Origin: an uncultured Bacteroidales bacterium
GTDB taxonomy: Bacteria; Bacteroidota; Bacteroidia; Bacteroidales; FEN-979
Direction of reading: 5' to 3'
Length of the DNA stretch: 64,000 nt
NCBI GenBank assembly: GCA_963800585.1
Contig: CAWDBP010000008.1
Location: 262,175-326,174 of the forward strand
Shown here: positions 1 to 64,000 of the stretch, piece by piece
Position numbering within the stretch: position 1 is the first letter of the stretch
Layout: every line of letters begins with the position of its first letter
The notes under the pieces: model-generated
Databases searched by the model: none
The model's input: the letters and a program-made list of their open reading frames with translations, nothing else
Told to the model about the DNA's origin: nothing
Made by a program: the position numbers and the translations under genes

Positions 1-2379
1 GCACGATTGGAACTGGGAGCACAAACATATACCGGTTCTACCTCGACCGATGGCAAACAATCCGTAGGTATTTCCATAAGCCAGACTCCGGGGAGCAATG
101 CAAGGGATGTAATCAATGACTCCAAGAAGGTGATCGAAAAGGCGGCACTTTCATTTCCTACGGGCATTAAGTTCCTTTACCTGGTTGATATAAACCAGTT
201 CCTGGATGCCTCCATTGTGAAAGTCATTCGCACGCTGATCGAATGTTTTCTGTTAGTGTTTTTAGTTATTTTTATTTTCCTGCAGGACTTCCGTTCCACC
301 ATTATTCATGGGGTATCGGTACCCGTGGCGATAACAGGAACCTTCTTCTTTTTATACCTGTTTGGCTTCAGCATCAACCTTTTGACGTTGTTCGCCATGG
401 TGCTGGCCATTGGTATTGTTGTGGATGATGCCATTGTAGTGGTGGAAGCTGTGCATGCCAAACTGGAAAGCGGGTACAAGTCTTCACATAAGGCCGCTGT
501 AGATGCAATGGGAGAAATTTCAGGTGCTATTGTATCCATTACTTTAGTTATGGCGGCGGTATTCATTCCGGTAACATTTGTAACGGGTTCTGCAGGAGTA
601 TTTTATAAACAGTTTGGAGTTGCACTGGCCGTTGCCATCATGATTTCTGCAGTAAATGCTTTAACTCTGTGTCCCGCATTGGCAGCTATGTTCTTAAAAC
701 CGTCTGATCATGGTAAAGACAATCAAAAGAAAACAGTAATGCAACGTTTTCATGCGGGGTTTAATGCTGGTTATAATTCTCTTACGGTTAAATATGCTAG
801 CTCAATAAACTTTCTGTCAGAAAAGAAATGGATTGTCATAATCTCCATCGTACTGTTTGGCGGCGGTTTCTATTTATTGATGAAATCGACACCATCCAGC
901 TTCGTTCCCAGTGAAGATATGGGCACCATCTATGTTAACATTACCTTGCCGCCGGCCTCAACAATGGAGCGGGTGCAGGTAGTTGCAAAAAAGATAGACA
1001 GTATTTCCCGAACCATACCCCAGGTGGCAAATACCATGCGTACGATGGGGCAAAACTTTATTGGCGGAAGCGGTAGCTCATACGGAATGGTGATCTTACG
1101 GCTCATACCTTGGGACCAACGAAAAGGAATAACCAACAACGATGTGATAAAAGAGCTTGCAAAAAAAACAACGAACATCCGTGAAGCAAATATTAATTTC
1201 ATGTCGCAACCAACCATTACCGGTTTTGGTACCAGTGGAGGATTTACGTTTCAGCTGGAGGATAAAGGGGGGCATACTACCGCAGAGTTTTATAAAGTGT
1301 CACAAACTTTTTTAGCAGCATTGAACAGCCGTCCCGAAATTCAATATGCCACCACTTCCTTCAATCCCAATTTTCCGCAATACCAGCTGGATGTCAATGT
1401 GGCAAAGTGCAAGGAGGCAGGTGTATCCGTAAATGATGTGCTCAATACCATGCAGGTGTTTTATGGCAGCTCTTATGCATCCAATTTCAATGAATTTGGA
1501 CAGCAATACAAAGTGATCATACAAGCCGATACCAATTACCGGGCCAGTCCTTCAGGACTAAACAAGATAAGTATAAAAACAAGTTCCGGAAGCATGGCCG
1601 CAATTAATGAGTTTATAACACTCACTCGGATTTATGGCCCCGAAAGTGTTACCCGATTCAACCTTTTCAGTTCTATGTCGGTAAATGGTTCGCCCAATGA
1701 TGCATACAGTACAGGACAATCACTTACCGCTATCCAGGAAGTGGCGGCAAAAGACCTCCCGGCAGGTTATGGATTTGAATATTCCGGTATCAGCAGGGAA
1801 GAACAAAACAGTGGTTCACAAACATTGTACATATTTATTTTATGCCTGGCGTTTGTTTATCTCTTGTTAAGCGCCCAGTACGAAAGTTACTTGTTGCCAT
1901 TTGCAGTGCTTTTGTCCTTACCCGTGGGTTTGTCGGGAGTTTTTGTGTTTGCAAAGATATTCGGGCTGGATAATAATATTTATGTGCAGATTTCAGTCAT
2001 CATGCTTATTGGCTTGCTTGCTAAGAATGCTATTCTGATTATAACCTTTGCCTTGGAAAGAAGAAAGAAAGGTATGGCCATCCTCGAGGCAGCCATAGAA
2101 GGTGCAAAGGCCCGGTTACGTCCTATTTTAATGACTTCATTTGCCTTTGTATTCGGATTAATGCCGCTGATGTTTTCAACTGGTGTAGGTGCCAATGGTA
2201 ACAAGTCAATCGGAACGGGTGCCATCGGGGGCATGCTGTTTGGTACCTTACTGGGCGTTTTTGTAACACCTGTATTATTTGTGATTTTCCAGACCATCCA
2301 GGAAAAGTTCAAGGGTCAAACCCATGAAATGGAAGCGGGTGAAGATGATGGCAGTATTATAGTGGCTACTAAGGAATGA
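1..2379 (+). CDS. RND (HAE1/AcrB-type) efflux permease, C-terminal ~790 aa; the 5' end lies outside the window
   Basis: Frame is open from base 1. Long ORF with blocks of hydrophobic helices flanking large soluble loops, typical of AcrB-type pumps. Its stop overlaps (ATGA) the start of an outer-membrane factor gene. Confidence 0.85.
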   Translation, partial: ARLELGAQTYTGSTSTDGKQSVGISISQTPGSNARDVINDSKKVIEKAALSFPTGIKFLYLVDINQFLDASIVKVIRTLIECFLLVFLVIFIFLQDFRSTIIHGVSVPVAITGTFFFLYLFGFSINLLTLFAMVLAIGIVVDDAIVVVEAVHAKLESGYKSSHKAAVDAMGEISGAIVSITLVMAAVFIPVTFVTGSAGVFYKQFGVALAVAIMISAVNALTLCPALAAMFLKPSDHGKDNQKKTVMQRFHAGFNAGYNSLTVKYASSINFLSEKKWIVIISIVLFGGGFYLLMKSTPSSFVPSEDMGTIYVNITLPPASTMERVQVVAKKIDSISRTIPQVANTMRTMGQNFIGGSGSSYGMVILRLIPWDQRKGITNNDVIKELAKKTTNIREANINFMSQPTITGFGTSGGFTFQLEDKGGHTTAEFYKVSQTFLAALNSRPEIQYATTSFNPNFPQYQLDVNVAKCKEAGVSVNDVLNTMQVFYGSSYASNFNEFGQQYKVIIQADTNYRASPSGLNKISIKTSSGSMAAINEFITLTRIYGPESVTRFNLFSSMSVNGSPNDAYSTGQSLTAIQEVAAKDLPAGYGFEYSGISREEQNSGSQTLYIFILCLAFVYLLLSAQYESYLLPFAVLLSLPVGLSGVFVFAKIFGLDNNIYVQISVIMLIGLLAKNAILIITFALERRKKGMAILEAAIEGAKARLRPILMTSFAFVFGLMPLMFSTGVGANGNKSIGTGAIGGMLFGTLLGVFVTPVLFVIFQTIQEKFKGQTHEMEAGEDDGSIIVATKE

Positions 2380-3785
2380 TAAAACGAACAATGAAACAGA
2401 TAAATAAAATAAAAACAGTTAAGGTCTTGTTGCTCTTGCTGATGGCTGTTTTAATTTTAGCTTCGTGCAAAGTCACAAAGACCTATAAACGCCAGGATGG
2501 TTTAACAGATAACAAATTGTACCGTGATGTAATAACTGCTGATACTTCAACCATTGCTGATATTCCGTGGAAGAAGATGTTCAGTGATACATTGCTTCAA
2601 CACTTAATACAGGAGGGAGTTGACAAAAATCTTGATCTGAAGATTGCTGTGGCCCGCATAAAACAGGCAATGGCCAATGTGCGCCAAAGCAATGCGGCAT
2701 TTTTTCCCACTTTGGAGGTGCTTGCCAATGGCTCAGTTCAAAAGCTTGGCGATACTGGAGGTGTTACAGAATCTTACCAATTATACGGTAGTGCAAGCTG
2801 GGAAATTGATATCTGGGGTAAGCTGAAAAGCACAAAAAGGGCTGCATTGGCAGGCCTTCTGGAAAGCAATGCTTATAAAAAAGCCGTGCAAACACAATTG
2901 GTGTCAGATATCGCAACTGATTATTATGCATTACTGGCGTATGATGCACAGTTACAAGTAACAATTAAAACAGTCGAGAACAGGATGCAGGATGTAGAGA
3001 CCATGAAACTGCTTAAGGAAAGTGATGTAGTGACCGGGGCAGCCGTGGTACAAAGTGAGGCTAACCGTTATTCAGCTGAGGTAACTATACCGGATCTGAA
3101 ACAAAATATCCGCGAAACAGAAAATGCGTTGAGCATTCTGCTCGGCCGGGATCCGGGGAGCATTGCAAGGGATAGTCTTAAAAACCAGCAGGTTCGAAGT
3201 GATCTGCAAACGGGAGTGGCCGCACAGTTATTGGCCAACCGGCCAGATGTGCAGGAATCTGAATATCAGTTACAATATTATTTTGAATTGACCAATGTTG
3301 CCAGGACCTATTTTTATCCTTCATTGACGATTACGGCAGAGGGCGGCTTATCAAATGGGAATATTTCACAGTTTTTCAGTGCATCTTCTTTATTTGGAAA
3401 TATTGTTGGCGGACTGGTTCAGCCCATTCTTAACCATGGCCTGAACAAACAACGCATGTCTGTGGCCATGGCACTTGAGGAAGAATATCTTGCCACATTT
3501 AAAAAAGCACTTCTGAACGCAGGACAGGAAGTCTCAAATGCATTATTCGATTACCAGGTAGCGACGGATAAAATGAAGATCCGGTCGCAGCAGATTAACT
3601 TTCTGCAGAAATCGGTGGAGTTTACCAAGGAGCTGCTTAAATACACCGCCAATACCAACTATACAGATGTTCTTACATCTGAGCAAAGCTTATTAGCGGC
3701 GCAGTTGAACAGTATCGGCGACCAGGTTCAACAATTAAAGGCAATTGTAACTCTGTATCGGAGTTTAGGTGGCGGATGGAAATAA
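2376..3785 (+). CDS. RND efflux outer-membrane factor lipoprotein (NodT/TolC family)
   Basis: 469-aa ORF. Signal peptide ends in LILASC (lipobox-like). Internally duplicated TolC-like helical repeats and a C-terminal LYRSLGGGW typical of the NodT family. Translationally coupled to the pump gene. Confidence 0.85.
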   Translation: MIKRTMKQINKIKTVKVLLLLLMAVLILASCKVTKTYKRQDGLTDNKLYRDVITADTSTIADIPWKKMFSDTLLQHLIQEGVDKNLDLKIAVARIKQAMANVRQSNAAFFPTLEVLANGSVQKLGDTGGVTESYQLYGSASWEIDIWGKLKSTKRAALAGLLESNAYKKAVQTQLVSDIATDYYALLAYDAQLQVTIKTVENRMQDVETMKLLKESDVVTGAAVVQSEANRYSAEVTIPDLKQNIRETENALSILLGRDPGSIARDSLKNQQVRSDLQTGVAAQLLANRPDVQESEYQLQYYFELTNVARTYFYPSLTITAEGGLSNGNISQFFSASSLFGNIVGGLVQPILNHGLNKQRMSVAMALEEEYLATFKKALLNAGQEVSNALFDYQVATDKMKIRSQQINFLQKSVEFTKELLKYTANTNYTDVLTSEQSLLAAQLNSIGDQVQQLKAIVTLYRSLGGGWK

Positions 3786-3856
3786 AAAGTCATGATATTA
3801 TTCCTGCCCAGCCTATTATATTTGTCATCCTGGTATTTTCACCGCAAATATGTTTG

Positions 3857-3925
3857 AATATGTGAATCATGTAATTTTTTTCTGAAATTATGTAACAATT
3901 CATAAAATGCAGAATAGCATCTTTG
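3857..3925 (+). promoter_or_regulatory. Island promoter motif, copy 1 (upstream of kaiC)
   Basis: AATATGTGAATCATGTAAT-N15-TGTAACA-N24-TTTG, with a CATCTTTG -7-like box at 3918-3925. Lies 92 nt upstream of the kaiC ATG. Confidence 0.6.
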
Positions 3926-4017
3926 TTTTGTAATTTGGGAGGTTTGACAGAAATGCCCATTTTATCGAAAATTTATAGTTCTGCTTTCACAAAGAATCCG
4001 AAATTTTAAAGTTAAAT

Positions 4018-5751
4018 ATGAAGAAAGAAAAAAGTAAACCAGTAACTAAAAATCTTCACAAGACACCAACAGGAATCCAGGGATTCGATGAAATAACTGG
4101 TGGTGGACTGCCAACAGGCAGACCAACACTCCTCTGTGGTGGTGCAGGATGCGGAAAGACGCTTTTTGGAATGGAGTTTCTTGTCAGGGGTGCAACACAG
4201 TTTAACGAACCAGGTGTGTTTATGTCATTCGAAGAAACGAATGAAGAATTGATCAAAAATGTTACTTCACTCGGTTTTGATCTGGAAGACCTTGTCAAAA
4301 ATAAAAAACTTTCACTTGACCATGTCCATATTGAACGCAGTGAAATAGAAGAAACCGGCGAATACGATCTGCAAGGTTTATTCATACGACTTGGTTATGC
4401 AATTGATTCTATCGGGGCCAAACGTGTTGTATTAGACACGATTGAGTCACTATTTGCAGGATTGCCAAACCAACTGATCTTACGCGCTGAACTGCGGCGT
4501 TTATTTCACTGGCTGAAAGATAAAGGCGTTACTGCAATCATAACAGGTGAACGTGGAGAAGAAACATTAACCCGGCAAGGTTTGGAAGAATATGTTTCAG
4601 ATTGTGTTATTATGCTCGACCACCGGGTAACCGATCAGACTTCTACACGTCGTTTACGGGTTGTCAAGTATCGTGGTTCAATGCACGGTACGAATGAGTA
4701 TCCATTTCTGATTGATGAAAATGGTTTTTCAATATTACCTATTACTTCATTAGGATTAAAACATAAAATATCGAATGAAAGGATCTCAAGTGGTATAACT
4801 GCACTTGATAAAATGCTTGAAGGAAAAGGTTATTTCCGCGGAAGCACAGTACTTGTTTCCGGTACTGCCGGAGTGGGGAAAACAAGCGTAGCAGCTCACT
4901 TTGCAGAAGCGGCATGCAAACGTGGTGAACGTGTTCTCTTTTTCTGTTTCGAAGAATCTCCGGAACAGTTAATGCGTAATATGCGTTCTATTGGTATAAA
5001 ATTAGAGACCTGGGTGCAGAAAGGACTATTACAATTTCATGCAATTCGTCCAACATTCTATGGCCTGGAAATGCATCTGGCTGTAACTCACAAAGCTGTT
5101 AATAGTTTCAAACCTCATATTGTCATCCTGGATCCGATAAATACCTTCGTCATTGGTGATAAAGATTACGAAGTAAAAATGATGTTAATGCGTATTGTCG
5201 ATTATCTTAAGTCGAATCAAATAACAGCATTGTTTACCAGCTTAACTGCAAACAACAGTGCTCTAGAGAGTACGGATGTTGCAATATCATCACTAATCGA
5301 TACGTGGTTATTACTTCGTGATATTGAATTAAGCGGTGAACGAAACAGGGGAATGTATGTTCTTAAATCACGCGGTATGGCTCACTCTAACCAAATCCGC
5401 GAATTCATTTTAACAAACCATGGCGTTGAATTACGTGAGGCTTATATCGGTGCAAGCGGAGTTTTAACGGGCTCAGCACGTGTTGCACAGGAAGCAAATG
5501 AAAATGCCGGATTGTTGATTCGTAAAAACGATATCGAACAAAAAAAACGTGAAATAGAACGAAAACGTAAAGCATTGGAAACTCAGATTGCTACTATGCA
5601 AATCGATTTTGAACTGGAAGAGGCTGAAGCTGTCAAAATGATTGAGACAGAAAAGGATACGATTAAACGACTGGAACAAGATAAAATAGAAATGGCGGAA
5701 AGCCGGAAAGCCGGCCTAAAAAAGATTATGACTAACAAGGTGAAAAAATAA
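4018..5751 (+). CDS. kaiC: Circadian-clock-type ATPase KaiC homologue (double RecA-like domain) with an extended C-terminal coiled-coil tail
   Basis: Two Walker A motifs (GGAGCGKT, GTAGVGKT), each followed by a paired-Glu catalytic motif (SFEETNEE, CFEESPEQ). STDVAISSLIDT aligns with the S. elongatus ITDSHISTITDT phosphosite segment. The last ~70 aa are charged and heptad-like. Confidence 0.9.
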   Translation: MKKEKSKPVTKNLHKTPTGIQGFDEITGGGLPTGRPTLLCGGAGCGKTLFGMEFLVRGATQFNEPGVFMSFEETNEELIKNVTSLGFDLEDLVKNKKLSLDHVHIERSEIEETGEYDLQGLFIRLGYAIDSIGAKRVVLDTIESLFAGLPNQLILRAELRRLFHWLKDKGVTAIITGERGEETLTRQGLEEYVSDCVIMLDHRVTDQTSTRRLRVVKYRGSMHGTNEYPFLIDENGFSILPITSLGLKHKISNERISSGITALDKMLEGKGYFRGSTVLVSGTAGVGKTSVAAHFAEAACKRGERVLFFCFEESPEQLMRNMRSIGIKLETWVQKGLLQFHAIRPTFYGLEMHLAVTHKAVNSFKPHIVILDPINTFVIGDKDYEVKMMLMRIVDYLKSNQITALFTSLTANNSALESTDVAISSLIDTWLLLRDIELSGERNRGMYVLKSRGMAHSNQIREFILTNHGVELREAYIGASGVLTGSARVAQEANENAGLLIRKNDIEQKKREIERKRKALETQIATMQIDFELEEAEAVKMIETEKDTIKRLEQDKIEMAESRKAGLKKIMTNKVKK

Positions 5752-5766
5752 TTAAAAGAATACCCG

Positions 5767-6108
5767 ATGAGACCAAAAAAAGAGAACTCAGGAAAAAGCA
5801 GTAAAGCAGAAAGACCGGTTAAAGCTTTAGATGATAAATGGATACTCCGATTATATGTTGCAGGTCAAACACCAAAAGCCCTCACTGCATTTACAAACCT
5901 TAAGAAGATATGTGAGGACCAATTAAAAGGTAAATACTCTATCGAAGTAATTGATCTTTTGATAAATCCACAATTAGGTGCCGAGGACCAGATTCTTGCC
6001 TTACCAACATTAGTCAGAAAATTACCGGTGCCCGTTAGAAAGATAATCGGCGATCTCTCAAATACAGAACGTGTTCTTGTTGGATTGGATTTATTGCCTG
6101 TCAGCTGA
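5767..6108 (+). CDS. kaiB: KaiB homologue, copy 1 (thioredoxin-like fold family)
   Basis: [24 protein letters not shown]...[34 protein letters not shown] matches the KaiB signature along its whole length. Has a ~25-aa basic N-terminal extension. Confidence 0.9.
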
Positions 6109-6138
6109 TTTATAAGTACACTGTTTATCAAAAATATT

Positions 6139-6486
6139 ATGAAAGAGAATAAATCAAAGAAAAAAAACTCAACAGAGAAATTCGATCTGAAAGTATCCGG
6201 ATTAAGCAAAGACAAATATATATTGCGTTTATATATAACCGGTGTAACGACCCGGTCAGTCCTGGCAATAACGAATCTGAAAAAGATTTGCGAAGAATAT
6301 CTTGAAGGACGATACGAATTGGAGGTGATCGACTTGTATCAAAAACCATGTCTTGCCAAAGATGAACAGATCATCGCAGCTCCGACCTTGATTAAAAAAC
6401 TGCCGCTTCCTTTCCGACGTATCATCGGAGATATGTCAAACAAGGAAAAAGTCCTTCTTGGATTGGATCTGAAAAGGATAGAGTGA
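6139..6486 (+). CDS. kaiB: KaiB homologue, copy 2 (diverged paralogue)
   Basis: [24 protein letters not shown]...[34 protein letters not shown]. Same architecture as copy 1. Confidence 0.9.
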
Positions 6487-6531
6487 CTTTGTTATTTACA
6501 GAACATTTAACCCGTTTGATTTGTAATACTG

Positions 6532-7251
6532 ATGTCCATGACCAAAACGATAGAACAACTCATAATTGAAAATGAGGAATTACGTTCCCGCCTGTCTGAA
6601 ACTGAAGAAATCCTTGTAGCAATCCGAAACGGAGAAATGGATGCTATTGTGGTTTCCGGAAAGAAAGGAGAACAAGTCTATTCGATCAGTTCTGCTGAAA
6701 CGCCATATCGTACTTTTGTAGAAGAGATGAATGAAGGAGCACTTACTCTTACTAAAGATGGAATTATTATCTATTGCAATAAAAAATTTGCTAAACTTGT
6801 AAACGACCCTATTGAACGTGTGATAGGTTCAGCCTTTAAGCACTTCCTCGCCCCGGGTGACCAATCAAAATTCAAGCACCTGCTTTCCCGTCTGACTAAG
6901 AAGAAGAGCGATGTCCTGATCATATCCTTAACCGGCTCATTGTTTCTGAAACTATCCTTTCTCCTTCTTCCTTCTTATCTGCAAGGTGATCATTGCATAG
7001 TTATAGCAACCGACATTTCAGCAATAAAGTTGGTAGAGAAACAACTTCTTGAACTACAACATTTATTGGAAAAGAAATTAGATGTCATTGAGCGCTTGCG
7101 ATTGCAACTTATTGATAAAAAGATTGATAATGAAGTTGAAATAACTAAAATAAAAAAGACAAATAAAGAACTGGTCAGGGAAATCACAAAACATAAACTA
7201 ATTGAAACAAAATTAAAGCATGAACTAAATCATAAGAAGGTAACCAATTGA
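6532..7251 (+). CDS. Stand-alone PAS-domain protein flanked by coiled coils (sensor-kinase-like N-terminus without DHp/ATPase domains)
   Basis: N-terminal EELRSRLSETEEILVAIRNGEMDAIVV motif followed by a PAS-like core (YRTFVEEMNEGALTLTKDGIIIYCNKKFAKLV...). The ~80-aa C-terminus is a K/E/L-rich coiled coil. No H-box or ATP-binding motifs seen. Confidence 0.7.
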   Translation: MSMTKTIEQLIIENEELRSRLSETEEILVAIRNGEMDAIVVSGKKGEQVYSISSAETPYRTFVEEMNEGALTLTKDGIIIYCNKKFAKLVNDPIERVIGSAFKHFLAPGDQSKFKHLLSRLTKKKSDVLIISLTGSLFLKLSFLLLPSYLQGDHCIVIATDISAIKLVEKQLLELQHLLEKKLDVIERLRLQLIDKKIDNEVEITKIKKTNKELVREITKHKLIETKLKHELNHKKVTN

Positions 7252-7264
7252 AAATGTAATATAA

Positions 7265-7750
7265 ATGAAAATAACTAAAAAGAAGAAAGTACTGATTGCA
7301 TTGGATTATAATCCAACTGCACAAAAAATTGCAGAAGTTGGGTTTTCATTTGCTAAAGCCATGGGCGCAGAAGTTATCCTGATGCATGTAATAACTGACC
7401 TGGTATATTATTCTTCATCGGAATTTTCTCCGATAATGGGATATACAGGCTACCTCGAGGCTGGTCCATTTCAATTAGACAATGCTGATGGACTGAAAAA
7501 TGCAGCTCAACATTTTCTTGATAAAACGAAACAACACCTTGGTGATAAAAACATCCAAACGTTGGTTAAAGATGGCGATTTTGCGGATTCAATATTAAAG
7601 ACAGCAAAAGAATTACATGCCGATATTATTGTCATGGGATCTCACAGCAGGAGATGGTTGGAAAATATAGTCATGGGAAGTGTTACGGAAGAAGTGTTAC
7701 ATCATACCTCTATTCCGCTTTTTATCATTCCAACAAAAAAACATAGCTAG
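7265..7750 (+). CDS. Universal stress protein (UspA family)
   Basis: 161 aa. KVLIALDYN..., ILMHV, and C-terminal GSHSRRWLENIVMGSVTEEVLHHTSIPLFIIP are typical USP motifs. Confidence 0.85.
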   Translation: MKITKKKKVLIALDYNPTAQKIAEVGFSFAKAMGAEVILMHVITDLVYYSSSEFSPIMGYTGYLEAGPFQLDNADGLKNAAQHFLDKTKQHLGDKNIQTLVKDGDFADSILKTAKELHADIIVMGSHSRRWLENIVMGSVTEEVLHHTSIPLFIIPTKKHS

Positions 7751-7821
7751 TCTGGATTTTAAAGCAGAACCTGTGTTGATAGTCTGCTGGAATTTGTAAG
7801 GAATCATTATCAACTGGTACA

Positions 7822-7890
7822 AATGTGGGAATAATGTAAATTATTGTTGCAGTTGTGTAACACGCGATGTAAAAAAGGTGCCGAACTTTG
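7822..7890 (+). promoter_or_regulatory. Island promoter motif, copy 2 (upstream of the acidic protein/OYE unit)
   Basis: AATGTGGGAATAATGTAAA-N15-TGTAACAC-N24-TTTG (GAACTTTG box). Lies 86 nt upstream of the ATG at 7977. Confidence 0.6.
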
Positions 7891-7976
7891 TTTTATTGTG
7901 AAAATTCAATTACAACGGTAAAATTCATGATGTATGAAAATACAGTTTCAATATTCTCTTTCTAAAGTTAAGGCAT

Positions 7977-8336
7977 ATGAAAGATAAAGGTGATAATAAT
8001 AAGCTGCCTGTTTGGAAGGCAGGGGACAAGAAGAAAGACAATCTTCAGGGGTATCCATTATATCCTGCCAGCGAAGATGTTTATAATGAATCTCATATTA
8101 AAAAAAATATAGATCCTGAAGATGTTTCCCGAAAAAAAGATTCGATTGAGAAATACGAAGGTGAAAAAGATAATGAGAAAGATTTTATGGATGATGTCTC
8201 AGGCAGTGATTTGGATGTTCCTGGCTCAGAATTGGATGATAATCAGGAGAATATAGGGAGTGAGGATGAGGAGAATAATTATTACAGTATTGGTGGAGAC
8301 GATCATGAAGACCTCGATGAGGATAAAGGAGATTGA
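7977..8336 (+). CDS. Highly acidic (D/E-rich) hypothetical protein
   Basis: 119-aa ORF directly downstream of motif copy 2. Low-complexity acidic C-terminal half. No recognisable family. Confidence 0.5.
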   Translation: MKDKGDNNKLPVWKAGDKKKDNLQGYPLYPASEDVYNESHIKKNIDPEDVSRKKDSIEKYEGEKDNEKDFMDDVSGSDLDVPGSELDDNQENIGSEDEENNYYSIGGDDHEDLDEDKGD

Positions 8337-8337
8337 C

Positions 8338-9444
8338 ATGCATCAAACTGAACATATGAAAGATCTAAAATTATTTACACCAACAATGGTTGGAACTGTC
8401 GGAGTGAAAAATCGTATCGTCATGTCGCCAATGACAAGATGCAGGGCGATTGGAAATATGCCAAATGAACTGATGGCAGAATATTACAAGCAACGTTCCG
8501 GAGCCGGTTTGATTTTAACGGAAGGTACATCTCCATCGCCCAATGGACTCGGTTATGCACGGATACCAGGAATTTTTAACCAACAGCAAGTGGCAGGCTG
8601 GAAAATGACAACCTTGGCTGTTCACAAAGGTGGTGGAAAAATATTTGTTCAACTTATGCATACTGGAAGGATAAGCCATTCCCTCAATATGCCTGAAGGA
8701 TCTCAAATACTAGCGCCTTCGGCGGTAAAAGCTGCTGGACAGATGTGGACCGACGCAAAAATGTTACAGGATTTTCCGGTTCCAAAAGAGATGAGTACCG
8801 AAGATCTTCTGCATACTAAAACAGAATTTGTTAACGCAGCATTAAATGCTATTGATGCCGGGTTTGATGGTGTGGAATTGCATGGGGCAAACGGTTATCT
8901 GCTCGAAGAGTTCCTTTCACCAGTCAGCAATATCCGGAATGATAATTATGGCGGGAGTATTGAAAACCGTTGCAAGTTTGTTCTTGAAGTAGTAATTGCA
9001 GTAGCTGAAACCATTGGTAAGGGGAAGACCGGAATTCGTTTATCTCCTTATGGTGTGGCTAGTGATATGCCATATTACCCCGAGATCGACACTACATATC
9101 TATACCTATCGGAACAAATAAACCGACTAGGAATAGCTTACATCCATCTTGTAGATCATTCTGCAATGGGAGCCCCCGTGGTACCGATAGAACTTAAGAA
9201 ACGCATCCGGGATGTTTTCCAAAATACCATAATTCTCTCTGGTGGTTATGACTTGCAAAGGGCAGAAGCCGATATTGAAAGCGGATTGGGTGATCTCATC
9301 GCATTCGGTCGTCCGTTTATCAACAATCCCGATTTTGTTGAAAGGTTGAAAAATGACTCGACTTTATCAACCGATCTTCATATGGATTTATTTTATACCT
9401 CGGATGAAAAAGGATATACCGATTATCCGGTTTATAAAGCCTGA
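8338..9444 (+). CDS. Old-Yellow-Enzyme family NADH:flavin oxidoreductase (alkene reductase)
   Basis: IVMSPMTRCRA, QLMHTGR, GFDGVELHGANGYLLEEFL and FGRPFINNPDF motifs. I place the start at the ATG at 8338, because the 8260 start in the ORF track overlaps the upstream gene. Confidence 0.85.
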   Translation: MHQTEHMKDLKLFTPTMVGTVGVKNRIVMSPMTRCRAIGNMPNELMAEYYKQRSGAGLILTEGTSPSPNGLGYARIPGIFNQQQVAGWKMTTLAVHKGGGKIFVQLMHTGRISHSLNMPEGSQILAPSAVKAAGQMWTDAKMLQDFPVPKEMSTEDLLHTKTEFVNAALNAIDAGFDGVELHGANGYLLEEFLSPVSNIRNDNYGGSIENRCKFVLEVVIAVAETIGKGKTGIRLSPYGVASDMPYYPEIDTTYLYLSEQINRLGIAYIHLVDHSAMGAPVVPIELKKRIRDVFQNTIILSGGYDLQRAEADIESGLGDLIAFGRPFINNPDFVERLKNDSTLSTDLHMDLFYTSDEKGYTDYPVYKA

Positions 9445-9460
9445 TCAATACAGTTCAATA

Positions 9461-9529
9461 AATGTAGGAATTATGTAACTGATTTTAATAGTTGTGTAAC
9501 ATTTTTTATAGTGATTGATCGTACTTTTA
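9461..9529 (+). promoter_or_regulatory. Island promoter motif, copy 3 (upstream of a small membrane protein)
   Basis: AATGTAGGAATTATGTAAC-N15-TGTAACAT-N24-TTTA; the -7-like box is TACTTTTA at 9522-9529. Confidence 0.55.
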
Positions 9530-9590
9530 CCCCTTTGTCTGTCTACCGGCGACAATTGAAAAAATAGTATTCATTTAAAAATTTAAAGCT

Positions 9591-9752
9591 ATGGGAAGGT
9601 TGTTATTGATTATTGGGCTAGTACTGGTTGTCCTCTGGTTGCTTGGGCTATTTGCATTTCAGTGGCACTCACCACTGGTTCATGTGCTGATTATAATTGG
9701 TGTTATCATGATCATCTTTGATCTTTTAAACAGCCGCCGGAATTGGTGGTGA
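9591..9752 (+). CDS. Small (53-aa) two-helix membrane protein, lmo0937-like; below the ORF-track length cutoff
   Basis: ATG at 9591, TGA at 9750-9752. Hand translation: MGRLLLIIGLVLVVLWLLGLFAFQWHSPLVHVLIIIGVIMIIFDLLNSRRNWW. Sits 61 nt downstream of motif copy 3. Confidence 0.6.
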   Translation: MGRLLLIIGLVLVVLWLLGLFAFQWHSPLVHVLIIIGVIMIIFDLLNSRRNWW

Positions 9753-9784
9753 TTGCTGTAAATTGTAAACTTTCTGAATTTTAC

Positions 9785-9803
9785 ACAGGATTATATATCC
9801 TGT
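9785..9803 (+). terminator. Perfect 7-bp hairpin (ACAGGAT-tatat-ATCCTGT) after the small membrane protein gene
   Basis: Inverted repeat read directly. No clear T-run follows, so terminator function is tentative. Confidence 0.3.
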
Positions 9804-9932
9804 TCAATACAGAACCCTAGTATTGGAGTTTAGGTATTGGGTATAAGATAGTAATAAACGGATTGGATCCTTTATAACTGGACTCGATATTAAGGTTTCA
9901 TGAAATTTTCAAACGCACGAATTTAAAGAAAA

Positions 9933-10274
9933 ATGAAAATCATAATTAACAACAGCAGAAGAATATCTGCAATTCAGGAAGAATTCAGTAAAATGTTTCC
10001 GGGTTTGATCCTTGCTTTCTATGCTAAACCAAGTCATCCCGGTGCTGCTCCTTCGACAAAACTAATCAGGCATAGCGGTAAATCATTGCAGGATTGCAGA
10101 GCAATAAGCAATGAAGGTGCAATTGAAATTCTTCCTTCTATGAATATTTCGGATGTAAAAGAAAATTTCAGGGATGTTTATGGATTATCCGTCGAAATAT
10201 TTCGTAAAGGAGGAGATGGATCGAATGAAACCCCAGTCAGCGATAATATGACCCTTGGAGAAATCCATCCCTGA
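9933..10274 (+). CDS. Hypothetical protein (113 aa)
   Basis: Intact ORF in an otherwise empty interval. No family recognised and no island motif directly upstream. Confidence 0.45.
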   Translation: MKIIINNSRRISAIQEEFSKMFPGLILAFYAKPSHPGAAPSTKLIRHSGKSLQDCRAISNEGAIEILPSMNISDVKENFRDVYGLSVEIFRKGGDGSNETPVSDNMTLGEIHP

Positions 10275-10332
10275 TCCACCCCGGATTAAGTCTGAACTTC
10301 ATTGCTGTATATCAATTTCCTGATATTAAGGA

Positions 10333-10401
10333 AATGTGTGAATGATGTAACTATTGGTTATAGTTGTGTAACATTTAATGTAAGCAATGTGACGACCTTT
10401 G
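10333..10401 (+). promoter_or_regulatory. Island promoter motif, copy 4 (upstream of the DUF3494 protein)
   Basis: AATGTGTGAATGATGTAAC-N15-TGTAACAT-N24-TTTG (GACCTTTG box). Lies 41 nt upstream of the ATG. Confidence 0.65.
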
Positions 10402-10442
10402 TATAGATGTGAAAATCCTTTCACGAATTAATTTGAATTAAC

Positions 10443-12065
10443 ATGAAAACAATTTTATTCAAAGCATTAACTGCAATTATGCTGCTCTTTATACCTGAGC
10501 TGAATTTTGCACAAGCTCCTCCATTAGGGGTTGCTGCTAATTTCGTCCTCTTTTCAACAGTAGGGGCAGTAACCAATACTGGAATTTCGCAGGTAACAGG
10601 CAATGTTGGCACGAACAGCGGTTCCAGTACCGGATTCGGAAATGTGAATGGTGTGATGTGCGACAATGATGCTGCAAGCGCCCAATGTGCAGCAGATTTG
10701 CTGATTGCATATAACCAGTTGAACAATACGACTGCGACTTTCTTTCCATCGGTTTTGCTTGGAAACGGACAGATTTTTACTGCAGGTGTCTACTTAGTAT
10801 CCGGGGCAGCAACATTGAACTCAGATCTTATTATAGATGCACAGGGTGATGCTGGTGCGGTATTTATTATTCAGATACAAGGTTCATTTTCCACAAATGC
10901 TAATTCTAAAATCAACTTGATCAATGGAGCCCTGGCATGTAATGTTTTTTGGAAGGTGGAAGGTTTGGTAAGCATGGCTTCCGGAACCACCATGAGGGGA
11001 ACAGTTATCGCTAACAACGCTGCAATTAATATGAACACTGGCGACACGCTTGAAGGTAGGGCACTTTCTACTACCGGGGCTGTTACTGTTGATGGAGTAT
11101 TGGCTTATACGCCCATCGGTTGTGGAAGTCCTGTTCTTAATGGACCAGTAGCTCCTGCGCTTGCTTCCACCGAATGTTATGCGTTATTCTCTGGTGACGG
11201 CGCAGTTTCAAACAGCGGCATTACTTATGTCACGGGTGATGTTGGAACAAATGTAGGTTTAACAACCGGCTTCGATTCGCTATTAGTAACAGGTAAGATT
11301 CACCCCATTCCTGATGCGTCTACAGCGCAATGCGCAGCTGATTTGAATAATGTCTACAATTACCTGAACACAATTCCTTATGATATTGAGTTGCTGTATC
11401 CTGCACAATTTGGCAACAACCTGGTTCTTACGCCCCATACTTACCTCCTGAACGCGGCTACAGTATTTACTGATACACTTTTCCTCAATGCAGAAGGTAA
11501 TGCAGATGCCGTATTTGTTATCCAAATATTCGGGGCCCTTTCAACCAGCACTTATTCAAAAGTCAGCTTGATTAATGGAACGCAGTCAAAGAATGTGTTC
11601 TGGAAGATTGAAGGTGCAGTGAGTATAAATAACTATTCTGATTTCTGCGGAACGATAGTTTGTAATAATGGAGCTTTAGGAGCATTGAATACAGGAGTTA
11701 AACTGGATGGCAGAGCGCTCACCACAATTGGTGCTTTAACGACAACTGCAATGACTGCCACAATGCCTCTCGGGTGCAACATTACTGGCATTTCTGGTCT
11801 TAATACCAGGAATACGGATGATGCAGTTACGATAGCTCCAAACCCATTTAGCACGTCAACTAAAATTATCCTGAATGATGCTGCACTGATTAATAACTGC
11901 GAATTGACAATATACAGTGTTGTTGGAACAGAAGTGATGCGTATAGCTATCACTCAATTATTGACCACGCTTTATACAGGGAATCTTCCTTCAGGAATCT
12001 ATTTCTATAAAGTGACTTCGCAAAATAGAACAATTCAATCTCGTAAATTGATTTCACAACAATAA
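10443..12065 (+). CDS. Secreted protein with two tandem DUF3494 (ice-binding-like) domains and a T9SS type A C-terminal sorting domain
   Basis: Signal peptide, then LGVAANFVLFSTVGAVTNTG...GNVGT...AQCAADL...DAQGDAGAVFIIQI...ACNVFWKVEG...GRALSTTGAVT, repeated a second time. The C-terminus has APNPFSTST...GIYFYKV...KLI. Confidence 0.8.
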   Translation: MKTILFKALTAIMLLFIPELNFAQAPPLGVAANFVLFSTVGAVTNTGISQVTGNVGTNSGSSTGFGNVNGVMCDNDAASAQCAADLLIAYNQLNNTTATFFPSVLLGNGQIFTAGVYLVSGAATLNSDLIIDAQGDAGAVFIIQIQGSFSTNANSKINLINGALACNVFWKVEGLVSMASGTTMRGTVIANNAAINMNTGDTLEGRALSTTGAVTVDGVLAYTPIGCGSPVLNGPVAPALASTECYALFSGDGAVSNSGITYVTGDVGTNVGLTTGFDSLLVTGKIHPIPDASTAQCAADLNNVYNYLNTIPYDIELLYPAQFGNNLVLTPHTYLLNAATVFTDTLFLNAEGNADAVFVIQIFGALSTSTYSKVSLINGTQSKNVFWKIEGAVSINNYSDFCGTIVCNNGALGALNTGVKLDGRALTTIGALTTTAMTATMPLGCNITGISGLNTRNTDDAVTIAPNPFSTSTKIILNDAALINNCELTIYSVVGTEVMRIAITQLLTTLYTGNLPSGIYFYKVTSQNRTIQSRKLISQQ

Positions 12066-12191
12066 ATTATTTAATGCACAAAGCCTCTACCCAGGTATTC
12101 ATCAGGATGGGGGCTCTGTTTAAAATTCAAAAATATGAAAATATCAAAAAATCTTCTTCAGGCTGATAAAAGCAAGAACGAAGAAACTCCA

Positions 12192-12347
12192 ATGAAGACA
12201 GGAGCAGGCAAATTATTAAAACCTTTAAATATTTTTTTAATGTTATTAGTGCTAGCTCTCATGTCCTCTTGTTTTGTACGCGGACCAGAACACGAAAGGC
12301 ATGGAGACAGGCATCAACACGATGAACGTCATGACGAAAGGCATTAA
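12192..12347 (+). CDS. Small predicted lipoprotein with a His/Asp/Glu/Arg-rich tail
   Basis: MKTGAGKLLKPLNIFLMLLVLALMSSC followed by GPEHERHGDRHQHDERHDERH. The ORF track starts at 12135, but the internal Met gives a cleaner signal peptide. Confidence 0.45.
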   Translation: MKTGAGKLLKPLNIFLMLLVLALMSSCFVRGPEHERHGDRHQHDERHDERH

Positions 12348-12362
12348 AAAGTAATCCTTAGC

Positions 12363-12430
12363 AAGTGTGAATGATGTAACTTATTATTGCAGTTATGTAA
12401 CACTTTTCAAGCTTTATAGACGCATCTTTG
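12363..12430 (+). promoter_or_regulatory. Island promoter motif, copy 5
   Basis: AAGTGTGAATGATGTAAC-N15-TGTAACAC-N24-TTTG (CATCTTTG box). One nt shorter in the distal box. Confidence 0.65.
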
Positions 12431-12466
12431 TATTACGGAAATTCATATAATATTAAAATCAATAAA

Positions 12467-12919
12467 ATGAAAAATAGAAGAATGAACATCCTGACAAAAA
12501 AAATTGTTTTCCTTTTTTTTGCAATTATGATTCTGCTTACAGTTGATTCATATGCTAAAAAAATTGTCTTTTTATCTTCCTCAATTACTCCGGCGGCCCG
12601 GGGTTATGTCAAGGTAACAAGAGACAAAAACTTGAATTATGATATTCAGGTACAAGTATTAGATCTGGCTGAGGTTAACAGGCTGCAACCATCGAGACAT
12701 GCCTATGTGGTTTGGATTCTAACAGATAAAGAAATAATAAAAAATCTTGGGCGATTAAACAGTCAGCCAAACCAAGGTTCAAAACAATTAAAGGCATCTT
12801 TTGAGACTTTATCCTCATCCAAACCAATTAAAATATTTATTACTGCCGAAGATGAAACTAGCGCTCAAAGTCCGAGTGAGCAAGTCATATTAACAACTGA
12901 CAGATTTTTATTGGATTGA
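12467..12919 (+). CDS. Secreted hypothetical protein (~150 aa)
   Basis: The ORF-track start (12428, TTG) overlaps the predicted -7 box. The ATG at 12467 gives MKNRRMNILTKKIVFLFFAIMILLTVDSYA, a signal peptide. Confidence 0.5.
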   Translation: MKNRRMNILTKKIVFLFFAIMILLTVDSYAKKIVFLSSSITPAARGYVKVTRDKNLNYDIQVQVLDLAEVNRLQPSRHAYVVWILTDKEIIKNLGRLNSQPNQGSKQLKASFETLSSSKPIKIFITAEDETSAQSPSEQVILTTDRFLLD

Positions 12920-12989
12920 ATCATCTTTTTACTAATCGGATATGTAGCATATAAATCAGGTGCAACTACTTATCTACTGCTTACTTGAC

Positions 12990-13030
12990 AAAATTCCGTT
13001 CCAGGGAAAAGCAAGGGACGGAATTTTGTT
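12990..13030 (+). terminator. Rho-independent-type terminator hairpin
   Basis: AAAATTCCGT...ACGGAATTTT stem followed by a TTTTGTTT run, downstream of the 12919 stop. Confidence 0.55.
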
Positions 13031-13131
13031 TAACTGGCAGTAATTCTCAGGTTAGGCAGACTTTTATCCCATTTCAACCTGATTATTTTACGCTTTCATT
13101 CCACCATTATATCCTGCCCGGATTATTTGAA

Positions 13132-13200
13132 AATGTGTGAATTATGTAACTTATTCCTGAAGTTTTGTAACACAAATCCTGATTAATGCAACCACCTTTG
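13132..13200 (+). promoter_or_regulatory. Island promoter motif, copy 6 (upstream of the mlaE-like operon)
   Basis: AATGTGTGAATTATGTAAC-N15-TGTAACAC-N24-TTTG (CACCTTTG box). Lies 43 nt upstream of the ATG at 13244. Confidence 0.65.
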
Positions 13201-13243
13201 TACTATAAAGATTCATCGTATGATATTGTACGCTGAACAGTGA

Positions 13244-14131
13244 ATGTTTTTTTTAGAAACGGATGGAATCAACCGGTATTTTATGACACCTTTTAATCCT
13301 GTTATCAAGGTAATCCCGAAGATTAAGGGCGGGGCAACAAAGCATGCCATCAGGCTTACTGAAAAAACCATTGAGAAAACTGTAAAAGCAAACAGTTTTT
13401 TGACGGAGTTGGCCAATTTTTTCTTATTCATAAGGCAGACAATTACAGAAACTTTTTCCAAGGACTTTGAATTCAGGGAATTTTTACGCCAGTGTTTTCA
13501 AATTGGAAATAAATCCTTACCGCTTATTTCGGTAACAGGAATCATCATGGGCCTGGTGCTGACCATTCAATCGCGACCTGCCCTGGCGCATTTCGGAGCA
13601 GTTTCCATGTTGCCAGGAATGGTAGCAATATCGCTTATCCGTGAAATGGGACCAGTGATAACGGCCTTGATATGTGCAGGAAAGATTGGTTCAGGAATGG
13701 GTGCAGAGTTAGGCTCAATGAGGGTAACAGAGCAGATTGATGCCATGGAAGTATCTTCTACCAATCCAATAAAATTTTTAATAGTTACAAGGGTATTGGC
13801 AGCAACACTCATGATTCCCTTGTTGGTACTTTATGCAGACGGACTTGGGTTATTGGGCGGTTGGGCAGGAACCAATATCAAAGGAGATGTGACTTTTGTT
13901 CTGTTTTTCTCCCAGGCTTTCAGCCAGATTCGTTTTATGGATTTTTTACCGGCTCTTATTAAAACGTTCTTTTTTGGTGCTGTTATTGGGTTAGTTGGAT
14001 GCTATAAAGGATATACTGCAGGCAGGGGAACAGAAAGTGTTGGGATTGCTGCAAACTCTGCAGTGGTGCTGGCCTCCTTGTTAGTGATATTTGTAGATCT
14101 GATTGCGGTGCAAATAACCGATTTACTGTAA
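13244..14131 (+). CDS. mlaE: MlaE-family ABC transporter permease
   Basis: Multi-TM protein with ...GKIGSGMGAELGSMRVTEQIDAMEV..., typical of MlaE/YrbE/Ttg2B permeases. Followed by ATPase and MCE genes. Confidence 0.8.
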   Translation: MFFLETDGINRYFMTPFNPVIKVIPKIKGGATKHAIRLTEKTIEKTVKANSFLTELANFFLFIRQTITETFSKDFEFREFLRQCFQIGNKSLPLISVTGIIMGLVLTIQSRPALAHFGAVSMLPGMVAISLIREMGPVITALICAGKIGSGMGAELGSMRVTEQIDAMEVSSTNPIKFLIVTRVLAATLMIPLLVLYADGLGLLGGWAGTNIKGDVTFVLFFSQAFSQIRFMDFLPALIKTFFFGAVIGLVGCYKGYTAGRGTESVGIAANSAVVLASLLVIFVDLIAVQITDLL

Positions 14132-14147
14132 TTGTGAATTATAAATT

Positions 14148-14924
14148 ATGGATGTTTCCCAAATACGAACGATTGTTCCGGCAAAAGCAACAAGCGACAA
14201 ACAGGTTATTGAGATTAATAACCTGAGGAAAGGATTTTACCAGCAGGAAGTATTAAAAAATGTGTCGTTGCAACTTTTTAATGGCGAAAACCTGGTGGTG
14301 CTTGGCAAATCCGGTTCAGGGAAATCCGTCCTGATAAAATGTATTGTTCGTTTATTAGATCCCGACGAAGGTACAATCAATGTCCTGGGCGAAGATGTCA
14401 GTAAATTAAATAGGGATGGGTTAGGAGAGATGAGAAAGAAAATTGGTTTTCTTTTTCAGAGTGGGGCACTGTACGATTCCATGACAGTAAAGCAAAACCT
14501 GGAGTTTCCATTGAGAAGGATAAAAAAAAGTATGACCCAAAAAGAAATAGACGGTAAAATAAATGAAGCGTTAGAACATGTTGGGTTATCGGACGCCTTA
14601 AATAAAATGCCTTCGCAACTTTCCGGCGGAATGCGTAAGCGGATCAGCCTTGCCCGAACCATTGTCGTCGATCCCATGATCATGTTGTATGATGAACCAA
14701 CGACCGGGCTTGACCCGGTGACATCCGATGAAATAAGTTCACTCATCAATGAAGTACAAAAAACATATAAAACTTCTTCCCTTATTATTACGCATGATAT
14801 TGAGTGTGCCCGTGCAACTGCAAACCGGGTTATCATGTTGCATGACGGTGAAGTTTACCTGGAAGGAACAGTGGAAGAGTTTGAAAAGTCGACGGACGTG
14901 TTAATCAAATCATTCTTTAAATAA
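14148..14924 (+). CDS. mlaF: ABC transporter ATP-binding protein (MlaF-like)
   Basis: Walker A GKSGSGKS, signature LSGGMRKR, Walker B MLYDEPTTGLD. Confidence 0.85.
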   Translation: MDVSQIRTIVPAKATSDKQVIEINNLRKGFYQQEVLKNVSLQLFNGENLVVLGKSGSGKSVLIKCIVRLLDPDEGTINVLGEDVSKLNRDGLGEMRKKIGFLFQSGALYDSMTVKQNLEFPLRRIKKSMTQKEIDGKINEALEHVGLSDALNKMPSQLSGGMRKRISLARTIVVDPMIMLYDEPTTGLDPVTSDEISSLINEVQKTYKTSSLIITHDIECARATANRVIMLHDGEVYLEGTVEEFEKSTDVLIKSFFK

Positions 14925-14960
14925 TCATTTTACAGATCTCAGAATTAATACTATAAACAT

Positions 14961-15713
14961 ATGGACACGCACACACAGAAATTCAAAATACGGTTGGGGC
15001 TGTTTATCGCCGGAGGATTGGCTCTCTTTGTCATTGCCATTTTCTTCATAGGGAAACAAAAGAATTTATTTAACCCTGTTTTTACACTTACTACGACTTT
15101 TTATAATGTAAGCGGGTTACAGGTCGGAAATAATGTCCGTTTCTCGGGAATCAATATAGGCACGGTCGATAACATTAAAATAATAAATGATTCAACGGTG
15201 AAGGTTGATATGTTAGTTCGAAAAAATATTCAGAAATTTATTAGAACGGATTGTGAAGCAGGTATTGGTTCCTCAGGGCTTATTGGCGACCGCGTTTTAG
15301 TTATTTCGCAAGGCAATAGTGATGCTCCTGTCGTAAAAGACGGGCAACCAATTGGTTCCCAAGAACCGGTCGAAATGGATGCCATCATGGCAAGCCTGCG
15401 TGTAACAGCATATAATGCTGAAATTGTTTCAGACGAATTGGCGCAGATTATGATTAAGGTTAATAGTGGAAAGGGAACCATCGGCAGATTAATTCAGGAT
15501 ACAGCAATTGCAGAAAATCTGAGTCAGACCATGGTGAATATCAGAAAAAGCAGTAAAGGGCTTAATGAAAATATGAATGCCGCCAAGCATAATTTCCTTC
15601 TAAAAGGTTATTTTAACAAGAAGGCAAAAGCAGAGCAGGCAACGAAAGACAGCCTTGAAAAAGTGAAAGCTAAAGAACAAAAAAGAATTGATAAGGAGAA
15701 CAAGAAAAAATGA
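14961..15713 (+). CDS. mlaD: MlaD/MCE-domain substrate-binding protein
   Basis: N-terminal TM anchor, then an MCE-like core (GLQVGNNVRFSGINIGTVDNI...) and a K/E-rich tail. Confidence 0.75.
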   Translation: MDTHTQKFKIRLGLFIAGGLALFVIAIFFIGKQKNLFNPVFTLTTTFYNVSGLQVGNNVRFSGINIGTVDNIKIINDSTVKVDMLVRKNIQKFIRTDCEAGIGSSGLIGDRVLVISQGNSDAPVVKDGQPIGSQEPVEMDAIMASLRVTAYNAEIVSDELAQIMIKVNSGKGTIGRLIQDTAIAENLSQTMVNIRKSSKGLNENMNAAKHNFLLKGYFNKKAKAEQATKDSLEKVKAKEQKRIDKENKKK

Positions 15714-17302
15714 AAATAATATCCATCTTAACACTTTTATTATTGCTTTCTTCCTTTATATTTGGTCAGGATGTGGTTCCTCAAAATCCCAAAAAAGTGG
15801 CACCCAATGATACTATAGTACCCGGAAAAGGAACAAGAGAAGAACAACTCAAGAAGATCGAAAAAGTAAAAGTAAAAACACTTTCAGATTCAGTCGGCAA
15901 TGAACCAGAAAAAAGCAAACTGGTTGATACTACAAAGCAAAATAAGTACGGGGATTTGCTCAAAGACGACCCGAAATATAATAAACGCTATTCTTTTTGG
16001 AAACCTGCTGTTGACATCATAGGATTCAATGCTTTATTAAATGTTTTCGACAGATCTGCTTTAGATTTACCATACGCTAGAGTTGATTTTAGAACATGGA
16101 CACGCAACCTGAAGGCAGGCTGGCCCTGGGGGAGTGGATGGGAATGGGACCAGGACCGGTTCGGCATGAACTTTTTTATGCACCCTTATTGTGGCTCCAT
16201 CTATTATAATGCAGCACGGTCAAACGGATATGATTTTTATTTATCAACTGTATATGCTTTTGGCGGCTCTTATATGTGGAAGATTTTTGGAGAGAACGGA
16301 GTACCGGAAAGAAATGACTTGATCACAACAACTGTTTCAGGAGCATTATTAGGAGAAATACTATATCGTTTAAGCTCGAATATATTAGATGATCGCACGA
16401 GAGGAACAGAGAGGGTCTTTCGTGAAATAGCAGCCGGATTAATTGACCCCATGAGAGGTTTTAACAGACTGTTGCAAGGGAAAACTTTCAGAAGAACCAA
16501 TGGAGAAGTTTATCAGAAAGAGCCGATAAACATTTCATTTTATGCAGGGGCACGGTGGGTAAACGATGAGAATTTCGGGTTCTTAGGAAACGGAACAGTT
16601 AATGCAATGATTGACGCTCAGTTGGATTACGGAAATCCATTTGAGATACGTTCACGAAATCCATATGATTTTTTTAAATTTCGTGTAGATTTCAACATCG
16701 GAGTGGGAAGAAAATATCTTGATAATTTGACCGGCTATGGAATACTGGTTGGTAAAAATTATCAACTAGGGAAATTGGCAATCCTTCTTGGAGGATTTCA
16801 ATATTATGATTATTGGGATACAAAAACATTTGAGATAGGAGCCATTGGTCTTGGTGGAGGAGTGATTACTAAATTACCCTTAAGCAAGACAAGTAATCTT
16901 TATACCAGCGTCCATTTGGCTATAGTCCCTTTTGCCGGAAGCACCAAACGATTGGGAGTGTCCGATACCACACTAATCAGAGATTACAATTTTGGCGGGG
17001 GGCTGGAGGGAAAGTTTGAAGGCACTGTCAATCTTAGTAAATATGCGACTTTTTCAATGATCTATTATTTCTTCATGGTTCATACATATGTCGGTACACC
17101 TGGAAATAATTTCCTCCATATTTTAAAACCAAGAATTACCGTGGCTCTTTATAAAGGCCTGAATGTAGGATTTGAAAATTATATTTATTACAACGACAGG
17201 TACGAAACTGATTATCCAAATATGCATACAGTGAGAATGGAACAGAAAATATTTCTTTTGCTTTATTTGCAGGATAAGCAGCGGAGGGGATACTATAATT
17301 AA
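15710..17302 (+). CDS. Secreted, probably outer-membrane-associated protein (DUF3943-like); start overlaps the mlaD stop
   Basis: Signal peptide MKIISILTLLLLLSSFIFGQ. The C-terminal half has alternating aromatic/Gly-rich strands. ATGA overlap at 15710-15713. The family call is tentative. Confidence 0.5.
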   Translation: MKIISILTLLLLLSSFIFGQDVVPQNPKKVAPNDTIVPGKGTREEQLKKIEKVKVKTLSDSVGNEPEKSKLVDTTKQNKYGDLLKDDPKYNKRYSFWKPAVDIIGFNALLNVFDRSALDLPYARVDFRTWTRNLKAGWPWGSGWEWDQDRFGMNFFMHPYCGSIYYNAARSNGYDFYLSTVYAFGGSYMWKIFGENGVPERNDLITTTVSGALLGEILYRLSSNILDDRTRGTERVFREIAAGLIDPMRGFNRLLQGKTFRRTNGEVYQKEPINISFYAGARWVNDENFGFLGNGTVNAMIDAQLDYGNPFEIRSRNPYDFFKFRVDFNIGVGRKYLDNLTGYGILVGKNYQLGKLAILLGGFQYYDYWDTKTFEIGAIGLGGGVITKLPLSKTSNLYTSVHLAIVPFAGSTKRLGVSDTTLIRDYNFGGGLEGKFEGTVNLSKYATFSMIYYFFMVHTYVGTPGNNFLHILKPRITVALYKGLNVGFENYIYYNDRYETDYPNMHTVRMEQKIFLLLYLQDKQRRGYYN

Positions 17303-17332
17303 GAATTAAGAAGGAAGAAATAACCAAGGAAA

Positions 17333-18253
17333 TCAATCAAGGCTGTATACTAACATGACACCATTCCCAACATGACTTATCGGAAGGACCTTTAACTTTT
17401 TTATATGGTTATTCATGATCGTTCTTCCGATGGCAAAACCTAATGCCGATCCAACAAATACATCTGAGAACCAGTGATCATTCTGGTAAACGCGGGAGGC
17501 AGCAGTAAGCCCTGCAAGAGTATAGCAAACAATTGGAACCCAGATAGTCTGGCTGTATGCAGTTGCGATAACCGTAGCAACAGCAAAAATATTAGTAGAA
17601 TGTCCTGACGGAAATGAGCTGTTAATAGTAAGACTTAACGGGCCATTCCATATATCCGGATTGGCTGGATCACTCTGATAAGGCCGGTGACGATTTGTAA
17701 GTTGTTTCATTATATTGTCAGCAATGAAACCTAACAGATAGGCTTCTGCTCCCTTTAATGCCGTATAACGTGCTTTATCATTTTTGATTATTGCTCCAAC
17801 ACCATACAGAACACCCAATGCGGGCAGGGAATATAGGCCGCTACCCAAGCGCTCTAACCCATATTTTGAGACACTGTTCCAAAGAGGAGTCTGGTTCTTC
17901 TGAACTACTTTTTGAATGTTGGCATCTTGAGTATATAAAACACCTGCCACCACAACAATACCTGAGACTGCAATCCATTGATATTTATTCCATCGGCCGG
18001 GTGAAATCAGGATGTCCCTAGAATCAGTAAGGATGGATTTAAAATAGCCTATGTCCGGGACTATAGAAGGAGTCCTTTCATTTCTGGGAATGGAACTAAG
18101 CGGTTTTGCGGCTATAGAATCATCCGCAGCCATCGCCTTGAGTTTCTTTGCAGAAATTGTATCAGTCTGAGCAAACGAAGGGAATTGAAGACTTAACAGG
18201 AGCACTAGTAAAAACAAGAGTTGTTTTCTCATATAAATCAACCTGGTAGCCAT
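17333..18253 (-). CDS. PAP2-family lipid phosphatase
   Basis: KQLTNRHRP, PSGHS and SRVYQNDHWFSD are the three PAP2 signature motifs. Signal peptide plus TM segments. Confidence 0.85.
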   Translation of the reverse strand: MATRLIYMRKQLLFLLVLLLSLQFPSFAQTDTISAKKLKAMAADDSIAAKPLSSIPRNERTPSIVPDIGYFKSILTDSRDILISPGRWNKYQWIAVSGIVVVAGVLYTQDANIQKVVQKNQTPLWNSVSKYGLERLGSGLYSLPALGVLYGVGAIIKNDKARYTALKGAEAYLLGFIADNIMKQLTNRHRPYQSDPANPDIWNGPLSLTINSSFPSGHSTNIFAVATVIATAYSQTIWVPIVCYTLAGLTAASRVYQNDHWFSDVFVGSALGFAIGRTIMNNHIKKLKVLPISHVGNGVMLVYSLD

Positions 18254-18326
18254 ATTCCAAAGTTATTGAGTGATACTCGAGGTAACTTTTATTGTGACTA
18301 TGAAATTAAAATGTCAGCTGAAAATT

Positions 18327-18512
18327 CTATACATGGTAACTCATCAGGTAAGCTAAGACCCCGAATACTTTGAGTAACCAAACGATAACAACAATCACAA
18401 CCACAACATTGAAAATGGTTTTGATTTTATGGTCCATGGGGATGTAAGTATTGACAAGCCATAATATAAGACCTGCAACAACAAGTACGATTAAAATGGT
18501 TAATAGTGGCAT
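18327..18512 (-). CDS. Small two-helix membrane protein (61 aa)
   Basis: Hydrophobic ORF between genes on the same strand. Confidence 0.5.
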   Translation of the reverse strand: MPLLTILIVLVVAGLILWLVNTYIPMDHKIKTIFNVVVVIVVIVWLLKVFGVLAYLMSYHV

Positions 18513-18568
18513 AATAGATGGTTTAAGTTAGCAGAATATATTAAATAATTTAATGAACAATGAAGCTA

Positions 18569-18952
18569 TTAAGTAGCCATACTTTTGGGGGGGGTATCTT
18601 GTTGTGATGGTTGTTCCTTTTCCGCATTTTTACCTGGATTGGTTTGTTGTGGCTGTGAATGCTGCTGCTTTGGTGGTTGCCCAGGACCTTGAGGCTGTAA
18701 TTGCTCTTGCTTGGTAGGTTGACTATGATGTCGCGGATGTGCTTGTCTTTGCTTTGGCGCTTGACCAGGATGTTGCGGTTGGGCCTGTTGTGGTTTCGGC
18801 GGTTGAGCAGTATCGGGTTGCTGTTTTGGATTCTGAATATTAGGATTGTTTTTTTGTGCCAATGCTTCCTTTGCATATGCTTTTAACGGTGATATCCGTA
18901 TACTTATACAGAGCATAAGAATAAAAGAAAAGATCATCATTTTGGTTTTCAT
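18569..18952 (-). CDS. Secreted Pro/Gln-rich low-complexity protein
   Basis: Signal peptide MKTKMMIFSFILMLCISIRISPLKAYA, then P/Q/K-rich sequence. The 18550 ORF in another frame is rejected. Confidence 0.5.
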   Translation of the reverse strand: MKTKMMIFSFILMLCISIRISPLKAYAKEALAQKNNPNIQNPKQQPDTAQPPKPQQAQPQHPGQAPKQRQAHPRHHSQPTKQEQLQPQGPGQPPKQQHSQPQQTNPGKNAEKEQPSQQDTPPKSMAT

Positions 18953-19072
18953 AAACTTACCCTTTCTACTACATTTTCAATATTACTGCAGGTTCTAATT
19001 GCTTTTTCAAATTATCATTCTCGGTTTTTAATCCTTATCTTTCTACATCAATCACAGCAAACCAGGAAACGA

Positions 19073-20329
19073 TTAATGTGGAGGATTCTCTTCTTTGGTT
19101 TGAGAAGGATTTTCATGTTGTGGTTGTGATTGCTGCTGTCTGGGTGGTTGAGCGTTTTGTTGTTGCTGATGCTTGGCAGGTTGAGCATTGTGTTGTTGCT
19201 GTTGTTGCTTGGCAGGTTGAGCATTATGTTGCTGCTGTTGTGGTTGCTGTTGTTGCTTGGCAGGTTGAGCATTATGTTGCTGCTGTTGTGGTTGCTGTTG
19301 TTGCTTGGCAGGTTGAGCATTATGTTGCTGCTGTTGTGGTTGCTGCTGCTTAGCTGGTTGTACGGTGTGTTGCGGTTGCGTTTGTTGCTGCTTAGCTGGT
19401 TGTACGGTATGTTGCGGTTGCGTTTGTTGCTGCTTAGCTGGTTGAACGGTATGTTGCGGTGCCGTTTGTTGCTTAGCAGGTTGATTTACTTTTTGTGAAG
19501 GAGTTGCACCAGTTCTTTGTGCAGGAGGTTTCACATCTTTTAAACTTGCCACTTTGGAAGGGGCTGGTTTCTGTCCGTTGGAGCTCGTTTTTTGTACCTG
19601 AGGTCTGTATATTTGTAGCTGATTGTTACTCAAACTCTGGCCAGGTTTACTGCTTTCTTTAATTGCAACGGCAGTAACTGGTCTTCCACCCACTTTTTCT
19701 ACTTCCGCTTTCGCGGGACCTGCATTGTATGTTACATTGCGCTGTTTATCAATGCGGGTATCGTTAATGACTGTTGAACTCTTATAGATTGCAACATTGT
19801 TTGATCGGTTGATATAGTAATTATTGAGGTCTCTTCTTCCAAAATCCCTGTTTCTTACAAATGTCCACCGATCAGAAGGTACATTATAGGAATTACTGTA
19901 AGCTTCATTGATGCTGACCCCAGGTCCTATGGGTGCCCATCCATAATAATCCCCTGATCTTCTCCAGGTAACCCATCCGGGCCCCCATTCATTATCCGGA
20001 ACCCAAATCGGGCCATACTTTTGATCAGTGTACCAGCGACCGTAATGAAAAGGTGCCCATCCCCACGGGTAATTAGAAACCCATGTCCACCCTTCATCAG
20101 TGTATACCCAATGCCCGTTTGTGGAATAAGGAGAAAACCCGGGAGCCACATCAGGTACCCAAACATACCCGTATTCGGGATTGTCGAACCAGGTTCCATA
20201 GGGACTTAAATTATCATAAAATACCTGGAAATTCACGGGTCCACCTTGTGCGGATACTTTTTGTGGTGTTACCCATGTACCAACACAGAAAATAATAAGA
20301 ATCGAAAGAAAGAGCTTTTTGGTTTTCAT
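19073..20329 (-). CDS. Secreted protein with a W/Y/G-rich (DUF6600-like, YxWGxW-type) N-terminal domain and a Gln-rich repeat tail
   Basis: Signal peptide, then FYDNLSPYGTWFDNPEYGYVWVP...YPWGWAPFHYGRWY...GWAPIGP. The C-terminus has tandem HTVQPAKQQQTQPQ and QHNAQPAKQQQQPQQQ units. Confidence 0.6.
   Translation of the reverse strand: MKTKKLFLSILIIFCVGTWVTPQKVSAQGGPVNFQVFYDNLSPYGTWFDNPEYGYVWVPDVAPGFSPYSTNGHWVYTDEGWTWVSNYPWGWAPFHYGRWYTDQKYGPIWVPDNEWGPGWVTWRRSGDYYGWAPIGPGVSINEAYSNSYNVPSDRWTFVRNRDFGRRDLNNYYINRSNNVAIYKSSTVINDTRIDKQRNVTYNAGPAKAEVEKVGGRPVTAVAIKESSKPGQSLSNNQLQIYRPQVQKTSSNGQKPAPSKVASLKDVKPPAQRTGATPSQKVNQPAKQQTAPQHTVQPAKQQQTQPQHTVQPAKQQQTQPQHTVQPAKQQQPQQQQHNAQPAKQQQQPQQQQHNAQPAKQQQQPQQQQHNAQPAKQQQQQHNAQPAKHQQQQNAQPPRQQQSQPQHENPSQTKEENPPH
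19171..19480 (-). repeat. In-frame coding tandem repeats (48-bp and 42-bp units) encoding the Gln-rich tail
   Basis: 19207-19254 and 19255-19302 are identical 48-mers and the third copy differs near its end. Three 42-bp units follow at about 19348-19470. Confidence 0.85.
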
Positions 20330-20365
20330 ACATTTTACGTTTTTTGTGAAGAAATTATCACTTTA

Positions 20366-20434
20366 CAAAGTTGCACATCTTTATATGGATTTGTGTTACA
20401 CAACAATTGAAATAAGTTACATTATTCCCACATT
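20366..20434 (-). promoter_or_regulatory. Island promoter motif, copy 7 (drives the 20329->17333 minus-strand unit)
   Basis: Reverse complement reads AATGTGGGAATAATGTAAC-N15-TGTAACAC-N24-TTTG (CAACTTTGTAAAGTGA). Lies 36 nt upstream of the ATG. Confidence 0.65.
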
Positions 20435-20441
20435 TGAAGAT

Positions 20442-20469
20442 ATGGTCACATAATGAGTTTTGTGACCAT
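20442..20469 (-). terminator. Perfect 9-bp hairpin (ATGGTCACA-N10-TGTGACCAT) overlapping the stop of the 804-aa gene and abutting motif copy 7
   Basis: Inverted repeat read directly. No T-run follows, so it could be a terminator, a processing site or a protein-binding palindrome. Confidence 0.35.
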
Positions 20470-22883
20470 CATAGACTTATTTCAGAAAGCGTGCTTTTAT
20501 TTTGCTTACGTTCCTTTTTGAACTTTTCCCTGGGTGCTTCATCATTTAATTCATTCATTTTCCGGTAAGCCTTGATCAAGGCATCCGGAAATTCATCTTT
20601 GTAGACAATTTTAAAGAATGAAAATCCATTGTATGGGATGCTTTCTTCGGCTGGATAAATTTTTACACGGTTGTCCACATTATTTTTCCTGAACTGCAGC
20701 ATAAAGGCGTTTTCTCTTTCTTTATTTAATTGATTGAATCTGGCAGTGATAATAGCTGAACCAATGAATTTGTTACATTTTTCCTGTATCGTAAACATTT
20801 GGTTTCCACCAACCTTTGTGTTTAGATACCGAACAAACAAAGAATCTTTTACCGACATTTTATCAACATCAAGGGAATCATCCTTACTGAAAAGCTTATC
20901 GTTACTGGCTTTCAATGAGATAGAATATTTTTTTTTGGCTTCAAAAAAACTGATGTGTTCTTTTTCTTTTTCAGCGTATTGCACAGGAAAAACAATTATA
21001 GATGCATCAGGATTATTTTTCAGAAAATCAACCATCCTGTTTACAAACTTTTCTTGGGAAGTCAGTAGTGCAGGCTGCCGGAATTTCCATTTTAGTGTAA
21101 GGGATTTTTCAATTTCAGTTTCTGTATTTTTCACCTGCAATCTATAACCAGTTGTAGCTGGTTTGACAAAAATGTTTGCAAGCAGATCCATGATCACATC
21201 ATGTAAATGAAATTTTGGATTTTTTATATTACCGGTTATAGGAATTTCATAATCAATAACGTTGCCACGATCACGGATTAAAGACATGATCAAAGGCATG
21301 GGAAGCCATTTTGTATCCTTATTTCTCAATCGCCTGGTTACACGTGGATCAATTATCACCAGGTGATTAACACTTTGCAGGATTTTATTTCGAAGGTTCC
21401 ATGTACCATTGAAATCAATGGTCCCCCGGTCCAGCGGGAAAGAAGTATATGTGACAAGATAGGGATTAAACATAGAGACAGGTACCCGTTGAATATGATA
21501 CTGCATATTGAAATCTCCGTTCTGTTTCGGGTTTATGCTCAGGGATACCGAGATAGTGCCATAAGGCTGAATCCCGGATTTGAGAAATGCGTTTACCTGT
21601 TTTTGATTTTTGCCGACAGAATCTGCTAGAAAATAAAGAGGGTTTACAGCAATGGAAAATTTCTCGCTTACCGCAAAGTCATTGAAAAGAAAATTGCCTT
21701 TGGATATTGCCAGATGGTTAATGTTGTATTCACTCTGGAAAAAATTTTGTGCAAGTCCTTTTATATATTTGCCAATCGTAAGGATCAAGTTAAACCTTCC
21801 GGGTGCAGACATGAAAGCAGATACATTTGTTCCGTTTTTACCGAACATCCTTTGCAGATTATCTAAATAATCATAGCGCTCATATTTGAAAAAAGGATGG
21901 CTTAGGGATAAAGAATCGAAACGGTACTGGTGGTTCTTCGGGCTCAGTTCAATTATTTGTATTGTCAATTTGTCGAAGGAGGCATAATCCTCATTCGGAT
22001 TTTTACCGATATGAAAATCATTGAATTCAAGCAGCCCTTTTGCAATTAAATTTTCCAGGTCTTTAAAATTTCCGCTTGCCGTGATATTTGCATCAAGGTT
22101 GGATCTGAATTTTCCATAATTAACCAAAACCGTAAGGTACTGTTCCAAAAATTTTAAATCAAATTTGTGAACAAAAATCACAAAATGATAATCAAGATTT
22201 TTAAAATTGATTGTAAAAATACCTTTAGCGCTTCCGGTTGTAGGACCTGACAGGAAAGAATATTTTACAGCCAGGGTATCCGCATTCCAATGTTTTCCTT
22301 CACTTTCAAAATTTGCATCTTTAATAAAATAAATGAACGGTGTAACTTTATCGTGATACCAGAATTCACCATTTCTTATTGTGATCTTTTTAATATTAAA
22401 ATGAAACCCTGCCCGTTTTGAATGAAACTTTTTTGGAGTAAACAGTTTTATCAGATCTCTGAAGTTTACTTCATTCTTGTTTTGAATAATGATTCCCTTT
22501 GGACTGTCTAATGTGATTTCAGTTATTTCAACTGTTTTTGCTAAAAGCTTCAACACTGCAAAATTTGCACTTACACCTTTTGCTGAAAAGAAGATACTGT
22601 CGCCAGTTTTAAACTCTGGCAGGTTTTTTGATTCATAGATTTTCAGATTGCTGATATGAACATAACCGGTAAATGGATTTATATAAATCCAACTCATTTC
22701 AATCTGCCTTCCCAGGTATTTCAACACATACTTTTCTGCCAGGTACTTTTCGATTGGCGAGAGCAACAGAATAACAACCGTTACCATAATGATGATGGAA
22801 CCGGTTACAATAAGAAAAGTTTTTTGTATTTTGGTAATTACAATTTTCATTTCAAAATTACATAAACCCGGGTATCTCTTCAC
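20469..22883 (-). CDS. Large N-terminally anchored envelope protein (possibly AsmA/DUF748-like)
   Basis: 804-aa ORF with a single N-terminal TM helix and then a long soluble region. The start is more likely the Met at 22850 (MKIVITK...). The family call is tentative. Confidence 0.45.
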   Translation of the reverse strand: MKRYPGLCNFEMKIVITKIQKTFLIVTGSIIIMVTVVILLLSPIEKYLAEKYVLKYLGRQIEMSWIYINPFTGYVHISNLKIYESKNLPEFKTGDSIFFSAKGVSANFAVLKLLAKTVEITEITLDSPKGIIIQNKNEVNFRDLIKLFTPKKFHSKRAGFHFNIKKITIRNGEFWYHDKVTPFIYFIKDANFESEGKHWNADTLAVKYSFLSGPTTGSAKGIFTINFKNLDYHFVIFVHKFDLKFLEQYLTVLVNYGKFRSNLDANITASGNFKDLENLIAKGLLEFNDFHIGKNPNEDYASFDKLTIQIIELSPKNHQYRFDSLSLSHPFFKYERYDYLDNLQRMFGKNGTNVSAFMSAPGRFNLILTIGKYIKGLAQNFFQSEYNINHLAISKGNFLFNDFAVSEKFSIAVNPLYFLADSVGKNQKQVNAFLKSGIQPYGTISVSLSINPKQNGDFNMQYHIQRVPVSMFNPYLVTYTSFPLDRGTIDFNGTWNLRNKILQSVNHLVIIDPRVTRRLRNKDTKWLPMPLIMSLIRDRGNVIDYEIPITGNIKNPKFHLHDVIMDLLANIFVKPATTGYRLQVKNTETEIEKSLTLKWKFRQPALLTSQEKFVNRMVDFLKNNPDASIIVFPVQYAEKEKEHISFFEAKKKYSISLKASNDKLFSKDDSLDVDKMSVKDSLFVRYLNTKVGGNQMFTIQEKCNKFIGSAIITARFNQLNKERENAFMLQFRKNNVDNRVKIYPAEESIPYNGFSFFKIVYKDEFPDALIKAYRKMNELNDEAPREKFKKERKQNKSTLSEISL

Positions 22884-22902
22884 TTACCCTGATTTCTGCG
22901 TT

Positions 22903-23823
22903 TTAATTGCCTGGAGGGAGAGTATGTTTATCTGATAATTTCCAGCAGACACTTATACCCACTTCATCAGGGGAAGAGCACAAGCCTAAAGAAAGATATT
23001 TACTGAATGGATATTTATGGATTGCAGGAACGACAATTCCAATAACCGCCCCCAACCCAAAACCCACTGCAACATCAGATGGAAAATGATCCAATGATCT
23101 TATTCGTGCATATCCGATTGCCAAAGGGGGAACCGAAGCAGCGAGGTACAAAAGATATTTTAATGCTCCGATTTCAGGATGATAATCGCAATACACCTTG
23201 ACCATGAAAAAAGTCGTGTAAGCACATGAAGCTGTATGTCCGCTATAAAATGAATTGCGGTTGTTTTGATTCTCGCGATCACTGGTAGATAATTCGGGAT
23301 AGTAAACTGCAGGTCTGTAACGGTTCTGAAACCATGGTCCAAGAGGGCTATAATTGTAAACCGTAAAAGTGATTGTATGCCCTTCCACATACATAAACAG
23401 CAGACGAAGCCAATCCTTGCGGATTTTTTTATCAATCATGAGCAAACTGGGTAACAGAAAAATGCCAATTTCTCCGTCATCGGAAATATTCTTCCAGAGG
23501 GTACGGTCTGATGTAGGTTGTCTTAACGACCACCTGTCAAAAGTGTTGATTAAATCTTTCTGCTGATCAGAATTCGCAAAAGTGAGTTCTGCATCAGAAA
23601 GGGTCGGCTTGCTTTTTAACCGGGGGATGGCAAATAAATCACCAACCATTCCAACGCAGATAATAGACCCCTCTACAAAGTAGTTTATATGGTAAACCTT
23701 TGTTCTTACATGCTTTACGTCCTTTCTAACTGTATCGTTACTTTTTACGATAGAGTCGGCTGTACTGCAAAAAGAAGAGATGCAAATAATCAGACCAGCC
23801 AATAAACAAAATAGGTTTCTCAT
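22903..23823 (-). CDS. PAP2-family phosphatase (second copy in the island)
   Basis: FYSGHTAS and RIRSLDHFPSDVAVG motifs. Signal peptide and several TM segments. Confidence 0.75.
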   Translation of the reverse strand: MRNLFCLLAGLIICISSFCSTADSIVKSNDTVRKDVKHVRTKVYHINYFVEGSIICVGMVGDLFAIPRLKSKPTLSDAELTFANSDQQKDLINTFDRWSLRQPTSDRTLWKNISDDGEIGIFLLPSLLMIDKKIRKDWLRLLFMYVEGHTITFTVYNYSPLGPWFQNRYRPAVYYPELSTSDRENQNNRNSFYSGHTASCAYTTFFMVKVYCDYHPEIGALKYLLYLAASVPPLAIGYARIRSLDHFPSDVAVGFGLGAVIGIVVPAIHKYPFSKYLSLGLCSSPDEVGISVCWKLSDKHTLPPGN

Positions 23824-23911
23824 GATGCAAAATATTTATTTCAAGTAGTTTACTTCATTTCTATCGTTCATCATTTAGCTGATATTAATTTATGAAGTGA
23901 TTCTCACTTTA

Positions 23912-23980
23912 CAAAGGTGCGTCGATTGTTCCCGGAATGCCTTACACAATTGCAGAAAAGAGTTACATTATTCACACATT
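23912..23980 (-). promoter_or_regulatory. Island promoter motif, copy 8 (drives PAP2 + the 804-aa gene)
   Basis: Reverse complement reads AATGTGTGAATAATGTAAC-N15-TGTAAGGC-N24-TTTG (CACCTTTGTAAAGTGA). Confidence 0.6.
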
Positions 23981-24026
23981 TTCAGCCTTGTTGGGTTTTT
24001 GTGTTTATCATGTGATCACCTTCCCG

Positions 24027-24095
24027 AATGTGTGAAATATGTAAGATAAATTTGAATTTATGTAACGCTTCTTCCTTAAATGGTACTCAACTTTG
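24027..24095 (+). promoter_or_regulatory. Island promoter motif, copy 9 (divergent partner of copy 8)
   Basis: AATGTGTGAAATATGTAAG-N15-TGTAACGC-N24-TTTG (CAACTTTG box at 24088-24095). Confidence 0.6.
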
Positions 24096-24127
24096 TAACG
24101 GTAATATTCACTGAAAAAACAGTCAGA

Positions 24128-26137
24128 TTGACAACCTTTGAACGGTTTATATTGAGGATTTTTTTCTCTGTCTTTTTCTTTTTAATTTTTTTATTTCCTT
24201 CGTGGGGCCAGGAAAATCCTAAACACCGTAAGGTTACGGTTTCTTTCGATACCATCTCCATTAAGAAAGGAACCTGGTTTAAGTATAAAGAGAAGACCTA
24301 CAAGATACTTAAAGACACGGTTTTTATCATACAATCCTCTGAGAGCTCATCGGTAAGTGGAGAAAATGCAAAACGATCAACCACTTTTTACGATTCTGTT
24401 TATAAAAAATTCTCACGAAGGAAATTCACTCGTCTGTTATATGGACTGGCTTTTAAACCTAATGATATACAACCTTTATCAGACAATTCGCATAAGGTTA
24501 AAAGCGAAGTGCCGTTTAACAAGTACAAGGGAAAGGTAATCCGGCATATCCGTATCGTAACCATGGATCCCTTTGGGACCAGCATTTACGATACTTTGGC
24601 AAATATACAAACCAGCATTGGCAGTTTCCTGAATGCAGTGCATATAAAAACCCTTTCCTCGGTTATTCGGAAAAACCTGTTCATCAAAGAAGGGCAGAAA
24701 GTTGATCCCTTCCTGTTAGCCGATAATGAACGGAATATCCGGCAGATGTCATGCATCGATGATGTTAAAACCTATGTCACAGTTCCTTATCATTCCAAAG
24801 ATTCAGTGGATATCATCATAGTCACCAAGGATGTGTTCTCGATCGGGGCCAGCGTGTTGACAGCGACCACAAGCAGCCTGGCAGTTCGTCTTTACGATGG
24901 AAATTTCCTCGGGTTGGACGACAGGCTTAGCACCGATTTTTCCTTCAAAGAAAAACGGCAACCGTTTTTTTGTATCAATGGTGCATCTTTCTCCTACGAT
25001 AACATTGCAGGGACTTTCCTCGGTACTTTAATTTCATATAACAGGGATGACATAGGTGACCAATCCCTGGGGCTTTTCTTCAACCGGAGTTTCTATTCCA
25101 TTTTGACCAAATGGGCTTTTGGCGCTGGATACCAGTATAATAGAATGGTGGTGGAAAAGCAAATTAACGAAGAAGAAAATACCTTCGTACCAGAAATCAG
25201 TTATTATAACGATTTAAACTTATGGGGCGGTCGTGCCTTCCAAATCAAGAATAATACGATTCCAACACGCTTCGTGATTGCAGAATCGTTCTTCAACAGG
25301 TCATTTTCTTCCCGGCCCGGATTCTCAATTGATTACAATAAAATATATTACAACACTACGCGATTCCTTACAGGTTTTGCATTTTCAGCGAACAATTATT
25401 ACCTGTCCGATTATATTCTCCATTTTGGAAAGCCAGAGATTATCCCTTATGGGAGAGCTTTCAAGGTCACGCTGGGGCCTGAATTCAACGATTATTATAC
25501 AAGACTCTACGGGAGTGTTGATCTTTCAGCAGGTGATTTTATAAATGGATTCGGATACCTTTCGGGCAGGGCAGTGCTGGGAGGATATCTTTATCACAAA
25601 TCAGCCGAAGACTGTGTTCTGAAGATAAGCCTGAAATACTTGTCTCCCTTGTTTGTGACCAGGAATAAAAAATTCAGGTTTCGTAATTATTTCTCTTCTG
25701 ATTACCGTTTCGGTTTCAATTTCCGGAAAAACAACCTCGATTATAGTGATATCAACAGAGACTTCCTCATCAACCAGGTAAAGTTCGATACTCTCTTATA
25801 TGGAATAAAATCATTATCCGCAGCTCTCTCGGTGATCATGTATACACCGATTTATTTTTACGGATTCAGGTTTGCCTTTATGCTACAAGGGAAAGGTGGC
25901 TTTGTGGCTCCTGCCGGGGAATCTCTTTTTCACCAACCCTTATGGACCGGTGTGGGATTGGGGATACTGATCAGGAATGACAACCTTATCTTTCCTCCTT
26001 TACTGATCTCCTGCTTTTATTATCCCTCGATACCTCATGGAGTAGCTTGGTGGCAATTCGGCTTCAATCAGGACACTGGGATCCTTCTTCCTGACTATAA
26101 TGTCACAATGCCTCAAACGGAAACTCTTCAAAATTAA
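24128..26137 (+). CDS. Putative outer-membrane Omp85/BamA-superfamily protein (POTRA-like segment plus a large beta-rich domain)
   Basis: The ORF-track start at 24080 lies upstream of the predicted -7 box. An in-frame TTG at 24128 gives a plausible signal peptide (TTFERFILRIFFSVFFFLIFLFPSWGQ). A POTRA-like stretch reads GKVIRHIRIVTMDPFG...LFIKEGQKVDPFLLADNERNIRQ. Both the start and the family call are uncertain. Confidence 0.45.
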   Translation: MTTFERFILRIFFSVFFFLIFLFPSWGQENPKHRKVTVSFDTISIKKGTWFKYKEKTYKILKDTVFIIQSSESSSVSGENAKRSTTFYDSVYKKFSRRKFTRLLYGLAFKPNDIQPLSDNSHKVKSEVPFNKYKGKVIRHIRIVTMDPFGTSIYDTLANIQTSIGSFLNAVHIKTLSSVIRKNLFIKEGQKVDPFLLADNERNIRQMSCIDDVKTYVTVPYHSKDSVDIIIVTKDVFSIGASVLTATTSSLAVRLYDGNFLGLDDRLSTDFSFKEKRQPFFCINGASFSYDNIAGTFLGTLISYNRDDIGDQSLGLFFNRSFYSILTKWAFGAGYQYNRMVVEKQINEEENTFVPEISYYNDLNLWGGRAFQIKNNTIPTRFVIAESFFNRSFSSRPGFSIDYNKIYYNTTRFLTGFAFSANNYYLSDYILHFGKPEIIPYGRAFKVTLGPEFNDYYTRLYGSVDLSAGDFINGFGYLSGRAVLGGYLYHKSAEDCVLKISLKYLSPLFVTRNKKFRFRNYFSSDYRFGFNFRKNNLDYSDINRDFLINQVKFDTLLYGIKSLSAALSVIMYTPIYFYGFRFAFMLQGKGGFVAPAGESLFHQPLWTGVGLGILIRNDNLIFPPLLISCFYYPSIPHGVAWWQFGFNQDTGILLPDYNVTMPQTETLQN

Positions 26138-26221
26138 ATCTTAAATGGTCGAGAAGGTCACATAATCATGTATTCTAATCTTTGTTATGTTTTTATGCTT
26201 AATCATCCGGTCATCTTTTCA

Positions 26222-26290
26222 AATGTGTGAATTATATAAACATTTTCCATAATGATGTAAAGGTTTCTGAAATTGCCGGGTTTACCTTTG
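26222..26290 (+). promoter_or_regulatory. Island promoter motif, copy 10 (degenerate repeat boxes)
   Basis: AATGTGTGAATTATATAAA-N15-TGTAAAGG-N24-TTTG (TACCTTTG box). Same 69-nt geometry. Confidence 0.5.
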
Positions 26291-26333
26291 TACAGCTAAA
26301 ACATATTCAATCTTAAATTTAATCCTCAAAAGT

Positions 26334-26594
26334 ATGGACACAAGTTTATTTCTTGTTATCACAGCGATTTTGAGTTTAATTGCAATTATTGTCTTTTTCA
26401 TAATGGCAATTAACCTGGGCAATATTCGTAAAAATGTACAATCAATACACAAAATGTTATCTGGTTGGGCAAAGGAAACAGGTTATGCAAAGGAAACAGG
26501 TTCCGGATCGACATACATCTGTAAAAATTGTAAGAAGAAATATGAAGGAACATTGGCTGTTTGTCCTCATTGTGGGAATCCCAATACCTATTGA
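26334..26594 (+). CDS. Small membrane-anchored zinc-ribbon protein
   Basis: N-terminal TM helix and a C-terminal CKNC...CPHC pair. Confidence 0.5.
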   Translation: MDTSLFLVITAILSLIAIIVFFIMAINLGNIRKNVQSIHKMLSGWAKETGYAKETGSGSTYICKNCKKKYEGTLAVCPHCGNPNTY

Positions 26595-26696
26595 AATTTT
26601 TTCCTCAATTTTAAAGATGTACACGAATTGATGAGCAATTGATGCTTTCGTAAGAATATAGTTTATTTATTTTAAAACCTTAAAATCATTCAAATC

Positions 26697-27146
26697 ATGA
26701 AAAAATTATTTGTACTAATGTCAGCATTCTTGTTGATATGTTTAATGGGTTTTACCCAAAAACTATCAACTGAAAAGGTTCCAGCCCCGGTAAAAAAAGC
26801 CTTTGCAACAAAATTTCCTGCTGCTACCGATGCGAAATTTGAGTTGATTAGTAATTACTATAAAGTCGTCTTTAATGACAAAGGAGTAAATACATCCGCT
26901 AATTATTCTCCGATTGGAAAATGGCTTATAACCGAAACTACAATTTCAGAATCAGATCTGCCAAAAGAAGTTTCTGCTTCTCTTGCCAAGGACTTTGCAG
27001 ATTTCAAGATTTCAGCAGTTACCAAAGTAGAGTCACCGGACAAGCCATTATTTTATACGATGGACTTGCAGAAGGATAAAGAAGGGTATAATGCCCAGTT
27101 CTCTCCCAAAGGAGATGTGTTGAAGAAGACGCCATTGAAGAAATAG
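26697..27146 (+). CDS. PepSY-like (DUF2874-type) secreted protein
   Basis: Signal peptide, then VPAPVKKAFATKFPAATDAKFE... and a second similar half (LPKEVSASLAKDFADFKI). Confidence 0.55.
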   Translation: MKKLFVLMSAFLLICLMGFTQKLSTEKVPAPVKKAFATKFPAATDAKFELISNYYKVVFNDKGVNTSANYSPIGKWLITETTISESDLPKEVSASLAKDFADFKISAVTKVESPDKPLFYTMDLQKDKEGYNAQFSPKGDVLKKTPLKK

Positions 27147-27177
27147 AAGGATTAGAACGAAAAGGATTAATTTTGAG

Positions 27178-27210
27178 AAGTTGGTGGCTCACCCCCCCCA
27201 ACTTTTTTTA
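27178..27210 (+). terminator. Rho-independent terminator
   Basis: AAGTTGG-N13-CCAACTT stem followed by a T7 run. Confidence 0.6.
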
Positions 27211-27248
27211 TGGTTTTCTGCCAGTGTCTATATTCAAGCCATAAATAA

Positions 27249-28520
27249 ATGAACGGTACAAAAAAGATTTCATATAAACTTCTTCATTTCTGGAAAATAC
27301 TTGGACCCGGACTCATTACAGGTGCAAGTGATGATGACCCTTCGGGAATTGCAACCTATTCCCAGGCTGGTGCGGGGTATGGACTTTCGACACTATGGAC
27401 TGCGCTTCTGACATTTCCACTCATGGCCGCAATCCAGGAGATGTGTGCAAGAATTGGTATGATTACCGCACATGGATTGGCAGGAACGCTTAAGACCCAT
27501 TATTCAAAACCTTTATTATACTTGATGTTGCTGTTCAGTTTTCCTGCAATTGTAATGAACATTGGTGCTGACATTGCAGGAATGGGTGCAGTAGGGAACC
27601 TGTTAATCCCTTCAATTCATCCAACCTTCTTCGCCATCGGTTTCACTATCCTGCTTTTAGTATTAATCGTATTTTTACCTTATCAAAAGATTGCTTCTGT
27701 TCTGAAATACCTCTGCATCGTCCTTTTAGTCTATTTTATTGTGCCGTTTTTGTACAAACAAAATTTACTGGCAATAATAAAATCCACTTTTATTCCCACT
27801 CTAAAATTCAACAAAGACTTTATCAGCATTCTAGTTGCTATCCTGGGTACAACCATTTCACCTTATCTTTTCTTCTGGCAGGCAACGATGGAAGTAGAAG
27901 ATATAAAGCAAAAGAAAAAGCATCTCGTAGTAAACAAAAGAATTCTGCACGAGATGAAGCAGGATGTCGATTTCGGAATGCTGTTTTCAAATGTTACCAT
28001 GTTCTTTATCATTCTTACTACGGGAACGGTTTTATTTAATGGAGGAATACATAAGATTGATACCGTTGAACAAGCCGCCCAGGCATTGAAACCATTGGCT
28101 GGGAATTTTGCTTATTTGCTTTTTGCCCTGGGTATCATCGGCACAGGACTCTTAGCTATACCCGTATTATGTGGATCGCTTTCTTATATTGTCACCGAGA
28201 CATTCGGATGGGAAGAAGGGTTGGATAAAAAATTTAACCAGGCAAAAGCATTTTATGTAATCGTTGCCATCTCATTGGTACTGGGATTATCGTTGAATTA
28301 CATCGGTATTTCACCCATTAAAGCGCTGATCTATTCAGCCATTCTTTATGGATTAACTGCCCCGGTTTTAATTGCCATTATTCTTCATATTTCCAATAAC
28401 AAGAAAATAATGGGGGAGAATACAAATACAAAAACGTCCAACATTCTTGGTGCTGCAACATTAGTTGTTATGACCGTTGCTGCTATAATATTAATTTACT
28501 TACAGATTAAGCAAATTTAG
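27249..28520 (+). CDS. Nramp-family divalent metal cation transporter
   Basis: GPGLITGASDDDPSGIATYSQAGA near the N-terminus and about 11 TM segments. Confidence 0.75.
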   Translation: MNGTKKISYKLLHFWKILGPGLITGASDDDPSGIATYSQAGAGYGLSTLWTALLTFPLMAAIQEMCARIGMITAHGLAGTLKTHYSKPLLYLMLLFSFPAIVMNIGADIAGMGAVGNLLIPSIHPTFFAIGFTILLLVLIVFLPYQKIASVLKYLCIVLLVYFIVPFLYKQNLLAIIKSTFIPTLKFNKDFISILVAILGTTISPYLFFWQATMEVEDIKQKKKHLVVNKRILHEMKQDVDFGMLFSNVTMFFIILTTGTVLFNGGIHKIDTVEQAAQALKPLAGNFAYLLFALGIIGTGLLAIPVLCGSLSYIVTETFGWEEGLDKKFNQAKAFYVIVAISLVLGLSLNYIGISPIKALIYSAILYGLTAPVLIAIILHISNNKKIMGENTNTKTSNILGAATLVVMTVAAIILIYLQIKQI

Positions 28521-28557
28521 ATCTGAATAATGTCTCACACGGATATCATTATTGAAT

Positions 28558-29436
28558 TTATTCTTCTGCTAACCATTTGTAATCGGGCTTTGCGGGTATG
28601 AAATCCTTAATGTCTGCTTCTGGTGAATTGCTTTCCATAAAAAGGATCTTGGTGTCGGAGATCTTATACATGGTCCGGTATAATCCGGAACTTGTCTGAA
28701 TGGGTTTCTCATTGGCCGACATTATAACCGCGTTCGATTTTATGATAAAAGAATTCAGGGATGTCTCATCAGGGAAAGTGATCCTTGCAAGTATTCCTGC
28801 ATAATCAGGAGTACTAATATTCATTGTATACAAATGAAAGCTGAGATTCTCGAACATATCGGACCAAACTGGCAATCCTCTCTTTAATCCAAGAGGTCCC
28901 TTAAAATAGTGAAGGGTATTTGTAAATGGAGCTACTTTCTCACTCTGGGTCAGGGCAGGAGCATACCATATTTCCTGGGGATTTTTATCAATAAACAGTT
29001 TCACTAATTGTTCACAAAGTGCTTGACCTGACTGAGTGCCTGTCTTGTTACTTGCATAAATAAAGAATGACCCATGGACCGCTACAACGTGGTAAAGTGA
29101 TATACAGGAAAAAGAACCAAAGAGATTCATTTGGTCGCAGTGGGAAATTGACACTGAATAGATACCAAAGGCAGAAGGAGCATTTCCCATGATATAAACT
29201 TCAAGAGCGGCTTGTTCAATCCCCAGCAGGTATTCATTGACAAATATTTTTTTTAATCCATATTCGAGGAATAAATCTGCACTATTGCCAAGATAGTCAT
29301 TCATTTTTCCTTCAGCAAAATTATTGCTTGAAAGGATCCTGATTCCCTGGATATCCGTTTCTGAGATCTGTTGAATATTCTGCGCTAACCCACTTAAAGA
29401 GCAGATGATCAATGGAATGTAAAGGTATTTTTTCAT
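28558..29436 (-). CDS. Secreted hypothetical protein (292 aa)
   Basis: Signal peptide MKKYLYIPLIICSLSGLAQ. No family recognised. Motif copy 11 lies directly upstream. Confidence 0.5.
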   Translation of the reverse strand: MKKYLYIPLIICSLSGLAQNIQQISETDIQGIRILSSNNFAEGKMNDYLGNSADLFLEYGLKKIFVNEYLLGIEQAALEVYIMGNAPSAFGIYSVSISHCDQMNLFGSFSCISLYHVVAVHGSFFIYASNKTGTQSGQALCEQLVKLFIDKNPQEIWYAPALTQSEKVAPFTNTLHYFKGPLGLKRGLPVWSDMFENLSFHLYTMNISTPDYAGILARITFPDETSLNSFIIKSNAVIMSANEKPIQTSSGLYRTMYKISDTKILFMESNSPEADIKDFIPAKPDYKWLAEE

Positions 29437-29462
29437 ACATTTTATTTGAAAGTATCACTTTA

Positions 29463-29530
29463 CAAAAGTGCATACATTTAAACAAATAGCGTTACAAAAC
29501 AATGAAAATAAGTTACATCATTCACACATT
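29463..29530 (-). promoter_or_regulatory. Island promoter motif, copy 11
   Basis: Reverse complement reads AATGTGTGAATGATGTAAC-N15-TGTAACGC-N23-TTTG (CACTTTTGTAAAGTGA). Lies 26 nt upstream of the ATG. Confidence 0.65.
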
Positions 29531-29575
29531 ATCAGATTTGTTTTGTTTTTTTGTCAATTACCAGGTCATCTCTCA

Positions 29576-29644
29576 AATGTGTGAATTATGTAAGATAAAA
29601 TTGAATTTATGTAACACAAATAACTAAAATCGTAGTCATTTTTG
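29576..29644 (+). promoter_or_regulatory. Island promoter motif, copy 12 (divergent partner of copy 11)
   Basis: AATGTGTGAATTATGTAAG-N15-TGTAACAC-N24-TTTG. The inter-box spacer is almost identical to that of copy 9. Confidence 0.6.
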
Positions 29645-29760
29645 CAAACGTATTATTCATGTTGACCGAAATGGAAGATGTTTAAAAAAGTTGTAAGTTT
29701 TTTTGCATTATTAGACTTGATTCCTGTTCATGAATGTCGCATTTGAAATTAAAAACGATC

Positions 29761-31242
29761 ATGAATGTACTGTTGATCTATCCGCAATACCCGGATTCCT
29801 TTTGGAGCTATAAGTACGCTTTACGGTTTATTTCTAAGAAAGCAGCTTTGCCACCTCTTGGATTAATAACCGTATCCGCAATGCTTCCTGCAACCTGGGA
29901 GAAAAAATTGGTGGATATGAATGTGACCTCTCTTTTGGTTAAGGATCTCCAGTGGGCCGACTTCGTTTTCATCAGTGCGATGTACATTCAAAGGGATTCC
30001 GTTAAAAAAATCATTGTTGAATGTGTAAAACAGGGAACAAAGATGGTTGCAGGTGGCCCTCTATTTACTCAGGATTACCTGGACTATCCCGAAATCGATC
30101 ACTTTATCCTGAATGAGGCAGAGTATACATTACCAATGTTTCTCGACGATTTAGATGAGGGTAACCCGCAAAAAGTTTACAAGACGAAGGAATTTCCCCA
30201 AATATCGTCCACCCCTGTCCCTGATTACCATTTGTTATCAATTGACAAATATGCAACTATGAACCTCCAGATCTCGCGGGGATGCCCGTTTTCCTGCGAA
30301 TTTTGTGAAATAACTTCGCTTTTTGGTCATAAAGTAAGATTAAAATCGACACAACAGATATTGGCCGAACTTGAACAATTATATATGCTGAACTGGCGGG
30401 GGGCAATATTTATCGTGGACGATAATTTTATTGGAAATAAAAAGGTCATAAAATATGAATTGCTTCCTGCAATAAGAGATTGGATGAAGAATCACAAATA
30501 CCCCTTTACATTCAATACCGAAGCCTCTATAGATCTGGCCGATGATGAAGAACTGATCCGGCTGATGGCCGATACCGGGTTTAATTCAGTTTTTATCGGA
30601 ATAGAAACCCCGGAGGAAAGTTCATTGAATGAATGTAATAAGGTTCAAAACAAAAACCGTGATCTTATCCATTGTGTTAAAATTATTCAGCAAGGCGGAT
30701 TGCAGGTTTCAGGTGGTTTTATTGTTGGTTTCGACAACGATTCCCCATCCGTATTTCAGCGACAGATCGATTTTATACAGCAAAGTGGAATAGTTGCAGC
30801 CATGGTAGGGCTTTTAAATGCACCTAAAAATACACGACTTTATAAGAGGCTTGAAGCAGAAAACAGGATAACGATTGATGCGACCGGAAACAATACCGAT
30901 TTTTCCATGAATTTTATCCCAAAGATGGATATTAACGAACTTCTGAATGGTTACAAAAAAGTAATTCAGGATATTTATGCTGTAAAACCCTATTATAAAA
31001 GAATCCGGCAATTACTTATGAATTATAATCCCGGCTTTAAAAAACCCGAAAAATTCACTTTCAATGCTCTGAATGCTTTTTTTAAATCCATCTTAATCAT
31101 AGGTTTACGAAATAAAGGTAGAAGCCATTATTGGAAATTATTAATATGGACCCTTTTCAGGCGTCCTGCATTGGTGACCGAAGCATTGACCTTCTCAATC
31201 TATGGGTATCATTACAGAAAAGTGTTTGGATTATCGGGTTAA
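29761..31242 (+). CDS. B12-binding-domain radical SAM protein (DUF4070-type C-terminus)
   Basis: MNVLLIYPQYPDSFWS...PPLGLITVSAMLP (B12-binding-like N-terminus) and the SRGCPFSCEFC radical SAM CxxxCxxC motif. The ORF is open from 29734. Confidence 0.8.
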   Translation: MNVLLIYPQYPDSFWSYKYALRFISKKAALPPLGLITVSAMLPATWEKKLVDMNVTSLLVKDLQWADFVFISAMYIQRDSVKKIIVECVKQGTKMVAGGPLFTQDYLDYPEIDHFILNEAEYTLPMFLDDLDEGNPQKVYKTKEFPQISSTPVPDYHLLSIDKYATMNLQISRGCPFSCEFCEITSLFGHKVRLKSTQQILAELEQLYMLNWRGAIFIVDDNFIGNKKVIKYELLPAIRDWMKNHKYPFTFNTEASIDLADDEELIRLMADTGFNSVFIGIETPEESSLNECNKVQNKNRDLIHCVKIIQQGGLQVSGGFIVGFDNDSPSVFQRQIDFIQQSGIVAAMVGLLNAPKNTRLYKRLEAENRITIDATGNNTDFSMNFIPKMDINELLNGYKKVIQDIYAVKPYYKRIRQLLMNYNPGFKKPEKFTFNALNAFFKSILIIGLRNKGRSHYWKLLIWTLFRRPALVTEALTFSIYGYHYRKVFGLSG

Positions 31243-31374
31243 CAAAACTTACCCCGGAGTTGTACTTTTCCATCCATGTCATAGTACCATCTTTATAATA
31301 CAAAACAATTTATCAACTTTTATGGTATTGTCAATGCCTAATTCTAAATTTGCATGAATTTTTATAGACAGGGA

Positions 31375-33318
31375 ATGGCAAAGAAATCGAAAAAGAGATC
31401 CGGATTATATGAGGGAAACATTTTACTGGTGACCTTATTGAGGTTGCTGGTGGTGTTGGTCTTCTTTTTTATTTCCAGAATTTGTTTCTATCTCTTTAAC
31501 CTGCATTATTTCTCCAGTCTCAGTTTCGGCGAGGCGATGAGAATATTCTTTCTTGGATTGCGCTTCGATATCTCTGCTATCCTCATCATCAATTTCCCTG
31601 TTATTTTTTTTAACAGTATCCCTTTCAGATTCAGATACAATAAAGTGTACCAGGGATTTGTGAACGTTTTCTTTTACATTGTGAATATTACGGGATTACT
31701 GGTGAATTTTATCGACCTGGTTTATTTCCGTTTTACATTAAAACGGCTTACTGCCGATATTTTTTCCTATTTGTCTGTTGGAGGGGATTTTGGTAAACTG
31801 ATTCCACAGTTCATCCATGATTTCTGGTATGTTCCCATATTGTGGATACTGCTTTCTCTGCTGCTCATCTATTGCGCTACACGGTTCAAAGTGGTTGCTC
31901 CTCACGCCAAATCAAAAGGTAAAATTAAGTACCTTATTGTCCATTCATTCTTATTCGTTCTGGTAGGTTTCATCACTATTATAGGGATTCGTGGAGGAAC
32001 CCAACTTCGTCCCATCGGTATCATCACGGCTGGCAATTATACAACGGCAAAGAATATTCCTCTCCTTCTGAATACCCCCTTTTCTATTGCCCGCACCATT
32101 GGTCATGGATCGCTTCAGACCCTGTTGTACTACAAAAAAGATGATCAGTTAGAAAAAGTTTACACCCCGGTACATAAACCAAAAACAGATCATTTCAAAA
32201 AGCTGAATGTCATGATCATTATCATGGAAAGCTTTTCAAAGGAACATATCGGATACCTGAATAAGGACCTGGAAAACGGCGAATACAAGGGGTTTACGCC
32301 CTTTCTCGATTCCCTTATACCGCATGGTCTTTTACTGAATGGTTTTGCCAACGGGAAGACCTCCATCCACGGAATCCCTGCAGTTCTTTCAGGCATTCCT
32401 TCCCTGATGGATGAATCCTTCATTCAGTCGAATTATTCCACGGATAAAATTCACAGCCTGGCCGATCTGCTGAAACAAAAAGGATATACTTCTGCTTTTT
32501 TTCACGGTGGTACGAATGGTACAATGGGCTTTGATTCCTATACCAAAATGACCGGATTCGATCATTATTATGGAAGAACTGAGTACAATAATGAGGCGGA
32601 TTATGATGGGAAATGGGGGATCCGGGATGAGGAGTTCTTTCAATACACAAAAAGAACGATGGATCATATTCCACAGCCATTCATGGTAGCTATTTTTTCA
32701 CTTTCTTCACATCATCCATATCATGTGCCGGCGAAATATGCACATAAATTCCGGAAAGGCAAACTCCCGATACAGGTTAGCATAATGTATGCCGATTATT
32801 CGCTTGGTAAGTTCTTTGAATCTGCGAAAAAAATGCCCTGGTACAAGAATACACTTTTCGTGATTACTGCAGATCATGCTTCAGAGGGATACTATCCCTA
32901 TTACCAGACAGATGCCGGCCAATTTGCGATCCCAATCTTTTTTTTCAGGCCGGGTGAAAAACTTCAGGGAAAAGCTTCAGAGATCGCAGCGCAAACTGAT
33001 ATTATGCCATCGGTACTCGATTATCTGAATTTCAACAAAGATTTTGTCGCTTTCGGCAACAGCGTTTTTGATACTGCTGTTCCGCATTTTTCGGTTCATT
33101 ATATTTCAGGGTTGTATGGTATGATTAAAGACGGATATCTGCTCGAATTCAATGGTATGAAAACCACTGCTTTTTTTGATCTCCGGAATGACAAACTGCA
33201 AAAAATAAACCTGGCCGGAAAGAACCTGGCGGTCATGAAGAGCCTGGAAGATTTTCTGAAGGCCTATCTGCAGCAATATAACAACAGGCTGATCGAGAAC
33301 CGGTTGACTGCTGAATAA
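31375..33318 (+). CDS. LtaS/MdoB-like membrane-anchored sulfatase-family phosphoglycerol or phosphoethanolamine transferase
   Basis: Five N-terminal TM helices plus an alkaline-phosphatase-superfamily domain (NVMIIIMESFSKE..., ITADHASEG). A TAAATTTG box at 31345-31352 argues for the Met at 31375 rather than 31354. Confidence 0.75.
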   Translation: MAKKSKKRSGLYEGNILLVTLLRLLVVLVFFFISRICFYLFNLHYFSSLSFGEAMRIFFLGLRFDISAILIINFPVIFFNSIPFRFRYNKVYQGFVNVFFYIVNITGLLVNFIDLVYFRFTLKRLTADIFSYLSVGGDFGKLIPQFIHDFWYVPILWILLSLLLIYCATRFKVVAPHAKSKGKIKYLIVHSFLFVLVGFITIIGIRGGTQLRPIGIITAGNYTTAKNIPLLLNTPFSIARTIGHGSLQTLLYYKKDDQLEKVYTPVHKPKTDHFKKLNVMIIIMESFSKEHIGYLNKDLENGEYKGFTPFLDSLIPHGLLLNGFANGKTSIHGIPAVLSGIPSLMDESFIQSNYSTDKIHSLADLLKQKGYTSAFFHGGTNGTMGFDSYTKMTGFDHYYGRTEYNNEADYDGKWGIRDEEFFQYTKRTMDHIPQPFMVAIFSLSSHHPYHVPAKYAHKFRKGKLPIQVSIMYADYSLGKFFESAKKMPWYKNTLFVITADHASEGYYPYYQTDAGQFAIPIFFFRPGEKLQGKASEIAAQTDIMPSVLDYLNFNKDFVAFGNSVFDTAVPHFSVHYISGLYGMIKDGYLLEFNGMKTTAFFDLRNDKLQKINLAGKNLAVMKSLEDFLKAYLQQYNNRLIENRLTAE

Positions 33319-33324
33319 TTTGAA

Positions 33325-34215
33325 ATGGAAGAACAACCCAGAAAAAAAGTCCTCCTGTTTATCATCAATCCCATCTCCGGAATCGGGAAGCAAAAGAATA
33401 TTGAGGCGTTGATCAGCAAACATACAGATACTTCCATCTTTGATTACAAGGTTAAATTCACAAAGGAACCAGGTCATGGCACTGAACTGGCCAAAGAAGC
33501 CGTGACATCGGGTGTGGATGTAGTGGTCGCCATCGGTGGCGACGGAACAGTGAATGAGATCGGGCAGGCTTTGGTTGGTTCCGGCACAGCTTTGGGAATT
33601 ATTCCTACGGGTTCAGGAAACGGGCTGGCACGACACCTGAAGATCCCATTCTCTTTTGAAAAGGCTATTGATGTTATTAACCATTGCAGAATACGGAAGA
33701 TCGACACTGCAACGATCAACGACCAGGTCTTTTTAAGCATCGCTGGCGTTGGATATGATGCCTTTGTTGCGAAAAAATTCGCGGGTGCCCCCAAAAGAGG
33801 TTTCTTCACTTATTTCCGGATTGTTTCCAATGAATATACTCAATACCATCCGAAAAAATATATACTCGAGGTCGATGGAAAAATTATCCGGCGCAAGGCT
33901 TTATCCATCACTTTTGCCAATTCCAACCAGTTTGGAAATAATACTTCTATTGATCCTCATGCAAAGCTCGATGATGGCCTGATCGATGTGTGCATTGTTC
34001 GCAGGATCCCGTTGTGGTTGGTACCATTTTATGTCCCCATGCTTTTCTTTAAAACCTTCCACAAAACGCATTATATCGAGATCATACGGGCAAAGAAGGC
34101 AGTCGTCACACGAAAGAAAGGGAAGACAATCCACCTGGACGGTGATCCTTTAAAGACTGGAAAAGTCCTGGAAATGAAAGTAAATCCTTTATCTTTGAAC
34201 ATCATTGTTCCTTAA
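33325..34215 (+). CDS. Diacylglycerol-kinase-family lipid kinase (YegS/BmrU-like)
   Basis: VLLFIINPISG..., GGDGTVNE and PTGSGNGLAR motifs. Confidence 0.85.
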   Translation: MEEQPRKKVLLFIINPISGIGKQKNIEALISKHTDTSIFDYKVKFTKEPGHGTELAKEAVTSGVDVVVAIGGDGTVNEIGQALVGSGTALGIIPTGSGNGLARHLKIPFSFEKAIDVINHCRIRKIDTATINDQVFLSIAGVGYDAFVAKKFAGAPKRGFFTYFRIVSNEYTQYHPKKYILEVDGKIIRRKALSITFANSNQFGNNTSIDPHAKLDDGLIDVCIVRRIPLWLVPFYVPMLFFKTFHKTHYIEIIRAKKAVVTRKKGKTIHLDGDPLKTGKVLEMKVNPLSLNIIVP

Positions 34216-34222
34216 TAAAAAG

Positions 34223-35401
34223 ATGAAAGAATTTCACCACTATACATTTACAGAACAATTCAGGGACCTTCTGATCAATTGGGGATTCTCTGGTAAGATC
34301 GCCAATTACATAGTCGACTTCTTCGGTTTGTTTGTAGTCTTCCTGGCATCGGTTATTGTCTACTACATCCTTAAATTCATAATCAACCGTTTCCTGAAAA
34401 GGGTGATCATGAAATCAAGGAACAAGTGGAATGATTACTTATATGAGTATAAAGTATTCCCCCGCTTATGCCTCATCATTCCTGCTTTGATCATCGATCT
34501 TTTCCTGACCTCCATAATTTCAGATTATCCAAAGGCAATCCATTTTATTGAAGTAGTGCTCGAGGTCTATTCAGCCACCATTATCATCCTGGTTGCCAAT
34601 TCCTTCCTGAATTTAGTACTTAATATCTATGGAGATCTTGCAGTTGCCAGTACCAAACCGATCAAAGGATATGTGCAGATTCTTAAGATCGTGGTTTTCG
34701 TAATAGGAGCCATCATTATCGGTTCAATGCTGATCGGCCAGTCTCCATTGACCCTCCTGGCGGGATTAGGCGCTCTTTCTGCAGTGCTTTTGTTGATCTT
34801 CAAAGATCCGATCCTGGGTTTTGTGGCCGGGATACAACTTTCAACCAATAATATGCTGCAGATCGGGGATTGGATCAGTATGCCGGCCCACAATGTCGAC
34901 GGAACCGTAATTGATATTTCTCTCGTTATCATTAAAGTGAGGAACTGGGATAATTCTGTAAGTACTATTCCCACGTATAGCCTGATCAGTGAATCGTTTC
35001 AGAATTGGAGAGACATGATGTCAGCGGGAGGAAGGAGATTGAAACGTTCCGTACAGCTTGACATCAACAGCATTAAACCCTGCACCAATGATCTGCTGAA
35101 AAAGCTTGAGAAATACAACCTGCCTGAAATAATTTCAGGCATGCACGCCACTGACCAAACCAACCTGGGATGTTTCCGGTACTATCTTATAGACCTTTTA
35201 CGCTTGAATCCGAACGTAAATCAACAGATGTCAATCCTTGTCAGACAATTGCAGCCAACTCAATTCGGACTGCTGCTTGAAATCATTGTTTACAGCCTCA
35301 ACCCTGATTACGTCATGTTTGAAGATTTCCAGTCCACCCTGTTTGAACACATTTTCTCTGTACTCCCTGATTTTGAACTCAAAGCTTATCAATCAAGGTA
35401 G
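34223..35401 (+). CDS. MscS-family mechanosensitive channel
   Basis: TM helices followed by LLIFKDPILGFVAGIQLSTNNMLQIGDWI...GTVIDISL... (MscS pore/beta domain). ATG at 34223 within the ORF that starts at 34205. Confidence 0.8.
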   Translation: MKEFHHYTFTEQFRDLLINWGFSGKIANYIVDFFGLFVVFLASVIVYYILKFIINRFLKRVIMKSRNKWNDYLYEYKVFPRLCLIIPALIIDLFLTSIISDYPKAIHFIEVVLEVYSATIIILVANSFLNLVLNIYGDLAVASTKPIKGYVQILKIVVFVIGAIIIGSMLIGQSPLTLLAGLGALSAVLLLIFKDPILGFVAGIQLSTNNMLQIGDWISMPAHNVDGTVIDISLVIIKVRNWDNSVSTIPTYSLISESFQNWRDMMSAGGRRLKRSVQLDINSIKPCTNDLLKKLEKYNLPEIISGMHATDQTNLGCFRYYLIDLLRLNPNVNQQMSILVRQLQPTQFGLLLEIIVYSLNPDYVMFEDFQSTLFEHIFSVLPDFELKAYQSR

Positions 35402-35536
35402 CCCTCACCTCTCTGATTATTCAAAAAATCCAACCTCAACCAGGATAACATCCCTCATTGGGGTTGGATTTTTCAATCTTTGTCAGCACATTAAAAATGT
35501 ATCTTTGAGTTATTTATTCTTAAAAATAATATTGAC

Positions 35537-37629
35537 ATGAAAAAAATTCCATTCTTCTCTGTTTTTCCTTCATCTCGGTCTTCTGTTTCCCCCAATGGAA
35601 ATGGCAAAACCCTTTGCCTCAGGGAAACCAACTCTACTCAGTTTGTTTTACTACTGACATTGATGGTTATGCAGTAGGAGAAGCAGGAACGATATTGAAG
35701 ACCACCAACGGGGGAACAACCTGGACAATCTATTCAAGTGGGGCGCTTAATTTATACTCGGTTTTTTTTACGGATGTAAATACCGGATATGCCACAGGAT
35801 CAGGTCCCAATGGTGCCCTGATTTTTAAAACTGACAATGCAGGAACAACGTGGTATACATTATATAGTCTACCAGGCGGTGGAATAGGATCAATCTTCTT
35901 TCCTGATATTAATACGGGTTATGCTGTTGCCGGTGCTACTATTATAAAAACAACAAATGCCGGATTAACCTGGACTACATTACCTACCGGTCTATCCGGT
36001 TGGTTAACGTCCCTTTATTTTACTGATGATAATACGGGTTATGTTGTGAGTGGATATGGAAATATCATTAAGACAATAAATGGAGGCTCAACCTGGGATA
36101 CATTGTCAAGTGGGACCACTCATCCATTGAATTCTGTGTTTTTTACGAATACAAATGTGGGTTTTATTGGAGGGATGGATGGGGTTCTATTGAAAACAAT
36201 CAATGCAGGAACAACATGGATATTGGATACAAATGGATTGGGGCCACAACTTATTTTTGATTCATTTAATTCAATCTTTTTTACTGATGCCAATAATGGT
36301 TACATTACTGGTGAGGCTTTAGGTAATCCCGTCATTTTTAAAACAATCAATGCAGGGACAACATGGACTACAATTCCGACTGTAATAGAGGGTTCATCAA
36401 TTTACTTTCCGGATAGTAATACCGGTTACATGGTAGGTGGGCCAGCAATTCTAAAAACAACAAATTATGGTATGGATTGGAACCAACTATCCAGTGGGGA
36501 ATATAGTAACGCATTGAACTCAGTCCATTTCCCGGATGCCGGCACGGGATATGCGGTGGGTGAGGAAGGGACTGTTTTGAAAACCTCAAATGGAGGAACG
36601 GACTGGACCATTTTATCTAATTTTACTAGTGATCCGCTATATTCGGTATACTTTACTGATGCAAATACAGGTTATGTTGCTGGATGGTTTGGCGCTCTTT
36701 TTAAAACGATCAATGGCGGCGCATCGTGGGTTCAATTAGCAACCTTGTCAACATTTGAATTTAGTTCGCTTTTTTTTACTGATGCCAATACGGGTTATGC
36801 TGTAGGTAACATGTACGGTAATCAATCAGGTTTCATAATAAAGACGAAGGATGCAGGAGTGACATGGACACAAACTCCCATAAATTATTTGTTGACCTCA
36901 GTATACTTTCCAGATCCAAATACAGGCTATGCTGCAGGATATACATTAAATAATGGTCAGGGAGTAATATTAAAAACCACAGATGCCGGCAATTCCTGGA
37001 ATGTATTGTTGAACGATGCCTATCAGGCATTTTATTCTGTATATTTTACAAATGATAACATTGGCTATGCAGTGGGATACAGCGGTATTATGATGAAAAC
37101 GATAGACGGTGGGTCAACTTGGATAAACTTACCAAGTGGGACATCTTATATATTGAATTCGGTTTTCTTTCTTAACACCAATAAAGGTTATGTGGTAGAT
37201 GAACGTGGTGACATTTTAAAGACAATTGATGGGGGTATTACCTGGTCAAACGATTCGAGCGGAACATGGAACGGGTTATATTCAGTATTCTTTACTGATT
37301 CTACAACTGGTTACACTGTAGGGGGTGGTGGAACCATATTAAAAATAGGCAATGGAGGAACTGACCTTGTTGAAGAACACAAACCAACCAATGAAATTTT
37401 CACCATCAGCCCGAACCCGGCAAAAGGCAAGTGCAATGTGCAATGTGCAAAGTGCAATATTCAGGATATTGAAATTTTCAATGAGACGGGGGAGAGGGTT
37501 TATCAGCAGGCGTTTTCGGGAATTAAGGGTACTGGTGTTGAGATTAATTTTAACCTACCGGCGGGAATTTATTTTGTGAAAATAAGGCACGAAAAGGGAA
37601 TAAGTGTTCAAAAACTGGTTATTGATTAA
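35537..37629 (+). CDS. T9SS cargo: Ycf48/BNR-like multi-bladed beta-propeller repeat protein, interrupted by a frameshift in an A7 run right after the start codon
   Basis: About 14 repeats of G(Y/F)AVG..G.I(L/F)KT.NGG.TW, with a C-terminal PNPAKG...GIYFVKI...KLVID sorting domain. ATG at 35537 plus A7 (35540-35546). One extra A would give MKKNSILLCFSFISVFCFPQWKWQNPLPQGNQLYSV..., fused to the 35614 ORF. Confidence 0.75.
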
Positions 37630-37829
37630 TTAATTCAACCGGACAAGGTGAAAATTTCATTTATAAATTCTGGTTCGTTGGACTTTCTGCTATAATCTTC
37701 AATGATTATTGATTGTTTTTTGAATAATATAAGGGAAATTACGAACAAACTTAAGGAAAGAACCCTTTTATTAATAATTTTGCCGGCAACCAATTCAATT
37801 AGTTCTACCATTAACAACATCCGACTCTT

Positions 37830-38831
37830 ATGGCATTCAATCTCAGAAACAGGAATTTTTTAAAGGAACTGGACTTTACGCCAGGGGAAATAAAATTCTT
37901 ACTCAACTTAGCCCTCGACCTTAAAAATGCAAAATATTCAGGAACGGAACAGCAGAGGCTCAAAGGGAAGAACATTGCCCTGATATTCGAGAAAGCCTCT
38001 ACCCGTACACGATGTGCATTTGAAGTCGCTGCCCTCGAGCAGGGTGCCCACGTTACTTACCTTGGTCCTGAAGGATCACACATAGGGAAAAAAGAAACAA
38101 TGAAGGATACGGCCCGCGTGCTCGGACGGATGTATGACGGCATTGAATACCGCGGTTTCGGACAATCGATCGTCGAAGAACTTGCACAATATGCCGGCGT
38201 TCCGGTATGGAATGGACTCACCAACGAATTTCACCCCACCCAGGTACTGGCTGATTTGCTGACTATGATGGAGCATTCAGACAAACCTCTTAACAAGATT
38301 TCCTTCTGCTATTGCGGTGATGCCAGGTACAATATGGCGAATTCCTTAATGGCAGGCGCAGCAAAAATGGGTATGGATTTTCGTGCCGCTGCTCCGAAAA
38401 AATACTGGCCGGCAAAGGAACTGATCGACCAGTGCAAACAGATCGCTAAGGAAACCGGTGCAAAGATTCTTGTTACAGAGGATGTTTATGCCGCAGTGAA
38501 AGGTGTCGATTTTATTTATACCGATGTTTGGGTTTCCATGGGCGAAGCGCCCAGCCTTTGGGAGGAGCGTATCCATGAGATGCTTCCTTACCAGGTAAAC
38601 AAAGCGCTCATGGAAAAAACAGGTAACCCGCAGGTGAAATTCCTGCATTGTCTTCCTGCATTCCATAATACCGATACAGAAATCGGGAAAGATATCTTTA
38701 ACCGTTACGGGATCAATGGCATGGAAGTGACAGAGGAGGTTTTTGAATCACCTGCCTCCATCGTTTTCGATGAAGCTGAAAACCGTCTGCATACGATCAA
38801 AGCTGTAATGGTGGCTACGCTGGGCGACTAA
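37830..38831 (+). CDS. argF: Ornithine carbamoyltransferase
   Basis: STRTR, HPTQ and HCLP motifs. 333 aa, full length. Confidence 0.9.
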
Positions 38832-39503
38832 TTGAATTCACGAACGTTCCCTTCGTCGCATCGTAAGGTCCTGGCCGGAAACTTTTCAAAGAAATTATAG
38901 TTATGGGTAGCCATAAGGACGGCTCTTCCTGTTTTTGAAATATCAAAGAGTAGTCCGATGATCCCTTCTGACGTTTCAGGGTCAAGGTTTCCAGTAGGCT
39001 CATCCGCAAGGATGATCTCAGGATCGTTGACCAATGCCCTCGCTATCCCTACACGCTGCTGTTCTCCTCCTGAAAGTTTATGAGGCATGCTGTTACTTTT
39101 GGTCTCCAGGTTTACCTTGGCCAGCACTTCATGCATCCTGCGCTGCATATCCTTCTTGTTTTTCCATCCCGTAGCCTGCATGACAAAGTAAAGATTTTCA
39201 GCAACAGTCCTGTCCATCAATAACTGAAAGTCCTGGAAAACGATGCCAAGTTTTCTCCTGAGAAAAGGAATTTCTTTTGTTCGTAGGGTTCTCAGGTTAA
39301 AACCGGCAACCATCGCACTTCCGTTCTTTACTTCCAGGTCGGCATAAAGCGTTTTTAACAAACTGCTTTTCCCACTGCCGGTCTTTCCGATAAGATATAC
39401 AAATTCACCTTTGTCCAATTTCAATGCTTACATTCGCAAGGATCAGGTTCTCGTTGTGGTAGATTGATACTTTACCAAATTTGATGATGACATTGTTCTC
39501 CAT
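38828..39503 (-). pseudogene. ftsE: Cell-division ABC ATPase FtsE, split by a 1-nt frameshift near codon 28
   Basis: 39503->39405 encodes MENNVIIKFGKVSIYHNENLILANVSIE..., then a stop. The 39424 ORF continues LDKGEFVYLIGKTGSGKSS...LSGGEQQR...ILADEPTGNLD. Removing one A from GAAATTGG (39417-39424, minus strand) restores SIELDKGEF. Confidence 0.8.
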
Positions 39504-39768
39504 GAAGATCATGATTGATGAGCCAAAAATAAGGAAAGTTTCTGAACATGCTTCTATTAAAATTCCAACTTACGCATTTCCCCATATGGAAGCTCGGGAG
39601 GCGATGAAAGGATCTCTTCCATTTTATCCAGCAGGTTGCAACGCGCAATGCCCTGGTGGGGTTATTTACCCGGAAATATGCGATCAGCGTAAAATCCTCA
39701 TCCCTTATCTGGACATAATCGGGGATCTTTTTCGTTCCCTCGGATCCTTATAATATACATGGTCCGCT

Positions 39769-41616
39769 TCATCTTACCGGCCATTGAATACCTTCCATAT
39801 ATGTATATTGCTGCTCATCTTTCAAAGAAATAAAATCGATCTTCAGATCGTTAATAAACAATGGGGCACTTCCTTTGTTATTGAAAAAATAGATTTTGGC
39901 AATACTGTTTTCAGGTATATCCCGGGGAACATAAAATGCCGCTTCAACGGGCGTCCATTGATAGGCCTGAACGTAAGGAGAAATATAATATGAATTATGG
40001 CTCAGTTTTTTATCCCCTGATCTGATTTCCACTACAATTGTCGATCCTGATTTTATCCCAAAAGACCAAACCATCGCAGCTACCTTTATGATCCTGTTCG
40101 GAGAAGTGAACAGGGGTGCCAGTGTCTCGTATCTGCCTACACTGTATGGATGTTTATGTGTGATCAGCGAAGAATGCTTTCCGGAAAATCCAAAGGGACT
40201 CTTGAGCGTCCATGGGTTTTCCCATCCTTCCGGCTTTTCCATGTCAGTGAAGAAGCTCTTGCTGCCAATAATGGCTTCTTCCGGAAGGTAGACCCTGGCC
40301 ACAGGCTGAATTCGTAAAAAGGAATCCTTGTATATCTCACGAGTAATAGTTGTAGCAGGAAAGATGAATAAAGAATGCTGGTAGCATTGAAAGATATTGA
40401 GACCGGTGAGTAGGATCAGGATTGTAGTCACAAGATAGCGTACTACATTTCTCTTCTGAAGAGATTTATAAAGCAGGAACAGAAGAATTCCAATAAGCGC
40501 ATAGAGATCAACGAATATCCGTTGTCCGCATTTGGAAGCATAATACCACATCCACCAGCACGAAGAGATGTAGATGAAAATGATTAAGAAGAAAAATGTC
40601 CAGTAAAAGGCGTATTTATTTTCTTTCCAAAGGCGAAAGAACCCGAATAAGGAGACCAGCGCAACGGGCGTATAGATGAACCAACCACGATTGAAGCTGA
40701 AAAGAATACCAATAAAATGAGGATGGAGAAAATGGAATCGTTCCTCACCGTATTGATAAACAAACCAATGACCTGTCGTGTGATGCCAGAGGATCAATGG
40801 GATTGAGAAAAGCAAAAGTAAGATCAGGATGCCGGATACCAGGTACTTGAGGATAGGGGATGGAGGCTGAAGGATTGTAGATAATGGATTTCGGATTTCC
40901 GGATTGGCAATCCATGCCATAAACAGCAGAAGAAGAAGGATCAGTCCGTTAGTTGGCCTTACCAATACGATCAATCCAAACAAAATGGCGGAGAAGATAA
41001 TATACTTCCCTTTTTTATCATGAAAGTATTGGTAAGTATAAAAAAGAAACATCGAAATCAGGGCAAAAGAATAAACATGGCTCATTGAATCTTCAACGAT
41101 TGTAAAGTACAATATATTAGTACCCAAAGCGACGATGAAGGTGATTAATGATGCAGTCTTAACAAGCGCTCCTGATCTTTTTAAAAGTCTCATCAGGAAC
41201 CTGCATCCAAGCCATAAATAAAAAAGTGCAGCGATTGAAATGGCATACTGGTATAATAGGGAATACCCATCCATCGGATAACCCAGGAAATAACTTAATA
41301 GATGAGCGATAAGGAAAAACGGAAGCCACAAAAGTGCCAGTCCGGGGAAACATTTATTTATGATTTTTCCATTCGACTGGATCCTGAATTCCTTGAATAC
41401 TGCCCGATCAGGTGGATAATATTTATCCTCATAATACTCGACAAATTTATAGGATAGATCATGATAGATAAAAAAGGCAGGTAGATAAGCATAATATCCT
41501 TTTCCATCGCTGTTGATTGAACGGTCCCAGGTTTCGCCGGGATGTTTGAAAAAAATAAAAAGCAGGATATAACAAACAAGGATAAATTCTGGGGTAAATT
41601 TCAATACCTGTTTCAT
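39769..41616 (-). CDS. Polytopic membrane protein, possibly a GT-C-fold (PMT/ArnT-like) glycosyltransferase
   Basis: 615 aa with about 11 TM helices plus a ~200-aa C-terminal soluble domain. First loop has SDGKGYYAYLP. The family call is tentative. Confidence 0.4.
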   Translation of the reverse strand: MKQVLKFTPEFILVCYILLFIFFKHPGETWDRSINSDGKGYYAYLPAFFIYHDLSYKFVEYYEDKYYPPDRAVFKEFRIQSNGKIINKCFPGLALLWLPFFLIAHLLSYFLGYPMDGYSLLYQYAISIAALFYLWLGCRFLMRLLKRSGALVKTASLITFIVALGTNILYFTIVEDSMSHVYSFALISMFLFYTYQYFHDKKGKYIIFSAILFGLIVLVRPTNGLILLLLLFMAWIANPEIRNPLSTILQPPSPILKYLVSGILILLLLFSIPLILWHHTTGHWFVYQYGEERFHFLHPHFIGILFSFNRGWFIYTPVALVSLFGFFRLWKENKYAFYWTFFFLIIFIYISSCWWMWYYASKCGQRIFVDLYALIGILLFLLYKSLQKRNVVRYLVTTILILLTGLNIFQCYQHSLFIFPATTITREIYKDSFLRIQPVARVYLPEEAIIGSKSFFTDMEKPEGWENPWTLKSPFGFSGKHSSLITHKHPYSVGRYETLAPLFTSPNRIIKVAAMVWSFGIKSGSTIVVEIRSGDKKLSHNSYYISPYVQAYQWTPVEAAFYVPRDIPENSIAKIYFFNNKGSAPLFINDLKIDFISLKDEQQYTYMEGIQWPVR

Positions 41617-41622
41617 GGCAGA

Positions 41623-42363
41623 TCAGGATTGTTTTCTCTGGCGCAGGATCTCGTAAATGATAACACCGGTCGCTACCGATACATTTAATGATTGGATCTC
41701 ACCGAGGATCGGGATCCGTATGAGCTCATCAGCAGCCTTAAGAAGGTCATCTGAAATTCCACTTTCCTCAGATCCAAGAATAAGGGCCAGAGGTTGAGTC
41801 ATGTCCACGTCTGTGTAATAAGAATCCGCTTTTTCTGTTGCAGCAATAATTTTCAGGCCACTGTCTTTTAAAAACGTAATCGATTCTTTAATAGAGTGAT
41901 AGCGGCATACCGGGACTTTGTACAAGGCACCGGCGGAAGTCTTGATTGCATCCTGGTTGACTTGTGCAGATCCTTTTTCAGGGAGGAGGATGGCATCCAC
42001 TCCTGAACATTCAGCGGTTCGGGCAATCGCCCCCAGGTTACGAACATCAGTAATGTGATCGAGCATCAGCACCAGTGGCACCTTGCCTTGCTCGTAGACA
42101 AAAGGAAGTATAGACTCAATTTTCTGATAGGTGATTTCAGAGATCATGGCAATCACCCCCTGGTGATTTTGCCTGGACATCCGGTTTAGTTTTTCCAGAG
42201 GGACAAACTGAACCGGGATCTCCATCTCCCTCATCAATGCATGAAGTTGCAGGAAGCCTTCACCCCTCAACCCCGTCTGGATCAATACCTTTTCAATCTC
42301 TTTCCCCGATTTCAGGGCTTCCATTACCGGATGTATCCCGTAAATAAAATTTTCTTTTTTCAA
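41623..42363 (-). CDS. rlmB: SpoU/TrmH-family 23S rRNA (Gm2251) 2'-O-methyltransferase
   Basis: IYGIHPVMEAL... N-terminal substrate-binding domain, plus LDHITDVRNLGAIARTAE and LGSEESGIS...IPILGEIQSLNVSVA motifs. Confidence 0.85.
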   Translation of the reverse strand: MKKENFIYGIHPVMEALKSGKEIEKVLIQTGLRGEGFLQLHALMREMEIPVQFVPLEKLNRMSRQNHQGVIAMISEITYQKIESILPFVYEQGKVPLVLMLDHITDVRNLGAIARTAECSGVDAILLPEKGSAQVNQDAIKTSAGALYKVPVCRYHSIKESITFLKDSGLKIIAATEKADSYYTDVDMTQPLALILGSEESGISDDLLKAADELIRIPILGEIQSLNVSVATGVIIYEILRQRKQS

Positions 42364-42460
42364 CTATTATCGCCTTTCTTTATTTTTTCTCTTTTGGGTT
42401 TAACAGGAAATCCTCTTTCACAGATAAATCGCATAGTCCCTAAGATCGCAAAAAATGGAC

Positions 42461-42504
42461 TTAGCGTTTTTTAGCGTCTTAGCGTCTTCGCGGTAAAAAA
42501 AAAA
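42461..42504 (+). repeat. 44-bp interspersed repeat, copy 1 (TTAGCGTTTTTTAGCGTCTTAGCGTCTTCGCGGT + A-run)
   Basis: Near-identical to 52062-52104. Contains internal TTAGCGTC reiterations. Confidence 0.8.
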
Positions 42505-42533
42505 CATAATTTTCCGTAACAAATATTTGATCA

Positions 42534-43898
42534 TCATTCCTTGTCTGTTTCCTCTGCTTTATCCAATAAATTTTTAGGCAGACTTTTCGCTGTCCGGGCT
42601 CCGAGTTCCTTTAGCTTTTCAACTTTCCCAATAATATTTCCAGTTCCCGAAGAGAGTTTTTTATGGGCTTCATCGTAGGATTTCTTCACTGTATCGAGTT
42701 GGCTGCCAACTTTTTCAAGATCAGCAAGGAAGGAAACAAATTTATCATAAAGCAATCCTCCCTGCCGGGCAATTTCAATGGCATTCTGGGTCTGCTTCTC
42801 GTGTTTCCAGATAGATGCTATCGTGCGCAATGTGGCAAGCAGGGTAGTGGGACTAACGATCACCACGTTCCGGTCCCAGGCATAATTGAAAAGCTCTGCA
42901 TCGTTTTGCAACGCGAGACTGAAAGCCGATTCAATAGGCATGAAAAGCAATACATAGTCAGGTGTATCGAATGCATCAAGCATCTGGTATCCTTTCTCTC
43001 CCAAAAGCTTGACATGGTTGTGAATAGAGAGAAGGTGAAGCTTAAGGCTTTTATCTTTTTCAACAGCATCCTCCGTATTGACAAACTCAGTATATGCATT
43101 GAGCGATACCTTTGAATCGATGATAATGTGTTTGTTGTCAGGCAGATTGATGATCACATCCGGGCGATATTTGTCACCTTCATCCGATCGTGTACTGAAT
43201 TCCCTTATGTATTCCTGTCCTTTGACCAATCCTGAGCTTTCAAGTACTTTATCCAACACCAATTCTCCCCAGTTACCCTGTTTTTTCGGATCCAGTCTCA
43301 ATGCATGGGTCAGGTTCTTGGCATCCTCGCTGATCTGCTGGTTCATTTCTGCCAGTGTCTTTATTTCTTTTTCCAGTGAAAACCTCTGCTTCGATTCTTT
43401 ATCATAGGTTTCATCAACCTTCTTTTCAAATTCCTTAAGGTTTTCTCTTAAGGGTTTCAGAATCTCTTCCAGTTTGGTGCTATTCTGTTCAGTGAATTTC
43501 TGCGTTTTTTCTTCAAGGATCTCATTGGCTAAGTTTTTGAAAGCAATCCTTAGTTTTTCCTCAGAGGCTTCAATATCTGCCTGTTTGATCTGAAGATCTT
43601 CAATAAGCCTTTTATTCTCTGCACCTAGTCTGGCACTCTCGCGATTTAGTCCAACAATAACTTCTTCTTTTTCTTTTATTATTTGGGAGGCTGACTGCGC
43701 CTGCTCTTCCAGCATTTGTATTTTTCCTTCTGCTGCAACTTTTTCAGCGGAAAGATTTGCTATACGTTGTTTTGCTTCCTCCAGTTCAGCATTACCTGGT
43801 CGTGATGAAGATTTATTCAACTTCATCCAGATTAAAACCAAAGCAAGGATGACAGCAATTTCAATTATAATAGTGATCACTTCAACCATAAAATTCAA
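42534..43898 (-). CDS. rmuC: DNA recombination protein RmuC
   Basis: N-terminal TM helix, long coiled coil, and a C-terminal nuclease-like domain (GNWGELVL...PDVIINLPDNKHIIIDSKVSL...). Confidence 0.85.
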   Translation of the reverse strand: MNFMVEVITIIIEIAVILALVLIWMKLNKSSSRPGNAELEEAKQRIANLSAEKVAAEGKIQMLEEQAQSASQIIKEKEEVIVGLNRESARLGAENKRLIEDLQIKQADIEASEEKLRIAFKNLANEILEEKTQKFTEQNSTKLEEILKPLRENLKEFEKKVDETYDKESKQRFSLEKEIKTLAEMNQQISEDAKNLTHALRLDPKKQGNWGELVLDKVLESSGLVKGQEYIREFSTRSDEGDKYRPDVIINLPDNKHIIIDSKVSLNAYTEFVNTEDAVEKDKSLKLHLLSIHNHVKLLGEKGYQMLDAFDTPDYVLLFMPIESAFSLALQNDAELFNYAWDRNVVIVSPTTLLATLRTIASIWKHEKQTQNAIEIARQGGLLYDKFVSFLADLEKVGSQLDTVKKSYDEAHKKLSSGTGNIIGKVEKLKELGARTAKSLPKNLLDKAEETDKE

Positions 43899-44051
43899 AC
43901 TTGATTTGTTTCTTTAGTTAAATAGCTTAACCGATCACCAAATATCGTTATTTTTAGTGTGTAGTCAGAAAATATTATTCCTTAAGAGCGTCCGACAGAA
44001 ATTGTCTCAAATTAACCTATATAATCTCCGACCCTGAAAATTATTGACATA

Positions 44052-44351
44052 TCAGGCAGTAGAAATTTTATATCGCTTAATAGAGCTAAATACCTCTTGC
44101 TTCTCTTTTAAGGCTTCTTCTAGGTCAAAGTCATCTTGAAGTCCTAGCCAAAATTTAGCGGAATTACCAAAATAATTACTGAGTCTTAAGGCGGTATCTG
44201 CAGTGACTCTTCGTCTTCCTTTGACAATTTCACTTATTCTGGTTTGAGGAATCTTAATATCGTTTGATAACCTATATGCTGAAATATTCATCGGAATTAA
44301 GAATTCCTCCATTAATACCTCACCCGGATGTATGTTTTGCAATTTTCCCAT
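44052..44351 (-). CDS. higA: HigA-family antitoxin (XRE-type HTH)
   Basis: IHPGEVLMEEFL...SAYRLSNDIKIPQTRISEIVKGRRRVTADTALRLSNYFGNSAKFWLGLQ. Confidence 0.85.
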   Translation of the reverse strand: MGKLQNIHPGEVLMEEFLIPMNISAYRLSNDIKIPQTRISEIVKGRRRVTADTALRLSNYFGNSAKFWLGLQDDFDLEEALKEKQEVFSSIKRYKISTA

Positions 44352-44358
44352 AGTTCAT

Positions 44359-44643
44359 TTATTTATGATAATCAATAATTTCAACTTCGTATGCATGTCC
44401 ATTATTCCATTTAAAAATAATTCGCCATTGATCATTAATCCTGATGCTGTGATAATCTTTTCGGTCGCCTGTAAACTTTTCTAATCTATTTGATGGAGGA
44501 ATTTTTAAATCAATTATTGAAACAGAATTATTTAACATTCTCAGTTTTCTTCTTCCAATGTGCTGAATTTCAAAAGGTAATCTAACAGATCTTAATCCTT
44601 TCCAAATTTTTTCAGTTTCTTTTAACCCGAATGATTTTATCAT
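44359..44643 (-). CDS. higB: HigB-like RelE/ParE-superfamily toxin (plasmid maintenance killer type)
   Basis: 94 aa. ...NRLEKFTGDRKDYHSIRINDQWRIIFKW..., and 7 bp upstream of higA. Confidence 0.8.
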   Translation of the reverse strand: MIKSFGLKETEKIWKGLRSVRLPFEIQHIGRRKLRMLNNSVSIIDLKIPPSNRLEKFTGDRKDYHSIRINDQWRIIFKWNNGHAYEVEIIDYHK

Positions 44644-44745
44644 ACTGTCGAATTACGATACTAACGCCAAAGGTAGGTATTTTTTATTTAAAAAATAATA
44701 CGATCTTTACATTTTCAACAAATTATTTCTTTCATTGATTCTTTT

Positions 44746-45248
44746 ATGACCCGGATTGGCATTCTCTCAGATACCCACTCATTGATCCACCCGAGTACAT
44801 ATGAGTTTTTTAAAGATTGTGATGAGATCTGGCATGCAGGCGATATCGGAAATTTCCAGTTGGCGGAGGAATTGCGTAAGTTTAAACCTTTAAGGGCAGT
44901 GTATGGGAACATCGATGGAGCCGAGCTAAGAAAGATCTTTCCACGGGACCTGATTTTTTATAGTGAAAAGGTTAAAGTCGTAATGACACATATCGGTGGG
45001 TATCCCGGACGTTATGAAAAATACGGCCAGTGGAACTGATCAGGAAGGAAAAACCCCAATTGTTTGTAACTGGTCATTCCCATATCTTAAAGGTGATGTT
45101 TGATAAAAAATACCAATTGCTCTTTATAAACCCCGGAGCAGCCGGAAAGTACGGATTTCATAACTCTATCACAATGGTAAGACTTGTTATCGAAGGAGAT
45201 CAGATGAAAGACCTGAAGTACTGGATATTCCAAAGAAGTGAAAATTGA
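44746..45248 (+). pseudogene. YfcE/MJ0936-family metallophosphoesterase, split by one frameshift
   Basis: ORF 44746-45039 (ILSDTHS...WHAGDIG...) and ORF 45030-45248 (...FVTGHSHILKV...INPGAAG) together form one phosphoesterase. Confidence 0.75.
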
Positions 45249-45270
45249 TAATTCCCACATGGCTAAGGAT

Positions 45271-45375
45271 TAACTCGTAACACCCAACACCTAAAACTTA
45301 ACACTTAAAACTTAACACTTAACACTTTACACCCAACCCCTATTACCCAACACCTATTACCCAATACCCAATTAC
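45271..45375 (+). repeat. Low-complexity C/A/T tract (100 nt without a single G on the + strand) made of short degenerate tandem units
   Basis: CTTAACACTTAAAA / CTTAACACTTAACAC and CTATTACCCAACAC x2 units. No G occurs between 45278 and 45377. Confidence 0.85.
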
Positions 45376-48265
45376 ATGAACGGATTCTCGAGAAAACTGC
45401 AGATATCTTTACAAGAACTATGGAGATAAGATCTCTGAACTCTGCATTGTGCTTCCTAACCGCAGAGCAGGGCTGTTTCTTCAAAAATACCTCGGAAAAA
45501 GCATTGGAAAGACCATATGGTCACCCGCCATTTTTTCAATTGAAGATTTTATAATCAACATCTCAGGTCTCCGGATTTGCGATCCTGTGCAGGTATTGTT
45601 TGAACTATACGAGATCCACAAAGGGCTGGAAGGTCAAAATGCACAGCCTTTCGATGAATTTACGAGCTGGGCTCAGCAGTTGCTGGGAGATTTTAATGAG
45701 ATCGACAGTTACCTGGTCGATGCCTCGGATCTGTTTACTTTTCTGAATGAAGCTAAGGCACTCTCCATATGGAACCTGGATAATAAGCCCCTCACTGATT
45801 TTGAAAAGCAATACCTGCGTTTTTTTAATTCTCTGTATACCTACCATGAGCAATTGGAGATCAAGGCTCCTCGCTTCCAACCTTGCCTACCCTGGTCTTC
45901 TGTTCAGAAATACTGCCGGACAAATGTAATACGCTGTCTGAAAAGATGCAATGGGAGAAGATCATATTTGCCGGATTTAATGCATTGACGAAGGCAGAGG
46001 AAGCTATAATTGACAACCTTATTGCCTCAGGAAAAGCAGAAATGTTGTGGGATGCCGATGCTTATTACATGGAGGATGAAAAACAGGAAGCCGGTTTCTT
46101 TCTGAGGAAGTGGAAGAGGAAATGGAAAAACCAGCCCTTTAACTGGATCGAAAAGGATTTTGCCGCCTCACAGCAAAGATCAATATTATCGGAGTTCCTT
46201 TACATGTGGGACAGGCCAAGCTCTGCGGTGAATTATTAAACGATGACCTCCTGAACGATCAACCTTCTGAGAATACTGCCGTGGTAATTATGGATGAACA
46301 GCTTCTTTTACCGGTACTAAACTCACTTCCTCCGGTAGTTAAAGAATTGAATATTACGATGGGGCTCCCACTCCGGCAGACACCTGTATACGACCTCTTC
46401 GATACAATATTCCGGATGCACGAAAATACTCCAGGTTTGAAAGATCAGGAACCCCGGTCAAAGAAATGTTTTATTACCGTGACATACTGAAGGTCCTTCA
46501 ACATCCATATACAGCTCAAATGGCAGGAACGCTGCTAAAAGGAAATACCTTTGTTCTGGAAGAACTGATTGGTGAGGTACGTACCGGAAGCCGTGTTTTT
46601 CTTGGCAAAGAGGAATTGATCCGGGCTGGAACTGACATCTTTTCCGGCAGCCTTGGTTTCCTGGAACCGGTGTTTGATTCATGGAAGGATCCCCTGAAAA
46701 CGATTGATTCCCTTCGGAAGATAATTGAATATTTACGGAATGGGTTTGTCTCAGGGGATAAAGAAAAAGAATCGTATTCAGTTCGTATAGAAATAGAATT
46801 CCTTTATGCATTTTCAAAGATCATCTACAGGCTTTCGACCCTGATTGAAAAATATGACGCAATCAAAGACCTAAAGATATTTCATTCCCTGTTCAATCAG
46901 CTTGCAGGTTTAACATCGTTGCCCTTCTATGGCGAGCCATTGCGGGGATTGCAAATGATGGGAATGCTTGAGACACGAACCCTCGATTTTGATAACCTGA
47001 TCCTTCTCTCTGTAAACGAAGATCTGATTCCCAGCGGAAAAACCTCGCCATCCTTCATTCCCTTCGATATACGCCGTCATTTTCATCTTCCTACCTACCA
47101 GCATAAAAATTCAATCTATGCCTACCATTTCTATCGCCTGATACAGCGGGCAAAACAGGTCTATCTCCTGTACAACACCGAAAGTGACGAACTGGGAGGA
47201 GGTGAAAAAAGCAGGTTCATAAAGCAGATCCAGCAGGAACTAAGAATTTACAATCCCAACATCAGTATCGGGGATGAGATACTGGTTACCTCTCCATTGA
47301 AAAGTTTTTCTCTTCCCGACATCAGGGTTCCCAAAACAGACGGTGTCGCGGAGATGCTCATGACGAAAGCGGAAACCGGTTTCTCACCCACTGCACTGAA
47401 CAACTATATCCAGTGCACGCTGAAGTTTTATTTTGAGGACCTGCTCGGATTACGGGAAGAAAAAGAGCTGGAAGAAACCATTGATTCACAGATCCTTGGA
47501 CTTGCAATTCATGAAACTCTTGAGAAACTTTACCGGCCTTCCCAGGGAGTGCTTCTGACACAGGAAGCTATTGATGGAATGATCCCGCTTTACCAGGCAA
47601 TACTTGACGATGCATTTAAGAAAAAGTTCAAAGGATCAGATTTAGCCTATGGGAAAAATCTGTTGCTCGTGAAGGTAGCCGGTATCCTGGTAAAGAAATT
47701 CCTTGAAAAAGAAAAAAAACTGATCAGCGACTTCAAAACAGAGGGCAAAACAATCATAGTGACCTTCCTGGAAAAATTCCAGACAGGAAAGATCGGGATC
47801 AGGTTAGGAGATCAGGACCTGGAAGTTAAACTAAAAGGGTTTGTCGACCGCATAGATAAAATAGGGGAGGAGTGGAGAATTATCGATTATAAAAGCGGCA
47901 GTGTCGCTTCATCAGATCTGAAGTTTAAGGAGTGGGGTGAACTTAAAGAAGATTCTGACCACGCAAAGGCTTTTCAGCTTTATATGTATGCTTTGCTTTT
48001 CAGAAATGAAAGAAGTGAAAAACCGCTGAAGATCAGGGCAGGTATCATATCCTTACGAAAGCTGACCGGGGGATTTATGCAGGTGCCTTCACTATCTTCT
48101 GAAGAGAAAAAAGAGATTTCTATTAGTGAGGACGATCTGGCTTCGTTTGAGAATGTACTAAAAGAGATCCTCGAAGAAATTTATGACTTCGACATTCCAT
48201 TTATGCAGACAGAAGATGTGAAACGATGCGAAAACTGCGATTTTATCAACCTTTGCGAACGGTAA
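45376..48265 (+). pseudogene. AddB-like PD-(D/E)XK nuclease family protein, broken by about 5-6 frameshifts in its first ~1.1 kb
   Basis: Fragments 45376-45429, 45449-45988, 45883-46239, 46206-46490 and 46466-48265 read as one protein (...ISELCIVLPNRRAGLFLQKYL...). The intact C-terminus has IDRIDKIGEEWRIIDYKSG and CENCDFINLC. Confidence 0.7.
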
Positions 48266-48269
48266 CAGG

Positions 48270-49805
48270 TTACTCTGAAAATACTACGGCCTCATAAGTA
48301 TAGATTTCCGCGTCTTTCCAGCCATCCCATCCCAATCCCGCCTTATCACGTGAACAATGTCCGAGAAAATCCTCTATGGTCCATCCTGTTTCATTGGCCA
48401 CCTGGGGAAGAAATGTCCCTGAGCGGTAACCTTTTTTGATATAAATTCCATGTTTCCCTAAGACAATCTCATTAATAGAATGGATTTTTTTCAATGGCGT
48501 AAGCACGGAGATCTCGATCGAGATTTTTCCGGTTTCCGTCGGATCTACCCTGGGGAAACGGTTATCTTCGGTAGATGAAGCAATTGCCATTTCCTGGACG
48601 ACCTTGTAGAGTGGTTCTTCTGAACTGAAAAGCCCAACGCAGCCTCTAAGAGCTCCGTTTTCATGCAAGGTCACAAATGCACCCGAGGGTGTCTTCAACG
48701 TTTCTGAAAATCCCGAAGAATTAATATCGGGGGTTTTATTGTTATGGATGTATTGCTCCAAAGTCGTACGGGCGATCTTCAGCAGCTCCTTTTTATCTTT
48801 AGCAGTGAGGGAAAATCCCGGAGAAGGAGGAACAGCTTTTTCCTTTTTTGAAATCGCTATCGACCAGTATCCTACAACCTGCTTTTTATCCTGGTATTTC
48901 GAATCACCTGAGTTTTGGTAATGAACAGGTGTCATTGAAATGCCGGGTTCGTCTTCCGTCATGTAGAGCAATGTCAGCACCGATGTCCACCCGCACAGGC
49001 TGGTGGCCAGGTTTGTTACATTTTTATCTTCATTGGCTTTTAAGGTGCTCAGCAGTTTATCCGGATGGTTGGTGAGAATGGCATCACAGGTGTTCTTATC
49101 CACAACCAGTGCATCATCGTAGGGTGGGTAATGTGAGAAATCACTGCTGATCACAAACAGGTTCTTGCCGTTCATGTAAGGTCTCAATGCATTGGCAATC
49201 TTCTTGCAGGATTCAGACGACTGCGTCCCCAGGATGATTGGAACCAGTGTAAAGCTTTTCTTCAGGTGATACTGCAGAAATGGTACCTGGTCCTCTATGC
49301 AATGTTCCTTCAATTCTGCTTCTGGATGAAAAGAAAACACTGCATTTTCTTTTATAAGCTTATTCGCCAGTTCGATATTTACCTTTACTTTTCCAAGCGG
49401 AGTCTGGTAATCCCCGATGTTGTATATGGAGGCACCCATAAAGGATACATAATGGCTCGATCCGATAATAAACACGTTATCATATTGTTTATCAGGATCA
49501 AGCTGGTTATAACTACTCGCAGCCACAACGCCTGAAAATTCATAACCGGCATGCGGGCAAATAATAGCTGCAACATCTTTTACAGTTGAGGGTTTTGCTT
49601 TTGAGAAAAGGTCTCCCAACATAGCACGGAGGGCTGAAGGATCGGAGGGGTAAAAACTTCCGGCAACTGCCATTGGTCTGTCGACCAATGCAGGGGTTAC
49701 TTTGTTGTCCTGGGAATGGCAACCGGTTTCAGCCAGAAGAAAAATTAAAACCAGCCAAATCCAGGATTGGATCTTTTGCATATTTTTTATACATTTGGAC
49801 TTCAC
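48270..49805 (-). CDS. Fused AmmeMemoRadiSam system protein B (MEMO1-like) + protein A (AMMECR1 domain), with an N-terminal signal peptide/possible lipoprotein anchor
   Basis: N-terminal half: AGSFYPSDP...ICPHAGYEFSG...ISSDFSHYP. C-terminal half: GAFVTLHENGALRGCVG...EISVLTPL...GKHGIYIKKGYRSGTFLPQV. Leader: MQKIQSWIWLVLIFLLAETGC. Confidence 0.8.
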   Translation of the reverse strand: MKSKCIKNMQKIQSWIWLVLIFLLAETGCHSQDNKVTPALVDRPMAVAGSFYPSDPSALRAMLGDLFSKAKPSTVKDVAAIICPHAGYEFSGVVAASSYNQLDPDKQYDNVFIIGSSHYVSFMGASIYNIGDYQTPLGKVKVNIELANKLIKENAVFSFHPEAELKEHCIEDQVPFLQYHLKKSFTLVPIILGTQSSESCKKIANALRPYMNGKNLFVISSDFSHYPPYDDALVVDKNTCDAILTNHPDKLLSTLKANEDKNVTNLATSLCGWTSVLTLLYMTEDEPGISMTPVHYQNSGDSKYQDKKQVVGYWSIAISKKEKAVPPSPGFSLTAKDKKELLKIARTTLEQYIHNNKTPDINSSGFSETLKTPSGAFVTLHENGALRGCVGLFSSEEPLYKVVQEMAIASSTEDNRFPRVDPTETGKISIEISVLTPLKKIHSINEIVLGKHGIYIKKGYRSGTFLPQVANETGWTIEDFLGHCSRDKAGLGWDGWKDAEIYTYEAVVFSE

Positions 49806-49822
49806 TACAAAGTTAACAAATC

Positions 49823-51958
49823 ATGATCAGATTTGAAAACACATTAAAGATTTCTTTATTCACCCTGGGCTTTTCTTCACTTGCCACGCAGGTATTCCTG
49901 ATCCGTGAATGTTTCTCTGTATTGAATGGCAATGAACTCGTCATTGGACTGGTGTTGACAAACTGGATGCTGCTTACCGGGGCAGGCGCTTACCTTGGCA
50001 GATTTTTCGGAAAGATGAAAGGAAAAAAACAGTTCCTTCTATTCCTTCAATTCCTTTTTTCGTTGCTTCCAATATTGATGCTCTTAAAACTCGACCTCTG
50101 GAAAGCGGTCTCAATTCCCTCAGGTAGTGTGCCCGGGCTTATTCCCGTAATCCGTTCGATGTTTCTCTTTCAATTGCCGTTCTGCCTTGTTAATGGATTC
50201 CTGTTTGTCGCCTATGTCCATGAGTTGTCAGGAATAACCGGAAAGAATGCCTCCTCCGGTTCCTATGCTACCGAGTCCTTTGGAGGAATGTTTGCAGGAT
50301 TACTGGTGAATATTTTTGTTTTGAAATTTTCAGGAATGTATGATGGACTTCGTATCCTGCTGGTCATCAATCTTCTTGTGTGCATTCTCTATTCCATTAC
50401 TTGCGGTATCAGATCTCAGAAATTGATCATGATCCCTGTTTGCCTGATATTTATGGTAATCCCTTTTTTTACAGATCTTGATTCTTACACCTCGAAACTG
50501 TTTTATCCGGACCAGCATCTGATCTTTCATAAAAATACGGCTTATGGGAAACTGGATGTGACCATGAATGCCAGGCAGCTCAATTATTTTGAAAATGGAT
50601 TACTTCTCTTTTCTTCCAACAATGAAATTGTGAATGAAGAATCTGTTCATTTTGCCATGATTCAGCATCCGTCTCCAAAAAATGTACTATTGATTTCAGG
50701 AGGAATCTCCGGCACCTTGAATGAGATTCTGAAATACCATCCCACGCGTATTGATTATGTTGAGCTCGATCCCGGATTGATCGGCCTGGGACGAAGGTAT
50801 TCAAAGATCCTTGATGATACAAGAATTAATGTTATTCATGGGGATGCACGCCGGTTTATCAGGCAAACCCACGAAAAATATGACGTGGTGCTCGTGAACC
50901 TGCCTGAACCTTCGACATTGCTGATTAATCGCTTTTATTCCTCTGAATTCCTTCTGGAATTAAAAAAGGTTCTCAATCCGGGCGCGGTGGTTTGTCAAAG
51001 TTTGCCCACCACTTCTGACTATGTCAGCAAAACTGCTGCAAGAACAAATTCTATACTGGTTCAGACCCTGAAAACTAGCTTCCATAATGTGCTGGTGCTA
51101 CCAGGACAAAAAAACTATTTCCTCGCTTCAGACAGCAGTCTGTCACCGGAAATTGCAACAATGATTTCAGCACGGGGTATCTCTAATCTTTATGTAAACT
51201 CATGGTATCTCGATGAAAATTCACTGAAAGAAAGAAGTGAATACATCCAGGCTAACCTGGACAAGAATGCGCAAGTGAACAGTGACTTCAGGCCCGTTGC
51301 TTTTTTCCGGCAATTACATTATTGGACATCTATGTTTGAATGGAATGTGATTGCAACAGCGATCGTGATCATTGTTTTGATTTTAATTGTTTTCTTCAGT
51401 CTGAACAGGATCAGCCTTGGCCTTTTTACCGGTGGGTTTACAGCTTCCTCGCTTGAACTGTTGATCCTGGTTTCATTCCAGGTCATATATGGGTATGTCT
51501 TCCTGGCGACCGGAATCATCCTCGCTATATTCATGGCAGGACTTGCACTTGGCGCCTTTTCATTTCATAAGATCATCCATGTTCCTGATCAAAAAAGATA
51601 TATACACCTTCAACTTTGCCTTGCATTGTTTTCACTCGGATTTCCTTTCATCATCCTGGCTATAAACCTGCCCGGAATGCCCATAATTATTGTCCAGGTC
51701 GTTTTTCTTTTATTGACCCTCTTATTGTCATTTATTATTGGCCTTGAATTTTCAGTTGCCTCTGCCATCGGGAATAGAGATATTACGGTTAGAATGTCAT
51801 TCAATTACTCCGCCGACCTCTTTGGATCAGCAATAGGGGCAATAGTCACAACCTTAATTTTGCTTCCTTTCCTTGGTTTTGTTTATACTTGCTTCATCAT
51901 GGTCGCGTTGAATATTTTTAGTGCAGGTTTTCTTTATTTCAAGCAGAAAAAAGTGTAA
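49823..51958 (+). CDS. Fused polytopic membrane / spermidine-synthase-like (class I methyltransferase-fold) protein
   Basis: About 7 N-terminal TM helices, a central VLLISGGISGTLNEILKY...YVELDPGL...DVVLVNLPEPST domain, and about 5 C-terminal TM helices. Confidence 0.6.
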   Translation: MIRFENTLKISLFTLGFSSLATQVFLIRECFSVLNGNELVIGLVLTNWMLLTGAGAYLGRFFGKMKGKKQFLLFLQFLFSLLPILMLLKLDLWKAVSIPSGSVPGLIPVIRSMFLFQLPFCLVNGFLFVAYVHELSGITGKNASSGSYATESFGGMFAGLLVNIFVLKFSGMYDGLRILLVINLLVCILYSITCGIRSQKLIMIPVCLIFMVIPFFTDLDSYTSKLFYPDQHLIFHKNTAYGKLDVTMNARQLNYFENGLLLFSSNNEIVNEESVHFAMIQHPSPKNVLLISGGISGTLNEILKYHPTRIDYVELDPGLIGLGRRYSKILDDTRINVIHGDARRFIRQTHEKYDVVLVNLPEPSTLLINRFYSSEFLLELKKVLNPGAVVCQSLPTTSDYVSKTAARTNSILVQTLKTSFHNVLVLPGQKNYFLASDSSLSPEIATMISARGISNLYVNSWYLDENSLKERSEYIQANLDKNAQVNSDFRPVAFFRQLHYWTSMFEWNVIATAIVIIVLILIVFFSLNRISLGLFTGGFTASSLELLILVSFQVIYGYVFLATGIILAIFMAGLALGAFSFHKIIHVPDQKRYIHLQLCLALFSLGFPFIILAINLPGMPIIIVQVVFLLLTLLLSFIIGLEFSVASAIGNRDITVRMSFNYSADLFGSAIGAIVTTLILLPFLGFVYTCFIMVALNIFSAGFLYFKQKKV

Positions 51959-52061
51959 CTTTATGGTCGTCAAAATTTTTTAATTATTTCCGTCAAGGGG
52001 CTGACTATAAAGTTCTTTCTCATCGCGATGACACCAGGACGCTATTAATTTAGTAATTGAT

Positions 52062-52104
52062 TTAGCGTTTTTTTGCGTCTTAGCGTCTTCGCGGTGAAAA
52101 AAAA
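52062..52104 (+). repeat. 44-bp interspersed repeat, copy 2
   Basis: TTAGCGTTTTTTTGCGTCTTAGCGTCTTCGCGGTG + A-run. Compare 42461-42504. Confidence 0.8.
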
Positions 52105-52152
52105 TTTTAGAGTGCTCCCAATAAAAAATGCAGGGGCAATAGCATTAATCCA

Positions 52153-53317
52153 ATGGCCAAAAAGATATCAAAACGCGATTTTTTACGATACAGTGTTCTG
52201 GGACTTGGGGCAACAGCCGTAAGTGTTGGAACGGCAAGAGCTTTGGCAAAGGGAATGATCAACAAAGAGAATAATGTTTCTTCTGAGCCGCTGGATGACC
52301 TTGGGAAAATACACGCATGAGTCTCCTTATTACGTGCAAACTGCAAGAGGTGTCAAATGCCAGATATGTCCGAATAATTGTATGCTGAAAGAAGGCCAGG
52401 AGAGTCTTTGCCGAACCCATATTGTTAAAGATGGAAAACTTTATTCCATCGCCTATGGGAACCCTTGTTCCGTGCATGTTGATCCTATTGAAAAGAAACC
52501 TTTGTATCATTACCTTCCTTCCACTCACAGTTTTTCCATCGCGACTGCTGGATGTACCTTCGCCTGCCTGAATTGCCAGAATTGGGAGATATCACAGGAG
52601 AGTCCTAAAAATACGGCAAATATCGATCTGATGCCGGCGAAAGTGATGGAAGAAGCAGTTGAAAATGGCTGCAGATCAGTTGCTTATACCTATGCAGAAC
52701 CCATTGCATTTTATGAATACATGTATGACAGCGCTAAATTTGTCAGGGCAAGAGGATTAAAAAATATCCTGGTATCCAACGGATTCATTAACGAAAAACC
52801 ACTGCGTGACCTGTGCAAATACCTTGACGCGGCCAGCATAAATCTGAAAGGGTTCAACGAGGAGATCTATGAAAAACTTAATGGCGGCTCCCTGCAACCG
52901 GTCATGAATTCATTAAAGATCATTAAGGAAGAAGGAGTCTGGCTGGAAATCATCAATCTGATCGTTCCCGGCTGGACCGACAAACCGGATATGATCACAC
53001 AAATGTGCGATTGGCTGGCAAAATCAGGCTTTGAGGAAACACCATTGTCTTTCAGCAGATTCTTCCCGTTATATAAATTAAAGGATCTTCCTTACACTCC
53101 GCTTGACATCCTCGAAAAAGCACGCGAGATAGCAATGAAAGCAGGGATTAAATACGTCTACATTGGCAATGTCCCTGGTTCTCCTGCTGAAAACACCTAT
53201 TGTCCTACCTGTAAAAAAGTGGTTATCGAACGCAGAGGCTTTACCATTCTCAACAATTACATCAAAGATTCCGCTTGTAAGTTTTGCGGAACAAAAATTG
53301 CCGGTGTCTGGAATTAA
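52153..53317 (+). CDS. AmmeMemoRadiSam system radical SAM enzyme with a Tat-like (KR) signal peptide; one frameshift between the leader and the catalytic domain
   Basis: 52153-52320 encodes MAKKISKRDFLRYSVLGLGATAVSVGTARALA.... The 52274 ORF continues ...LGKYTHESPYYVQTARGVKCQICPNNC... with the radical SAM motif AGCTFACLNCQNW. The frames overlap in 52259-52320. Confidence 0.75.
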
Positions 53318-53332
53318 GTTATTCCTGACTTC

Positions 53333-53365
53333 TCACCCTTCACTCTTCACCCTTCACTCTTCACC
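53333..53365 (+). repeat. 14-bp tandem repeat (TCACCCTTCACTCT x ~2.4) inside a G-free tract
   Basis: Read directly. Lies between the convergent rSAM and EEP genes, overlapping the EEP stop codon. Confidence 0.8.
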
Positions 53366-54476
53366 AGTTTCCATCCCAAACATCAAGGTAAACCGGCAAA
53401 TGATCAGAAAATCCCCCAATATATCGTGGCCCCGAATAAGTACGGAATGGCTTCCCGCCAAAATATCTTTCATCCTCTTCCATCAGGAAAACAGAATGAT
53501 AAATATGGACTGAAACAGAAGAAGTTTTCACTCCTTTTCCCTTTGACAACATATTCCCTGAGACTATAAATTGGTCAAGAATGGACCATTTCCCCTGGAA
53601 TTTATAGGTTCCTTCGTTTATATTTTTCATCAAAGGCAGCATCAGGTTCACCAGTGTACTGGGAGTTGTTTGATTTGAATATGACACTGCTTTTAACACT
53701 TCACTTATGGCCGGCTGGTCGGGGTCATCATTGAAATCACCCATAATAACGATATGAGGATCAGGTTGTTTTTGTTGCAGGGAATCCAGGGCTGCACGAA
53801 GTGTCTGAGCGACTAACCTTCGTTTTGGAACACTTTCGGTGAAGCCTCCTAAGCGTGAGGGCCAGTGGTTAACGAAGATATGCACGGTATCTGCAGTAAA
53901 AAGAATCCCTTTCACATAAAGAATATCCCTGGTGTGCATTATCGAATCTGAAGGTAAGTAAATGCTGATCTTTCTTGAAAACAGTACCCTGAATACATCA
54001 GGACGATATAGAAGTGCCACGTCAATGCCACGTGTATCCGCCGATTCATAATGGATGAACTTGTATTTGTACTTCTTCAGTGGGGTTTCATAGATTATCT
54101 TGTTCAGCACATAACGGTTTTCTACTTCACAAACTCCGACCACAGCGGGAGGCTCCCATCCTCCTATGGCTATCAGTGTCTTTGACAGGTGATTAAGCTT
54201 CACAAAAAATTTATTGAAAGTCCATCTTTTTATCCCTTTACCCGTGAATTCTTTTTCCGGATTCAGGGTATCAGCATGTGGATCATAAAGATTTTCAAGA
54301 TTATAAAAAACGATTCTGACACTTTGACTGTTTTTTATAGCCGTATCAATCTTGGCATGGTTTTCGGAAGTTCCTCTATGCTGTCGTTCTGTCACTTTTT
54401 GACTGAAAGCAAGCAACGGGATCATAATCAGAAATAGTGTGAGGATGAGTCTCATAAGAAATGAAATGAACCACAT
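53361..54476 (-). CDS. Endonuclease/exonuclease/phosphatase (EEP) family protein, secreted
   Basis: Signal peptide, then VRIVFYNLENLYD, MGDFNDDP and FSDHLPVY motifs. Confidence 0.8.
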   Translation of the reverse strand: MWFISFLMRLILTLFLIMIPLLAFSQKVTERQHRGTSENHAKIDTAIKNSQSVRIVFYNLENLYDPHADTLNPEKEFTGKGIKRWTFNKFFVKLNHLSKTLIAIGGWEPPAVVGVCEVENRYVLNKIIYETPLKKYKYKFIHYESADTRGIDVALLYRPDVFRVLFSRKISIYLPSDSIMHTRDILYVKGILFTADTVHIFVNHWPSRLGGFTESVPKRRLVAQTLRAALDSLQQKQPDPHIVIMGDFNDDPDQPAISEVLKAVSYSNQTTPSTLVNLMLPLMKNINEGTYKFQGKWSILDQFIVSGNMLSKGKGVKTSSVSVHIYHSVFLMEEDERYFGGKPFRTYSGPRYIGGFSDHLPVYLDVWDGNW

Positions 54477-54624
54477 ATTAATCTGTCACAAACAAAAAAG
54501 TGACTGATTGACTGGAATAAAAATCCGAAATGTTAACAAAATTTAACATGGTATTAATATACTATTAAAAAACAGGAACCGTTTTCAAATCAACATTAAA
54601 TAACCTAAAAAAAGAAGAAGCTGT

Positions 54625-56059
54625 ATGAAACGTTTGATTGGATTTTTTCTGGTAGCTCTGGCCGGTGGCGCTATTGCCTTAGGCGCGTTACAAATTAATG
54701 GAAAAGAAACAACATTATTATCCTTATCCGTCCAGGCAGCAATTATCATTACGACCGGTGAATTATATTCCTGGAACCCCTTTTAATGAGCCTGGATTTT
54801 GAATCTGCCGCCGCAATATCTGTACCTGCAGTTGTTCATATAAAGACTGAGTTTTCAGCAGAAAAGTAATGTATATGATGATTTTTTCAATTTTTTCAAT
54901 TTCGGACAGGGAATGCCTAACCAGGCGATAGAAGCCATGGGTTCAGGCGTGATCATTGATGCAGATGGTTATATTGTTACCAATAATCATGTTGTGCAGG
55001 ATGCAGACAATATCACGGTAACACTTAACGACAAACGTGTTTATAAAGCGACTATCATCGGATGCCGATGCAGGTAGCGACCTTGCCCTGATCAAGATTG
55101 ATGAAAAAGGACTTCCGTTTCTTACCTATGGGAATTCTGATGATGCAAGAATTGGAGAGTGGGTGCTGGCAGTTGGCAATCCTTTTAATTTAACATCAAC
55201 GGTCACAGCAGGAATTGTGAGTGCCAAAGCCCGTGACATTAACATCCTGGGTTCTCAGGGTGCAGTTGAATCATTTATCCAGACCGATGCTGCCGTTAAC
55301 CCAGGTAACAGCGGCGGCGCGCTTGTGAACCTTAAAGGGGAACTTATCGGTATCAATGCCGCCATTGCTTCAGGAACAGGAAATTATGTAGGGATATTCC
55401 TTTGCAATCCCTTCAAACATTGTTAAAAAGGTCGTGGATGACTTCATGAAATTCGGGAAGATCCAGAAGTGGACTATCTCGGGATACGATATAAGGAGAT
55501 TGACGACCAGTTTGCAAAAGATAATGATCTGCCAGCTATAAAAGGCGTTTATGTTCAGGAGGTCATTGAAGGTGGGGCAGCAGAAAAAGCAGGAGTAAAA
55601 AAAGGTGATGTCATATTGCAGATGCAGGGTATGCCTGTAGACAGTAAATCAGAACTTATCGAGATCATCAACCAGCATAATCCGGGTGACAAGATCAATC
55701 TTACTGTTTTCAGGGATGGCAAACAACTGGATGTTCCAGTGACTCTACTAAGTGAAAATGAGAACCTGGCTTTTACAAAAGATGATCAGATTATTATTCA
55801 TGGTGCTACCTTCCAGCACATTAATGATAGTGAGAAACATCGGTATGGTATCGATGACGGTTTTAAAATCGTTCATCTCGATAACGGTTTACTGAGAAAT
55901 TCGGGTATCAGGGAGGGTTTTATAGTAGTTGCAGTTGATAAACAACCTATCCATTCTACACAGGACCTCAAGGAAGCATTTACATCGAAGAGAGGAGGGG
56001 TTCTCATCGAAGGTGTTTACCCCAATGGCATGAGGGCGTATTATGGCATAGGAATATAA
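54625..56059 (+). pseudogene. htrA: HtrA/DegP/DegQ-type periplasmic serine protease with a PDZ region, broken by about 6 frameshifts
   Basis: Pieces in three frames read MKRLIGFFLVALAGGAIALGA..., [62 protein letters not shown] (catalytic Ser) and the PDZ-like segment 55469-56059. Confidence 0.75.
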
Positions 56060-56069
56060 GGAGTAAAAC

Positions 56070-56933
56070 ATGAGACAATTAAAAATATCGAAATCAATAA
56101 CCAATCGGGAAACCGCTTCTCTTGATAAATATCTTCAGGATATTGGCAAGGAAGAGTTGATCACGACTGATGAAGAAGTTCAGCTTGCACAAAAGATTCG
56201 TGGGGGTGATCAGCAAGCCCTGGAAAAACTCTGCAAGGCTAACCTGCGATTCGTCGTATCAGTTGCCAAGCAATACCAGAACCAGGGCCTCAGCCTACCC
56301 GACCTGATCAATGAAGGAAACCTGGGCTTGATTAAAGCGGCTCGCCGTTTTGATGAAACGCGTGGATTTAAATTTATATCCTATGCAGTTTGGTGGATCA
56401 GGCAATCGATCTTGCAGGCATTGGCCGAACAATCCAGGATAGTCAGGTTGCCATTGAACCAGGTGGGATCCTTAAGCAAGATGAACAAGGTCTCATCACG
56501 CCTTGAACAAAGGTTCGAAAGACCTCCCTCAGCCGATGAGATCGCAACAGAGATGGAACTCCCCCAGCATAAGGTTGAAGAGACACTCCGGATCTCCACA
56601 AGGACAATCTCAATGGATGCCCCGATCGATCAGGATGATGATCTGAGGTTTCTCGATGTATTTGTATCAGAAGATGCACCGGGAACAGATGAAGACCTTA
56701 TCAGGGAATCGCTCGCAAGAGAAGTCCAGCGGTCACTTTCCACGCTGGCCGAAAAAGAACGGGAGATCATCAACCTCTTCTATGGGATCGGCGTCCCGCA
56801 CAATTATACCCTTGAAGAGATTGGGGATATGTTCGATCTTACAAGGGAAAGAGTGCGGCAGATCAAGGAGAAAGCCCTTCGCAGGTTGAAACATTCTTCA
56901 CGTAGTAAGTTACTCAAAGCGTATCTGGGCTGA
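56070..56933 (+). CDS. rpoD: Primary sigma factor (Bacteroidota-type short RpoD)
   Basis: 287 aa. [37 protein letters not shown] (region 2) and [28 protein letters not shown] (region 4). Confidence 0.9.
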
Positions 56934-56937
56934 TACC

Positions 56938-57354
56938 TCATTTACCCTCATGGTAATTCATCCTGACAGTTTTTATTAAGTCAGGATGTAGGCTGAGATA
57001 GACTGGACAGGTTGTGGCAGCATGCCATATAATGGTTTTTTCTTTCTCGGAGTATGTCCTTTCAGGGAAATCAAATTCTACAACAACCTCAGCTACCCTC
57101 CTTGGATTCTCTGCCATGATCTTGGTGATCCTTATCGTGGTTCCATCAACATCAAAGTTGTGAGTCCGGGCTGCAATGCCGATAATAGTCATCATGCAAC
57201 TTCCAAGGGATGTTGCTAAAAGATCTGTTGGGGAGAAGGCTTCACCCTTACCTTGGTTATCCACGGGGGCATCTGTAATGAGGGTATTCCCCGATCGCAC
57301 ATGCATAGCACTTGTCCTTAATTCCCCCAGATATGTTGTTTTTACAGTTTCCAT
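56938..57354 (-). CDS. osmC: OsmC/Ohr-family peroxiredoxin-like protein
   Basis: 138 aa. ...FSPTDLLATSLGSCMMT... and ...HAATTCPVY..., the two conserved Cys motifs. Confidence 0.75.
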   Translation of the reverse strand: METVKTTYLGELRTSAMHVRSGNTLITDAPVDNQGKGEAFSPTDLLATSLGSCMMTIIGIAARTHNFDVDGTTIRITKIMAENPRRVAEVVVEFDFPERTYSEKEKTIIWHAATTCPVYLSLHPDLIKTVRMNYHEGK

Positions 57355-57365
57355 AACTAAAATTT

Positions 57366-57405
57366 ATAATTCATAATTATAATTCGTAATTAATAATACA
57401 TAATG
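57366..57405. repeat. AT-rich reiterated ATAATT(C) tract
   Basis: ATAATTCATAATTATAATTCGTAATTAATAATACATAATG. Shares the GTAATT(C) unit with 58561-58582. Confidence 0.6.
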
Positions 57406-57552
57406 CCTGCATAACCAACCCAATGATGCATCGTAGCCTTGGCAGTTTTACCCATTATAAGGTCACTAACCATAAGCGTGGCTCGTCAAGCGAGGTGCCA
57501 TAACCGATAAAAATACCTTGCAGGGGTTTACCGGATATTGCAGCCTGCATCT

Positions 57553-58509
57553 TCAGGATGGTAAGCAATCCAATGGGACAGAGTATCTTCCGCACCAGGT
57601 CCATTTGTAAGACTTATAATCATCATCTATAAGCGTGTACTGTGTGAATTTTTTTACTTTTTCCTGTTCCAGCGGTCCATAAAGCGATTCATTGATGATC
57701 TTCATTTCATGCTCTTTTGCTTCCGCATATCCTTTATCATCACAGCCATAGAAGGCGAAATTGGATCCGTTCCACTCCTCGTCCCCATAATGAACGGCAT
57801 CGGTCGACATCACAATGGCTACATCCCTGCCCCATTTCAAACCTTTAGCTTTTAGCGCCTTTTCGATGGCCGGGGCGAGAAGGTCTGCGAGGTGATCCAT
57901 TCTTTCATACGACATATAAGGTACAAGAATTGAAACGATCCTGACCTTCTTGTTATAATATTGAAGAAATGGAATTATGGCTTCAACCGAATGTTCGGCC
58001 TGCTGTAGACTGTCATAGACTATGAACGCTTCACCTGGCAGGTTTTTCATGATTTCTTCACGAAGATCCGGCACGATGATGTTGCCATAAGGTTCCTTCC
58101 ATTGATCAAAAAAATCGAATACCAGCCGGCCCTCAATATTGAATTGTTTCGCCTTATGGGCAACACCGAACAGGATGATCATGCTGGCGTGGATGTTCTT
58201 CAATACCTCCGGGTAGAGCCATCCTGCATATACATAATCATCGTGTGGACAAATGGCGGCTTTCTGAAATGAATGTGAGCCAATTCCCTTAGGTTTGACT
58301 TTCATGCCTTCGCCATGCCTGTTTAGTTTCGCGATTCGGCTCATGACAGAATCCATCTGCCAGGAATGTGAAGCAAATCCAACTGTGTCAAGAGGATGAC
58401 GAACACGGATGGGTGATGATTTAGCTTGCGACCATGCAGTATTTGCAAGGATGGTCATGATAAGAAAACAAGCAAGTTTTAGACCGGTTATTTTGACGGA
58501 TTGATTCAT
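57553..58509 (-). CDS. Secreted MEMO1/LigB-superfamily protein (second Memo-like gene)
   Basis: Signal peptide ...ILANTAWSQA, then ICPHDDYVYAGWLY and MSTDAVHYG motifs, analogous to the PHAGY / SSDFSHY motifs of the fused gene at 48270. Confidence 0.55.
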   Translation of the reverse strand: MNQSVKITGLKLACFLIMTILANTAWSQAKSSPIRVRHPLDTVGFASHSWQMDSVMSRIAKLNRHGEGMKVKPKGIGSHSFQKAAICPHDDYVYAGWLYPEVLKNIHASMIILFGVAHKAKQFNIEGRLVFDFFDQWKEPYGNIIVPDLREEIMKNLPGEAFIVYDSLQQAEHSVEAIIPFLQYYNKKVRIVSILVPYMSYERMDHLADLLAPAIEKALKAKGLKWGRDVAIVMSTDAVHYGDEEWNGSNFAFYGCDDKGYAEAKEHEMKIINESLYGPLEQEKVKKFTQYTLIDDDYKSYKWTWCGRYSVPLDCLPS

Positions 58510-58535
58510 GATCTTTTAACATTGATCATGTAAAA

Positions 58536-60962
58536 TTACCATAATTTTGCAAGGCTATCTCGTAATTCGTAATTCGTAATTATTTCAACGATCCCTTTGT
58601 CTCCATCCAGTTTCACGACATCTGCATTTTTCAGGAACTTTTTAGCACCTTTTGCCCCGACAACTGCTGGGATGCCATATTCCCTCGCTACAACCGCGCC
58701 ATGAGACAGGGGGCTTCCGATTTCTGTTATAAGTCCTGATACGATGCTGAAATATGGCGACCAACCGATATCTGTAAAAGAGGCTACCATGATTTCTCCG
58801 GCTTGCAGCATCGCAGCATCTTCGAGGGTGTTGACGATCCTCACCTTTGCCTGCACAACACCGCTGCTCACAGGGATGCCTCTTAACTGTGTGTCCAGGA
58901 TCACGATTTCCTGATCTTCTTCAATGGGTTCAGGAATACCCTGGCAAACCTCTGCAAACTGAAGCGCTGCCGTCTGAGGAAGCAGCTCCCTGCGTTTACC
59001 GGCCTTATTTCGCCAGGATGGAGAATGGTCCCTGATCATCAGTCCGATCTCTTCATGCGTCAGGTAATAAACCTGGTCAGCATCATCCAGAAGCCCTTCC
59101 TTAACCAGTATTTCAGCATAGTGCTGCCAGGCTGTCCTGATCTTGTGCAAAACCTTTATGGATGCTGATTTTGTGATCTCTCTCCGTGAAACTGAAATAC
59201 GGGCACTTCCGAGGAATGATTTTATAACGATTTTTTGCCATTGCTTCAAGCCGGCGAGTATTTCCTTCGTTTTCTTAATGATGGCTTCAGGATGATGTAT
59301 TTTCTCTCCTGACCTTAACCGGGTTTGCAACATCTGAACCAGTTGTAACGGATTCTCTTCCCAGGGCATTTCATGGAGTTCAGCTTCCCGGACACAACGG
59401 TGTCCATGCCGTTCAATAAATGTTTTATAGGCCCGGATCACTTCCGGTGGCGAATCCTGGGTCAGGAGCCTCAGGGCTTCTGCAGGCGTTGCTGTAATAA
59501 AAATGCCGGCAAAGCGCTTCTCCGACTGGATCAGCGAGGCAAATAGGTCAAGGGACTTTACGGCATCGGCGCTTTCAATATCAGGAATATCGGTTAGAAG
59601 AAGTGTCGCTATATGATGATCTTCTGAGGTGGGAAGCCGCTTGTTGGACGTGAGAATGCCCATTAGTGCTGAGTAGAGCGTTCCTGACTGGGAGGAGGCA
59701 ATGATGTGATGACCAAAAGCCTCTTTCAGCACTTCCCGTGCATCATCAAGGGCCTTGTAGTCTTTTTCAAGATCTCCTGTTTGAGTGACCTTATAATTAT
59801 CGGCAAGAAATAGAAGCCTCCTGACATTTTTTTTTGTCCAGCTCAGGCTGATCATCTGTTTTATAAAGTGCATCACCCGTAAAGGGAAATTCGATGTAAA
59901 CTTCACATCCGGAATATCGATGACCTTCCCGATCACGGCAAACTGAACATTTTCAGCTTTATTCAGCCACACATTACGGGGATAATCCATCATGTTTGTC
60001 ATGTTGATGAACAACCGGTTATAGAACATCTGGATATAACGGAAGCTTTTATATTTTTTGAGACTGTAAGCGCCTGCCGCCTCTGCCCAAACAGTCATCC
60101 CATAATCAACCGCATGAAAAGAAACTGAATACGTAAGGGGAGTGACAACGCCCGGCATCATCTCGCCGATATTGCCAAGCGTCCAGGTGTCATTGCTGCT
60201 TCCTGTGACTGTGTCCAGCTCATTGTAATGAACCTCGGGAAGCGTGGTAACAGGCCTGACCTGCAGCCATTGAATTTGATCTTCTTCATCGATGGCCCAC
60301 TCCAGGTCTACCGGGTAGCCCAAATGAGCTTGTGCTTTTAATGAAGCATCCAGGATTTCCCGTATATGATCCGATGAAAGCAAGCCTCCTTGTTTTTTTA
60401 CCTGGTCAGAGATATTTGATCCACTGTGGTATATTTTATAATGAATGGCATCCTTAGTTCCACTCACAAGGTCTTCGCCATGGCCTTTTACAGCATTGAT
60501 GATAACCTGGTCGCGCCGGCCTGTTACAGGATCGGCCGTGAATACCACCCCGGCGACTTTTGCATTTACCATGTTTTGTAAGATCACAGAGATCCTGATG
60601 TCGGCGTCTTCCGAAAGGTTGGTGACATATTCTCGCACCCGGTCTGAACGGCTGGCTTCGATGCATTTTATGATAGCATCTTTAATGGCAGGGATCCCAT
60701 TCAGGTGCAAATAGGTTTCAAATTGTCCGGCAAAAGAAGCATTGACACCGTCTTCGCTCACCGCGGAAGAACGCACGGCCTTGGGTCCATTGCCCAGCAG
60801 AGTAATGCTTTTTTCAAGGGGAAGATGTTCAAGGCTTTGAAGGGTAGGGTGAACGATCACAAAAGCATCAGGGACATTCAACCCGAGATCTCTCAGGATC
60901 TTCAACCCCCTCGCCTTGCCCCCGATCTCTTCGTCAGTAATTTCGGAAATGAATCTGATCAC
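58536..60962 (-). CDS. PEP-utilising enzyme with PPDK_N-type ATP-grasp N-terminus and a swivelling phosphohistidine C-terminus, but no PEP/pyruvate TIM barrel (rifampin-phosphotransferase-like architecture)
   Basis: GGKARGLKILRDLGLNVPDAFVI... at the N-terminus and TEIGSPLSHGAVVAREYGIPAVVG near the C-terminus. The GTG start overlaps the upstream stop (GTGA). Confidence 0.7.
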   Translation of the reverse strand: MIRFISEITDEEIGGKARGLKILRDLGLNVPDAFVIVHPTLQSLEHLPLEKSITLLGNGPKAVRSSAVSEDGVNASFAGQFETYLHLNGIPAIKDAIIKCIEASRSDRVREYVTNLSEDADIRISVILQNMVNAKVAGVVFTADPVTGRRDQVIINAVKGHGEDLVSGTKDAIHYKIYHSGSNISDQVKKQGGLLSSDHIREILDASLKAQAHLGYPVDLEWAIDEEDQIQWLQVRPVTTLPEVHYNELDTVTGSSNDTWTLGNIGEMMPGVVTPLTYSVSFHAVDYGMTVWAEAAGAYSLKKYKSFRYIQMFYNRLFINMTNMMDYPRNVWLNKAENVQFAVIGKVIDIPDVKFTSNFPLRVMHFIKQMISLSWTKKNVRRLLFLADNYKVTQTGDLEKDYKALDDAREVLKEAFGHHIIASSQSGTLYSALMGILTSNKRLPTSEDHHIATLLLTDIPDIESADAVKSLDLFASLIQSEKRFAGIFITATPAEALRLLTQDSPPEVIRAYKTFIERHGHRCVREAELHEMPWEENPLQLVQMLQTRLRSGEKIHHPEAIIKKTKEILAGLKQWQKIVIKSFLGSARISVSRREITKSASIKVLHKIRTAWQHYAEILVKEGLLDDADQVYYLTHEEIGLMIRDHSPSWRNKAGKRRELLPQTAALQFAEVCQGIPEPIEEDQEIVILDTQLRGIPVSSGVVQAKVRIVNTLEDAAMLQAGEIMVASFTDIGWSPYFSIVSGLITEIGSPLSHGAVVAREYGIPAVVGAKGAKKFLKNADVVKLDGDKGIVEIITNYELRDSLAKLW
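58561..58582. repeat. CGTAATT x3 tandem heptamer at the extreme 3' end of the PEP-utilising ORF
   Basis: CGTAATTCGTAATTCGTAATTA read directly. It encodes the non-conserved tail ...TNYELRD.... Confidence 0.7.
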
Positions 60963-61969
60963 AGGCTGTATTTATCAGAATGAAACCCGAATTCCACCAT
61001 TCCAAGCCCTTCAACCCGGTCAAATTTATAGTTTCCTATGGCTTCGAACATCAGGTATTTATGATCCATGATATAAGGGAAATGCCCCTTACGGAAAAAC
61101 TCCATGGTATGGATTTTACCACTCCTCATTTTTAATTCAATCACAGCATTATCCGGCAAAAGTTTGTTTCTGGAAACGCTCTCAAGGTCAGTGCAATCAA
61201 CAACTGCATCGATGGTCCCATCAGGTTCAACTACAAAGCCTGCAGTGAGCCGGCCCAGGAAATCAAACCGGATGGTGGTCACCGTCCAGCTATATCCGGC
61301 ATCTGATTTTCCTGTGATCCAGTAATGACGGTCCCAGGTAGTCCAGTTGCGTGAACCGAAGGAATGATCCCGCGATCCCCACATCTTTACTTCATGTCTT
61401 ATTCCATCGAGGATGATATATCCCGTGAGGCTGCCGGTTTGCTCATAATGAACCTGGTGGGTGTCTTTCAGGTTGAAAAAGAAACTCCGGTTCCATTTTG
61501 AGGAGGCAATGGCATCGGCAATCAGCCGCTGGTCTGAGCTTTTTGCAAAATCATAAACTTCATGCTCTCCTGTAAAAAGAAGGTTGGTTTCACAGGTGTG
61601 TTCCTTCCCTTCCTCTCCGGTCACCTTGCCTTCATAGGTAATTCTCCAGATCTTGCCGGTCTCGACGGGTTCCCATTTAAGGTTTCCAAGTTGAAAGCCT
61701 TCTCCTTCTGCTCCCGGATCCTGGTGCAATCCGAAGAACCCAAATCCGTTAAATTTGAAATCAAACCAATACTCATGAGGCCGGTCGGGTCCGCGAAAAG
61801 CCATACGGGTAATAAATGCATTTCCTTCCCTGTCGCCTCCATAAAAGTAAGAGCTGTCGTTAGGAAAAGGTTGCTTAAGGTCAACATGTTTTTGTTCAAG
61901 TATTTCAACAGGTAGCTGGCGGCTCTTGGTTCGTTTTACCATCTGCCGGGCAAGGAATTGTTTGAGCAT
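60959..61969 (-). CDS. Hypothetical protein (336 aa), translationally coupled to the PEP-utilising enzyme
   Basis: Intact ORF with beta-rich composition and several W-containing motifs. No family recognised. Confidence 0.5.
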   Translation of the reverse strand: MLKQFLARQMVKRTKSRQLPVEILEQKHVDLKQPFPNDSSYFYGGDREGNAFITRMAFRGPDRPHEYWFDFKFNGFGFFGLHQDPGAEGEGFQLGNLKWEPVETGKIWRITYEGKVTGEEGKEHTCETNLLFTGEHEVYDFAKSSDQRLIADAIASSKWNRSFFFNLKDTHQVHYEQTGSLTGYIILDGIRHEVKMWGSRDHSFGSRNWTTWDRHYWITGKSDAGYSWTVTTIRFDFLGRLTAGFVVEPDGTIDAVVDCTDLESVSRNKLLPDNAVIELKMRSGKIHTMEFFRKGHFPYIMDHKYLMFEAIGNYKFDRVEGLGMVEFGFHSDKYSL

Positions 61970-62054
61970 AGTTTGGGGATTTAGACGGCAAACTTAGAAA
62001 AAACTTATGAATACTTTGGAGTAGGATTATCAGAAATTTTAAACTAACTTACGA

Positions 62055-62080
62055 ACTGACTGCTGACTGCCGACTGCCAA
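62055..62080. repeat. Short tandem CTGACTG(C)-type repeat just downstream of the GH13 gene
   Basis: ACTGACTGCTGACTGCCGACTGCCAA read directly. Confidence 0.6.
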
Positions 62081-63475
62081 CTATTTCACCAGTATCATGT
62101 ATTCATAGGGATTCAGATTCACAACGGTATCAAGCGTAACTGGAACGCCAGCCATAGCATCCTGCCAGGTCGTATTTTTGATATTCCCCGGGAGAGTAAA
62201 GCTTTTAGGTTCGTTGCGGGTATTGACAAGAACGAAAATCCGATCATTGGTTACCTGGCGTGTGAAGGCCACAACATCATTGTCTGGAAAACATTCCCGG
62301 TCGCCGGTTTGTAAGGCAGTATGTGTCGCCCGAAGCTGCATGAGCGATTTATATTCTTTTCCCATGCCGGGATTTGTGGTCCAGTTTATTGGGGACCGCA
62401 CGAATATTGGTAATTTAACCGGGCAGCCCACTTCCTGTCCATTGTATATCAGGGGAACGCCATCGAGAAATGCCGTGATGACAAAGGCTGACATTGATCC
62501 GTTTATTCCTCCAAACAGGTCCAGAGGTGTTCCATCCGACGAATCTTCGTCATGATTGGAGGTAAAACGAAGCTTTTCATCGCCTGCCGGAATGGTGCTG
62601 TACTCGCTTTGTTGCGTTTGGTAGAATGTACTGGCAGCCAGGTTGTTCTCATAAACATTTTTGCATGTGCTGAAAAAATCCCATCCGAAATCCATCTGAA
62701 AACCGGCAGTAAAATGATCAACGCGATTACCTTCTGCAAGCATGATTATTTTCCGGTTGGGGATATTCTTCAATGTGTCAATTGCCTGTCTCCAAAAATC
62801 GAAAGGTACATAATCCGCCGCATCACATCTGTATCCATCGATATTGGCTGCAAGGATCCAGTATTTCATGCATCGTATCATTTCCAGCCGCATATCTGAA
62901 TTGTCATAATTGAGGTCTGCAACATCCGTCCAGTTTGTGCCAGGAGGAGAAACGATATTACCATTCGCATCCTGTGTATACCAGGATTTATTCGAAATCC
63001 ATGCATTGTCCCAGGAAGTATGGTTTGCTACCCAGTCGAGGATGACAGCCATATTCCGGGTATGGGCTTCCCTGACTAACGTTCGCAAACTTTCAAGGTT
63101 TCCATAATCCGGATTGACTTCCCTGTAATTCCTTACACAGTATGGGGAGTCGATGCTTTTAAGAATACCTATAGGATGTATTGGCATGAGCCAGATCACA
63201 TTAATACCAAGATATTTGATGGAATCAAGCCGGGGTATGATTCCGGCAAAATCACCCGATTGACTGAATGCCCTCTCATTGATCTCATACATGGTAATAG
63301 CAGAAGTCACCGGGATATCTGCAAACGGGGTTTCGTACTGGGGTGGGTCAGGGATGATGATGAAGATTGGTGTCCCTGACGTCGACGTGGTTTCATTCTT
63401 TTTGCATCCGGCATTAATTACCAGAAGAGCCGTCAGAGTAATCATAATTATCACATGGAAACGCTTCATTTTCAT
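62081..63475 (-). CDS. GH13 alpha-amylase-family glycoside hydrolase, lipoprotein
   Basis: LLVINAGC lipobox. GH13 regions are GINVIWLMPIHP, DGYRCDAADYV, MLAEGN and FTSNHDE. Confidence 0.85.
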   Translation of the reverse strand: MKMKRFHVIIMITLTALLVINAGCKKNETTSTSGTPIFIIIPDPPQYETPFADIPVTSAITMYEINERAFSQSGDFAGIIPRLDSIKYLGINVIWLMPIHPIGILKSIDSPYCVRNYREVNPDYGNLESLRTLVREAHTRNMAVILDWVANHTSWDNAWISNKSWYTQDANGNIVSPPGTNWTDVADLNYDNSDMRLEMIRCMKYWILAANIDGYRCDAADYVPFDFWRQAIDTLKNIPNRKIIMLAEGNRVDHFTAGFQMDFGWDFFSTCKNVYENNLAASTFYQTQQSEYSTIPAGDEKLRFTSNHDEDSSDGTPLDLFGGINGSMSAFVITAFLDGVPLIYNGQEVGCPVKLPIFVRSPINWTTNPGMGKEYKSLMQLRATHTALQTGDRECFPDNDVVAFTRQVTNDRIFVLVNTRNEPKSFTLPGNIKNTTWQDAMAGVPVTLDTVVNLNPYEYMILVK

Positions 63476-63521
63476 GCTGCAAAAGTACTGATTTTAACCT
63501 GAAGGCTGCAGTGCTGAATTC

Positions 63522-64000
63522 CTACATCCCCGTAAGGTCCACATGATCAAAGTACAGCTCGTGTCCTCCGATGTACATAACACGGAATTCAACACCATTG
63601 TAGTCTTTGTCGAGGGTTGTTTTCAGATCGAACACCTGGTAAGCATCCCTGCGTTGAAAATCGCAGGAACGAATGGCCTGGGTGGCAAGAACTTTTTTGC
63701 CATATTCAACTGATATTTCAAGAATTGCAAGGTTACGTGTGTCAAGATCAGGTTCTGATTTCAGGCTGAACTGAACAAGGATAGTCCCCTGTTTCAATGA
63801 AAGGAAAGGTCCGTAAATAAAATGCTTTTTCCTGTCAAAGTCGCTGGTCGTCACAACCACCTTCCCGAACCTTGAATCAGGATCGGTCACTATCTTTCCC
63901 TGGTGCTGCATTTCTTCTCCCGAAAAGGTTCTCTTATAATAAGCCCTTTCATACTGGCATAGGTGAAGATCACCAACATTGAATTCCGCACCTCTGCGGA
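63522..64000 (-). CDS. Hypothetical protein, C-terminal part (the frame stays open to the window edge, so the 5' end is outside)
   Basis: No stop codon between 63911 and 64000 in this frame on the minus strand. No family recognised. Confidence 0.5.
   Translation of the reverse strand, partial: RRGAEFNVGDLHLCQYERAYYKRTFSGEEMQHQGKIVTDPDSRFGKVVVTTSDFDRKKHFIYGPFLSLKQGTILVQFSLKSEPDLDTRNLAILEISVEYGKKVLATQAIRSCDFQRRDAYQVFDLKTTLDKDYNGVEFRVMYIGGHELYFDHVDLTGM

Follow-up and report, generated by a model that had tools for sequence, protein, structure and literature searches.

The window, by which we mean the whole 64-kb stretch of DNA analyzed, carries 12 copies of a composite element, each of them aimed at a gene. 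Copy 1 (3857-3925, + strand) would drive a kaiC-kaiB-kaiB-PAS-Usp unit (4018-7750); its distal unit lies at 3857-3875, its proximal unit at 3878-3896, and its -7 box, CATCTTTG, at 3918-3925. Copy 2 (7822-7890, +; -7 box GAACTTTG) is placed to drive genes for a 119-aa protein without known function and an OYE-type flavin oxidoreductase (7977-9444). Copy 3 (9461-9529, +; -7 box TACTTTTA) serves the gene of a 53-aa DUF5670 small membrane protein (9591-9752, +) and probably also a 113-aa ORF (9933-10274). Copy 4 (10333-10401, +) precedes the gene of an ice-binding-like protein with a T9SS sorting tail (10443-12065), a family that is the commonest downstream of the element in other genomes (15 members). 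Copy 5 (12362-12430, +) is assigned to a secreted 150-aa protein without known function (12467-12919), and copy 6 (13132-13200, +) to an MlaE-MlaF-MlaD-DUF3943 unit (13244-17302).

Copy 7 (20366-20434, - strand) faces genes for DUF6600, a 127-aa ORF, and PAP2 (20329 down to 17333). Copy 8 (23912-23980, -), in front of PAP2 and DUF748/AsmA-like genes (23823 down to 20469), is divergent with copy 9 (24027-24095, +), whose target encodes a secreted protein of ~660 aa without known function that ends at 26137 and probably starts at TTG 24128 or 24152. The weakest B boxes (ATATAA / TGTAAA) were found in copy 10 (26222-26290, +), upstream of an 86-aa zinc-ribbon protein, a PepSY-like protein, and Nramp (26334-28520). 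Copy 11 (29463-29530, -) would drive DUF6599 (29436 down to 28558) and is divergent with copy 12 (29576-29644, +), assigned to a unit of B12-radical-SAM, LtaS-type sulfatase, DAG kinase, and MscS (29734-35401). Radical SAM orthologues elsewhere have the same element and often lie directly downstream of an AraC-type gene. Just past the island, at 35479-35507, an ordinary sigma-A promoter with both -33 and -7 elements was observed.

Number and geometry of the element copies

A search with the core pattern TGKGAATNATGTAA-N16-TGTAA, allowing up to 2 mismatches, returned exactly 12 sites in the window, compared with a chance expectation of 0.01 sites (100 dinucleotide-preserving shuffles). They are the 12 copies that a sequence-only reading had proposed, all present at its coordinates and on its strands. 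Leave-one-out PWM scores were 34-70 bits for 11 copies, with a best score of ~8 in shuffled sequence; the remaining copy failed the rigid PWM only through a 1-nt deletion in the proximal spacer. Neither the pattern search nor the PWM found further copies in the 64-kb window.

Aligned on the 3' TTTG, the window copies gave the consensus aAATGTGtGAATnATGTAAc-N15-TGTAACa-N~21-cAnCTTTGta. The near-fixed length that had been reported held, but the split of 10 copies of 69 nt and 2 of 68 nt did not: 11 of the 12 are 69 nt long, since the copy given as starting at 12363 begins at 12362, and copy 11 is the single 68-nt variant, with the distance from proximal box to -7 box 1 nt shorter. The boxes are conserved as described, but the spacer between the two TGTAAC boxes, taken to be mostly variable, is constrained and runs from T-rich to A-rich to AaTT. 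The earlier description of three boxes at roughly 0, +9, and +30 is better replaced by a 21-bp direct repeat of AATnRTGTAAC with a 5' extension. Every copy does face the adjacent gene, with 25-92 nt between TTTG and start codon.

In the contig to the left of the window, 3 more copies were found, one directly upstream of an RND membrane-fusion gene, so that the island has a minimum of 15 copies and extends over 41 kb or more. The statement that no copy stands upstream of the RND genes is correct inside the window but fails for this leftward part of the contig.

Conservation of the element in Bacteroidota

A scan of 185,579 species genomes yielded at least 118 element loci, nearly all from Bacteroidota among the matches listed. 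Conservation extended to the positions that the search had left unspecified, as judged from 144 exact matches in other genomes. The -7 box lay at a fixed distance, with A in 126/144 and TT in 140/144, and T or C preceded the A. The rigidity was also seen when loci had been selected independently of the motif and only the distal box served as the anchor. The gap to the proximal box was exactly 16 nt in 88 of these 111 cases and never 15 or 17 nt, and the -7 box followed the distal-box anchor at an offset of 44 in 73 cases and of 43 in 9. Over 230 copies, the two units, each 19 bp long, share AATnRTGTAAC with a 21-bp period. In 201 of the 230, an ORF that starts with ATG and has 50 aa or more lay within 250 nt downstream, at a median TTTG-to-ATG distance of 39 nt.

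The sequence-only reading had suggested orthologues as a check, and in other Bacteroidota those of the ice-binding, DUF6600, PAP2, B12-radical-SAM, KaiC, MlaE, and DUF5670 genes bear the element, which is retained by orthologous genes across orders. The same architecture occurs across orders of the phylum and the island exceeds the window, so that a private ~31-kb island headed by the Kai genes can no longer be upheld; the Kai operon is a rare regulon member (2 of ~200 downstream genes). The prediction of stress and envelope functions among the coregulated genes was confirmed as far as the functions are concerned. No published description of the regulon or the element was found in the literature searched.

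Promoter core and candidate regulator

Bacteroidota sigma-A promoters have a -33 TTTG and a -7 TAnnTTTG, with the -33 element ~19-21 nt upstream of the -7 box and the latter a few bases ahead of the start site. The 3' box of the element matches the -7 consensus, likewise in the independent protein-anchored set of loci. Only 16 of the 230 copies have the -33 TTTG; the other 214 lack it, and the slot holds TGTAAC. Counted upstream from the A of the -7 box, the proximal TGTAAC ends at 22-23 nt, which corresponds to the -33 slot in position only. The assignment of the 3' box to the -7 element and of the proximal box to the -33 place, already made by inspection, was thus borne out. Because the -33 TTTG is missing and TGTAAC occupies its slot, an activator-dependent, class-II-like promoter is the best reading, and we infer activation rather than repression. 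Activator-dependent class II promoters and promoters of a dedicated sigma factor had both been suggested; the former is the better reading, as the -7 box matches sigma-A and no conserved alternative -10 was seen.

AraC/XylS was the only DNA-binding family among the gene clusters enriched near the element in the loci listed. The candidate is a conserved protein of ~185 aa, found in ~25 of the 118 listed motif loci (tblastn, 8-kb loci, 47-100% identity). Its N-terminal domain is HMA-like with a ferredoxin fold, and its C-terminal part is a two-HTH domain of the MarA/SoxS type; two HTH motifs within ~100 C-terminal residues are characteristic of AraC/XylS proteins. In the reciprocal test, 64 of 80 loci anchored on the candidate protein carried the motif, and these loci yielded the same element consensus. 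The motif was located directly upstream of the candidate's own gene in 42 of 71 loci, and in one locus (L145) the 21-bp unit is naturally repeated 4.5 times in tandem upstream of a candidate-gene orthologue. A recurrent operon order was observed, in which the motif is followed by the AraC gene, a PAS-HisKA-HATPase-REC kinase, and a REC protein; this stand-alone receiver has 143 aa and no output domain. The candidate scored 57.5 bits for Pfam HTH_18 (cutoff 33.6) and 27.6 for HTH_AraC (cutoff 26.6), and its AlphaFold model had a pLDDT of 79.5. Foldseek matched the C-terminal domain to the DNA-binding domains of AraT, AdpA, SoxS, MarA, and AraC (target-normalized TM 0.73-0.83) and the N terminus to CopZ/Atx1-like HMA folds; the HMA-like domain keeps a single invariant cysteine. 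Since this domain is no known AraC-family dimerization or sensor domain, the candidate can only be presumed to bind as a dimer.

An AraC-type gene is absent from the 64-kb window and from the 10 kb to its left, in agreement with the earlier claim that the island does not encode its own regulator, which has to work in trans. The regulator is most likely this conserved, uncharacterized AraC-family protein, which we assume to be encoded outside the window and to act in trans on at least 15 island promoters.

It is probable, as judged from sequence, that each 69-nt element is an activator-dependent sigma-A promoter of the AraC I1-I2 / XylS type, used with an AraC-type factor. The housekeeping Bacteroidota sigma would read the promoter core with its -7 box, (t/c)A(n)(c)TTTG. 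The two tandem 19-bp units with their 21-bp period, the distal one AAtGTGTGAATnRTGTAAC and the proximal one T-rich and then AaTTnTGTAAC, would fill the -33 place together with the preceding 40 bp. On one helix face, both units may be bound by two subunits of a single transcription factor, and the proximal subunit may contact RNA polymerase where sigma region 4 normally reads the -33 element. The candidate factor would activate its own gene through the same element, and the PAS hybrid histidine kinase and the single-domain receiver, co-operonic with it, probably deliver the signal. In the present genome the factor would switch on KaiCB, Usp, ice-binding proteins, an OmpA-type lipoprotein, and Mla, and further PAP2, an AsmA-like protein, Nramp, RND efflux, and the radical SAM-LtaS-DAG kinase-MscS unit.

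A site for another trans-acting activator or repressor, of OmpR, LytTR, LuxR, or unannotated type, with the AraC gene merely a target, appears unlikely. Direct repeats phased at 21 bp are established to fit OmpR/PhoB- and LytTR-type regulators as well, whose sites have periods of about 21 or 10-11 bp, and histidine kinases with receivers form the most enriched cluster in the loci listed (62 members in 32 loci). Moreover, about three quarters of the listed 8-kb motif loci are without an AraC gene, which is expected for a trans-acting factor but does not prove one, and an AraC-type gene whose promoter bears the element might itself be one of the regulon's targets and not what controls it. However, response regulators equipped with a DNA-binding output domain do not recur in the 198 related loci, and this includes the LytTR and OmpR types whose phasing would fit. 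The AraC family is strongly enriched there, with the element on its own promoter, and the bipartite 19-bp unit would suit its two-HTH domain. The OmpR/PhoB or LytTR regulator or dedicated sigma factor suggested by the sequence-only reading accordingly found no support, none of these families being enriched in the 198 loci. Promoters of a dedicated alternative sigma factor, with TGTAAC as the -35 and the 3' box as the -10, are very improbable. ECF promoters combine a -35 element with an AAC core and a CGT-type -10 box 16-17 nt downstream; TGTAAC resembles such a -35, and the housekeeping -33 TTTG is lacking. The 3' box, however, is the sigma-A consensus rather than a CGT-type -10, the stretch from the proximal box to the -7 box is almost devoid of information, positions 36-56 hold <0.35 bit each with no conserved CGT, and a sigma factor would have no need of another conserved unit placed 21 bp farther upstream. 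No sigma-factor gene occurs in the enriched clusters of the loci listed, and the sole sigma gene in the window encodes a primary SigA-like protein.

Hardly any credence can be given to a non-promoter origin as a dispersed repeat, mobile-element end, structured RNA, or DNA hairpin, a reading already largely refuted. Many near-identical copies are crowded in one region, and the spacer of the window copies contains an apparent inverted repeat, yet no spacer covariation was detected over 230 copies (best excess complementarity 0.11, best mutual information ≤0.14 bit). Rfam 15 gave no match in the window at gathering thresholds and, at E ≤ 1 over 3500-30000, none overlapping an element. The boxes are kept while flanks and spacers diverge, orientation and start-codon distance are strict, and the retention by orthologues across orders points the same way. 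These data support promoters, not repeats or RNA elements.

The AraC-type promoter model does not account for a second conserved element, a palindrome present in roughly 15% of copies. The palindrome GTGAAAATCCTTTCAC at 10409-10424 (+) begins 7 nt past TTTG, near the predicted start site, and related boxes lie at 7898-7913 (+), 20346-20361 (-), and 23892-23907 (-). CRP/FNR operators are inverted repeats of the form TGTGA-N6-TCACA or TTGAT-N4-ATCAA. The palindrome was rejected as such an operator, as GTGAA-N6-TTCAC equals TGTGA-N8-TCACA and differs in spacing; no CRP/FNR gene recurs in the related loci.

Relation to known systems and significance

At the AraC I1-I2 and XylS sites, direct repeats stand in tandem with a period of 21 bp, and the one nearer the promoter core overlaps the -35. 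The element resembles AraC at araBAD I1-I2 and XylS at Pm in its two tandem half-sites of ~17-19 bp with this period, in a proximal half-site that abuts or overlaps the -35 slot, in lacking a good -35, and, as predicted here, in activator dependence; the candidate has the same predicted two-HTH fold. In contrast to these systems, the host polymerase uses the Bacteroidota -7/-33 grammar, the candidate shares an operon with a hybrid kinase and a receiver domain, its N-terminal domain is HMA-like and not the cupin sugar-binding domain of AraC, and its predicted regulon is not a single catabolic operon but dozens of units for stress and envelope functions. With MarA, SoxS, and Rob the candidate shares small size, a dispersed stress regulon that includes an RND efflux pump (here predicted), and an asymmetric bipartite box of ~20 bp at fixed distances from the promoter core, and its predicted fold matches the SoxS and MarA complexes. 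However, MarA and SoxS bind one marbox as monomers, and this box may face either way and stand at several different distances, whereas the element has two units, one orientation, and essentially one distance, and the candidate has an additional N-terminal domain. Housekeeping sigma-A promoters of Bacteroidota share the -7-type box with every copy but have TTTG where the element has TGTAAC.

Gene content overlaps with the general stress regulons of Bacillus sigma-B, alphaproteobacterial PhyR-NepR-EcfG, and E. coli RpoS (Usp, YtxH, OmpA/OsmY-like lipoproteins, small membrane proteins, efflux, and compatible-solute-type glycosyltransferases). One promoter signature over many units and PAS histidine kinase input, here predicted, are also common to them; they depend on an alternative sigma factor, whereas the element system seems to combine an activator with sigma-A promoters. 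We tentatively suggest that the element may mark the promoters of a general stress or dormancy response common to the whole phylum Bacteroidota, in which an HMA-like AraC activator would be under the control of a PAS hybrid kinase and a lone receiver domain, the sigma-A -33 contact would be replaced at dozens of promoters, and KaiC-KaiB would be one output. Small stand-alone cupin proteins encoded beside the activator are possibly the sensor of a "split AraC". No master stress regulator described for Bacteroidota was found in the literature searched.

If the model holds, one short signature predicts a stress and envelope regulon in environmental Bacteroidota of at least five orders, and a candidate master regulator and its sensor kinase are named, which makes the organization of the general stress response in this phylum directly testable. 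DUF5670, DUF6600, DUF6599, DUF3943, and several unnamed small proteins would gain a functional context, and KaiCB homologues, ice-binding proteins, and lipid-remodeling enzymes would be joined in one program. The element would exemplify an activator standing in for the -33 contact in the unusual promoter grammar of Bacteroidota, and it may serve as a compact, portable promoter part, probably inducible, in a phylum for which genetic tools are scarce.

Copies of the element in the window and extent of the island

The element is a predicted promoter of ~69 nt, comprising a distal and a proximal unit, each with a TGTAAC box, and a 3′ (−7) box. All 12 copies that the sequence-only reading had placed in the window were confirmed at their coordinates. 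Searching for the core TGKGAATNATGTAA-N16-TGTAA with ≤2 mismatches returned exactly 12 sites in 64 kb, versus 0.01 in shuffled sequence; as that reading had held, the core pattern gave no further copies within the 64-kb window. In a leave-one-out PWM analysis 11 copies scored 34–70 bits, and the maximum in shuffled sequence was ~8. The copy at 29463–29530 lacks one nucleotide between its proximal and 3′ boxes.

All 12 copies are intergenic and aimed at a start codon 25–92 nt downstream. Each copy faces its adjacent gene as described earlier. For the copy at 9461 the target was corrected: the first gene behind it encodes an easily overlooked 53-aa DUF5670 small membrane protein (9591–9752, + strand), and at least eight DUF5670 genes with the element were found in other genomes. 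The target gene of the copy at 24027 most likely starts at TTG 24128 or 24152. The genes were annotated with Pfam, and each of those between 4018 and 35401 falls under one of the 12 putative promoters. The initial observation is confirmed, and its interpretation is partly supported.

To the left, the island, i.e. the run of genes behind element copies, was extended by locating the KaiC protein on two metagenome contigs (JGI 3300050025 and Logan ERR11571142) that reach 10 kb beyond the window. This stretch, locus L119, holds three more copies, at 599–668 (−), 727–796 (+) and 3881–3950 (+). The first precedes an OmpA-family gene and the second the gene for a 958-aa ice-binding protein; the third lies immediately in front of the RND membrane-fusion gene. 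Through this third copy the RND operon (ending at window position 3785) belongs to the element set. The statement that the RND genes have no copy upstream holds inside the window and fails on the contigs reaching left. Likewise, the island is not ~31 kb with 12 copies; it extends over 41 kb or more and carries at least 15 copies. G+C content is slightly lower in the island than in the rest of the window, 0.37–0.41 (4001–32000) versus 0.40–0.46 (32001–64000).

Architecture of the element and its distribution in the Bacteroidota

An exact-pattern scan was performed on one genome per species, covering 185,579 species, and the pattern was found in at least 118 loci. Among the matches listed, 111 come, by record title, from named Bacteroidota lineages and the other 7 from unclassified bins or probable mis-binned contigs. 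The lineages among these matches include Bacteroidales, Marinilabiliales-type families such as Prolixibacteraceae, Chitinophagales, Cytophagales, Flavobacteriales, Saprospiraceae and Lentimicrobiaceae. The pattern matches L092 and L110, both binned as 'Candidatus Woesearchaeota archaeon'. L092 shows the complete architecture and probably represents a Bacteroidota contig placed in the wrong bin; L110, without a −7 box, seems to match by chance.

In the 144 exact matches among those listed, conservation extends to positions that were not part of the query. AA(t)G is conserved 5′ of the distal box, the spacer is T-rich and then A-rich with AaTT at its end, and the 3′ box lies at one fixed distance, with A in 126/144 and TT in 140/144. 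A softened PWM yielded at least 230 copies in the matches listed and none in shuffled controls. Spacing was tested on loci picked by protein and anchored on the distal box alone. Of 111 cases in these loci, 88 have a distal-to-proximal gap of precisely 16 nt and none has one of 15 or 17 nt; the 3′ box is offset by 44 in 73 cases and by 43 in 9. The rigid architecture noted previously is real; as an island-specific trait it did not hold up, being a shared property of the phylum.

Sigma-A promoters of Bacteroidota use the −7 element TAnnTTTG, which the 3′ box (t/c)AnCTTTG fits. The −33 TTTG is missing in 214 of the 230 copies among the matches listed, and the proximal TGTAAC fills its slot, in agreement with the earlier proposal that the proximal box stands in place of the −33 element. 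Upstream, AATnRTGTAAC occurs twice as a direct repeat, at positions 4–14 and 25–35 with a 21-bp offset, and the distal unit carries an additional conserved 5′ extension, AAtGTGTG. The elements are very probably co-regulated, factor-dependent sigma-A promoters. In contrast to the element, a housekeeping-type promoter at 35479–35507 (+), TTTG-N17-TATCTTTG, has both sigma-A elements; the gene behind it, at 35614, is the first after the island and encodes a BNR repeat protein with a T9SS tail.

Other readings of the conserved region were weighed as well. That the spacer between the TGTAAC boxes forms a hairpin, or contains an inverted repeat with covariation, was convincing in the 12 window copies but not in the 230 among the matches listed, where the spacer showed neither excess complementarity nor mutual information; the apparent inverted repeat arises because a T-rich run is followed by an A-rich run plus AaTT. 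A known RNA family was rejected, as Rfam gave no match at gathering thresholds or E≤1. An ECF-type −10 was likewise dismissed, the region between the proximal and −7 boxes being nearly information-free, and in the large sets the 'gaCGc' reported before the last box shows no conservation.

Downstream of the element, a 16-bp palindrome, GTGAAAATTnATTCAC, begins 4–7 nt after the TTTG of the −7 box in ~30 of the 230 copies among the matches listed, preceding many different gene families. It occurs in the window at 10409–10424 and 20346–20361, with weaker versions at 7898–7913 and 23892–23907. The palindrome may act in DNA as an operator or, once transcribed, as a 5′ RNA stem. Its symmetric variants (GTGG..CCAC, GTGAT..ATCAC and GTAA..TTAC) are compatible with an RNA stem or with half-site preferences that differ between lineages. 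The stems predicted for a 5′ hairpin in the RNA reach only −4 to −5 kcal/mol, no better than shuffles, and global pairing gives a weak signal. The left half of the palindrome is similar to the distal GTGAAT box. Conservation of its centre would favour a protein operator. The kaiC (window 3930–3966) and RND (L119 3955–3990) promoters share a nearly identical leader, TAATTTGGGAGnTTTGACAnAAATnCCCATTTTATC, which is predicted to be transcribed and to form a hairpin of −8.4 (kaiC) and −13.4 kcal/mol (RND), with z = −3.6 for the RND copy.

A candidate regulator of the AraC/XylS family

The regulators that Pfam searches detected among ~50 ORFs in the window are one HTH antitoxin of HigA type and one primary sigma factor resembling SigA. 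Neither lies within the island, in line with the statement that the island encodes no HTH protein or sigma factor. The antitoxin (HTH_3), the sole HTH protein found in the window besides the sigma factor, forms a pair with a HigB-like toxin at 44052–44643 (−). The only sigma gene in the window (56070–56933) encodes the 287-aa SigA-like protein. It comes after an HtrA-type protease split over two + strand ORFs, trypsin-like (55037–55426) and PDZ (55469–56059), the first of which begins mid-domain; the gene may be frameshifted or a pseudogene, or the split may come from a sequencing error.

Clustering of all ORFs in the 118 matches listed revealed two enriched regulatory groups: histidine kinases and receivers (at least 62 members in at least 32 loci) and an AraC-type protein of ~185 aa (at least 28 members in at least 23 loci). 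By tblastn, the latter was detected in ~25 of these 118 matches with 47–100% identity. Named carriers of an orthologue include Arcicella aquatica LMG 21963 (L099), Lacihabitans sp. LS3-19 (L081) and Carboxylicivirga sp. RSCT41 (L046). No other DNA-binding family recurs in the ORF clustering of these matches. The AraC-type gene stands directly behind the element in at least 8 copies among the matches listed, and a recurrent operon runs from the element through AraC and a PAS-HisKA-HATPase-REC hybrid kinase (950–1040 aa) to a 143-aa stand-alone receiver. In the reverse test, 80 metagenome loci were chosen by the AraC-type protein and not by the motif. At least one element was present in 64 of them, immediately before the AraC-type gene in 42 of the 71 loci with enough upstream DNA, and they yielded the same consensus with the B boxes relaxed to RT(G/A)(T/C)AAC.

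Several side observations concern loci that encode the regulator. The hybrid kinase at L023 3167–6007, and similar ones in L020, L039, L054 and L062, contain ~10 tandem coiled-coil-like repeats of ~22 residues (…ANKELAFQNxEKEKRAAEL…) between two PAS domains. In L145 (640–734), the 21-bp unit, AATTGTGTAACTTTTATAAGT, is tandemly amplified to 4.5 copies (95% matches) in front of a gene orthologous to that of the regulator. Genes for small stand-alone cupins (112–139 aa) often adjoin the regulator gene behind an element (L046, L048, L056, L061, L075, L085, L099 and L111). One cupin type has weak similarity to the AraC ligand-binding domain, and the small cupins may be a separate sensor partner of the regulator.

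The C-terminal half of the AraC-type protein is HTH_18/HTH_AraC by Pfam. An AlphaFold model from a 38-sequence alignment (pLDDT 79.5) predicts a beta-alpha-beta-beta-alpha-beta N-terminal domain, a long linker helix and a seven-helix C-terminal domain. With Foldseek, the modelled C-terminal domain matched the DNA-binding domains of AraT, AdpA, SoxS, MarA and AraC, and the modelled N-terminal domain gave a weaker match to CopZ/Atx1-type HMA folds (E 0.06–0.14, target-normalised TM ~0.65–0.72). The HMA metal motif is degenerate, with an invariant (M)VSxRCK and one cysteine left. NCBIfam has no specific model for this AraC-HMA protein, and NCBIfam and PDB sequence searches returned generic AraC-domain hits only.

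Proposed mechanism and putative regulon

The two-HTH domains of the AraC family recognise bipartite sites of ~17–20 bp. At I1-I2, AraC occupies tandem direct repeats of 21-bp period, as does XylS at Pm; in both cases the proximal repeat overlaps the −35, and the promoters activated lack a good −35. The element, as known here from its sequence, has exactly this geometry, and for this reason AraC-HMA subunits are proposed on both units. Two subunits would bind, one per 19-bp unit, and the proximal one would replace the missing −33 contact. The AraC-HMA protein would activate its own gene, and the kinase and receiver would set its activity. Genomic linkage and site geometry make it reasonably likely that this protein is the factor acting on the element. 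Assuming its presence in the source organism, the regulator would act in trans here, as the sequence-only reading had deduced.

Neither the motif nor the regulator subfamily nor a comparable Bacteroidota regulon was found described in the full-text literature searched, outside of which most subscription journals lie. Unspecified AraC-family genes are listed as induced in Flavobacterium psychrophilum biofilms (PMC5787105). Novelty is probable. A mechanism of this kind is already well known; the regulator subfamily, its partners, its regulon and the use of AraC-type logic on −7/−33 promoters appear new.

The putative regulon was examined by clustering the downstream proteins from 201 copies among the matches listed. 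In these matches, the families comprise ice-binding-like proteins (15 members), OmpA lipoproteins with a glycine zipper (12–16) and a 61-aa protein (11). Further recurrent families are DUF5670 and other small membrane proteins, small cupins, YtxH, Usp, MlaEFD, B12-radical SAM, DUF6600, PAP2 and KaiC. Orthologues of many window genes carry the element elsewhere, and a P-type ATPase, a PerM-type transporter and a GT4 glycosyltransferase with a GH130-like enzyme recur nearby. Judged from gene content alone, the element set would resemble the general-stress regulons of other phyla, the sigma-B and RpoS regulons being the basis of this comparison.

Follow-up and report, generated by a model that had tools for sequence, protein, structure and literature searches.

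What does a kai locus without kaiA do in a non-phototrophic bacterium: does it keep time, follow the energy state of the cell or help it to withstand stress? The question is raised by an operon in an uncultured wetland Bacteroidales genome, analysed here within a 64-kb stretch of DNA (hereafter the window). Five genes, all on the + strand, occupy positions 4018-7750 in the order kaiC, kaiB-1, kaiB-2, PAS/coiled-coil gene and usp, with intergenic gaps of 15, 30, 45 and 13 bp. ORF calling thus bears out the initial annotation, which had placed five co-directional genes with 13-45 bp gaps at these coordinates. A survey of kaiC gene neighbourhoods, also proposed there, was run: the kaiC-kaiB-PAS order, found in the window operon on one strand and with short gaps, is kept in about 67 of 80 related loci, with two kaiB genes in most, and the kaiB pair followed by a PAS gene recurs across phyla. 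Pedobacter, Mucilaginibacter and Spirosoma, for instance, carry kaiC-kaiB-kaiB-PAS/HK loci.

The core locus is a member of a published kind, the tailed, two-serine, KaiA-independent kaiC2 subgroup. This KaiC2 type, its occurrence in Bacteroidetes and the kaiC-kaiB-PAS/HK operon have all been published, Bacteroidetes were earlier reported to carry KaiB2/KaiC2 only, and the names KaiC and KaiB are already attached to such proteins in public databases. New here are the ancient date of the kaiB duplication, the reading of the PAS module as the input part of a kinase, the addition of usp and a clade-specific promoter motif.

KaiC and its C-terminal extension

The kaiC gene (4018-5751, + strand) encodes a 577-aa double-domain KaiC of the KaiC2 / R. 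sphaeroides type. Pfam KaiC (PF06745) matches it twice (2.7e-106), corresponding to two tandem RecA-like KaiC domains, and it scores 751.9 bits with the NCBIfam KaiC equivalog NF006799 (cut-off 408). Its best PDB match is the R. sphaeroides KaiC dodecamer 8DBA (680 bits over residues 13-563, tail included), as against 347 bits for Synechococcus elongatus KaiC; the corresponding identities are 53.6% and 38%. The cyanobacterial equivalog TIGR02655 was not reached (367 bits, cut-off 546). Membership in the KaiC clade, which had been put forward as refutable, therefore holds on the 8DBA match and the NF006799 score.

Alignment confirms the catalytic apparatus described for this protein, namely both Walker A motifs (GGAGCGKT at 41-48 and GTAGVGKT at 282-289) and both EE pairs, E72/E73 and E312/E313, one per half. 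K47, E72 and E312 are invariant in 78/78 KaiC homologues and E313 is present in 77. Within STDVAISS, the counterparts of S. elongatus T426, S431 and T432 are T419, S424 and S425, so that the site indeed reads ISS instead of IST and keeps a Thr at the T426 equivalent. (The S. elongatus reference sequence used matched PDB 1U9I at 100% identity.) S424 and S425 also align with S413 and S414 of R. sphaeroides KaiC, and this two-serine site is nearly invariant, S425 being found in 78/78 and S424 in 76/78 homologues. It is followed by a Trp, a residue to which a role in dephosphorylation has been assigned in R. sphaeroides KaiC (PMC10076222).

The second distinctive feature is the C-terminal extension (residues 495-577, encoded at 5500-5748, + strand). 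The alignment with S. elongatus KaiC stops at residue 486 (493 in S. elongatus) and leaves 91 residues in the window protein versus 26, that is about 65 extra, close to the roughly 60 charged, heptad-like residues initially reported. The tail, taken as about 85 aa, is 47% charged, contains no proline and can be aligned gaplessly with the coiled coil in the 8DBA crystal structure, its identity to the R. sphaeroides tail being only 20%. Over 78 homologues the best hydrophobic period is 3.5 residues, a value reached by 0.35% of shuffles; for the window tail sequence taken alone the heptad periodicity falls short of significance, 9% of shuffles doing as well. Conserved heptad (a/d) positions are 506, 513, 520, 524, 527, 531, 538, 541/542, 552 and 559. 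An AF2 model gives one unbroken helix (pLDDT 92-97), in a single-sequence run of a sort that tends to favour helices. The 8DBA alignment, the periodicity among homologues and this helix thus agree on the coiled-coil propensity of the tail, and the protein carries, as in the KaiC2 subgroup, an extension of about 50 aa or longer able to form a coiled coil.

The kaiB pair, the PAS/coiled-coil protein and usp

Both KaiB-like ORFs identified in the initial annotation are KaiB paralogues. With Pfam KaiB (PF07689, cut-off 27), the product of kaiB-1 (5767-6108, + strand, 113 aa) scores 89.0 bits (1.7e-25) and that of kaiB-2 (6139-6486, + strand, 115 aa) 88.1 bits (3.2e-25), and the best PDB match of each is the R. 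sphaeroides KaiB in 8FWJ. The two are 60% identical. KaiB-1 is the closer to R. sphaeroides KaiB and passes the NCBIfam model NF006798 (114.2 bits, cut-off 110), below which KaiB-2 falls (99.3 bits); neither reaches the cyanobacterial equivalog TIGR02654 (107 and 94 bits, cut-off 145). In a neighbour-joining tree, 67/67 second-position KaiBs form a single clade that excludes all 67 first-position ones. The kaiB duplication is ancient and its order fixed, in 67 of 80 related loci and many phyla.

The next gene (6532-7251, + strand, 239 aa) probably starts at 6538, since databases have the protein begin two codons downstream (237 aa). Its product had been described as a PAS-only protein. This stands as far as domains are concerned, Pfam giving only PAS matches (PAS_9, 1.3e-7) and neither HisKA nor HATPase_c, but the description misses what the protein corresponds to. 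It is built from an N-terminal helix, an AIRxGExDAIVV strand motif, the PAS domain and, at the C terminus, a helix of about 75 aa (an AF2 model was poor, pLDDT 55.6). The PAS module is short only in the Bacteroidales clade of loci L001-L023, where the free-standing protein has 231-242 aa; at other loci it belongs to proteins of 417-1755 aa, and these long forms carry HisKA-HATPase, a receiver domain, HD_5 or GGDEF-EAL. In other phyla it forms the leading part of histidine kinases, of a hybrid kinase and of an HD-GYP-type or a GGDEF-EAL protein. In two relatives, L016 and L019, the PAS gene ends within the start of a hybrid kinase gene, with a 4-nt overlap at its stop codon. The window protein corresponds to the conserved N-terminal input module, coils included, of the kai-linked histidine kinase, the kinase part being absent. 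All 120 clusters listed out of 886 matches are of the short form (213-244 aa); alignment columns average 80% identity among them, with invariant residues in the C-terminal coil.

The last gene, usp (7265-7750, + strand, 161 aa), lies 13 bp downstream and encodes a Usp domain (PF00582, 101.9 bits, 5.8e-29). The USP is present as initially annotated, but it is not a conserved part of the module: the only loci with usp downstream of the PAS gene are L001 and L002, whose contigs bear identical copies of these genes. It is a late, lineage-specific addition to the kai operon. The nucleotide-binding Usp subclass carries the ATP-binding motif G-2x-G-9x-G(S/T); here this region reads GSHS-RRWLENIVM-GS, Ser replacing the second Gly.

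Proposed mechanism and related systems

We consider that the locus quite probably encodes a phosphorylation switch in which KaiC and KaiB, of the KaiC2 / R. sphaeroides type, work without KaiA. This supports the original reading of a KaiBC-type timer or stress switch, which had declared itself refutable on three points, none of which went against it: KaiC falls within its clade, its tail has coiled-coil propensity and both KaiB ORFs match KaiB models. By homology to the characterised R. sphaeroides KaiBC (Pitsawong et al. 2023, PMC10076222), KaiC would assemble through the coiled coil at its C terminus, probably into two hexamers joined tail to tail by a 12-helix bundle. This coil would keep the A-loop region exposed, so that CII could phosphorylate S425 and S424 without KaiA. 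At high ADP, KaiB, in its fold-switched thioredoxin-like state, would bind the CI ring, increase ATP hydrolysis and lead to dephosphorylation. With KaiA-free phosphorylation and an ADP-dependent action of KaiB, the phosphorylation state would track the energy charge of the cell with an inherent delay. That KaiC forms dodecamers and acts as an autokinase, and that KaiB affects it, are here predicted entirely from homology, and the same analogy favours an hourglass or energy-charge switch rather than a free-running clock. Comparison of loci further suggests that the PAS module is the part coupling to KaiB/KaiC; in this clade the PAS protein might act as an adaptor, relaying the state in trans via its conserved C-terminal coiled coil. 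A precedent for the binding of KaiB by PAS domains is KidA of S. elongatus (PMC9478674), which, as a Kai accessory without kinase output, might be a functional analogue of the window PAS protein, although KidA is a large protein with multiple PAS domains and its gene lies apart from kaiBC. Its output path is a guess, since it has no recognisable output domain and the window no kinase, receiver or DNA-binding gene.

The R. (Cereibacter) sphaeroides KD131 system, for which the structures 8DBA, 8FWI and 8FWJ are available, shares with the window locus a KaiC that aligns end to end, the two-serine site with its following Trp, Walker A and EE in both domains, a heptad-periodic extension of about 50-65 aa at the C terminus, the lack of KaiA and a PAS-type signalling gene after kaiB. 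It differs in having one KaiB instead of two; moreover, the window PAS gene is without kinase domains, its operon ends with usp, and its KaiC tail, beyond the low identity noted above, finishes with 14 additional basic residues. Since the window host is a non-phototrophic Bacteroidales, the day/night ATP:ADP cue proposed for Rhodobacter is not obviously applicable. According to record titles, relatives are MAGs of chemoheterotrophic Bacteroidales from peat, fen and groundwater, which makes energy or stress a more likely cue than light.

The Rhodopseudomonas palustris operon (Ma et al. 2016) similarly combines kaiC of the KaiC2 type, kaiB and a PAS signalling gene behind one promoter, and this phototroph shows kaiC-dependent fitness in light-dark cycles, but it has a single kaiB and a complete PAS-histidine kinase. 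In that operon as in R. sphaeroides the PAS gene is a histidine kinase, which the window PAS protein is not. Legionella pneumophila KaiBC (KaiC2/KaiB2) is likewise a KaiA-less pair linked to stress in a non-phototroph; its operon make-up differs and its KaiB (4KUN) matches the window KaiBs much more weakly than R. sphaeroides KaiB does (56-64 versus 98-108 bits). Finally, S. elongatus PCC 7942 KaiABC shares the double-domain KaiC fold, the catalytic residues, the phosphosite position and the KaiB family, and differs in KaiC sequence, in the coiled-coil tail, in having ST where the window has SS, and in KaiA, SasA, CikA and RpaA, which the window lacks.

Promoter, regulon and alternative readings

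The kai operon would be transcribed from a promoter with a clade-specific tandem motif, the island motif, which occurs 12 times in the window versus 0.04 expected by chance. As initially noted, the kai promoter carries copy 1 (3859-3895, + strand): it has one mismatch to the pattern, comprises three boxes (ATGTGAAT, ATGTAAT and ATGTAAC, the last two 21 bp apart) and shares its register with the other 11 copies. The element CATCTTTG (3918-3925, + strand; consensus TAnnTTTG), 21 nt past the last box, we take to be the -7 box, as in Bacteroidetes sigma-A promoters, and (C/T)AnCTTTG lies at equal distance 3' of every motif copy. Its position implies a kaiC 5' UTR of about 85-90 nt; copy 1 is presumed to be an activator site overlapping the -35 region. 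The next copy (7824-7860, + strand), in the promoter of a unit comprising an acidic 119-aa ORF and an OYE flavin oxidoreductase, marks the right-hand boundary of the operon.

The motif is found upstream of kaiC in 14/22 clade loci versus 0/57 other loci; in the remaining 8 clade loci no recognisable copy lies within 600 nt upstream. In the window about a dozen nearby genes for envelope, lipid and stress functions likewise stand behind it, so the kai operon can be regarded, from motif occurrence, as a co-regulated member of the island regulon, one of the two roles first suggested for it. The other role, in which the KaiBC module is the upstream controller and the motif at kaiC a feedback comparable to that of RpaA on kaiBC, is a tentative alternative that we think rather unlikely. 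Besides the conservation of the motif upstream of kaiC within the clade, it draws on an AraC-type regulator gene that adjoins or sits inside the kai operon in 6/19 clade loci with examined flanks, on the overlap of the motif with this regulator's stop codon in 50/77 metagenome copies, and on island genes neighbouring kaiC in L004, L005 and L023. However, a motif in its own promoter marks the operon merely as a target, and most copies of the regulator gene and motif lie away from kai genes, kaiC being downstream of only 3/57 AraC-type regulator genes with enough downstream sequence. The regulator gene, so tightly linked to the motif elsewhere, is absent from the 64-kb window. In a Pfam scan of the submitted window ORFs of 110 aa or more, a set without nested or overlapping ORFs, a sigma-70 gene (56070-56933) was the sole regulatory match; domains of KaiA, histidine kinases, receivers and other transcription factors did not occur. 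For these ORFs the reported lack of KaiA, SasA, CikA and RpaA-like genes stands. We also know of no physical link of the PAS protein to any transcription factor.

Co-regulation with usp and with the OYE, Mla transporter, PAP2, MscS and Nramp genes, which stand behind the same motif, could also be read as that of a stress-resistance module without a timing role, in which KaiC is an ATPase/kinase raising tolerance upon regulon induction. Elsewhere YtxH-like, cupin and small membrane protein genes are driven from this motif as well, and the Legionella KaiC2 homologues are tied to stress response. We judge this unlikely as a separate explanation: the phosphosite, catalytic and tail apparatus are all conserved, from which the phosphorylation cycle itself would be under selection. 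It is moreover compatible with the energy-charge switch that we prefer, since a module of this kind would sense stress by means of that switch.

A canonical KaiABC oscillator is rejected on the SS phosphosite, the missing KaiA domain and the scores with TIGR02655 and TIGR02654. There remains a self-sustained, free-running circadian oscillator in which KaiB-2 and/or the PAS protein would be KaiA-like, as KaiA3 is for KaiC3 in Synechocystis. The extra, anciently conserved KaiB and the conserved accessory PAS protein invite this reading, and KaiA3 sets a precedent for a non-canonical KaiA-like partner. KidA shows that Kai oscillators are tunable by PAS domains. Such an oscillator is nonetheless very improbable. 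The nearest characterised system is an hourglass needing an external ATP:ADP cue (PMC10076222), a coiled-coil tail means constitutive phosphorylation and removes the slow KaiA-gated step, and the Pfam scan and the TIGR02655 score speak against it as well. The hosts are non-phototrophic, many coming from dark subsurface habitats judging from record titles.

That the PAS gene is a decaying, functionless kinase remnant, as its missing HisKA and HATPase domains might suggest, or kaiC a generic RadA/KaiC-like ATPase, as might its weak secondary matches to RadA, DnaB and RecA models, is hardly credible and both are contradicted, the former by the column identity and invariant coil of the short form in the 120 listed clusters, the latter by a score 340 bits over the KaiC equivalog cut-off and only 49 bits with RadA (cut-off 403).

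The kai operon and the type of its KaiC

The five co-directional genes of the kai operon exactly match the arrangement described in the initial annotation, with gaps of 13-45 bp. They are kaiC (4018-5751, 577 aa, two KaiC domains; Pfam, 2.7e-106), kaiB-1 (5767-6108, 113 aa; KaiB, 1.7e-25), kaiB-2 (6139-6486, 115 aa; KaiB, 3.2e-25), a PAS gene (6532-7251, 239 aa; PAS models only, 1.3e-7) and usp (7265-7750, 161 aa; Usp, 5.8e-29), all on the plus strand and spaced, in order, by 15, 30, 45 and 13 bp. Identical proteins are found on metagenome contigs, the longest of 492 kb. Scanning 3700-8400 for consensus terminators and sigma-70 promoters, with models not built for Bacteroidetes promoters, gave nothing above shuffled expectation. 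Rfam and tRNA scans of the entire window returned zero matches; thus no riboswitch was found in the kaiC leader of about 90 nt.

KaiC scores 751.9 bits on the NCBIfam equivalog NF006799 (cut-off 408), which excludes a RadA/Sms-like or generic KaiC-like ATPase, and only 367 bits on the cyanobacterial model TIGR02655 (cut-off 546). Its closest solved relative is Rhodobacter sphaeroides KaiC, represented by the dodecamer entry 8DBA (680 bits; query 13-563 against chain 5-554, C-terminal extension included), with which it shares 53.6% identity; S. elongatus KaiC, whose reference sequence is identical to 1U9I, gives 347 bits and 38%. The set of motifs previously read from the sequence is seen in these alignments: both halves carry Walker A and EE motifs, T419, S424 and S425 correspond to S. 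elongatus T426, S431 and T432, and the serine pair corresponds to S413/S414 of R. sphaeroides KaiC. The Trp following the phosphosite is retained. S425 is present in all 78 KaiC homologues and S424 in 76 of them.

The C-terminal tail had been proposed to form a coiled coil, and several observations argue for this. All 78 homologues extend at least 77 residues past the conserved GSAR motif. Hydrophobic residues at 506, 513, 520, 524, 527, 531, 538, 541/542, 552 and 559 follow an a/d heptad pattern, and the Fourier maximum of the tail profile from the 78-sequence alignment lies at 3.5 residues, a value equalled by 0.35% of shuffles; for the window tail alone the periodicity is not significant, 9% of shuffles reaching the observed power. 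This tail is 47% charged and contains no proline. A single-sequence AF2 model, of a kind that favours helices, renders residues 489-577 as one unbroken helix (pLDDT 92-97). Identity with the R. sphaeroides tail is only 20%, yet the two align without gaps. Such an extension characterises the KaiC2 subgroup with two serine sites, where it forms a 12-helix bundle linking two hexamers and frees phosphorylation from KaiA dependence; together with KaiB bound to CI, it yields an hourglass run by the ATP:ADP ratio (Pitsawong et al., PMC10076222).

Two KaiBs and a PAS/coiled-coil protein

A survey of kaiC neighbourhoods, as the initial annotation had suggested, was carried out with one genome per species and gave 204 relatives, of which the best 80 were analysed. 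Among these 80, every one of the nearest relatives (75-94% identity) is a Bacteroidales-type MAG, sampled from peat, fen, lake or groundwater. Relatives at 60-72% identity belong to Chloroflexota, Ignavibacteriota, Acidobacteriota, Myxococcota and Planctomycetota, and also to the cultured genera Pedobacter, Mucilaginibacter, Spirosoma and Dyadobacter. The order kaiC, kaiB, kaiB, PAS gene is widespread, occurring in about 67 of the 80 loci, so that the two-KaiB KaiC2 module is the commonest form in this set. It spans Bacteroidota, Chloroflexota, Acidobacteriota, Myxococcota and others, including the culturable Pedobacter, Mucilaginibacter and Spirosoma.

Both ORFs annotated as KaiB are recognised by the Pfam family, whereas the stricter NF006798 (cut-off 110) separates them: the first-position KaiB-1 passes narrowly with 114.2 and the second-position KaiB-2 falls below with 99.3. 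In a neighbour-joining tree of 142 KaiB sequences, all 67 second-position copies group in one clade, which includes none of the 67 first-position copies. This topology and the fixed positions indicate that the duplication is old and its order fixed. R. sphaeroides KaiB is nearer to the first-position type (63% vs 51%). Both KaiBs also begin with a Lys-rich extension, about 22-28 aa long (5767-5835 and 6139-6213), that is not present in R. sphaeroides KaiB; tblastn coverage suggests that it is kept within the Bacteroidales clade and mostly missing outside.

The product of the PAS gene (6532-7251) had been described as PAS-only. Pfam indeed detects only PAS models, but the protein comprises more than this domain: its first 165 residues contain a heptad helix, the motif AIRxGExDAIVV and the PAS domain, and a C-terminal helix follows. 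These 165 residues are common to the gene after kaiB in nearly all related loci. What differs is the remainder, this gene encoding 231-242 aa in the Bacteroidales clade only and 417-1755 aa elsewhere. Ten of the long forms were scanned: six combine PAS with HisKA-HATPase, and the others are one with an additional receiver, one GAF with HD_5, one GAF with GGDEF-EAL and one multi-PAS protein. One input module with swappable outputs is the pattern expected of a receiver of the Kai signal. The coiled-coil and PAS module, fused to a kinase, an HD-GYP-type or a GGDEF-EAL output according to phylum, is thus a candidate Kai-docking domain, which outside cyanobacteria would correspond to the input domains of SasA and CikA.

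The short, kinase-less form is not a pseudogene, its length being uniform (213-244 aa in all 120 clusters listed, 886 hits) and residues along its C-terminal helix invariant. A LOV-type PAS was likewise rejected, since the Cys of YCN is not kept in the long homologues. The AF2 model, built from a 31-sequence alignment, is poor overall (mean pLDDT 55.6) and confident only at the terminal helices, 5-30 and 161-236. In two groundwater MAGs, the start of a hybrid histidine kinase gene (HisKA-HATPase-REC) overlaps the end of the short PAS gene by 4 nt, at its stop codon (L016, 11133-13217; L019, 11161-13056). Here sensor and kinase are split in two genes. The N-terminus of that kinase contains more than 10 repeats of 21 residues (EKEKRAAELvIANKELlFQNk).

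As for the last gene, usp, among the best 80 of 204 relatives only L001 and L002, two contigs with identical gene copies, have it after the PAS gene, and it is missing even in a 92%-identical relative. It was therefore rejected as a core part of the module.

The island motif, its regulon and a candidate regulator

The window contains 12 copies of the three-box tandem promoter motif, TGTGnGAATnATGTAA-N16-TGTAA, where chance would give 0.04, and all copies are confined to 3.8-29.6 kb. After each comes, at constant spacing, (C/T)AnCTTTG, which fits the Bacteroidetes -7 box. Copy 1 (3859-3895), upstream of kaiC, is in register with the others. Those other copies precede genes for an OYE reductase, an ice-binding-like T9SS protein, MlaEFD, a PAP2 protein, DUF6600, a PepSY-like protein, DUF6599, a B12 radical-SAM enzyme and several products that match no Pfam family; the units they head additionally encode DUF3943, a DUF748/AsmA-like protein, Nramp, a sulfatase-family enzyme, a lipid kinase and MscS.

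The initial annotation had taken the kai operon for either a member of this regulon or its upstream controller, and comparison bears out membership. Of 22 clade loci, 14 have the motif at most 600 nt upstream of kaiC, and of 57 others none does, about one being predicted from local motif density; island genes also adjoin kaiC in three clade loci (L004, L005 and L023). Conservation of the motif upstream of kaiC, together with island genes beside it, makes the kai operon a conserved member of this regulon, which is specific to the clade.

Within the window, the motif copies (3859-29614) mark out an island, some 26 kb long, whose genes serve envelope, lipid and stress functions. On locus L001, to the left of the window (666-3883), more copies precede an RND efflux operon and an ice-binding-like T9SS gene; the island thus reaches past the window. 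The DUF6600 gene (minus strand, 19073-20329), which has a motif copy in its promoter, contains tandem repeats (19130-19484) with units of 33-84 nt, multiples of three and up to 99% matching, which give a repetitive protein region.

Flanking sequence was examined for 19 clade loci, and in 6 of them (L006, L007, L013, L017, L020 and L023) a 186-aa AraC-family gene, at 7016-7576 in L017, lies beside or within the kai operon. The gene also occurs in metagenome loci (L083-L162), and all these copies are outside the window. The protein (about 186 aa) begins with an HMA-like fold that contains (C/S)xxC and ends with HTH_18. In 50 of 77 metagenome copies the first motif box overlaps the stop codon of the AraC gene (...ATGTG-TGA-ATnATGTAAC..., stop codon between hyphens), and in 13 more the motif lies within 200 nt. 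Genes behind this AraC-linked promoter include small cupins (17 of 62), YtxH-like and small membrane proteins, a B12 radical-SAM enzyme, kaiC, and a second AraC paralogue with a hybrid kinase gene after it. As two tandem sites of about 17 bp with 21-bp spacing, presumably overlapping the -35 region, the motif has a layout typical of AraC/XylS activator sites. The AraC-family protein is the strongest candidate for a factor recognising the motif. A tblastn search of the window with the relatives' hybrid kinase and AraC-type regulator gave no hit at an E of 0.01 or better.

Mode of action, precedents and neighbouring features

The initial annotation proposed a KaiBC-type timer or stress switch. 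By homology to the Rhodobacter hourglass, the locus most likely encodes a KaiBC phosphorylation switch gated by energy charge or stress. Its assembly, autokinase activity and the action of KaiB would be those of the homologous system, its state would be read out via the PAS/coiled-coil adaptor, and the operon would be expressed along with the other genes of an envelope and stress regulon. Public sources already label identical proteins ‘circadian clock protein KaiC/KaiB’; that the module works as a free-running oscillator is unlikely, and the habitats of the hosts, as given by the sample names of the relatives (peat, fen, lake, groundwater), argue against a light-driven role.

A more elaborate version of the phosphorylation switch can be drawn, which we offer as a speculative and rather improbable scheme. 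In dark-living, fermentative wetland and groundwater Bacteroidales, an ancient KaiBC hourglass would have been rewired to sense energy charge and not daylight. It would use two specialised KaiBs and an output protein that, minus its kinase, has become a free PAS/coiled-coil adaptor. This adaptor might act on the AraC-type activator. By recognising the tandem motif, the activator would then set the timing of, or gate, a regulon for remodelling envelope, lipids and stress functions, which includes the promoter of the kai operon itself.

Much of the locus has precedents. A group of Bacteroidetes encoding only KaiB2/KaiC2-like proteins has been noted, and the stress role of the Legionella KaiBC pair summarised (Schmelling et al., PMC5520375); the kaiC-kaiB-PAS/HK operon of R. 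palustris and R. sphaeroides has also been described (Ma et al., PMC4794148). As the KaiC2 type, its occurrence in Bacteroidetes and the operon are published, our core finding is the correct identification of a known kind: the window operon is the known type with a second KaiB, a kinase-less sensor and an added usp, and its protein subgroup is known. Our literature searches found nothing specific on KaiC in named Bacteroidota genera and, for tandem kaiB, only unrelated uses of ‘two kaiB’ and no mention of KaiB duplication. While the locus adds no new kind of machine, the surrounding comparison yields three testable handles, namely the two KaiBs, the portable input module and the promoter motif, and bears on what KaiBC does outside phototrophs. 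The motif shared with envelope and stress genes, plus a candidate regulator, offers a concrete measurable output for the module.

Other features were observed further along the window. An HtrA-like protease gene (Trypsin_2 and PDZ, 54625-56059) is split into four or more ORFs that differ in frame, either as a pseudogene or through assembly frameshifts. Tandem 7/14-nt repeats (TAACACC; AACACTTAAAACTT) at 45272-45368 lie just upstream of an ORF without family match (45449-45988). A 50-nt element, AATGGACTTAGCGTTTTTTAGCGTCTTAGCGTCTTCGCGGTAAAAAAAAA, is present in two copies 92% identical (42454-42503 and 52055-52104), each between long ORFs.

Follow-up and report, generated by a model that had tools for sequence, protein, structure and literature searches.

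A predicted extracytoplasmic variant of the AmmeMemoRadiSam system in an uncultured Bacteroidales bacterium

A locus in a 64,000-nucleotide stretch of DNA from an uncultured Bacteroidales bacterium (the window) is best read, with a probability of roughly 70%, as a four-part variant of the AmmeMemoRadiSam system that works outside the cytoplasm and modifies a substrate in the cell envelope; export, cleavage, SAM supply and the substrate are inferred. The system was defined by comparative genomics: it unites AMMECR1, Memo and a PFL-AE-like radical SAM enzyme and has no assigned function. The HMM search that the first-pass annotation of this DNA had called for places all three families above the curated cut-offs of TIGR04335, TIGR04336 and TIGR04337 and within 3.5 kb; their genes fall inside 48270-53317, and the three are likewise encoded together in two comparison loci (L001 and L002) and in about 45 others. 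In the window, each protein of the set is predicted to be built for export (Table 1).

Table 1. Features of the locus; positions are counted from the first nucleotide of the window.
Feature	Position	Strand	Evidence
Memo (AmmeMemoRadiSam B) + AMMECR1 (A) fusion, predicted lipoprotein	48270..49781	-	TIGR04336, TIGR04335, Pfam, ortholog alignment
Lipoprotein-type signal peptide MQKIQSWIWLVLIFLLAETG, then Cys21	49719..49781	-	homolog N-termini
MFS-like membrane protein + spermidine-synthase-like domain, 711 aa	49823..51958	+	Pfam Spermine_synth, AF2, Foldseek
AmmeMemoRadiSam radical SAM enzyme, 387 aa after removing one base	52153..53317	+	TIGR04337, alignment, tblastn
Tat-type leader MAKKISKRDFLRYSVLGLGATAVSVGTARALA of the radical SAM enzyme	52153..52248	+	motif conservation, hydrophobicity
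Single-base insertion site splitting the leader from the radical SAM enzyme	52299..52309	+	ortholog DNA alignment, tblastn
Paralogous Memo-like protein, Sec signal peptide MNQSVKITGLKLACFLIMTILANTAWS then Q	57393..58509	-	TIGR04336, tblastn

The fusion of Memo-like and AMMECR1 domains recognized earlier on the minus strand (ORF 48270-49805) is borne out by both families of models: it scores 231.3 bits on TIGR04336 (1e-68; cut-off 26) and 166.2 bits on TIGR04335 (4e-49; cut-off 99), and matches Pfam Memo (1.8e-58) and AMMECR1 (1.6e-50). A GTG at 49805 would lengthen the ORF; translation probably starts at the ATG at 49781 instead, because 503-aa orthologs align from there. The hydrophobic leader described on this protein is present, with a ten-residue maximum hydrophobicity of 3.21, and ends in LLAETG followed by Cys. 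The architecture is common to 120 homologs, nearly all of which have a lipobox: their N-termini (P0121-P0240) almost all end in [GSA]-C-[RHNS]-S-Q-[DEN], and the motif C-x-S-Q-[DE] downstream of the signal peptide is conserved. The window lipobox (IFLLAETG, then C) has a Glu at -3, atypical relative to the classical L-[AS]-[GA]-C; signal peptide, lipobox and Cys at +1, which make up the lipoprotein criterion, are all in place as judged from the sequence alone.

The core of the radical SAM enzyme, encoded by 52274-53317 on the plus strand, scores 337.5 bits on TIGR04337 (E 7e-101; cut-off 220) and matches Pfam Radical_SAM (3e-19). Across 83 sequences, C94, C98 and C101 (CxxxCxxC) are invariant and Y140, E142 and P143 are at least 90% conserved; the SAM-binding T-Y-x-E-P and the three cluster cysteines are kept equally in exported and cytoplasmic members. 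Eleven conserved cysteines form three groups: an N-terminal set of four, the CxxxCxxC, and a C-terminal CxxC...CxxC. Judged by these motifs, the protein meets the cluster and SAM-binding criteria of the superfamily; catalysis itself is inferred. The best match in sequence and fold is PflA (PDB 3c8f, 3cb8; phmmer 4e-10, Foldseek 8e-12, TM-score 0.71-0.74), a likeness suggesting that the enzyme abstracts a hydrogen atom and that its substrate is a protein or peptide. Unlike the window enzyme, PflA is cytoplasmic, has 245 aa and a single cluster, and lacks a leader and both the N-terminal and C-terminal Cys groups; on PflA equivalog models the window enzyme reaches 53.6 bits (cut-off 231.75).

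The leader lies in a separate ORF, 52153-52320, in the frame adjacent to the core, and the first-pass annotation had joined the two through a single frameshift within 52259-52320. This repair holds: aligned with the DNA of two orthologs, the window carries a single surplus base near GAC[C]TTGGGAAAA; by tblastn the frame switches between 52301 and 52308, and the insertion site contains CC, GGG and AAAA runs. With one base removed, the protein has more than 100 database matches of 383-390 aa (64-91% identity, 99-100% coverage), and almost every one of them begins with this leader, which intact homologs carry contiguously. If the break stands in the sequence as given, could it nevertheless be real, leaving a pseudogene, or a leaderless enzyme started at ATG 52274, in a decaying copy of the system? 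A start at this ATG would give a 347-aa product holding the entire core. Against such decay, the leader codons are undamaged (52 residues are 81% identical to those of the ortholog), and in an unrelated MAG (L074) leader and core are split in the same manner. Moreover, the radical SAM gene is one of four among 13 syntenic genes that are frameshifted here and intact in L001; the other three (AddB-like, HtrA and the second Memo gene) are broken in the same 20 kb at short homopolymer-rich sites. The break is thus almost certainly an assembly artefact, and a genuine frameshift hardly credible. Programmed frameshifting is ruled out, as the orthologs are contiguous and neighboring genes are broken too. 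On the evidence of these alignments, ORF 52153-52320 is the true N-terminus of the radical SAM enzyme.

What kind of leader is it? The family consensus is S-[KR]-R-x-F-L-[KR], with S/T-R-R-x-F-L in distant members; the window has S-K-R-D-F-L-R, a weakly hydrophobic h-region and a c-region, T-A-R-A-L-A then K, that includes an Arg and an A-L-A cleavage motif. The three Tat hallmarks of a weak h-region, a basic c-region residue and a small-x-small cleavage motif are therefore all met. In a 49-sequence alignment F10 never varies, and K7 and R8 each reach at least 90% conservation, so the match is far beyond chance. The 15-residue maximum hydrophobicity is 1.43. Sec leaders in the window range over 2.1-2.9, or 1.9-2.9 with lipoprotein leaders included; the family medians for the h-region are 1.58 in the Tat class and 2.75 in the Sec/TM class. 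In the AF2 model, residues 1-50 form a detached low-confidence helix and linker. The Tat-type assignment with KR in place of RR, made from the first reading of the sequence, is upheld by this conservation, with the reservation that the window leader itself scores 14.1 bits on PF10518 (Pfam TAT_signal), below the 22.7 cut-off. A homolog that also has KR (P0079) passes both PF10518 (28.8 bits) and TIGR01409 (22.0 bits), and RR orthologs pass TIGR01409 at 19.8 and 17.3 bits (cut-off 16.7). Natural K-R Tat variants exist in TtrB and the plant Rieske protein; here, K-R is specific to this Bacteroidota clade and derives from an RR motif that was ancestral. No tatA or tatC gene was found in the 64-kb window (the remaining genome lay outside the search), and tatA-tatC directly adjoin the cluster in two other loci (L020 and L052). 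Tat translocates folded, cofactor-loaded proteins. Its known Fe-S clients (hydrogenase small subunits, DmsB/NrfC-type ferredoxins, Rieske proteins and Salmonella TtrB) have S/T-R-R-x-F-L-K-type leaders and share with the window enzyme a weakly hydrophobic h-region and a multi-cluster Fe-S passenger; the window passenger differs in being a radical SAM enzyme and hence in depending on SAM and on an electron donor of low potential.

A further Memo-like protein with a Sec signal peptide had been reported at 57553-58509 (minus strand), and it too is supported, by 79 bits on TIGR04336 and a Sec-type N-terminus. Its C-terminus is broken by two more frameshifts, so that the gene really ends near 57393: the intact ortholog in L001 has 373 aa, and tblastn with it spans three frames. 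The paralog is conserved in L001 and not in L002. Other neighbors were considered as members of the system and rejected: the synteny of HtrA, RpoD, OsmC and Exo_endo_phos_3 is limited to close Bacteroidales relatives, and small conserved "ORF families" beside the cluster are antisense shadows of conserved genes.

The remaining component, absent from the first-pass annotation, lies between the fusion and the radical SAM gene (49823-51958, plus strand). It is a 14-helix MFS-like protein with a spermidine-synthase-like (SpeE-like), adenosyl-binding domain inserted between helices 7 and 8 (AF2 pLDDT 87, pTM 0.86); Pfam Spermine_synth matches it, and Foldseek retrieves aminopropyltransferases (E 1.6e-11) and MFS transporters (about 1e-3). 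From the positive-inside pattern over 47 homologs, the inserted domain is predicted to be periplasmic. Some homologs bear the NCBI names of fused MFS/spermidine synthases, and proteins of NF037959 and of PRK03612, the latter membrane-anchored polyamine aminopropyltransferases, likewise join a polytopic membrane domain to a spermidine-synthase fold. The window protein falls short of both (22.9 bits against a cut-off of 40, and 147.8 against 472) and differs from them in the placement of its soluble domain; nor does it meet the criteria for SpeE, with 73.5 bits on TIGR00417 versus 249.55. The adenosyl-binding motifs are kept, with GGG[DE]G changed to SGGISG; the acidic residue that selects dcSAM is lost, and so is the catalytic Asp, with D-x-x-D-P changed to N-L-P-E-P, so the domain looks like a binding module. 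A gene of this type lies within 6 kb of 25 of 31 leader-bearing radical SAM genes versus one of 11 leaderless ones, and distant homologs occur directly upstream of a radical SAM gene: the protein is the partner that marks the exported form. The locus thus departs from AmmeMemoRadiSam as defined in the export signals on all its proteins and in this inserted gene, which tracks the exported form; the Memo+AMMECR1 architecture, the CxxxCxxC and the extra Cys groups are common to both.

The export signals extend well beyond the window. A family-wide survey, one of the checks suggested at the outset, finds 31 Tat-like leaders (27 with RR) and 15 hydrophobic N-termini among 141 full-length 50%-cluster representatives; by this classification about one third of the representatives of this radical SAM family have a putative export signal, and conserved Tat-type (RR or KR) leaders occur in many phyla. 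The classes come from a heuristic classifier with known misses, and some calls (L002, L074 and the partner leaders) were set by hand; the L002 leader has a weak h-region, and that of L074 is frameshifted. Partner leaders were detected in 24 of 30 loci with a leader-bearing radical SAM gene versus five of 13 with a leaderless one (none of the co-occurrence statistics, those of the MFS-like gene included, was corrected for phylogeny), and six loci (L005, L015, L018, L042, L068 and L070) pair a leaderless radical SAM gene with a leader-bearing partner. In one protein (P0249), Memo, AMMECR1 and the radical SAM enzyme are fused behind a single signal peptide. The exported form is common among relatives, which suggests that radical SAM chemistry takes place outside the cytoplasm.

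To our knowledge, radical SAM enzymes are held to work only in the cytoplasm, since they depend on SAM and on a low-potential reductant and their clusters have to be protected, and we know of no source of SAM or low-potential reductant in the periplasm. How, then, would an exported enzyme be supplied? For the reductant, other phyla provide an answer in fused or adjacent modules. In P0263, a single N-terminal helix and an FMN_bind domain precede the radical SAM domain, with no helix between the two domains; other fusions contain DsbD_2 membrane domains or NapH-like FMN_bind+Fer4_5 modules. DsbD_2-like genes adjoin 10 of 12 loci with Sec/TM/lipo-type leaders versus none of about 50 true Tat-type loci. 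FMN_bind is an extracytosolic domain, flavinylated outside the cell, and NapH/NosR-like Fer4_5 + FMN_bind and DsbD/CcdA-type modules supply extracytoplasmic redox enzymes with electrons (Meheust et al., 2021, PMC8238504); their association with this radical SAM family matches the described role. The main text of that paper mentions neither radical SAM nor Memo nor AMMECR1. The window locus has no such answer: DsbD_2 and FMN_bind partners were found neither there nor in other Bacteroidales loci, and no electron-supply gene was found in Tat-type loci.

In some phyla the radical SAM enzyme has a Sec/TM-type leader, which would require Fe-S insertion outside the cell. We know of no precedent for this, so such N-terminal helices could be mere anchors. 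Might all these segments be uncleaved anchors that hold the catalytic domains at the cytoplasmic face? The SAM and reductant problem would disappear, and a membrane-associated enzyme of this kind would fit an AxA motif that is not strictly conserved, the plain hydrophobic helices that replace RR leaders in some phyla, and the sub-threshold Tat score of the window leader. The topology speaks otherwise: positive charges before the helix imply N-in, C-out, the SpeE-like domain is predicted outside, and in P0263 the radical SAM domain shares its side of the membrane with the extracytosolic FMN_bind (PMC8238504). Also against mere anchoring are the RR motif kept across phyla, the lipobox Cys of the partner, the restriction of DsbD_2 to Sec-type leaders and the tatAC genes beside the cluster in two loci; this reading is improbable. 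The earlier conclusion that the system as a whole works outside the cytoplasm is instead well supported by independent comparative evidence, namely the conserved leaders of enzyme and partners, their co-occurrence, the electron-module fusions, and the tatAC genes that adjoin the cluster in two loci.

A second way around the puzzle accepts export and dispenses with SAM supply: the enzyme would leave the cytoplasm preloaded with clusters and SAM for one or a few turnovers, for example to equip the Memo-AMMECR1 lipoprotein with a radical or a crosslink, or would use SAM catalytically like lysine 2,3-aminomutase. The MFS-like protein would then handle substrate or product, or scavenge 5'-deoxyadenosine or MTA, rather than SAM. 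It is general knowledge that Tat takes folded, cofactor-loaded proteins; the PFL-activating enzyme, the closest fold, spends one SAM per activation of a many-turnover protein; and both the missing catalytic Asp of the SpeE-like domain, which leaves it looking like a binding module, and the Tat-type loci without any electron-supply gene are as preloading would have it. Yet lineages with Sec/TM leaders, which are unable to preload, retain the same partners, the fused FMN_bind, Fer4_5 and DsbD_2 modules imply ongoing electron delivery and hence repeated turnover, and the transporter-like partner, being peculiar to the exported form, is a hint that something has to get through the membrane. Preloading is therefore unlikely, if less so than anchoring.

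In the preferred extracytoplasmic reading, the radical SAM enzyme would be made and loaded with its Fe-S clusters in the cytoplasm, exported folded via Tat by its K-R leader and probably cleaved after ALA32, while the Memo-AMMECR1 fusion would pass through Sec and be lipid-anchored at Cys21. The SAM puzzle finds its most promising answer in the MFS-like/SpeE-like protein, which is inferred to carry either SAM, some similar adenosyl compound or the substrate through the membrane and hand it to the enzyme; its role in SAM supply is itself an inference. The secreted Memo paralog, encoded 4 kb away, would be the fourth part. Together they would subject an envelope protein, or a membrane isoprenoid or lipid, to a radical modification of the PFL-activase kind; RNA would not be the target. 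The fullest version, in which anaerobes sustain periplasmic radical SAM chemistry on an envelope lipid or protein with this SAM exporter and with electrons from DsbD-like or NapH/FMN-type modules (by an unknown route in Bacteroidales), is possible and no more than tentative.

Memo and AMMECR1 are conserved from bacteria to humans and have human disease links; we know of no biochemical function for either. Burroughs et al. (2019) reportedly extended the contexts of Memo and linked it to modification of nucleotide bases and aliphatic isoprenoids. The published prediction for the AMMECR1/Memo/radical SAM trio is RNA base modification (Balaji and Aravind, 2007, PMC2034487), a role ruled out for a version in the periplasm. 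The searchable literature yielded no account of a radical SAM enzyme that is exported or periplasmic, or of AMMECR1 in connection with the periplasm, a scope that excludes the full texts naming AmmeMemoRadiSam and Burroughs et al. 2019.

The cytoplasm-only view of radical SAM enzymes is challenged by a family about one third of whose members have export signals, by secreted and lipid-anchored partners, by a predicted periplasmic adenosyl-binding domain and by fusions to electron conduits. The exported bacterial version argues against an RNA-modification role of Memo and AMMECR1, at least for this clade, and narrows the search for the substrate of Memo, AMMECR1 and the radical SAM enzyme to envelope components. 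If the fullest version above is true, no radical SAM system outside the cytoplasm and no dedicated SAM exporter would have been known before this one, and the long-sought function of Memo and AMMECR1 would move away from RNA.

Six-frame ORF listing and HMM searches of the window bear out the three genes called by the first-pass annotation (a Memo-AMMECR1 fusion, the radical SAM [rSAM] enzyme and a second, more divergent Memo-like protein) and reveal, between the fusion and rSAM genes, a fourth one that its discussion had left out: it encodes a polytopic membrane protein that has a Spermine_synth domain at its centre (Table). The AmmeMemoRadiSam gene set itself is known but uncharacterised. The best reading of the version found here is an extracytoplasmic radical SAM machine. 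Beyond the second Memo gene lie an 808-aa PPDK_N/PEP-utilizer (rifampicin-phosphotransferase-like) gene and a DUF7064 gene; this synteny is kept in L001, a related metagenome contig.

Table. Features of the window and of the comparison loci
Feature	Sequence	Coordinates	Strand	Remarks
Memo (AmmeMemoRadiSam B) + AMMECR1 (A) fusion	window	48270-49805	minus	TIGR04336 231 bits; TIGR04335 166 bits
711-aa polytopic membrane protein, central Spermine_synth domain	window	49823-51958	plus	
Leader ORF, MAKKISKRDFLRYSVLGLGATAVSVGTARALAKG...	window	52153-52320		one frame off enzyme ORF
AmmeMemoRadiSam rSAM enzyme	window	52274-53317		TIGR04337 337 bits, cut-off 220
Second Memo-like protein	window	57553-58509	minus	HMM searches
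AddB-like nuclease	window	45376-48265		frameshift-split vs L001 ortholog
HtrA protease	window	54625-56059		frameshift-split vs L001 ortholog
Second Memo, full extent	window	57393-58509		frameshift-split vs L001 ortholog
PPDK_N/PEP-utilizer and DUF7064 genes	window	58536-61969		
tatA-tatC beside rSAM/SpeE-like pair	L020	11173-12151		MAG contig
tatA-tatC beside rSAM/SpeE-like pair	L052	13320-13818		MAG contig
Two rSAM paralogs side by side	L060	8601-11005		
Two rSAM paralogs side by side	L079	1300-4096		
Leader ORF split from rSAM core	L074	5100-5450		unrelated MAG
DsbD_2-like gene beside rSAM gene	L044, L056, L058, L059, L061, L062, L069, L070, L073, L078, L081			some fused to FMN_bind/Fer4_5

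Does the leader, which lies in another frame, belong to the rSAM enzyme at all? The first-pass annotation joined the two by a single frameshift, and this holds: stop codons bound the shift to 52262-52320, and taking a single base out of the CC/GGG/AAAA runs (52299-52309) restores a 387-aa protein. Searched against 5.8 billion proteins, the repaired protein has more than 100 homologs (64-91% identity, 99-100% coverage), most of them 383-390 aa long and nearly all opening with the same leader. Aligned with two orthologous genes, the window DNA has exactly one surplus base; tblastn maps the frame change to 52301-52308. In L001, whose rSAM protein is 91% identical to that of the window, the AddB-like nuclease (964 aa), HtrA (475 aa), second Memo (373 aa) and rSAM (387 aa) genes are intact; the same four are all broken in the window, and across 13 syntenic genes the frame changes there number six or more. 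The window assembly thus appears indel-rich and, coming from such an assembly, the split between leader and enzyme is almost certainly an artefact. The same class of artefact occurs in L074, where a frameshift divides a hydrophobic leader ORF from the rSAM core.

The restored leader has a K-R pair in place of the twin arginines of Tat signals. In the close clade, conservation is at least 90% at K7 and R8 and complete at F10; the consensus is [ST]-K-R-[DQE]-F-[LIF]-[RK], then a Gly/Ala/Ser/Thr-rich h-region and [small/aliphatic]-x-A ahead of [KN]. The first-pass annotation proposed surveying leaders and fusions across the family; several rSAM fusions were found (see below), and a wider search, through 1.84 billion representatives of 50%-identity clusters, gave 141 full-length family representatives, classed by N-terminus: 86 have no leader (about 335-350 aa), 31 carry a Tat-like leader, 15 have a strongly hydrophobic N-terminus (Sec, lipoprotein or anchor type), and the remaining nine have other extensions. 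Since 27 of the 31 Tat-like leaders are true RR (TRRDFL, SRRQFL and NRREFL among them; the others are two KR and two RK), K-R is inferred to be a clade-specific derivative of an ancestral twin-arginine; RR is retained in two Bacteroidales orthologs (L006 and L026). Median maximum hydrophobicity over 15 residues is 1.58 for Tat-class leaders and 2.75 for the Sec/anchor class; the window rSAM leader scores 1.43, as against 1.9-2.9 for the Sec and lipoprotein leaders of the window. It reaches 14.1 bits on Pfam TAT_signal, below the cut-off of 22.7; one KR homolog clears the cut-offs of PF10518 and of TIGR01409, and RR orthologs clear that of TIGR01409. The AlphaFold2 model of an intact ortholog (P0001) is confident for the core, from residue 55 or so onward, and residues 1-50 are predicted as a low-confidence helix and linker, unpacked against it, as expected for a signal peptide. 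Eleven cysteines of the enzyme are conserved: they form the rSAM CxxxCxxC motif, an N-terminal group (CxxCxxxC...C) and a C-terminal group (CxxC...CxxC). Multi-cofactor proteins of this kind use Tat. In two loci, tatA and tatC immediately adjoin the rSAM gene and that of its SpeE-like membrane partner (Table). One of these contigs is labelled Aenigmatarchaeota; its gene content looks bacterial, and mis-binning is possible.

The partners carry leaders too. Nearly all of the 120 fusion homologs listed (60-88% identity) open with a hydrophobic segment ending in [GSA]-C and followed by conserved [RHNS]-S-Q-[DEN], on sequence a lipoprotein-type leader; orthologs begin at ATG 49781, so the precursor in the window reads MQKIQSWIWLVLIFLLAETG up to the lipobox Cys. 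The residues after this Cys (window 49700-49721; P0121-P0240), conserved as C-[RHNS]-S-Q-[DEN], may be a Bacteroidota lipoprotein sorting/surface-export signal or a functional N-terminal motif. The Sec signal peptide ascribed to the second Memo-like protein is likewise present, as a Sec-type leader conserved in L001.

How widespread is this arrangement? A pattern scan in which each GTDB species was represented by one genome gave 80 loci, whose ORFs were called and queried with the proteins of the window and domains of fusion proteins; they span Bacteroidales, Ignavibacteriota, Desulfobacterota, Verrucomicrobiota, Omnitrophota, Planctomycetota, Chlamydiota, Elusimicrobiota and others. Leader-bearing rSAM genes typically stand beside a leader-bearing Memo-AMMECR1 gene (partner leader detected in 24 of 30 such loci, the misses being mostly failures of the heuristic leader caller), and in leaderless loci, such as those of Paludibacter-type Bacteroidales, the fusion begins right at the domain, 'MKSTKKTIDRSPA...'. 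Six loci pair a leaderless rSAM gene with a leader-bearing partner, which the export reading does not explain. When only loci flanked by 5 kb or more in each direction are counted, a gene for the SpeE-like membrane protein is found no farther than 6 kb away in 25 of 31 leader-bearing loci and in 1 of 11 leaderless loci (Fisher p = 5e-5, without correction for phylogeny). Three distant homologs of this protein (41-44% identity) are each encoded immediately upstream of an rSAM gene, and in two cases Memo-AMMECR1 precedes the pair. Going by this gene association, the SpeE-like protein is a dedicated fourth component of the exported form. Two loci have two rSAM paralogs of the family side by side; the pair in L060 combines a leaderless copy with an RR-leader copy, and a single genome can thus hold both a cytoplasmic and an exported version.

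The AlphaFold2 model of the fourth component is confident (pLDDT 87, pTM 0.86; 47-sequence alignment): seven helices, a mixed alpha/beta domain (219-502) and about seven further helices. Foldseek likens the soluble domain to polyamine aminopropyltransferases (E 1.6e-11, TM-score about 0.7) and, weakly, the membrane part to MFS transporters such as SV2A, PfHT1 and AmpG (E about 1e-3). Across the 47 homologs, mean Lys+Arg per loop alternates cleanly between one side (1.7, 2.7, 1.5, 1.8, 0.5, 3.1, 1.9, 2.7) and the other (0.02, 0.11, 0.19, 0.09, 0.40), from which cytoplasmic termini and an outside SpeE-like domain are predicted. Compared residue by residue with the Thermus enzyme, this domain retains the ribose- and adenine-binding acids (VELD, GDARRF) but has SGGISG for GGGEG, losing the acid that selects decarboxylated SAM, and N-L-P-E-P for the catalytic D-L-T-D-P; the protein falls under every SpeE and 'fused MFS/spermidine synthase' HMM cut-off. 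The domain resembles a binder of adenosyl compounds and not a canonical aminopropyltransferase.

Fusions offer independent evidence that the rSAM domain lies outside, and of a reductant. Among the representatives, it is joined to DsbD_2 membrane domains (P0245, P0248, P0270), to FMN_bind plus NapH/NosR-type Fer4_5 modules (P0247, P0252, P0270) and, behind one signal peptide, to both Memo and AMMECR1 (P0249). Domains of this FMN_bind type receive their flavin outside the cytoplasm and are a marker of extracytosolic electron transfer (PMC8238504). P0263 consists of a single N-terminal helix, FMN_bind and the rSAM domain; with no further helix, the rSAM domain and FMN_bind must share one side of the membrane. 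Two other rSAM family representatives (P0246, P0254) have an N-terminal signal/anchor, then a beta-propeller (Reg_prop/PorZ-like) or CBM_11-like domain, both typical of cell-surface proteins. DsbD_2-like genes adjoin the rSAM gene in 11 loci, 10 of which have very hydrophobic Sec/anchor/lipoprotein-type leaders; no adjacent DsbD_2-like gene was found in about 50 true Tat-type loci. Such neighbours suggest that Sec-routed enzymes are supplied with a thiol reductant or electrons. Apocytochromes c need a thiol-reductant pathway outside the cell and, by analogy, Sec-routed Cys-rich apo-enzymes would need one as well; Tat-routed enzymes would exit with their clusters already in place.

Leader conservation, partner leaders, the FMN_bind and DsbD_2 fusions and the SpeE-like topology thus support the first-pass inference that the whole system acts outside the cytoplasm. 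In the proposed machine, the rSAM enzyme would be exported by Tat (export is inferred), Memo-AMMECR1 would be lipid-anchored, and the MFS-like/SpeE-like protein would transport SAM, some other adenosyl compound or the substrate through the membrane; arrival of SAM in the periplasm is undemonstrated, the low-potential electron source of the Bacteroidales version is unidentified, and the route by which Sec-type members would acquire Fe-S clusters is unexplained. Tat annotations on such proteins are already visible in public databases; no description of an exported variant with the MFS-like/SpeE-like partner and electron-conduit fusions was found in the searchable literature. Closest to the rSAM catalytic core is pyruvate formate-lyase activating enzyme, a likeness that suggests hydrogen abstraction on a protein or bound substrate. 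AMMECR1, a dioxygenase-like protein and the rSAM enzyme had been predicted to act in RNA base modification (PMC2034487); as the role of the exported form, this cannot hold in the extracytoplasmic reading. With the machine outside the cytoplasm, the more plausible substrate is an envelope protein or else an isoprenoid or lipid of the membrane.
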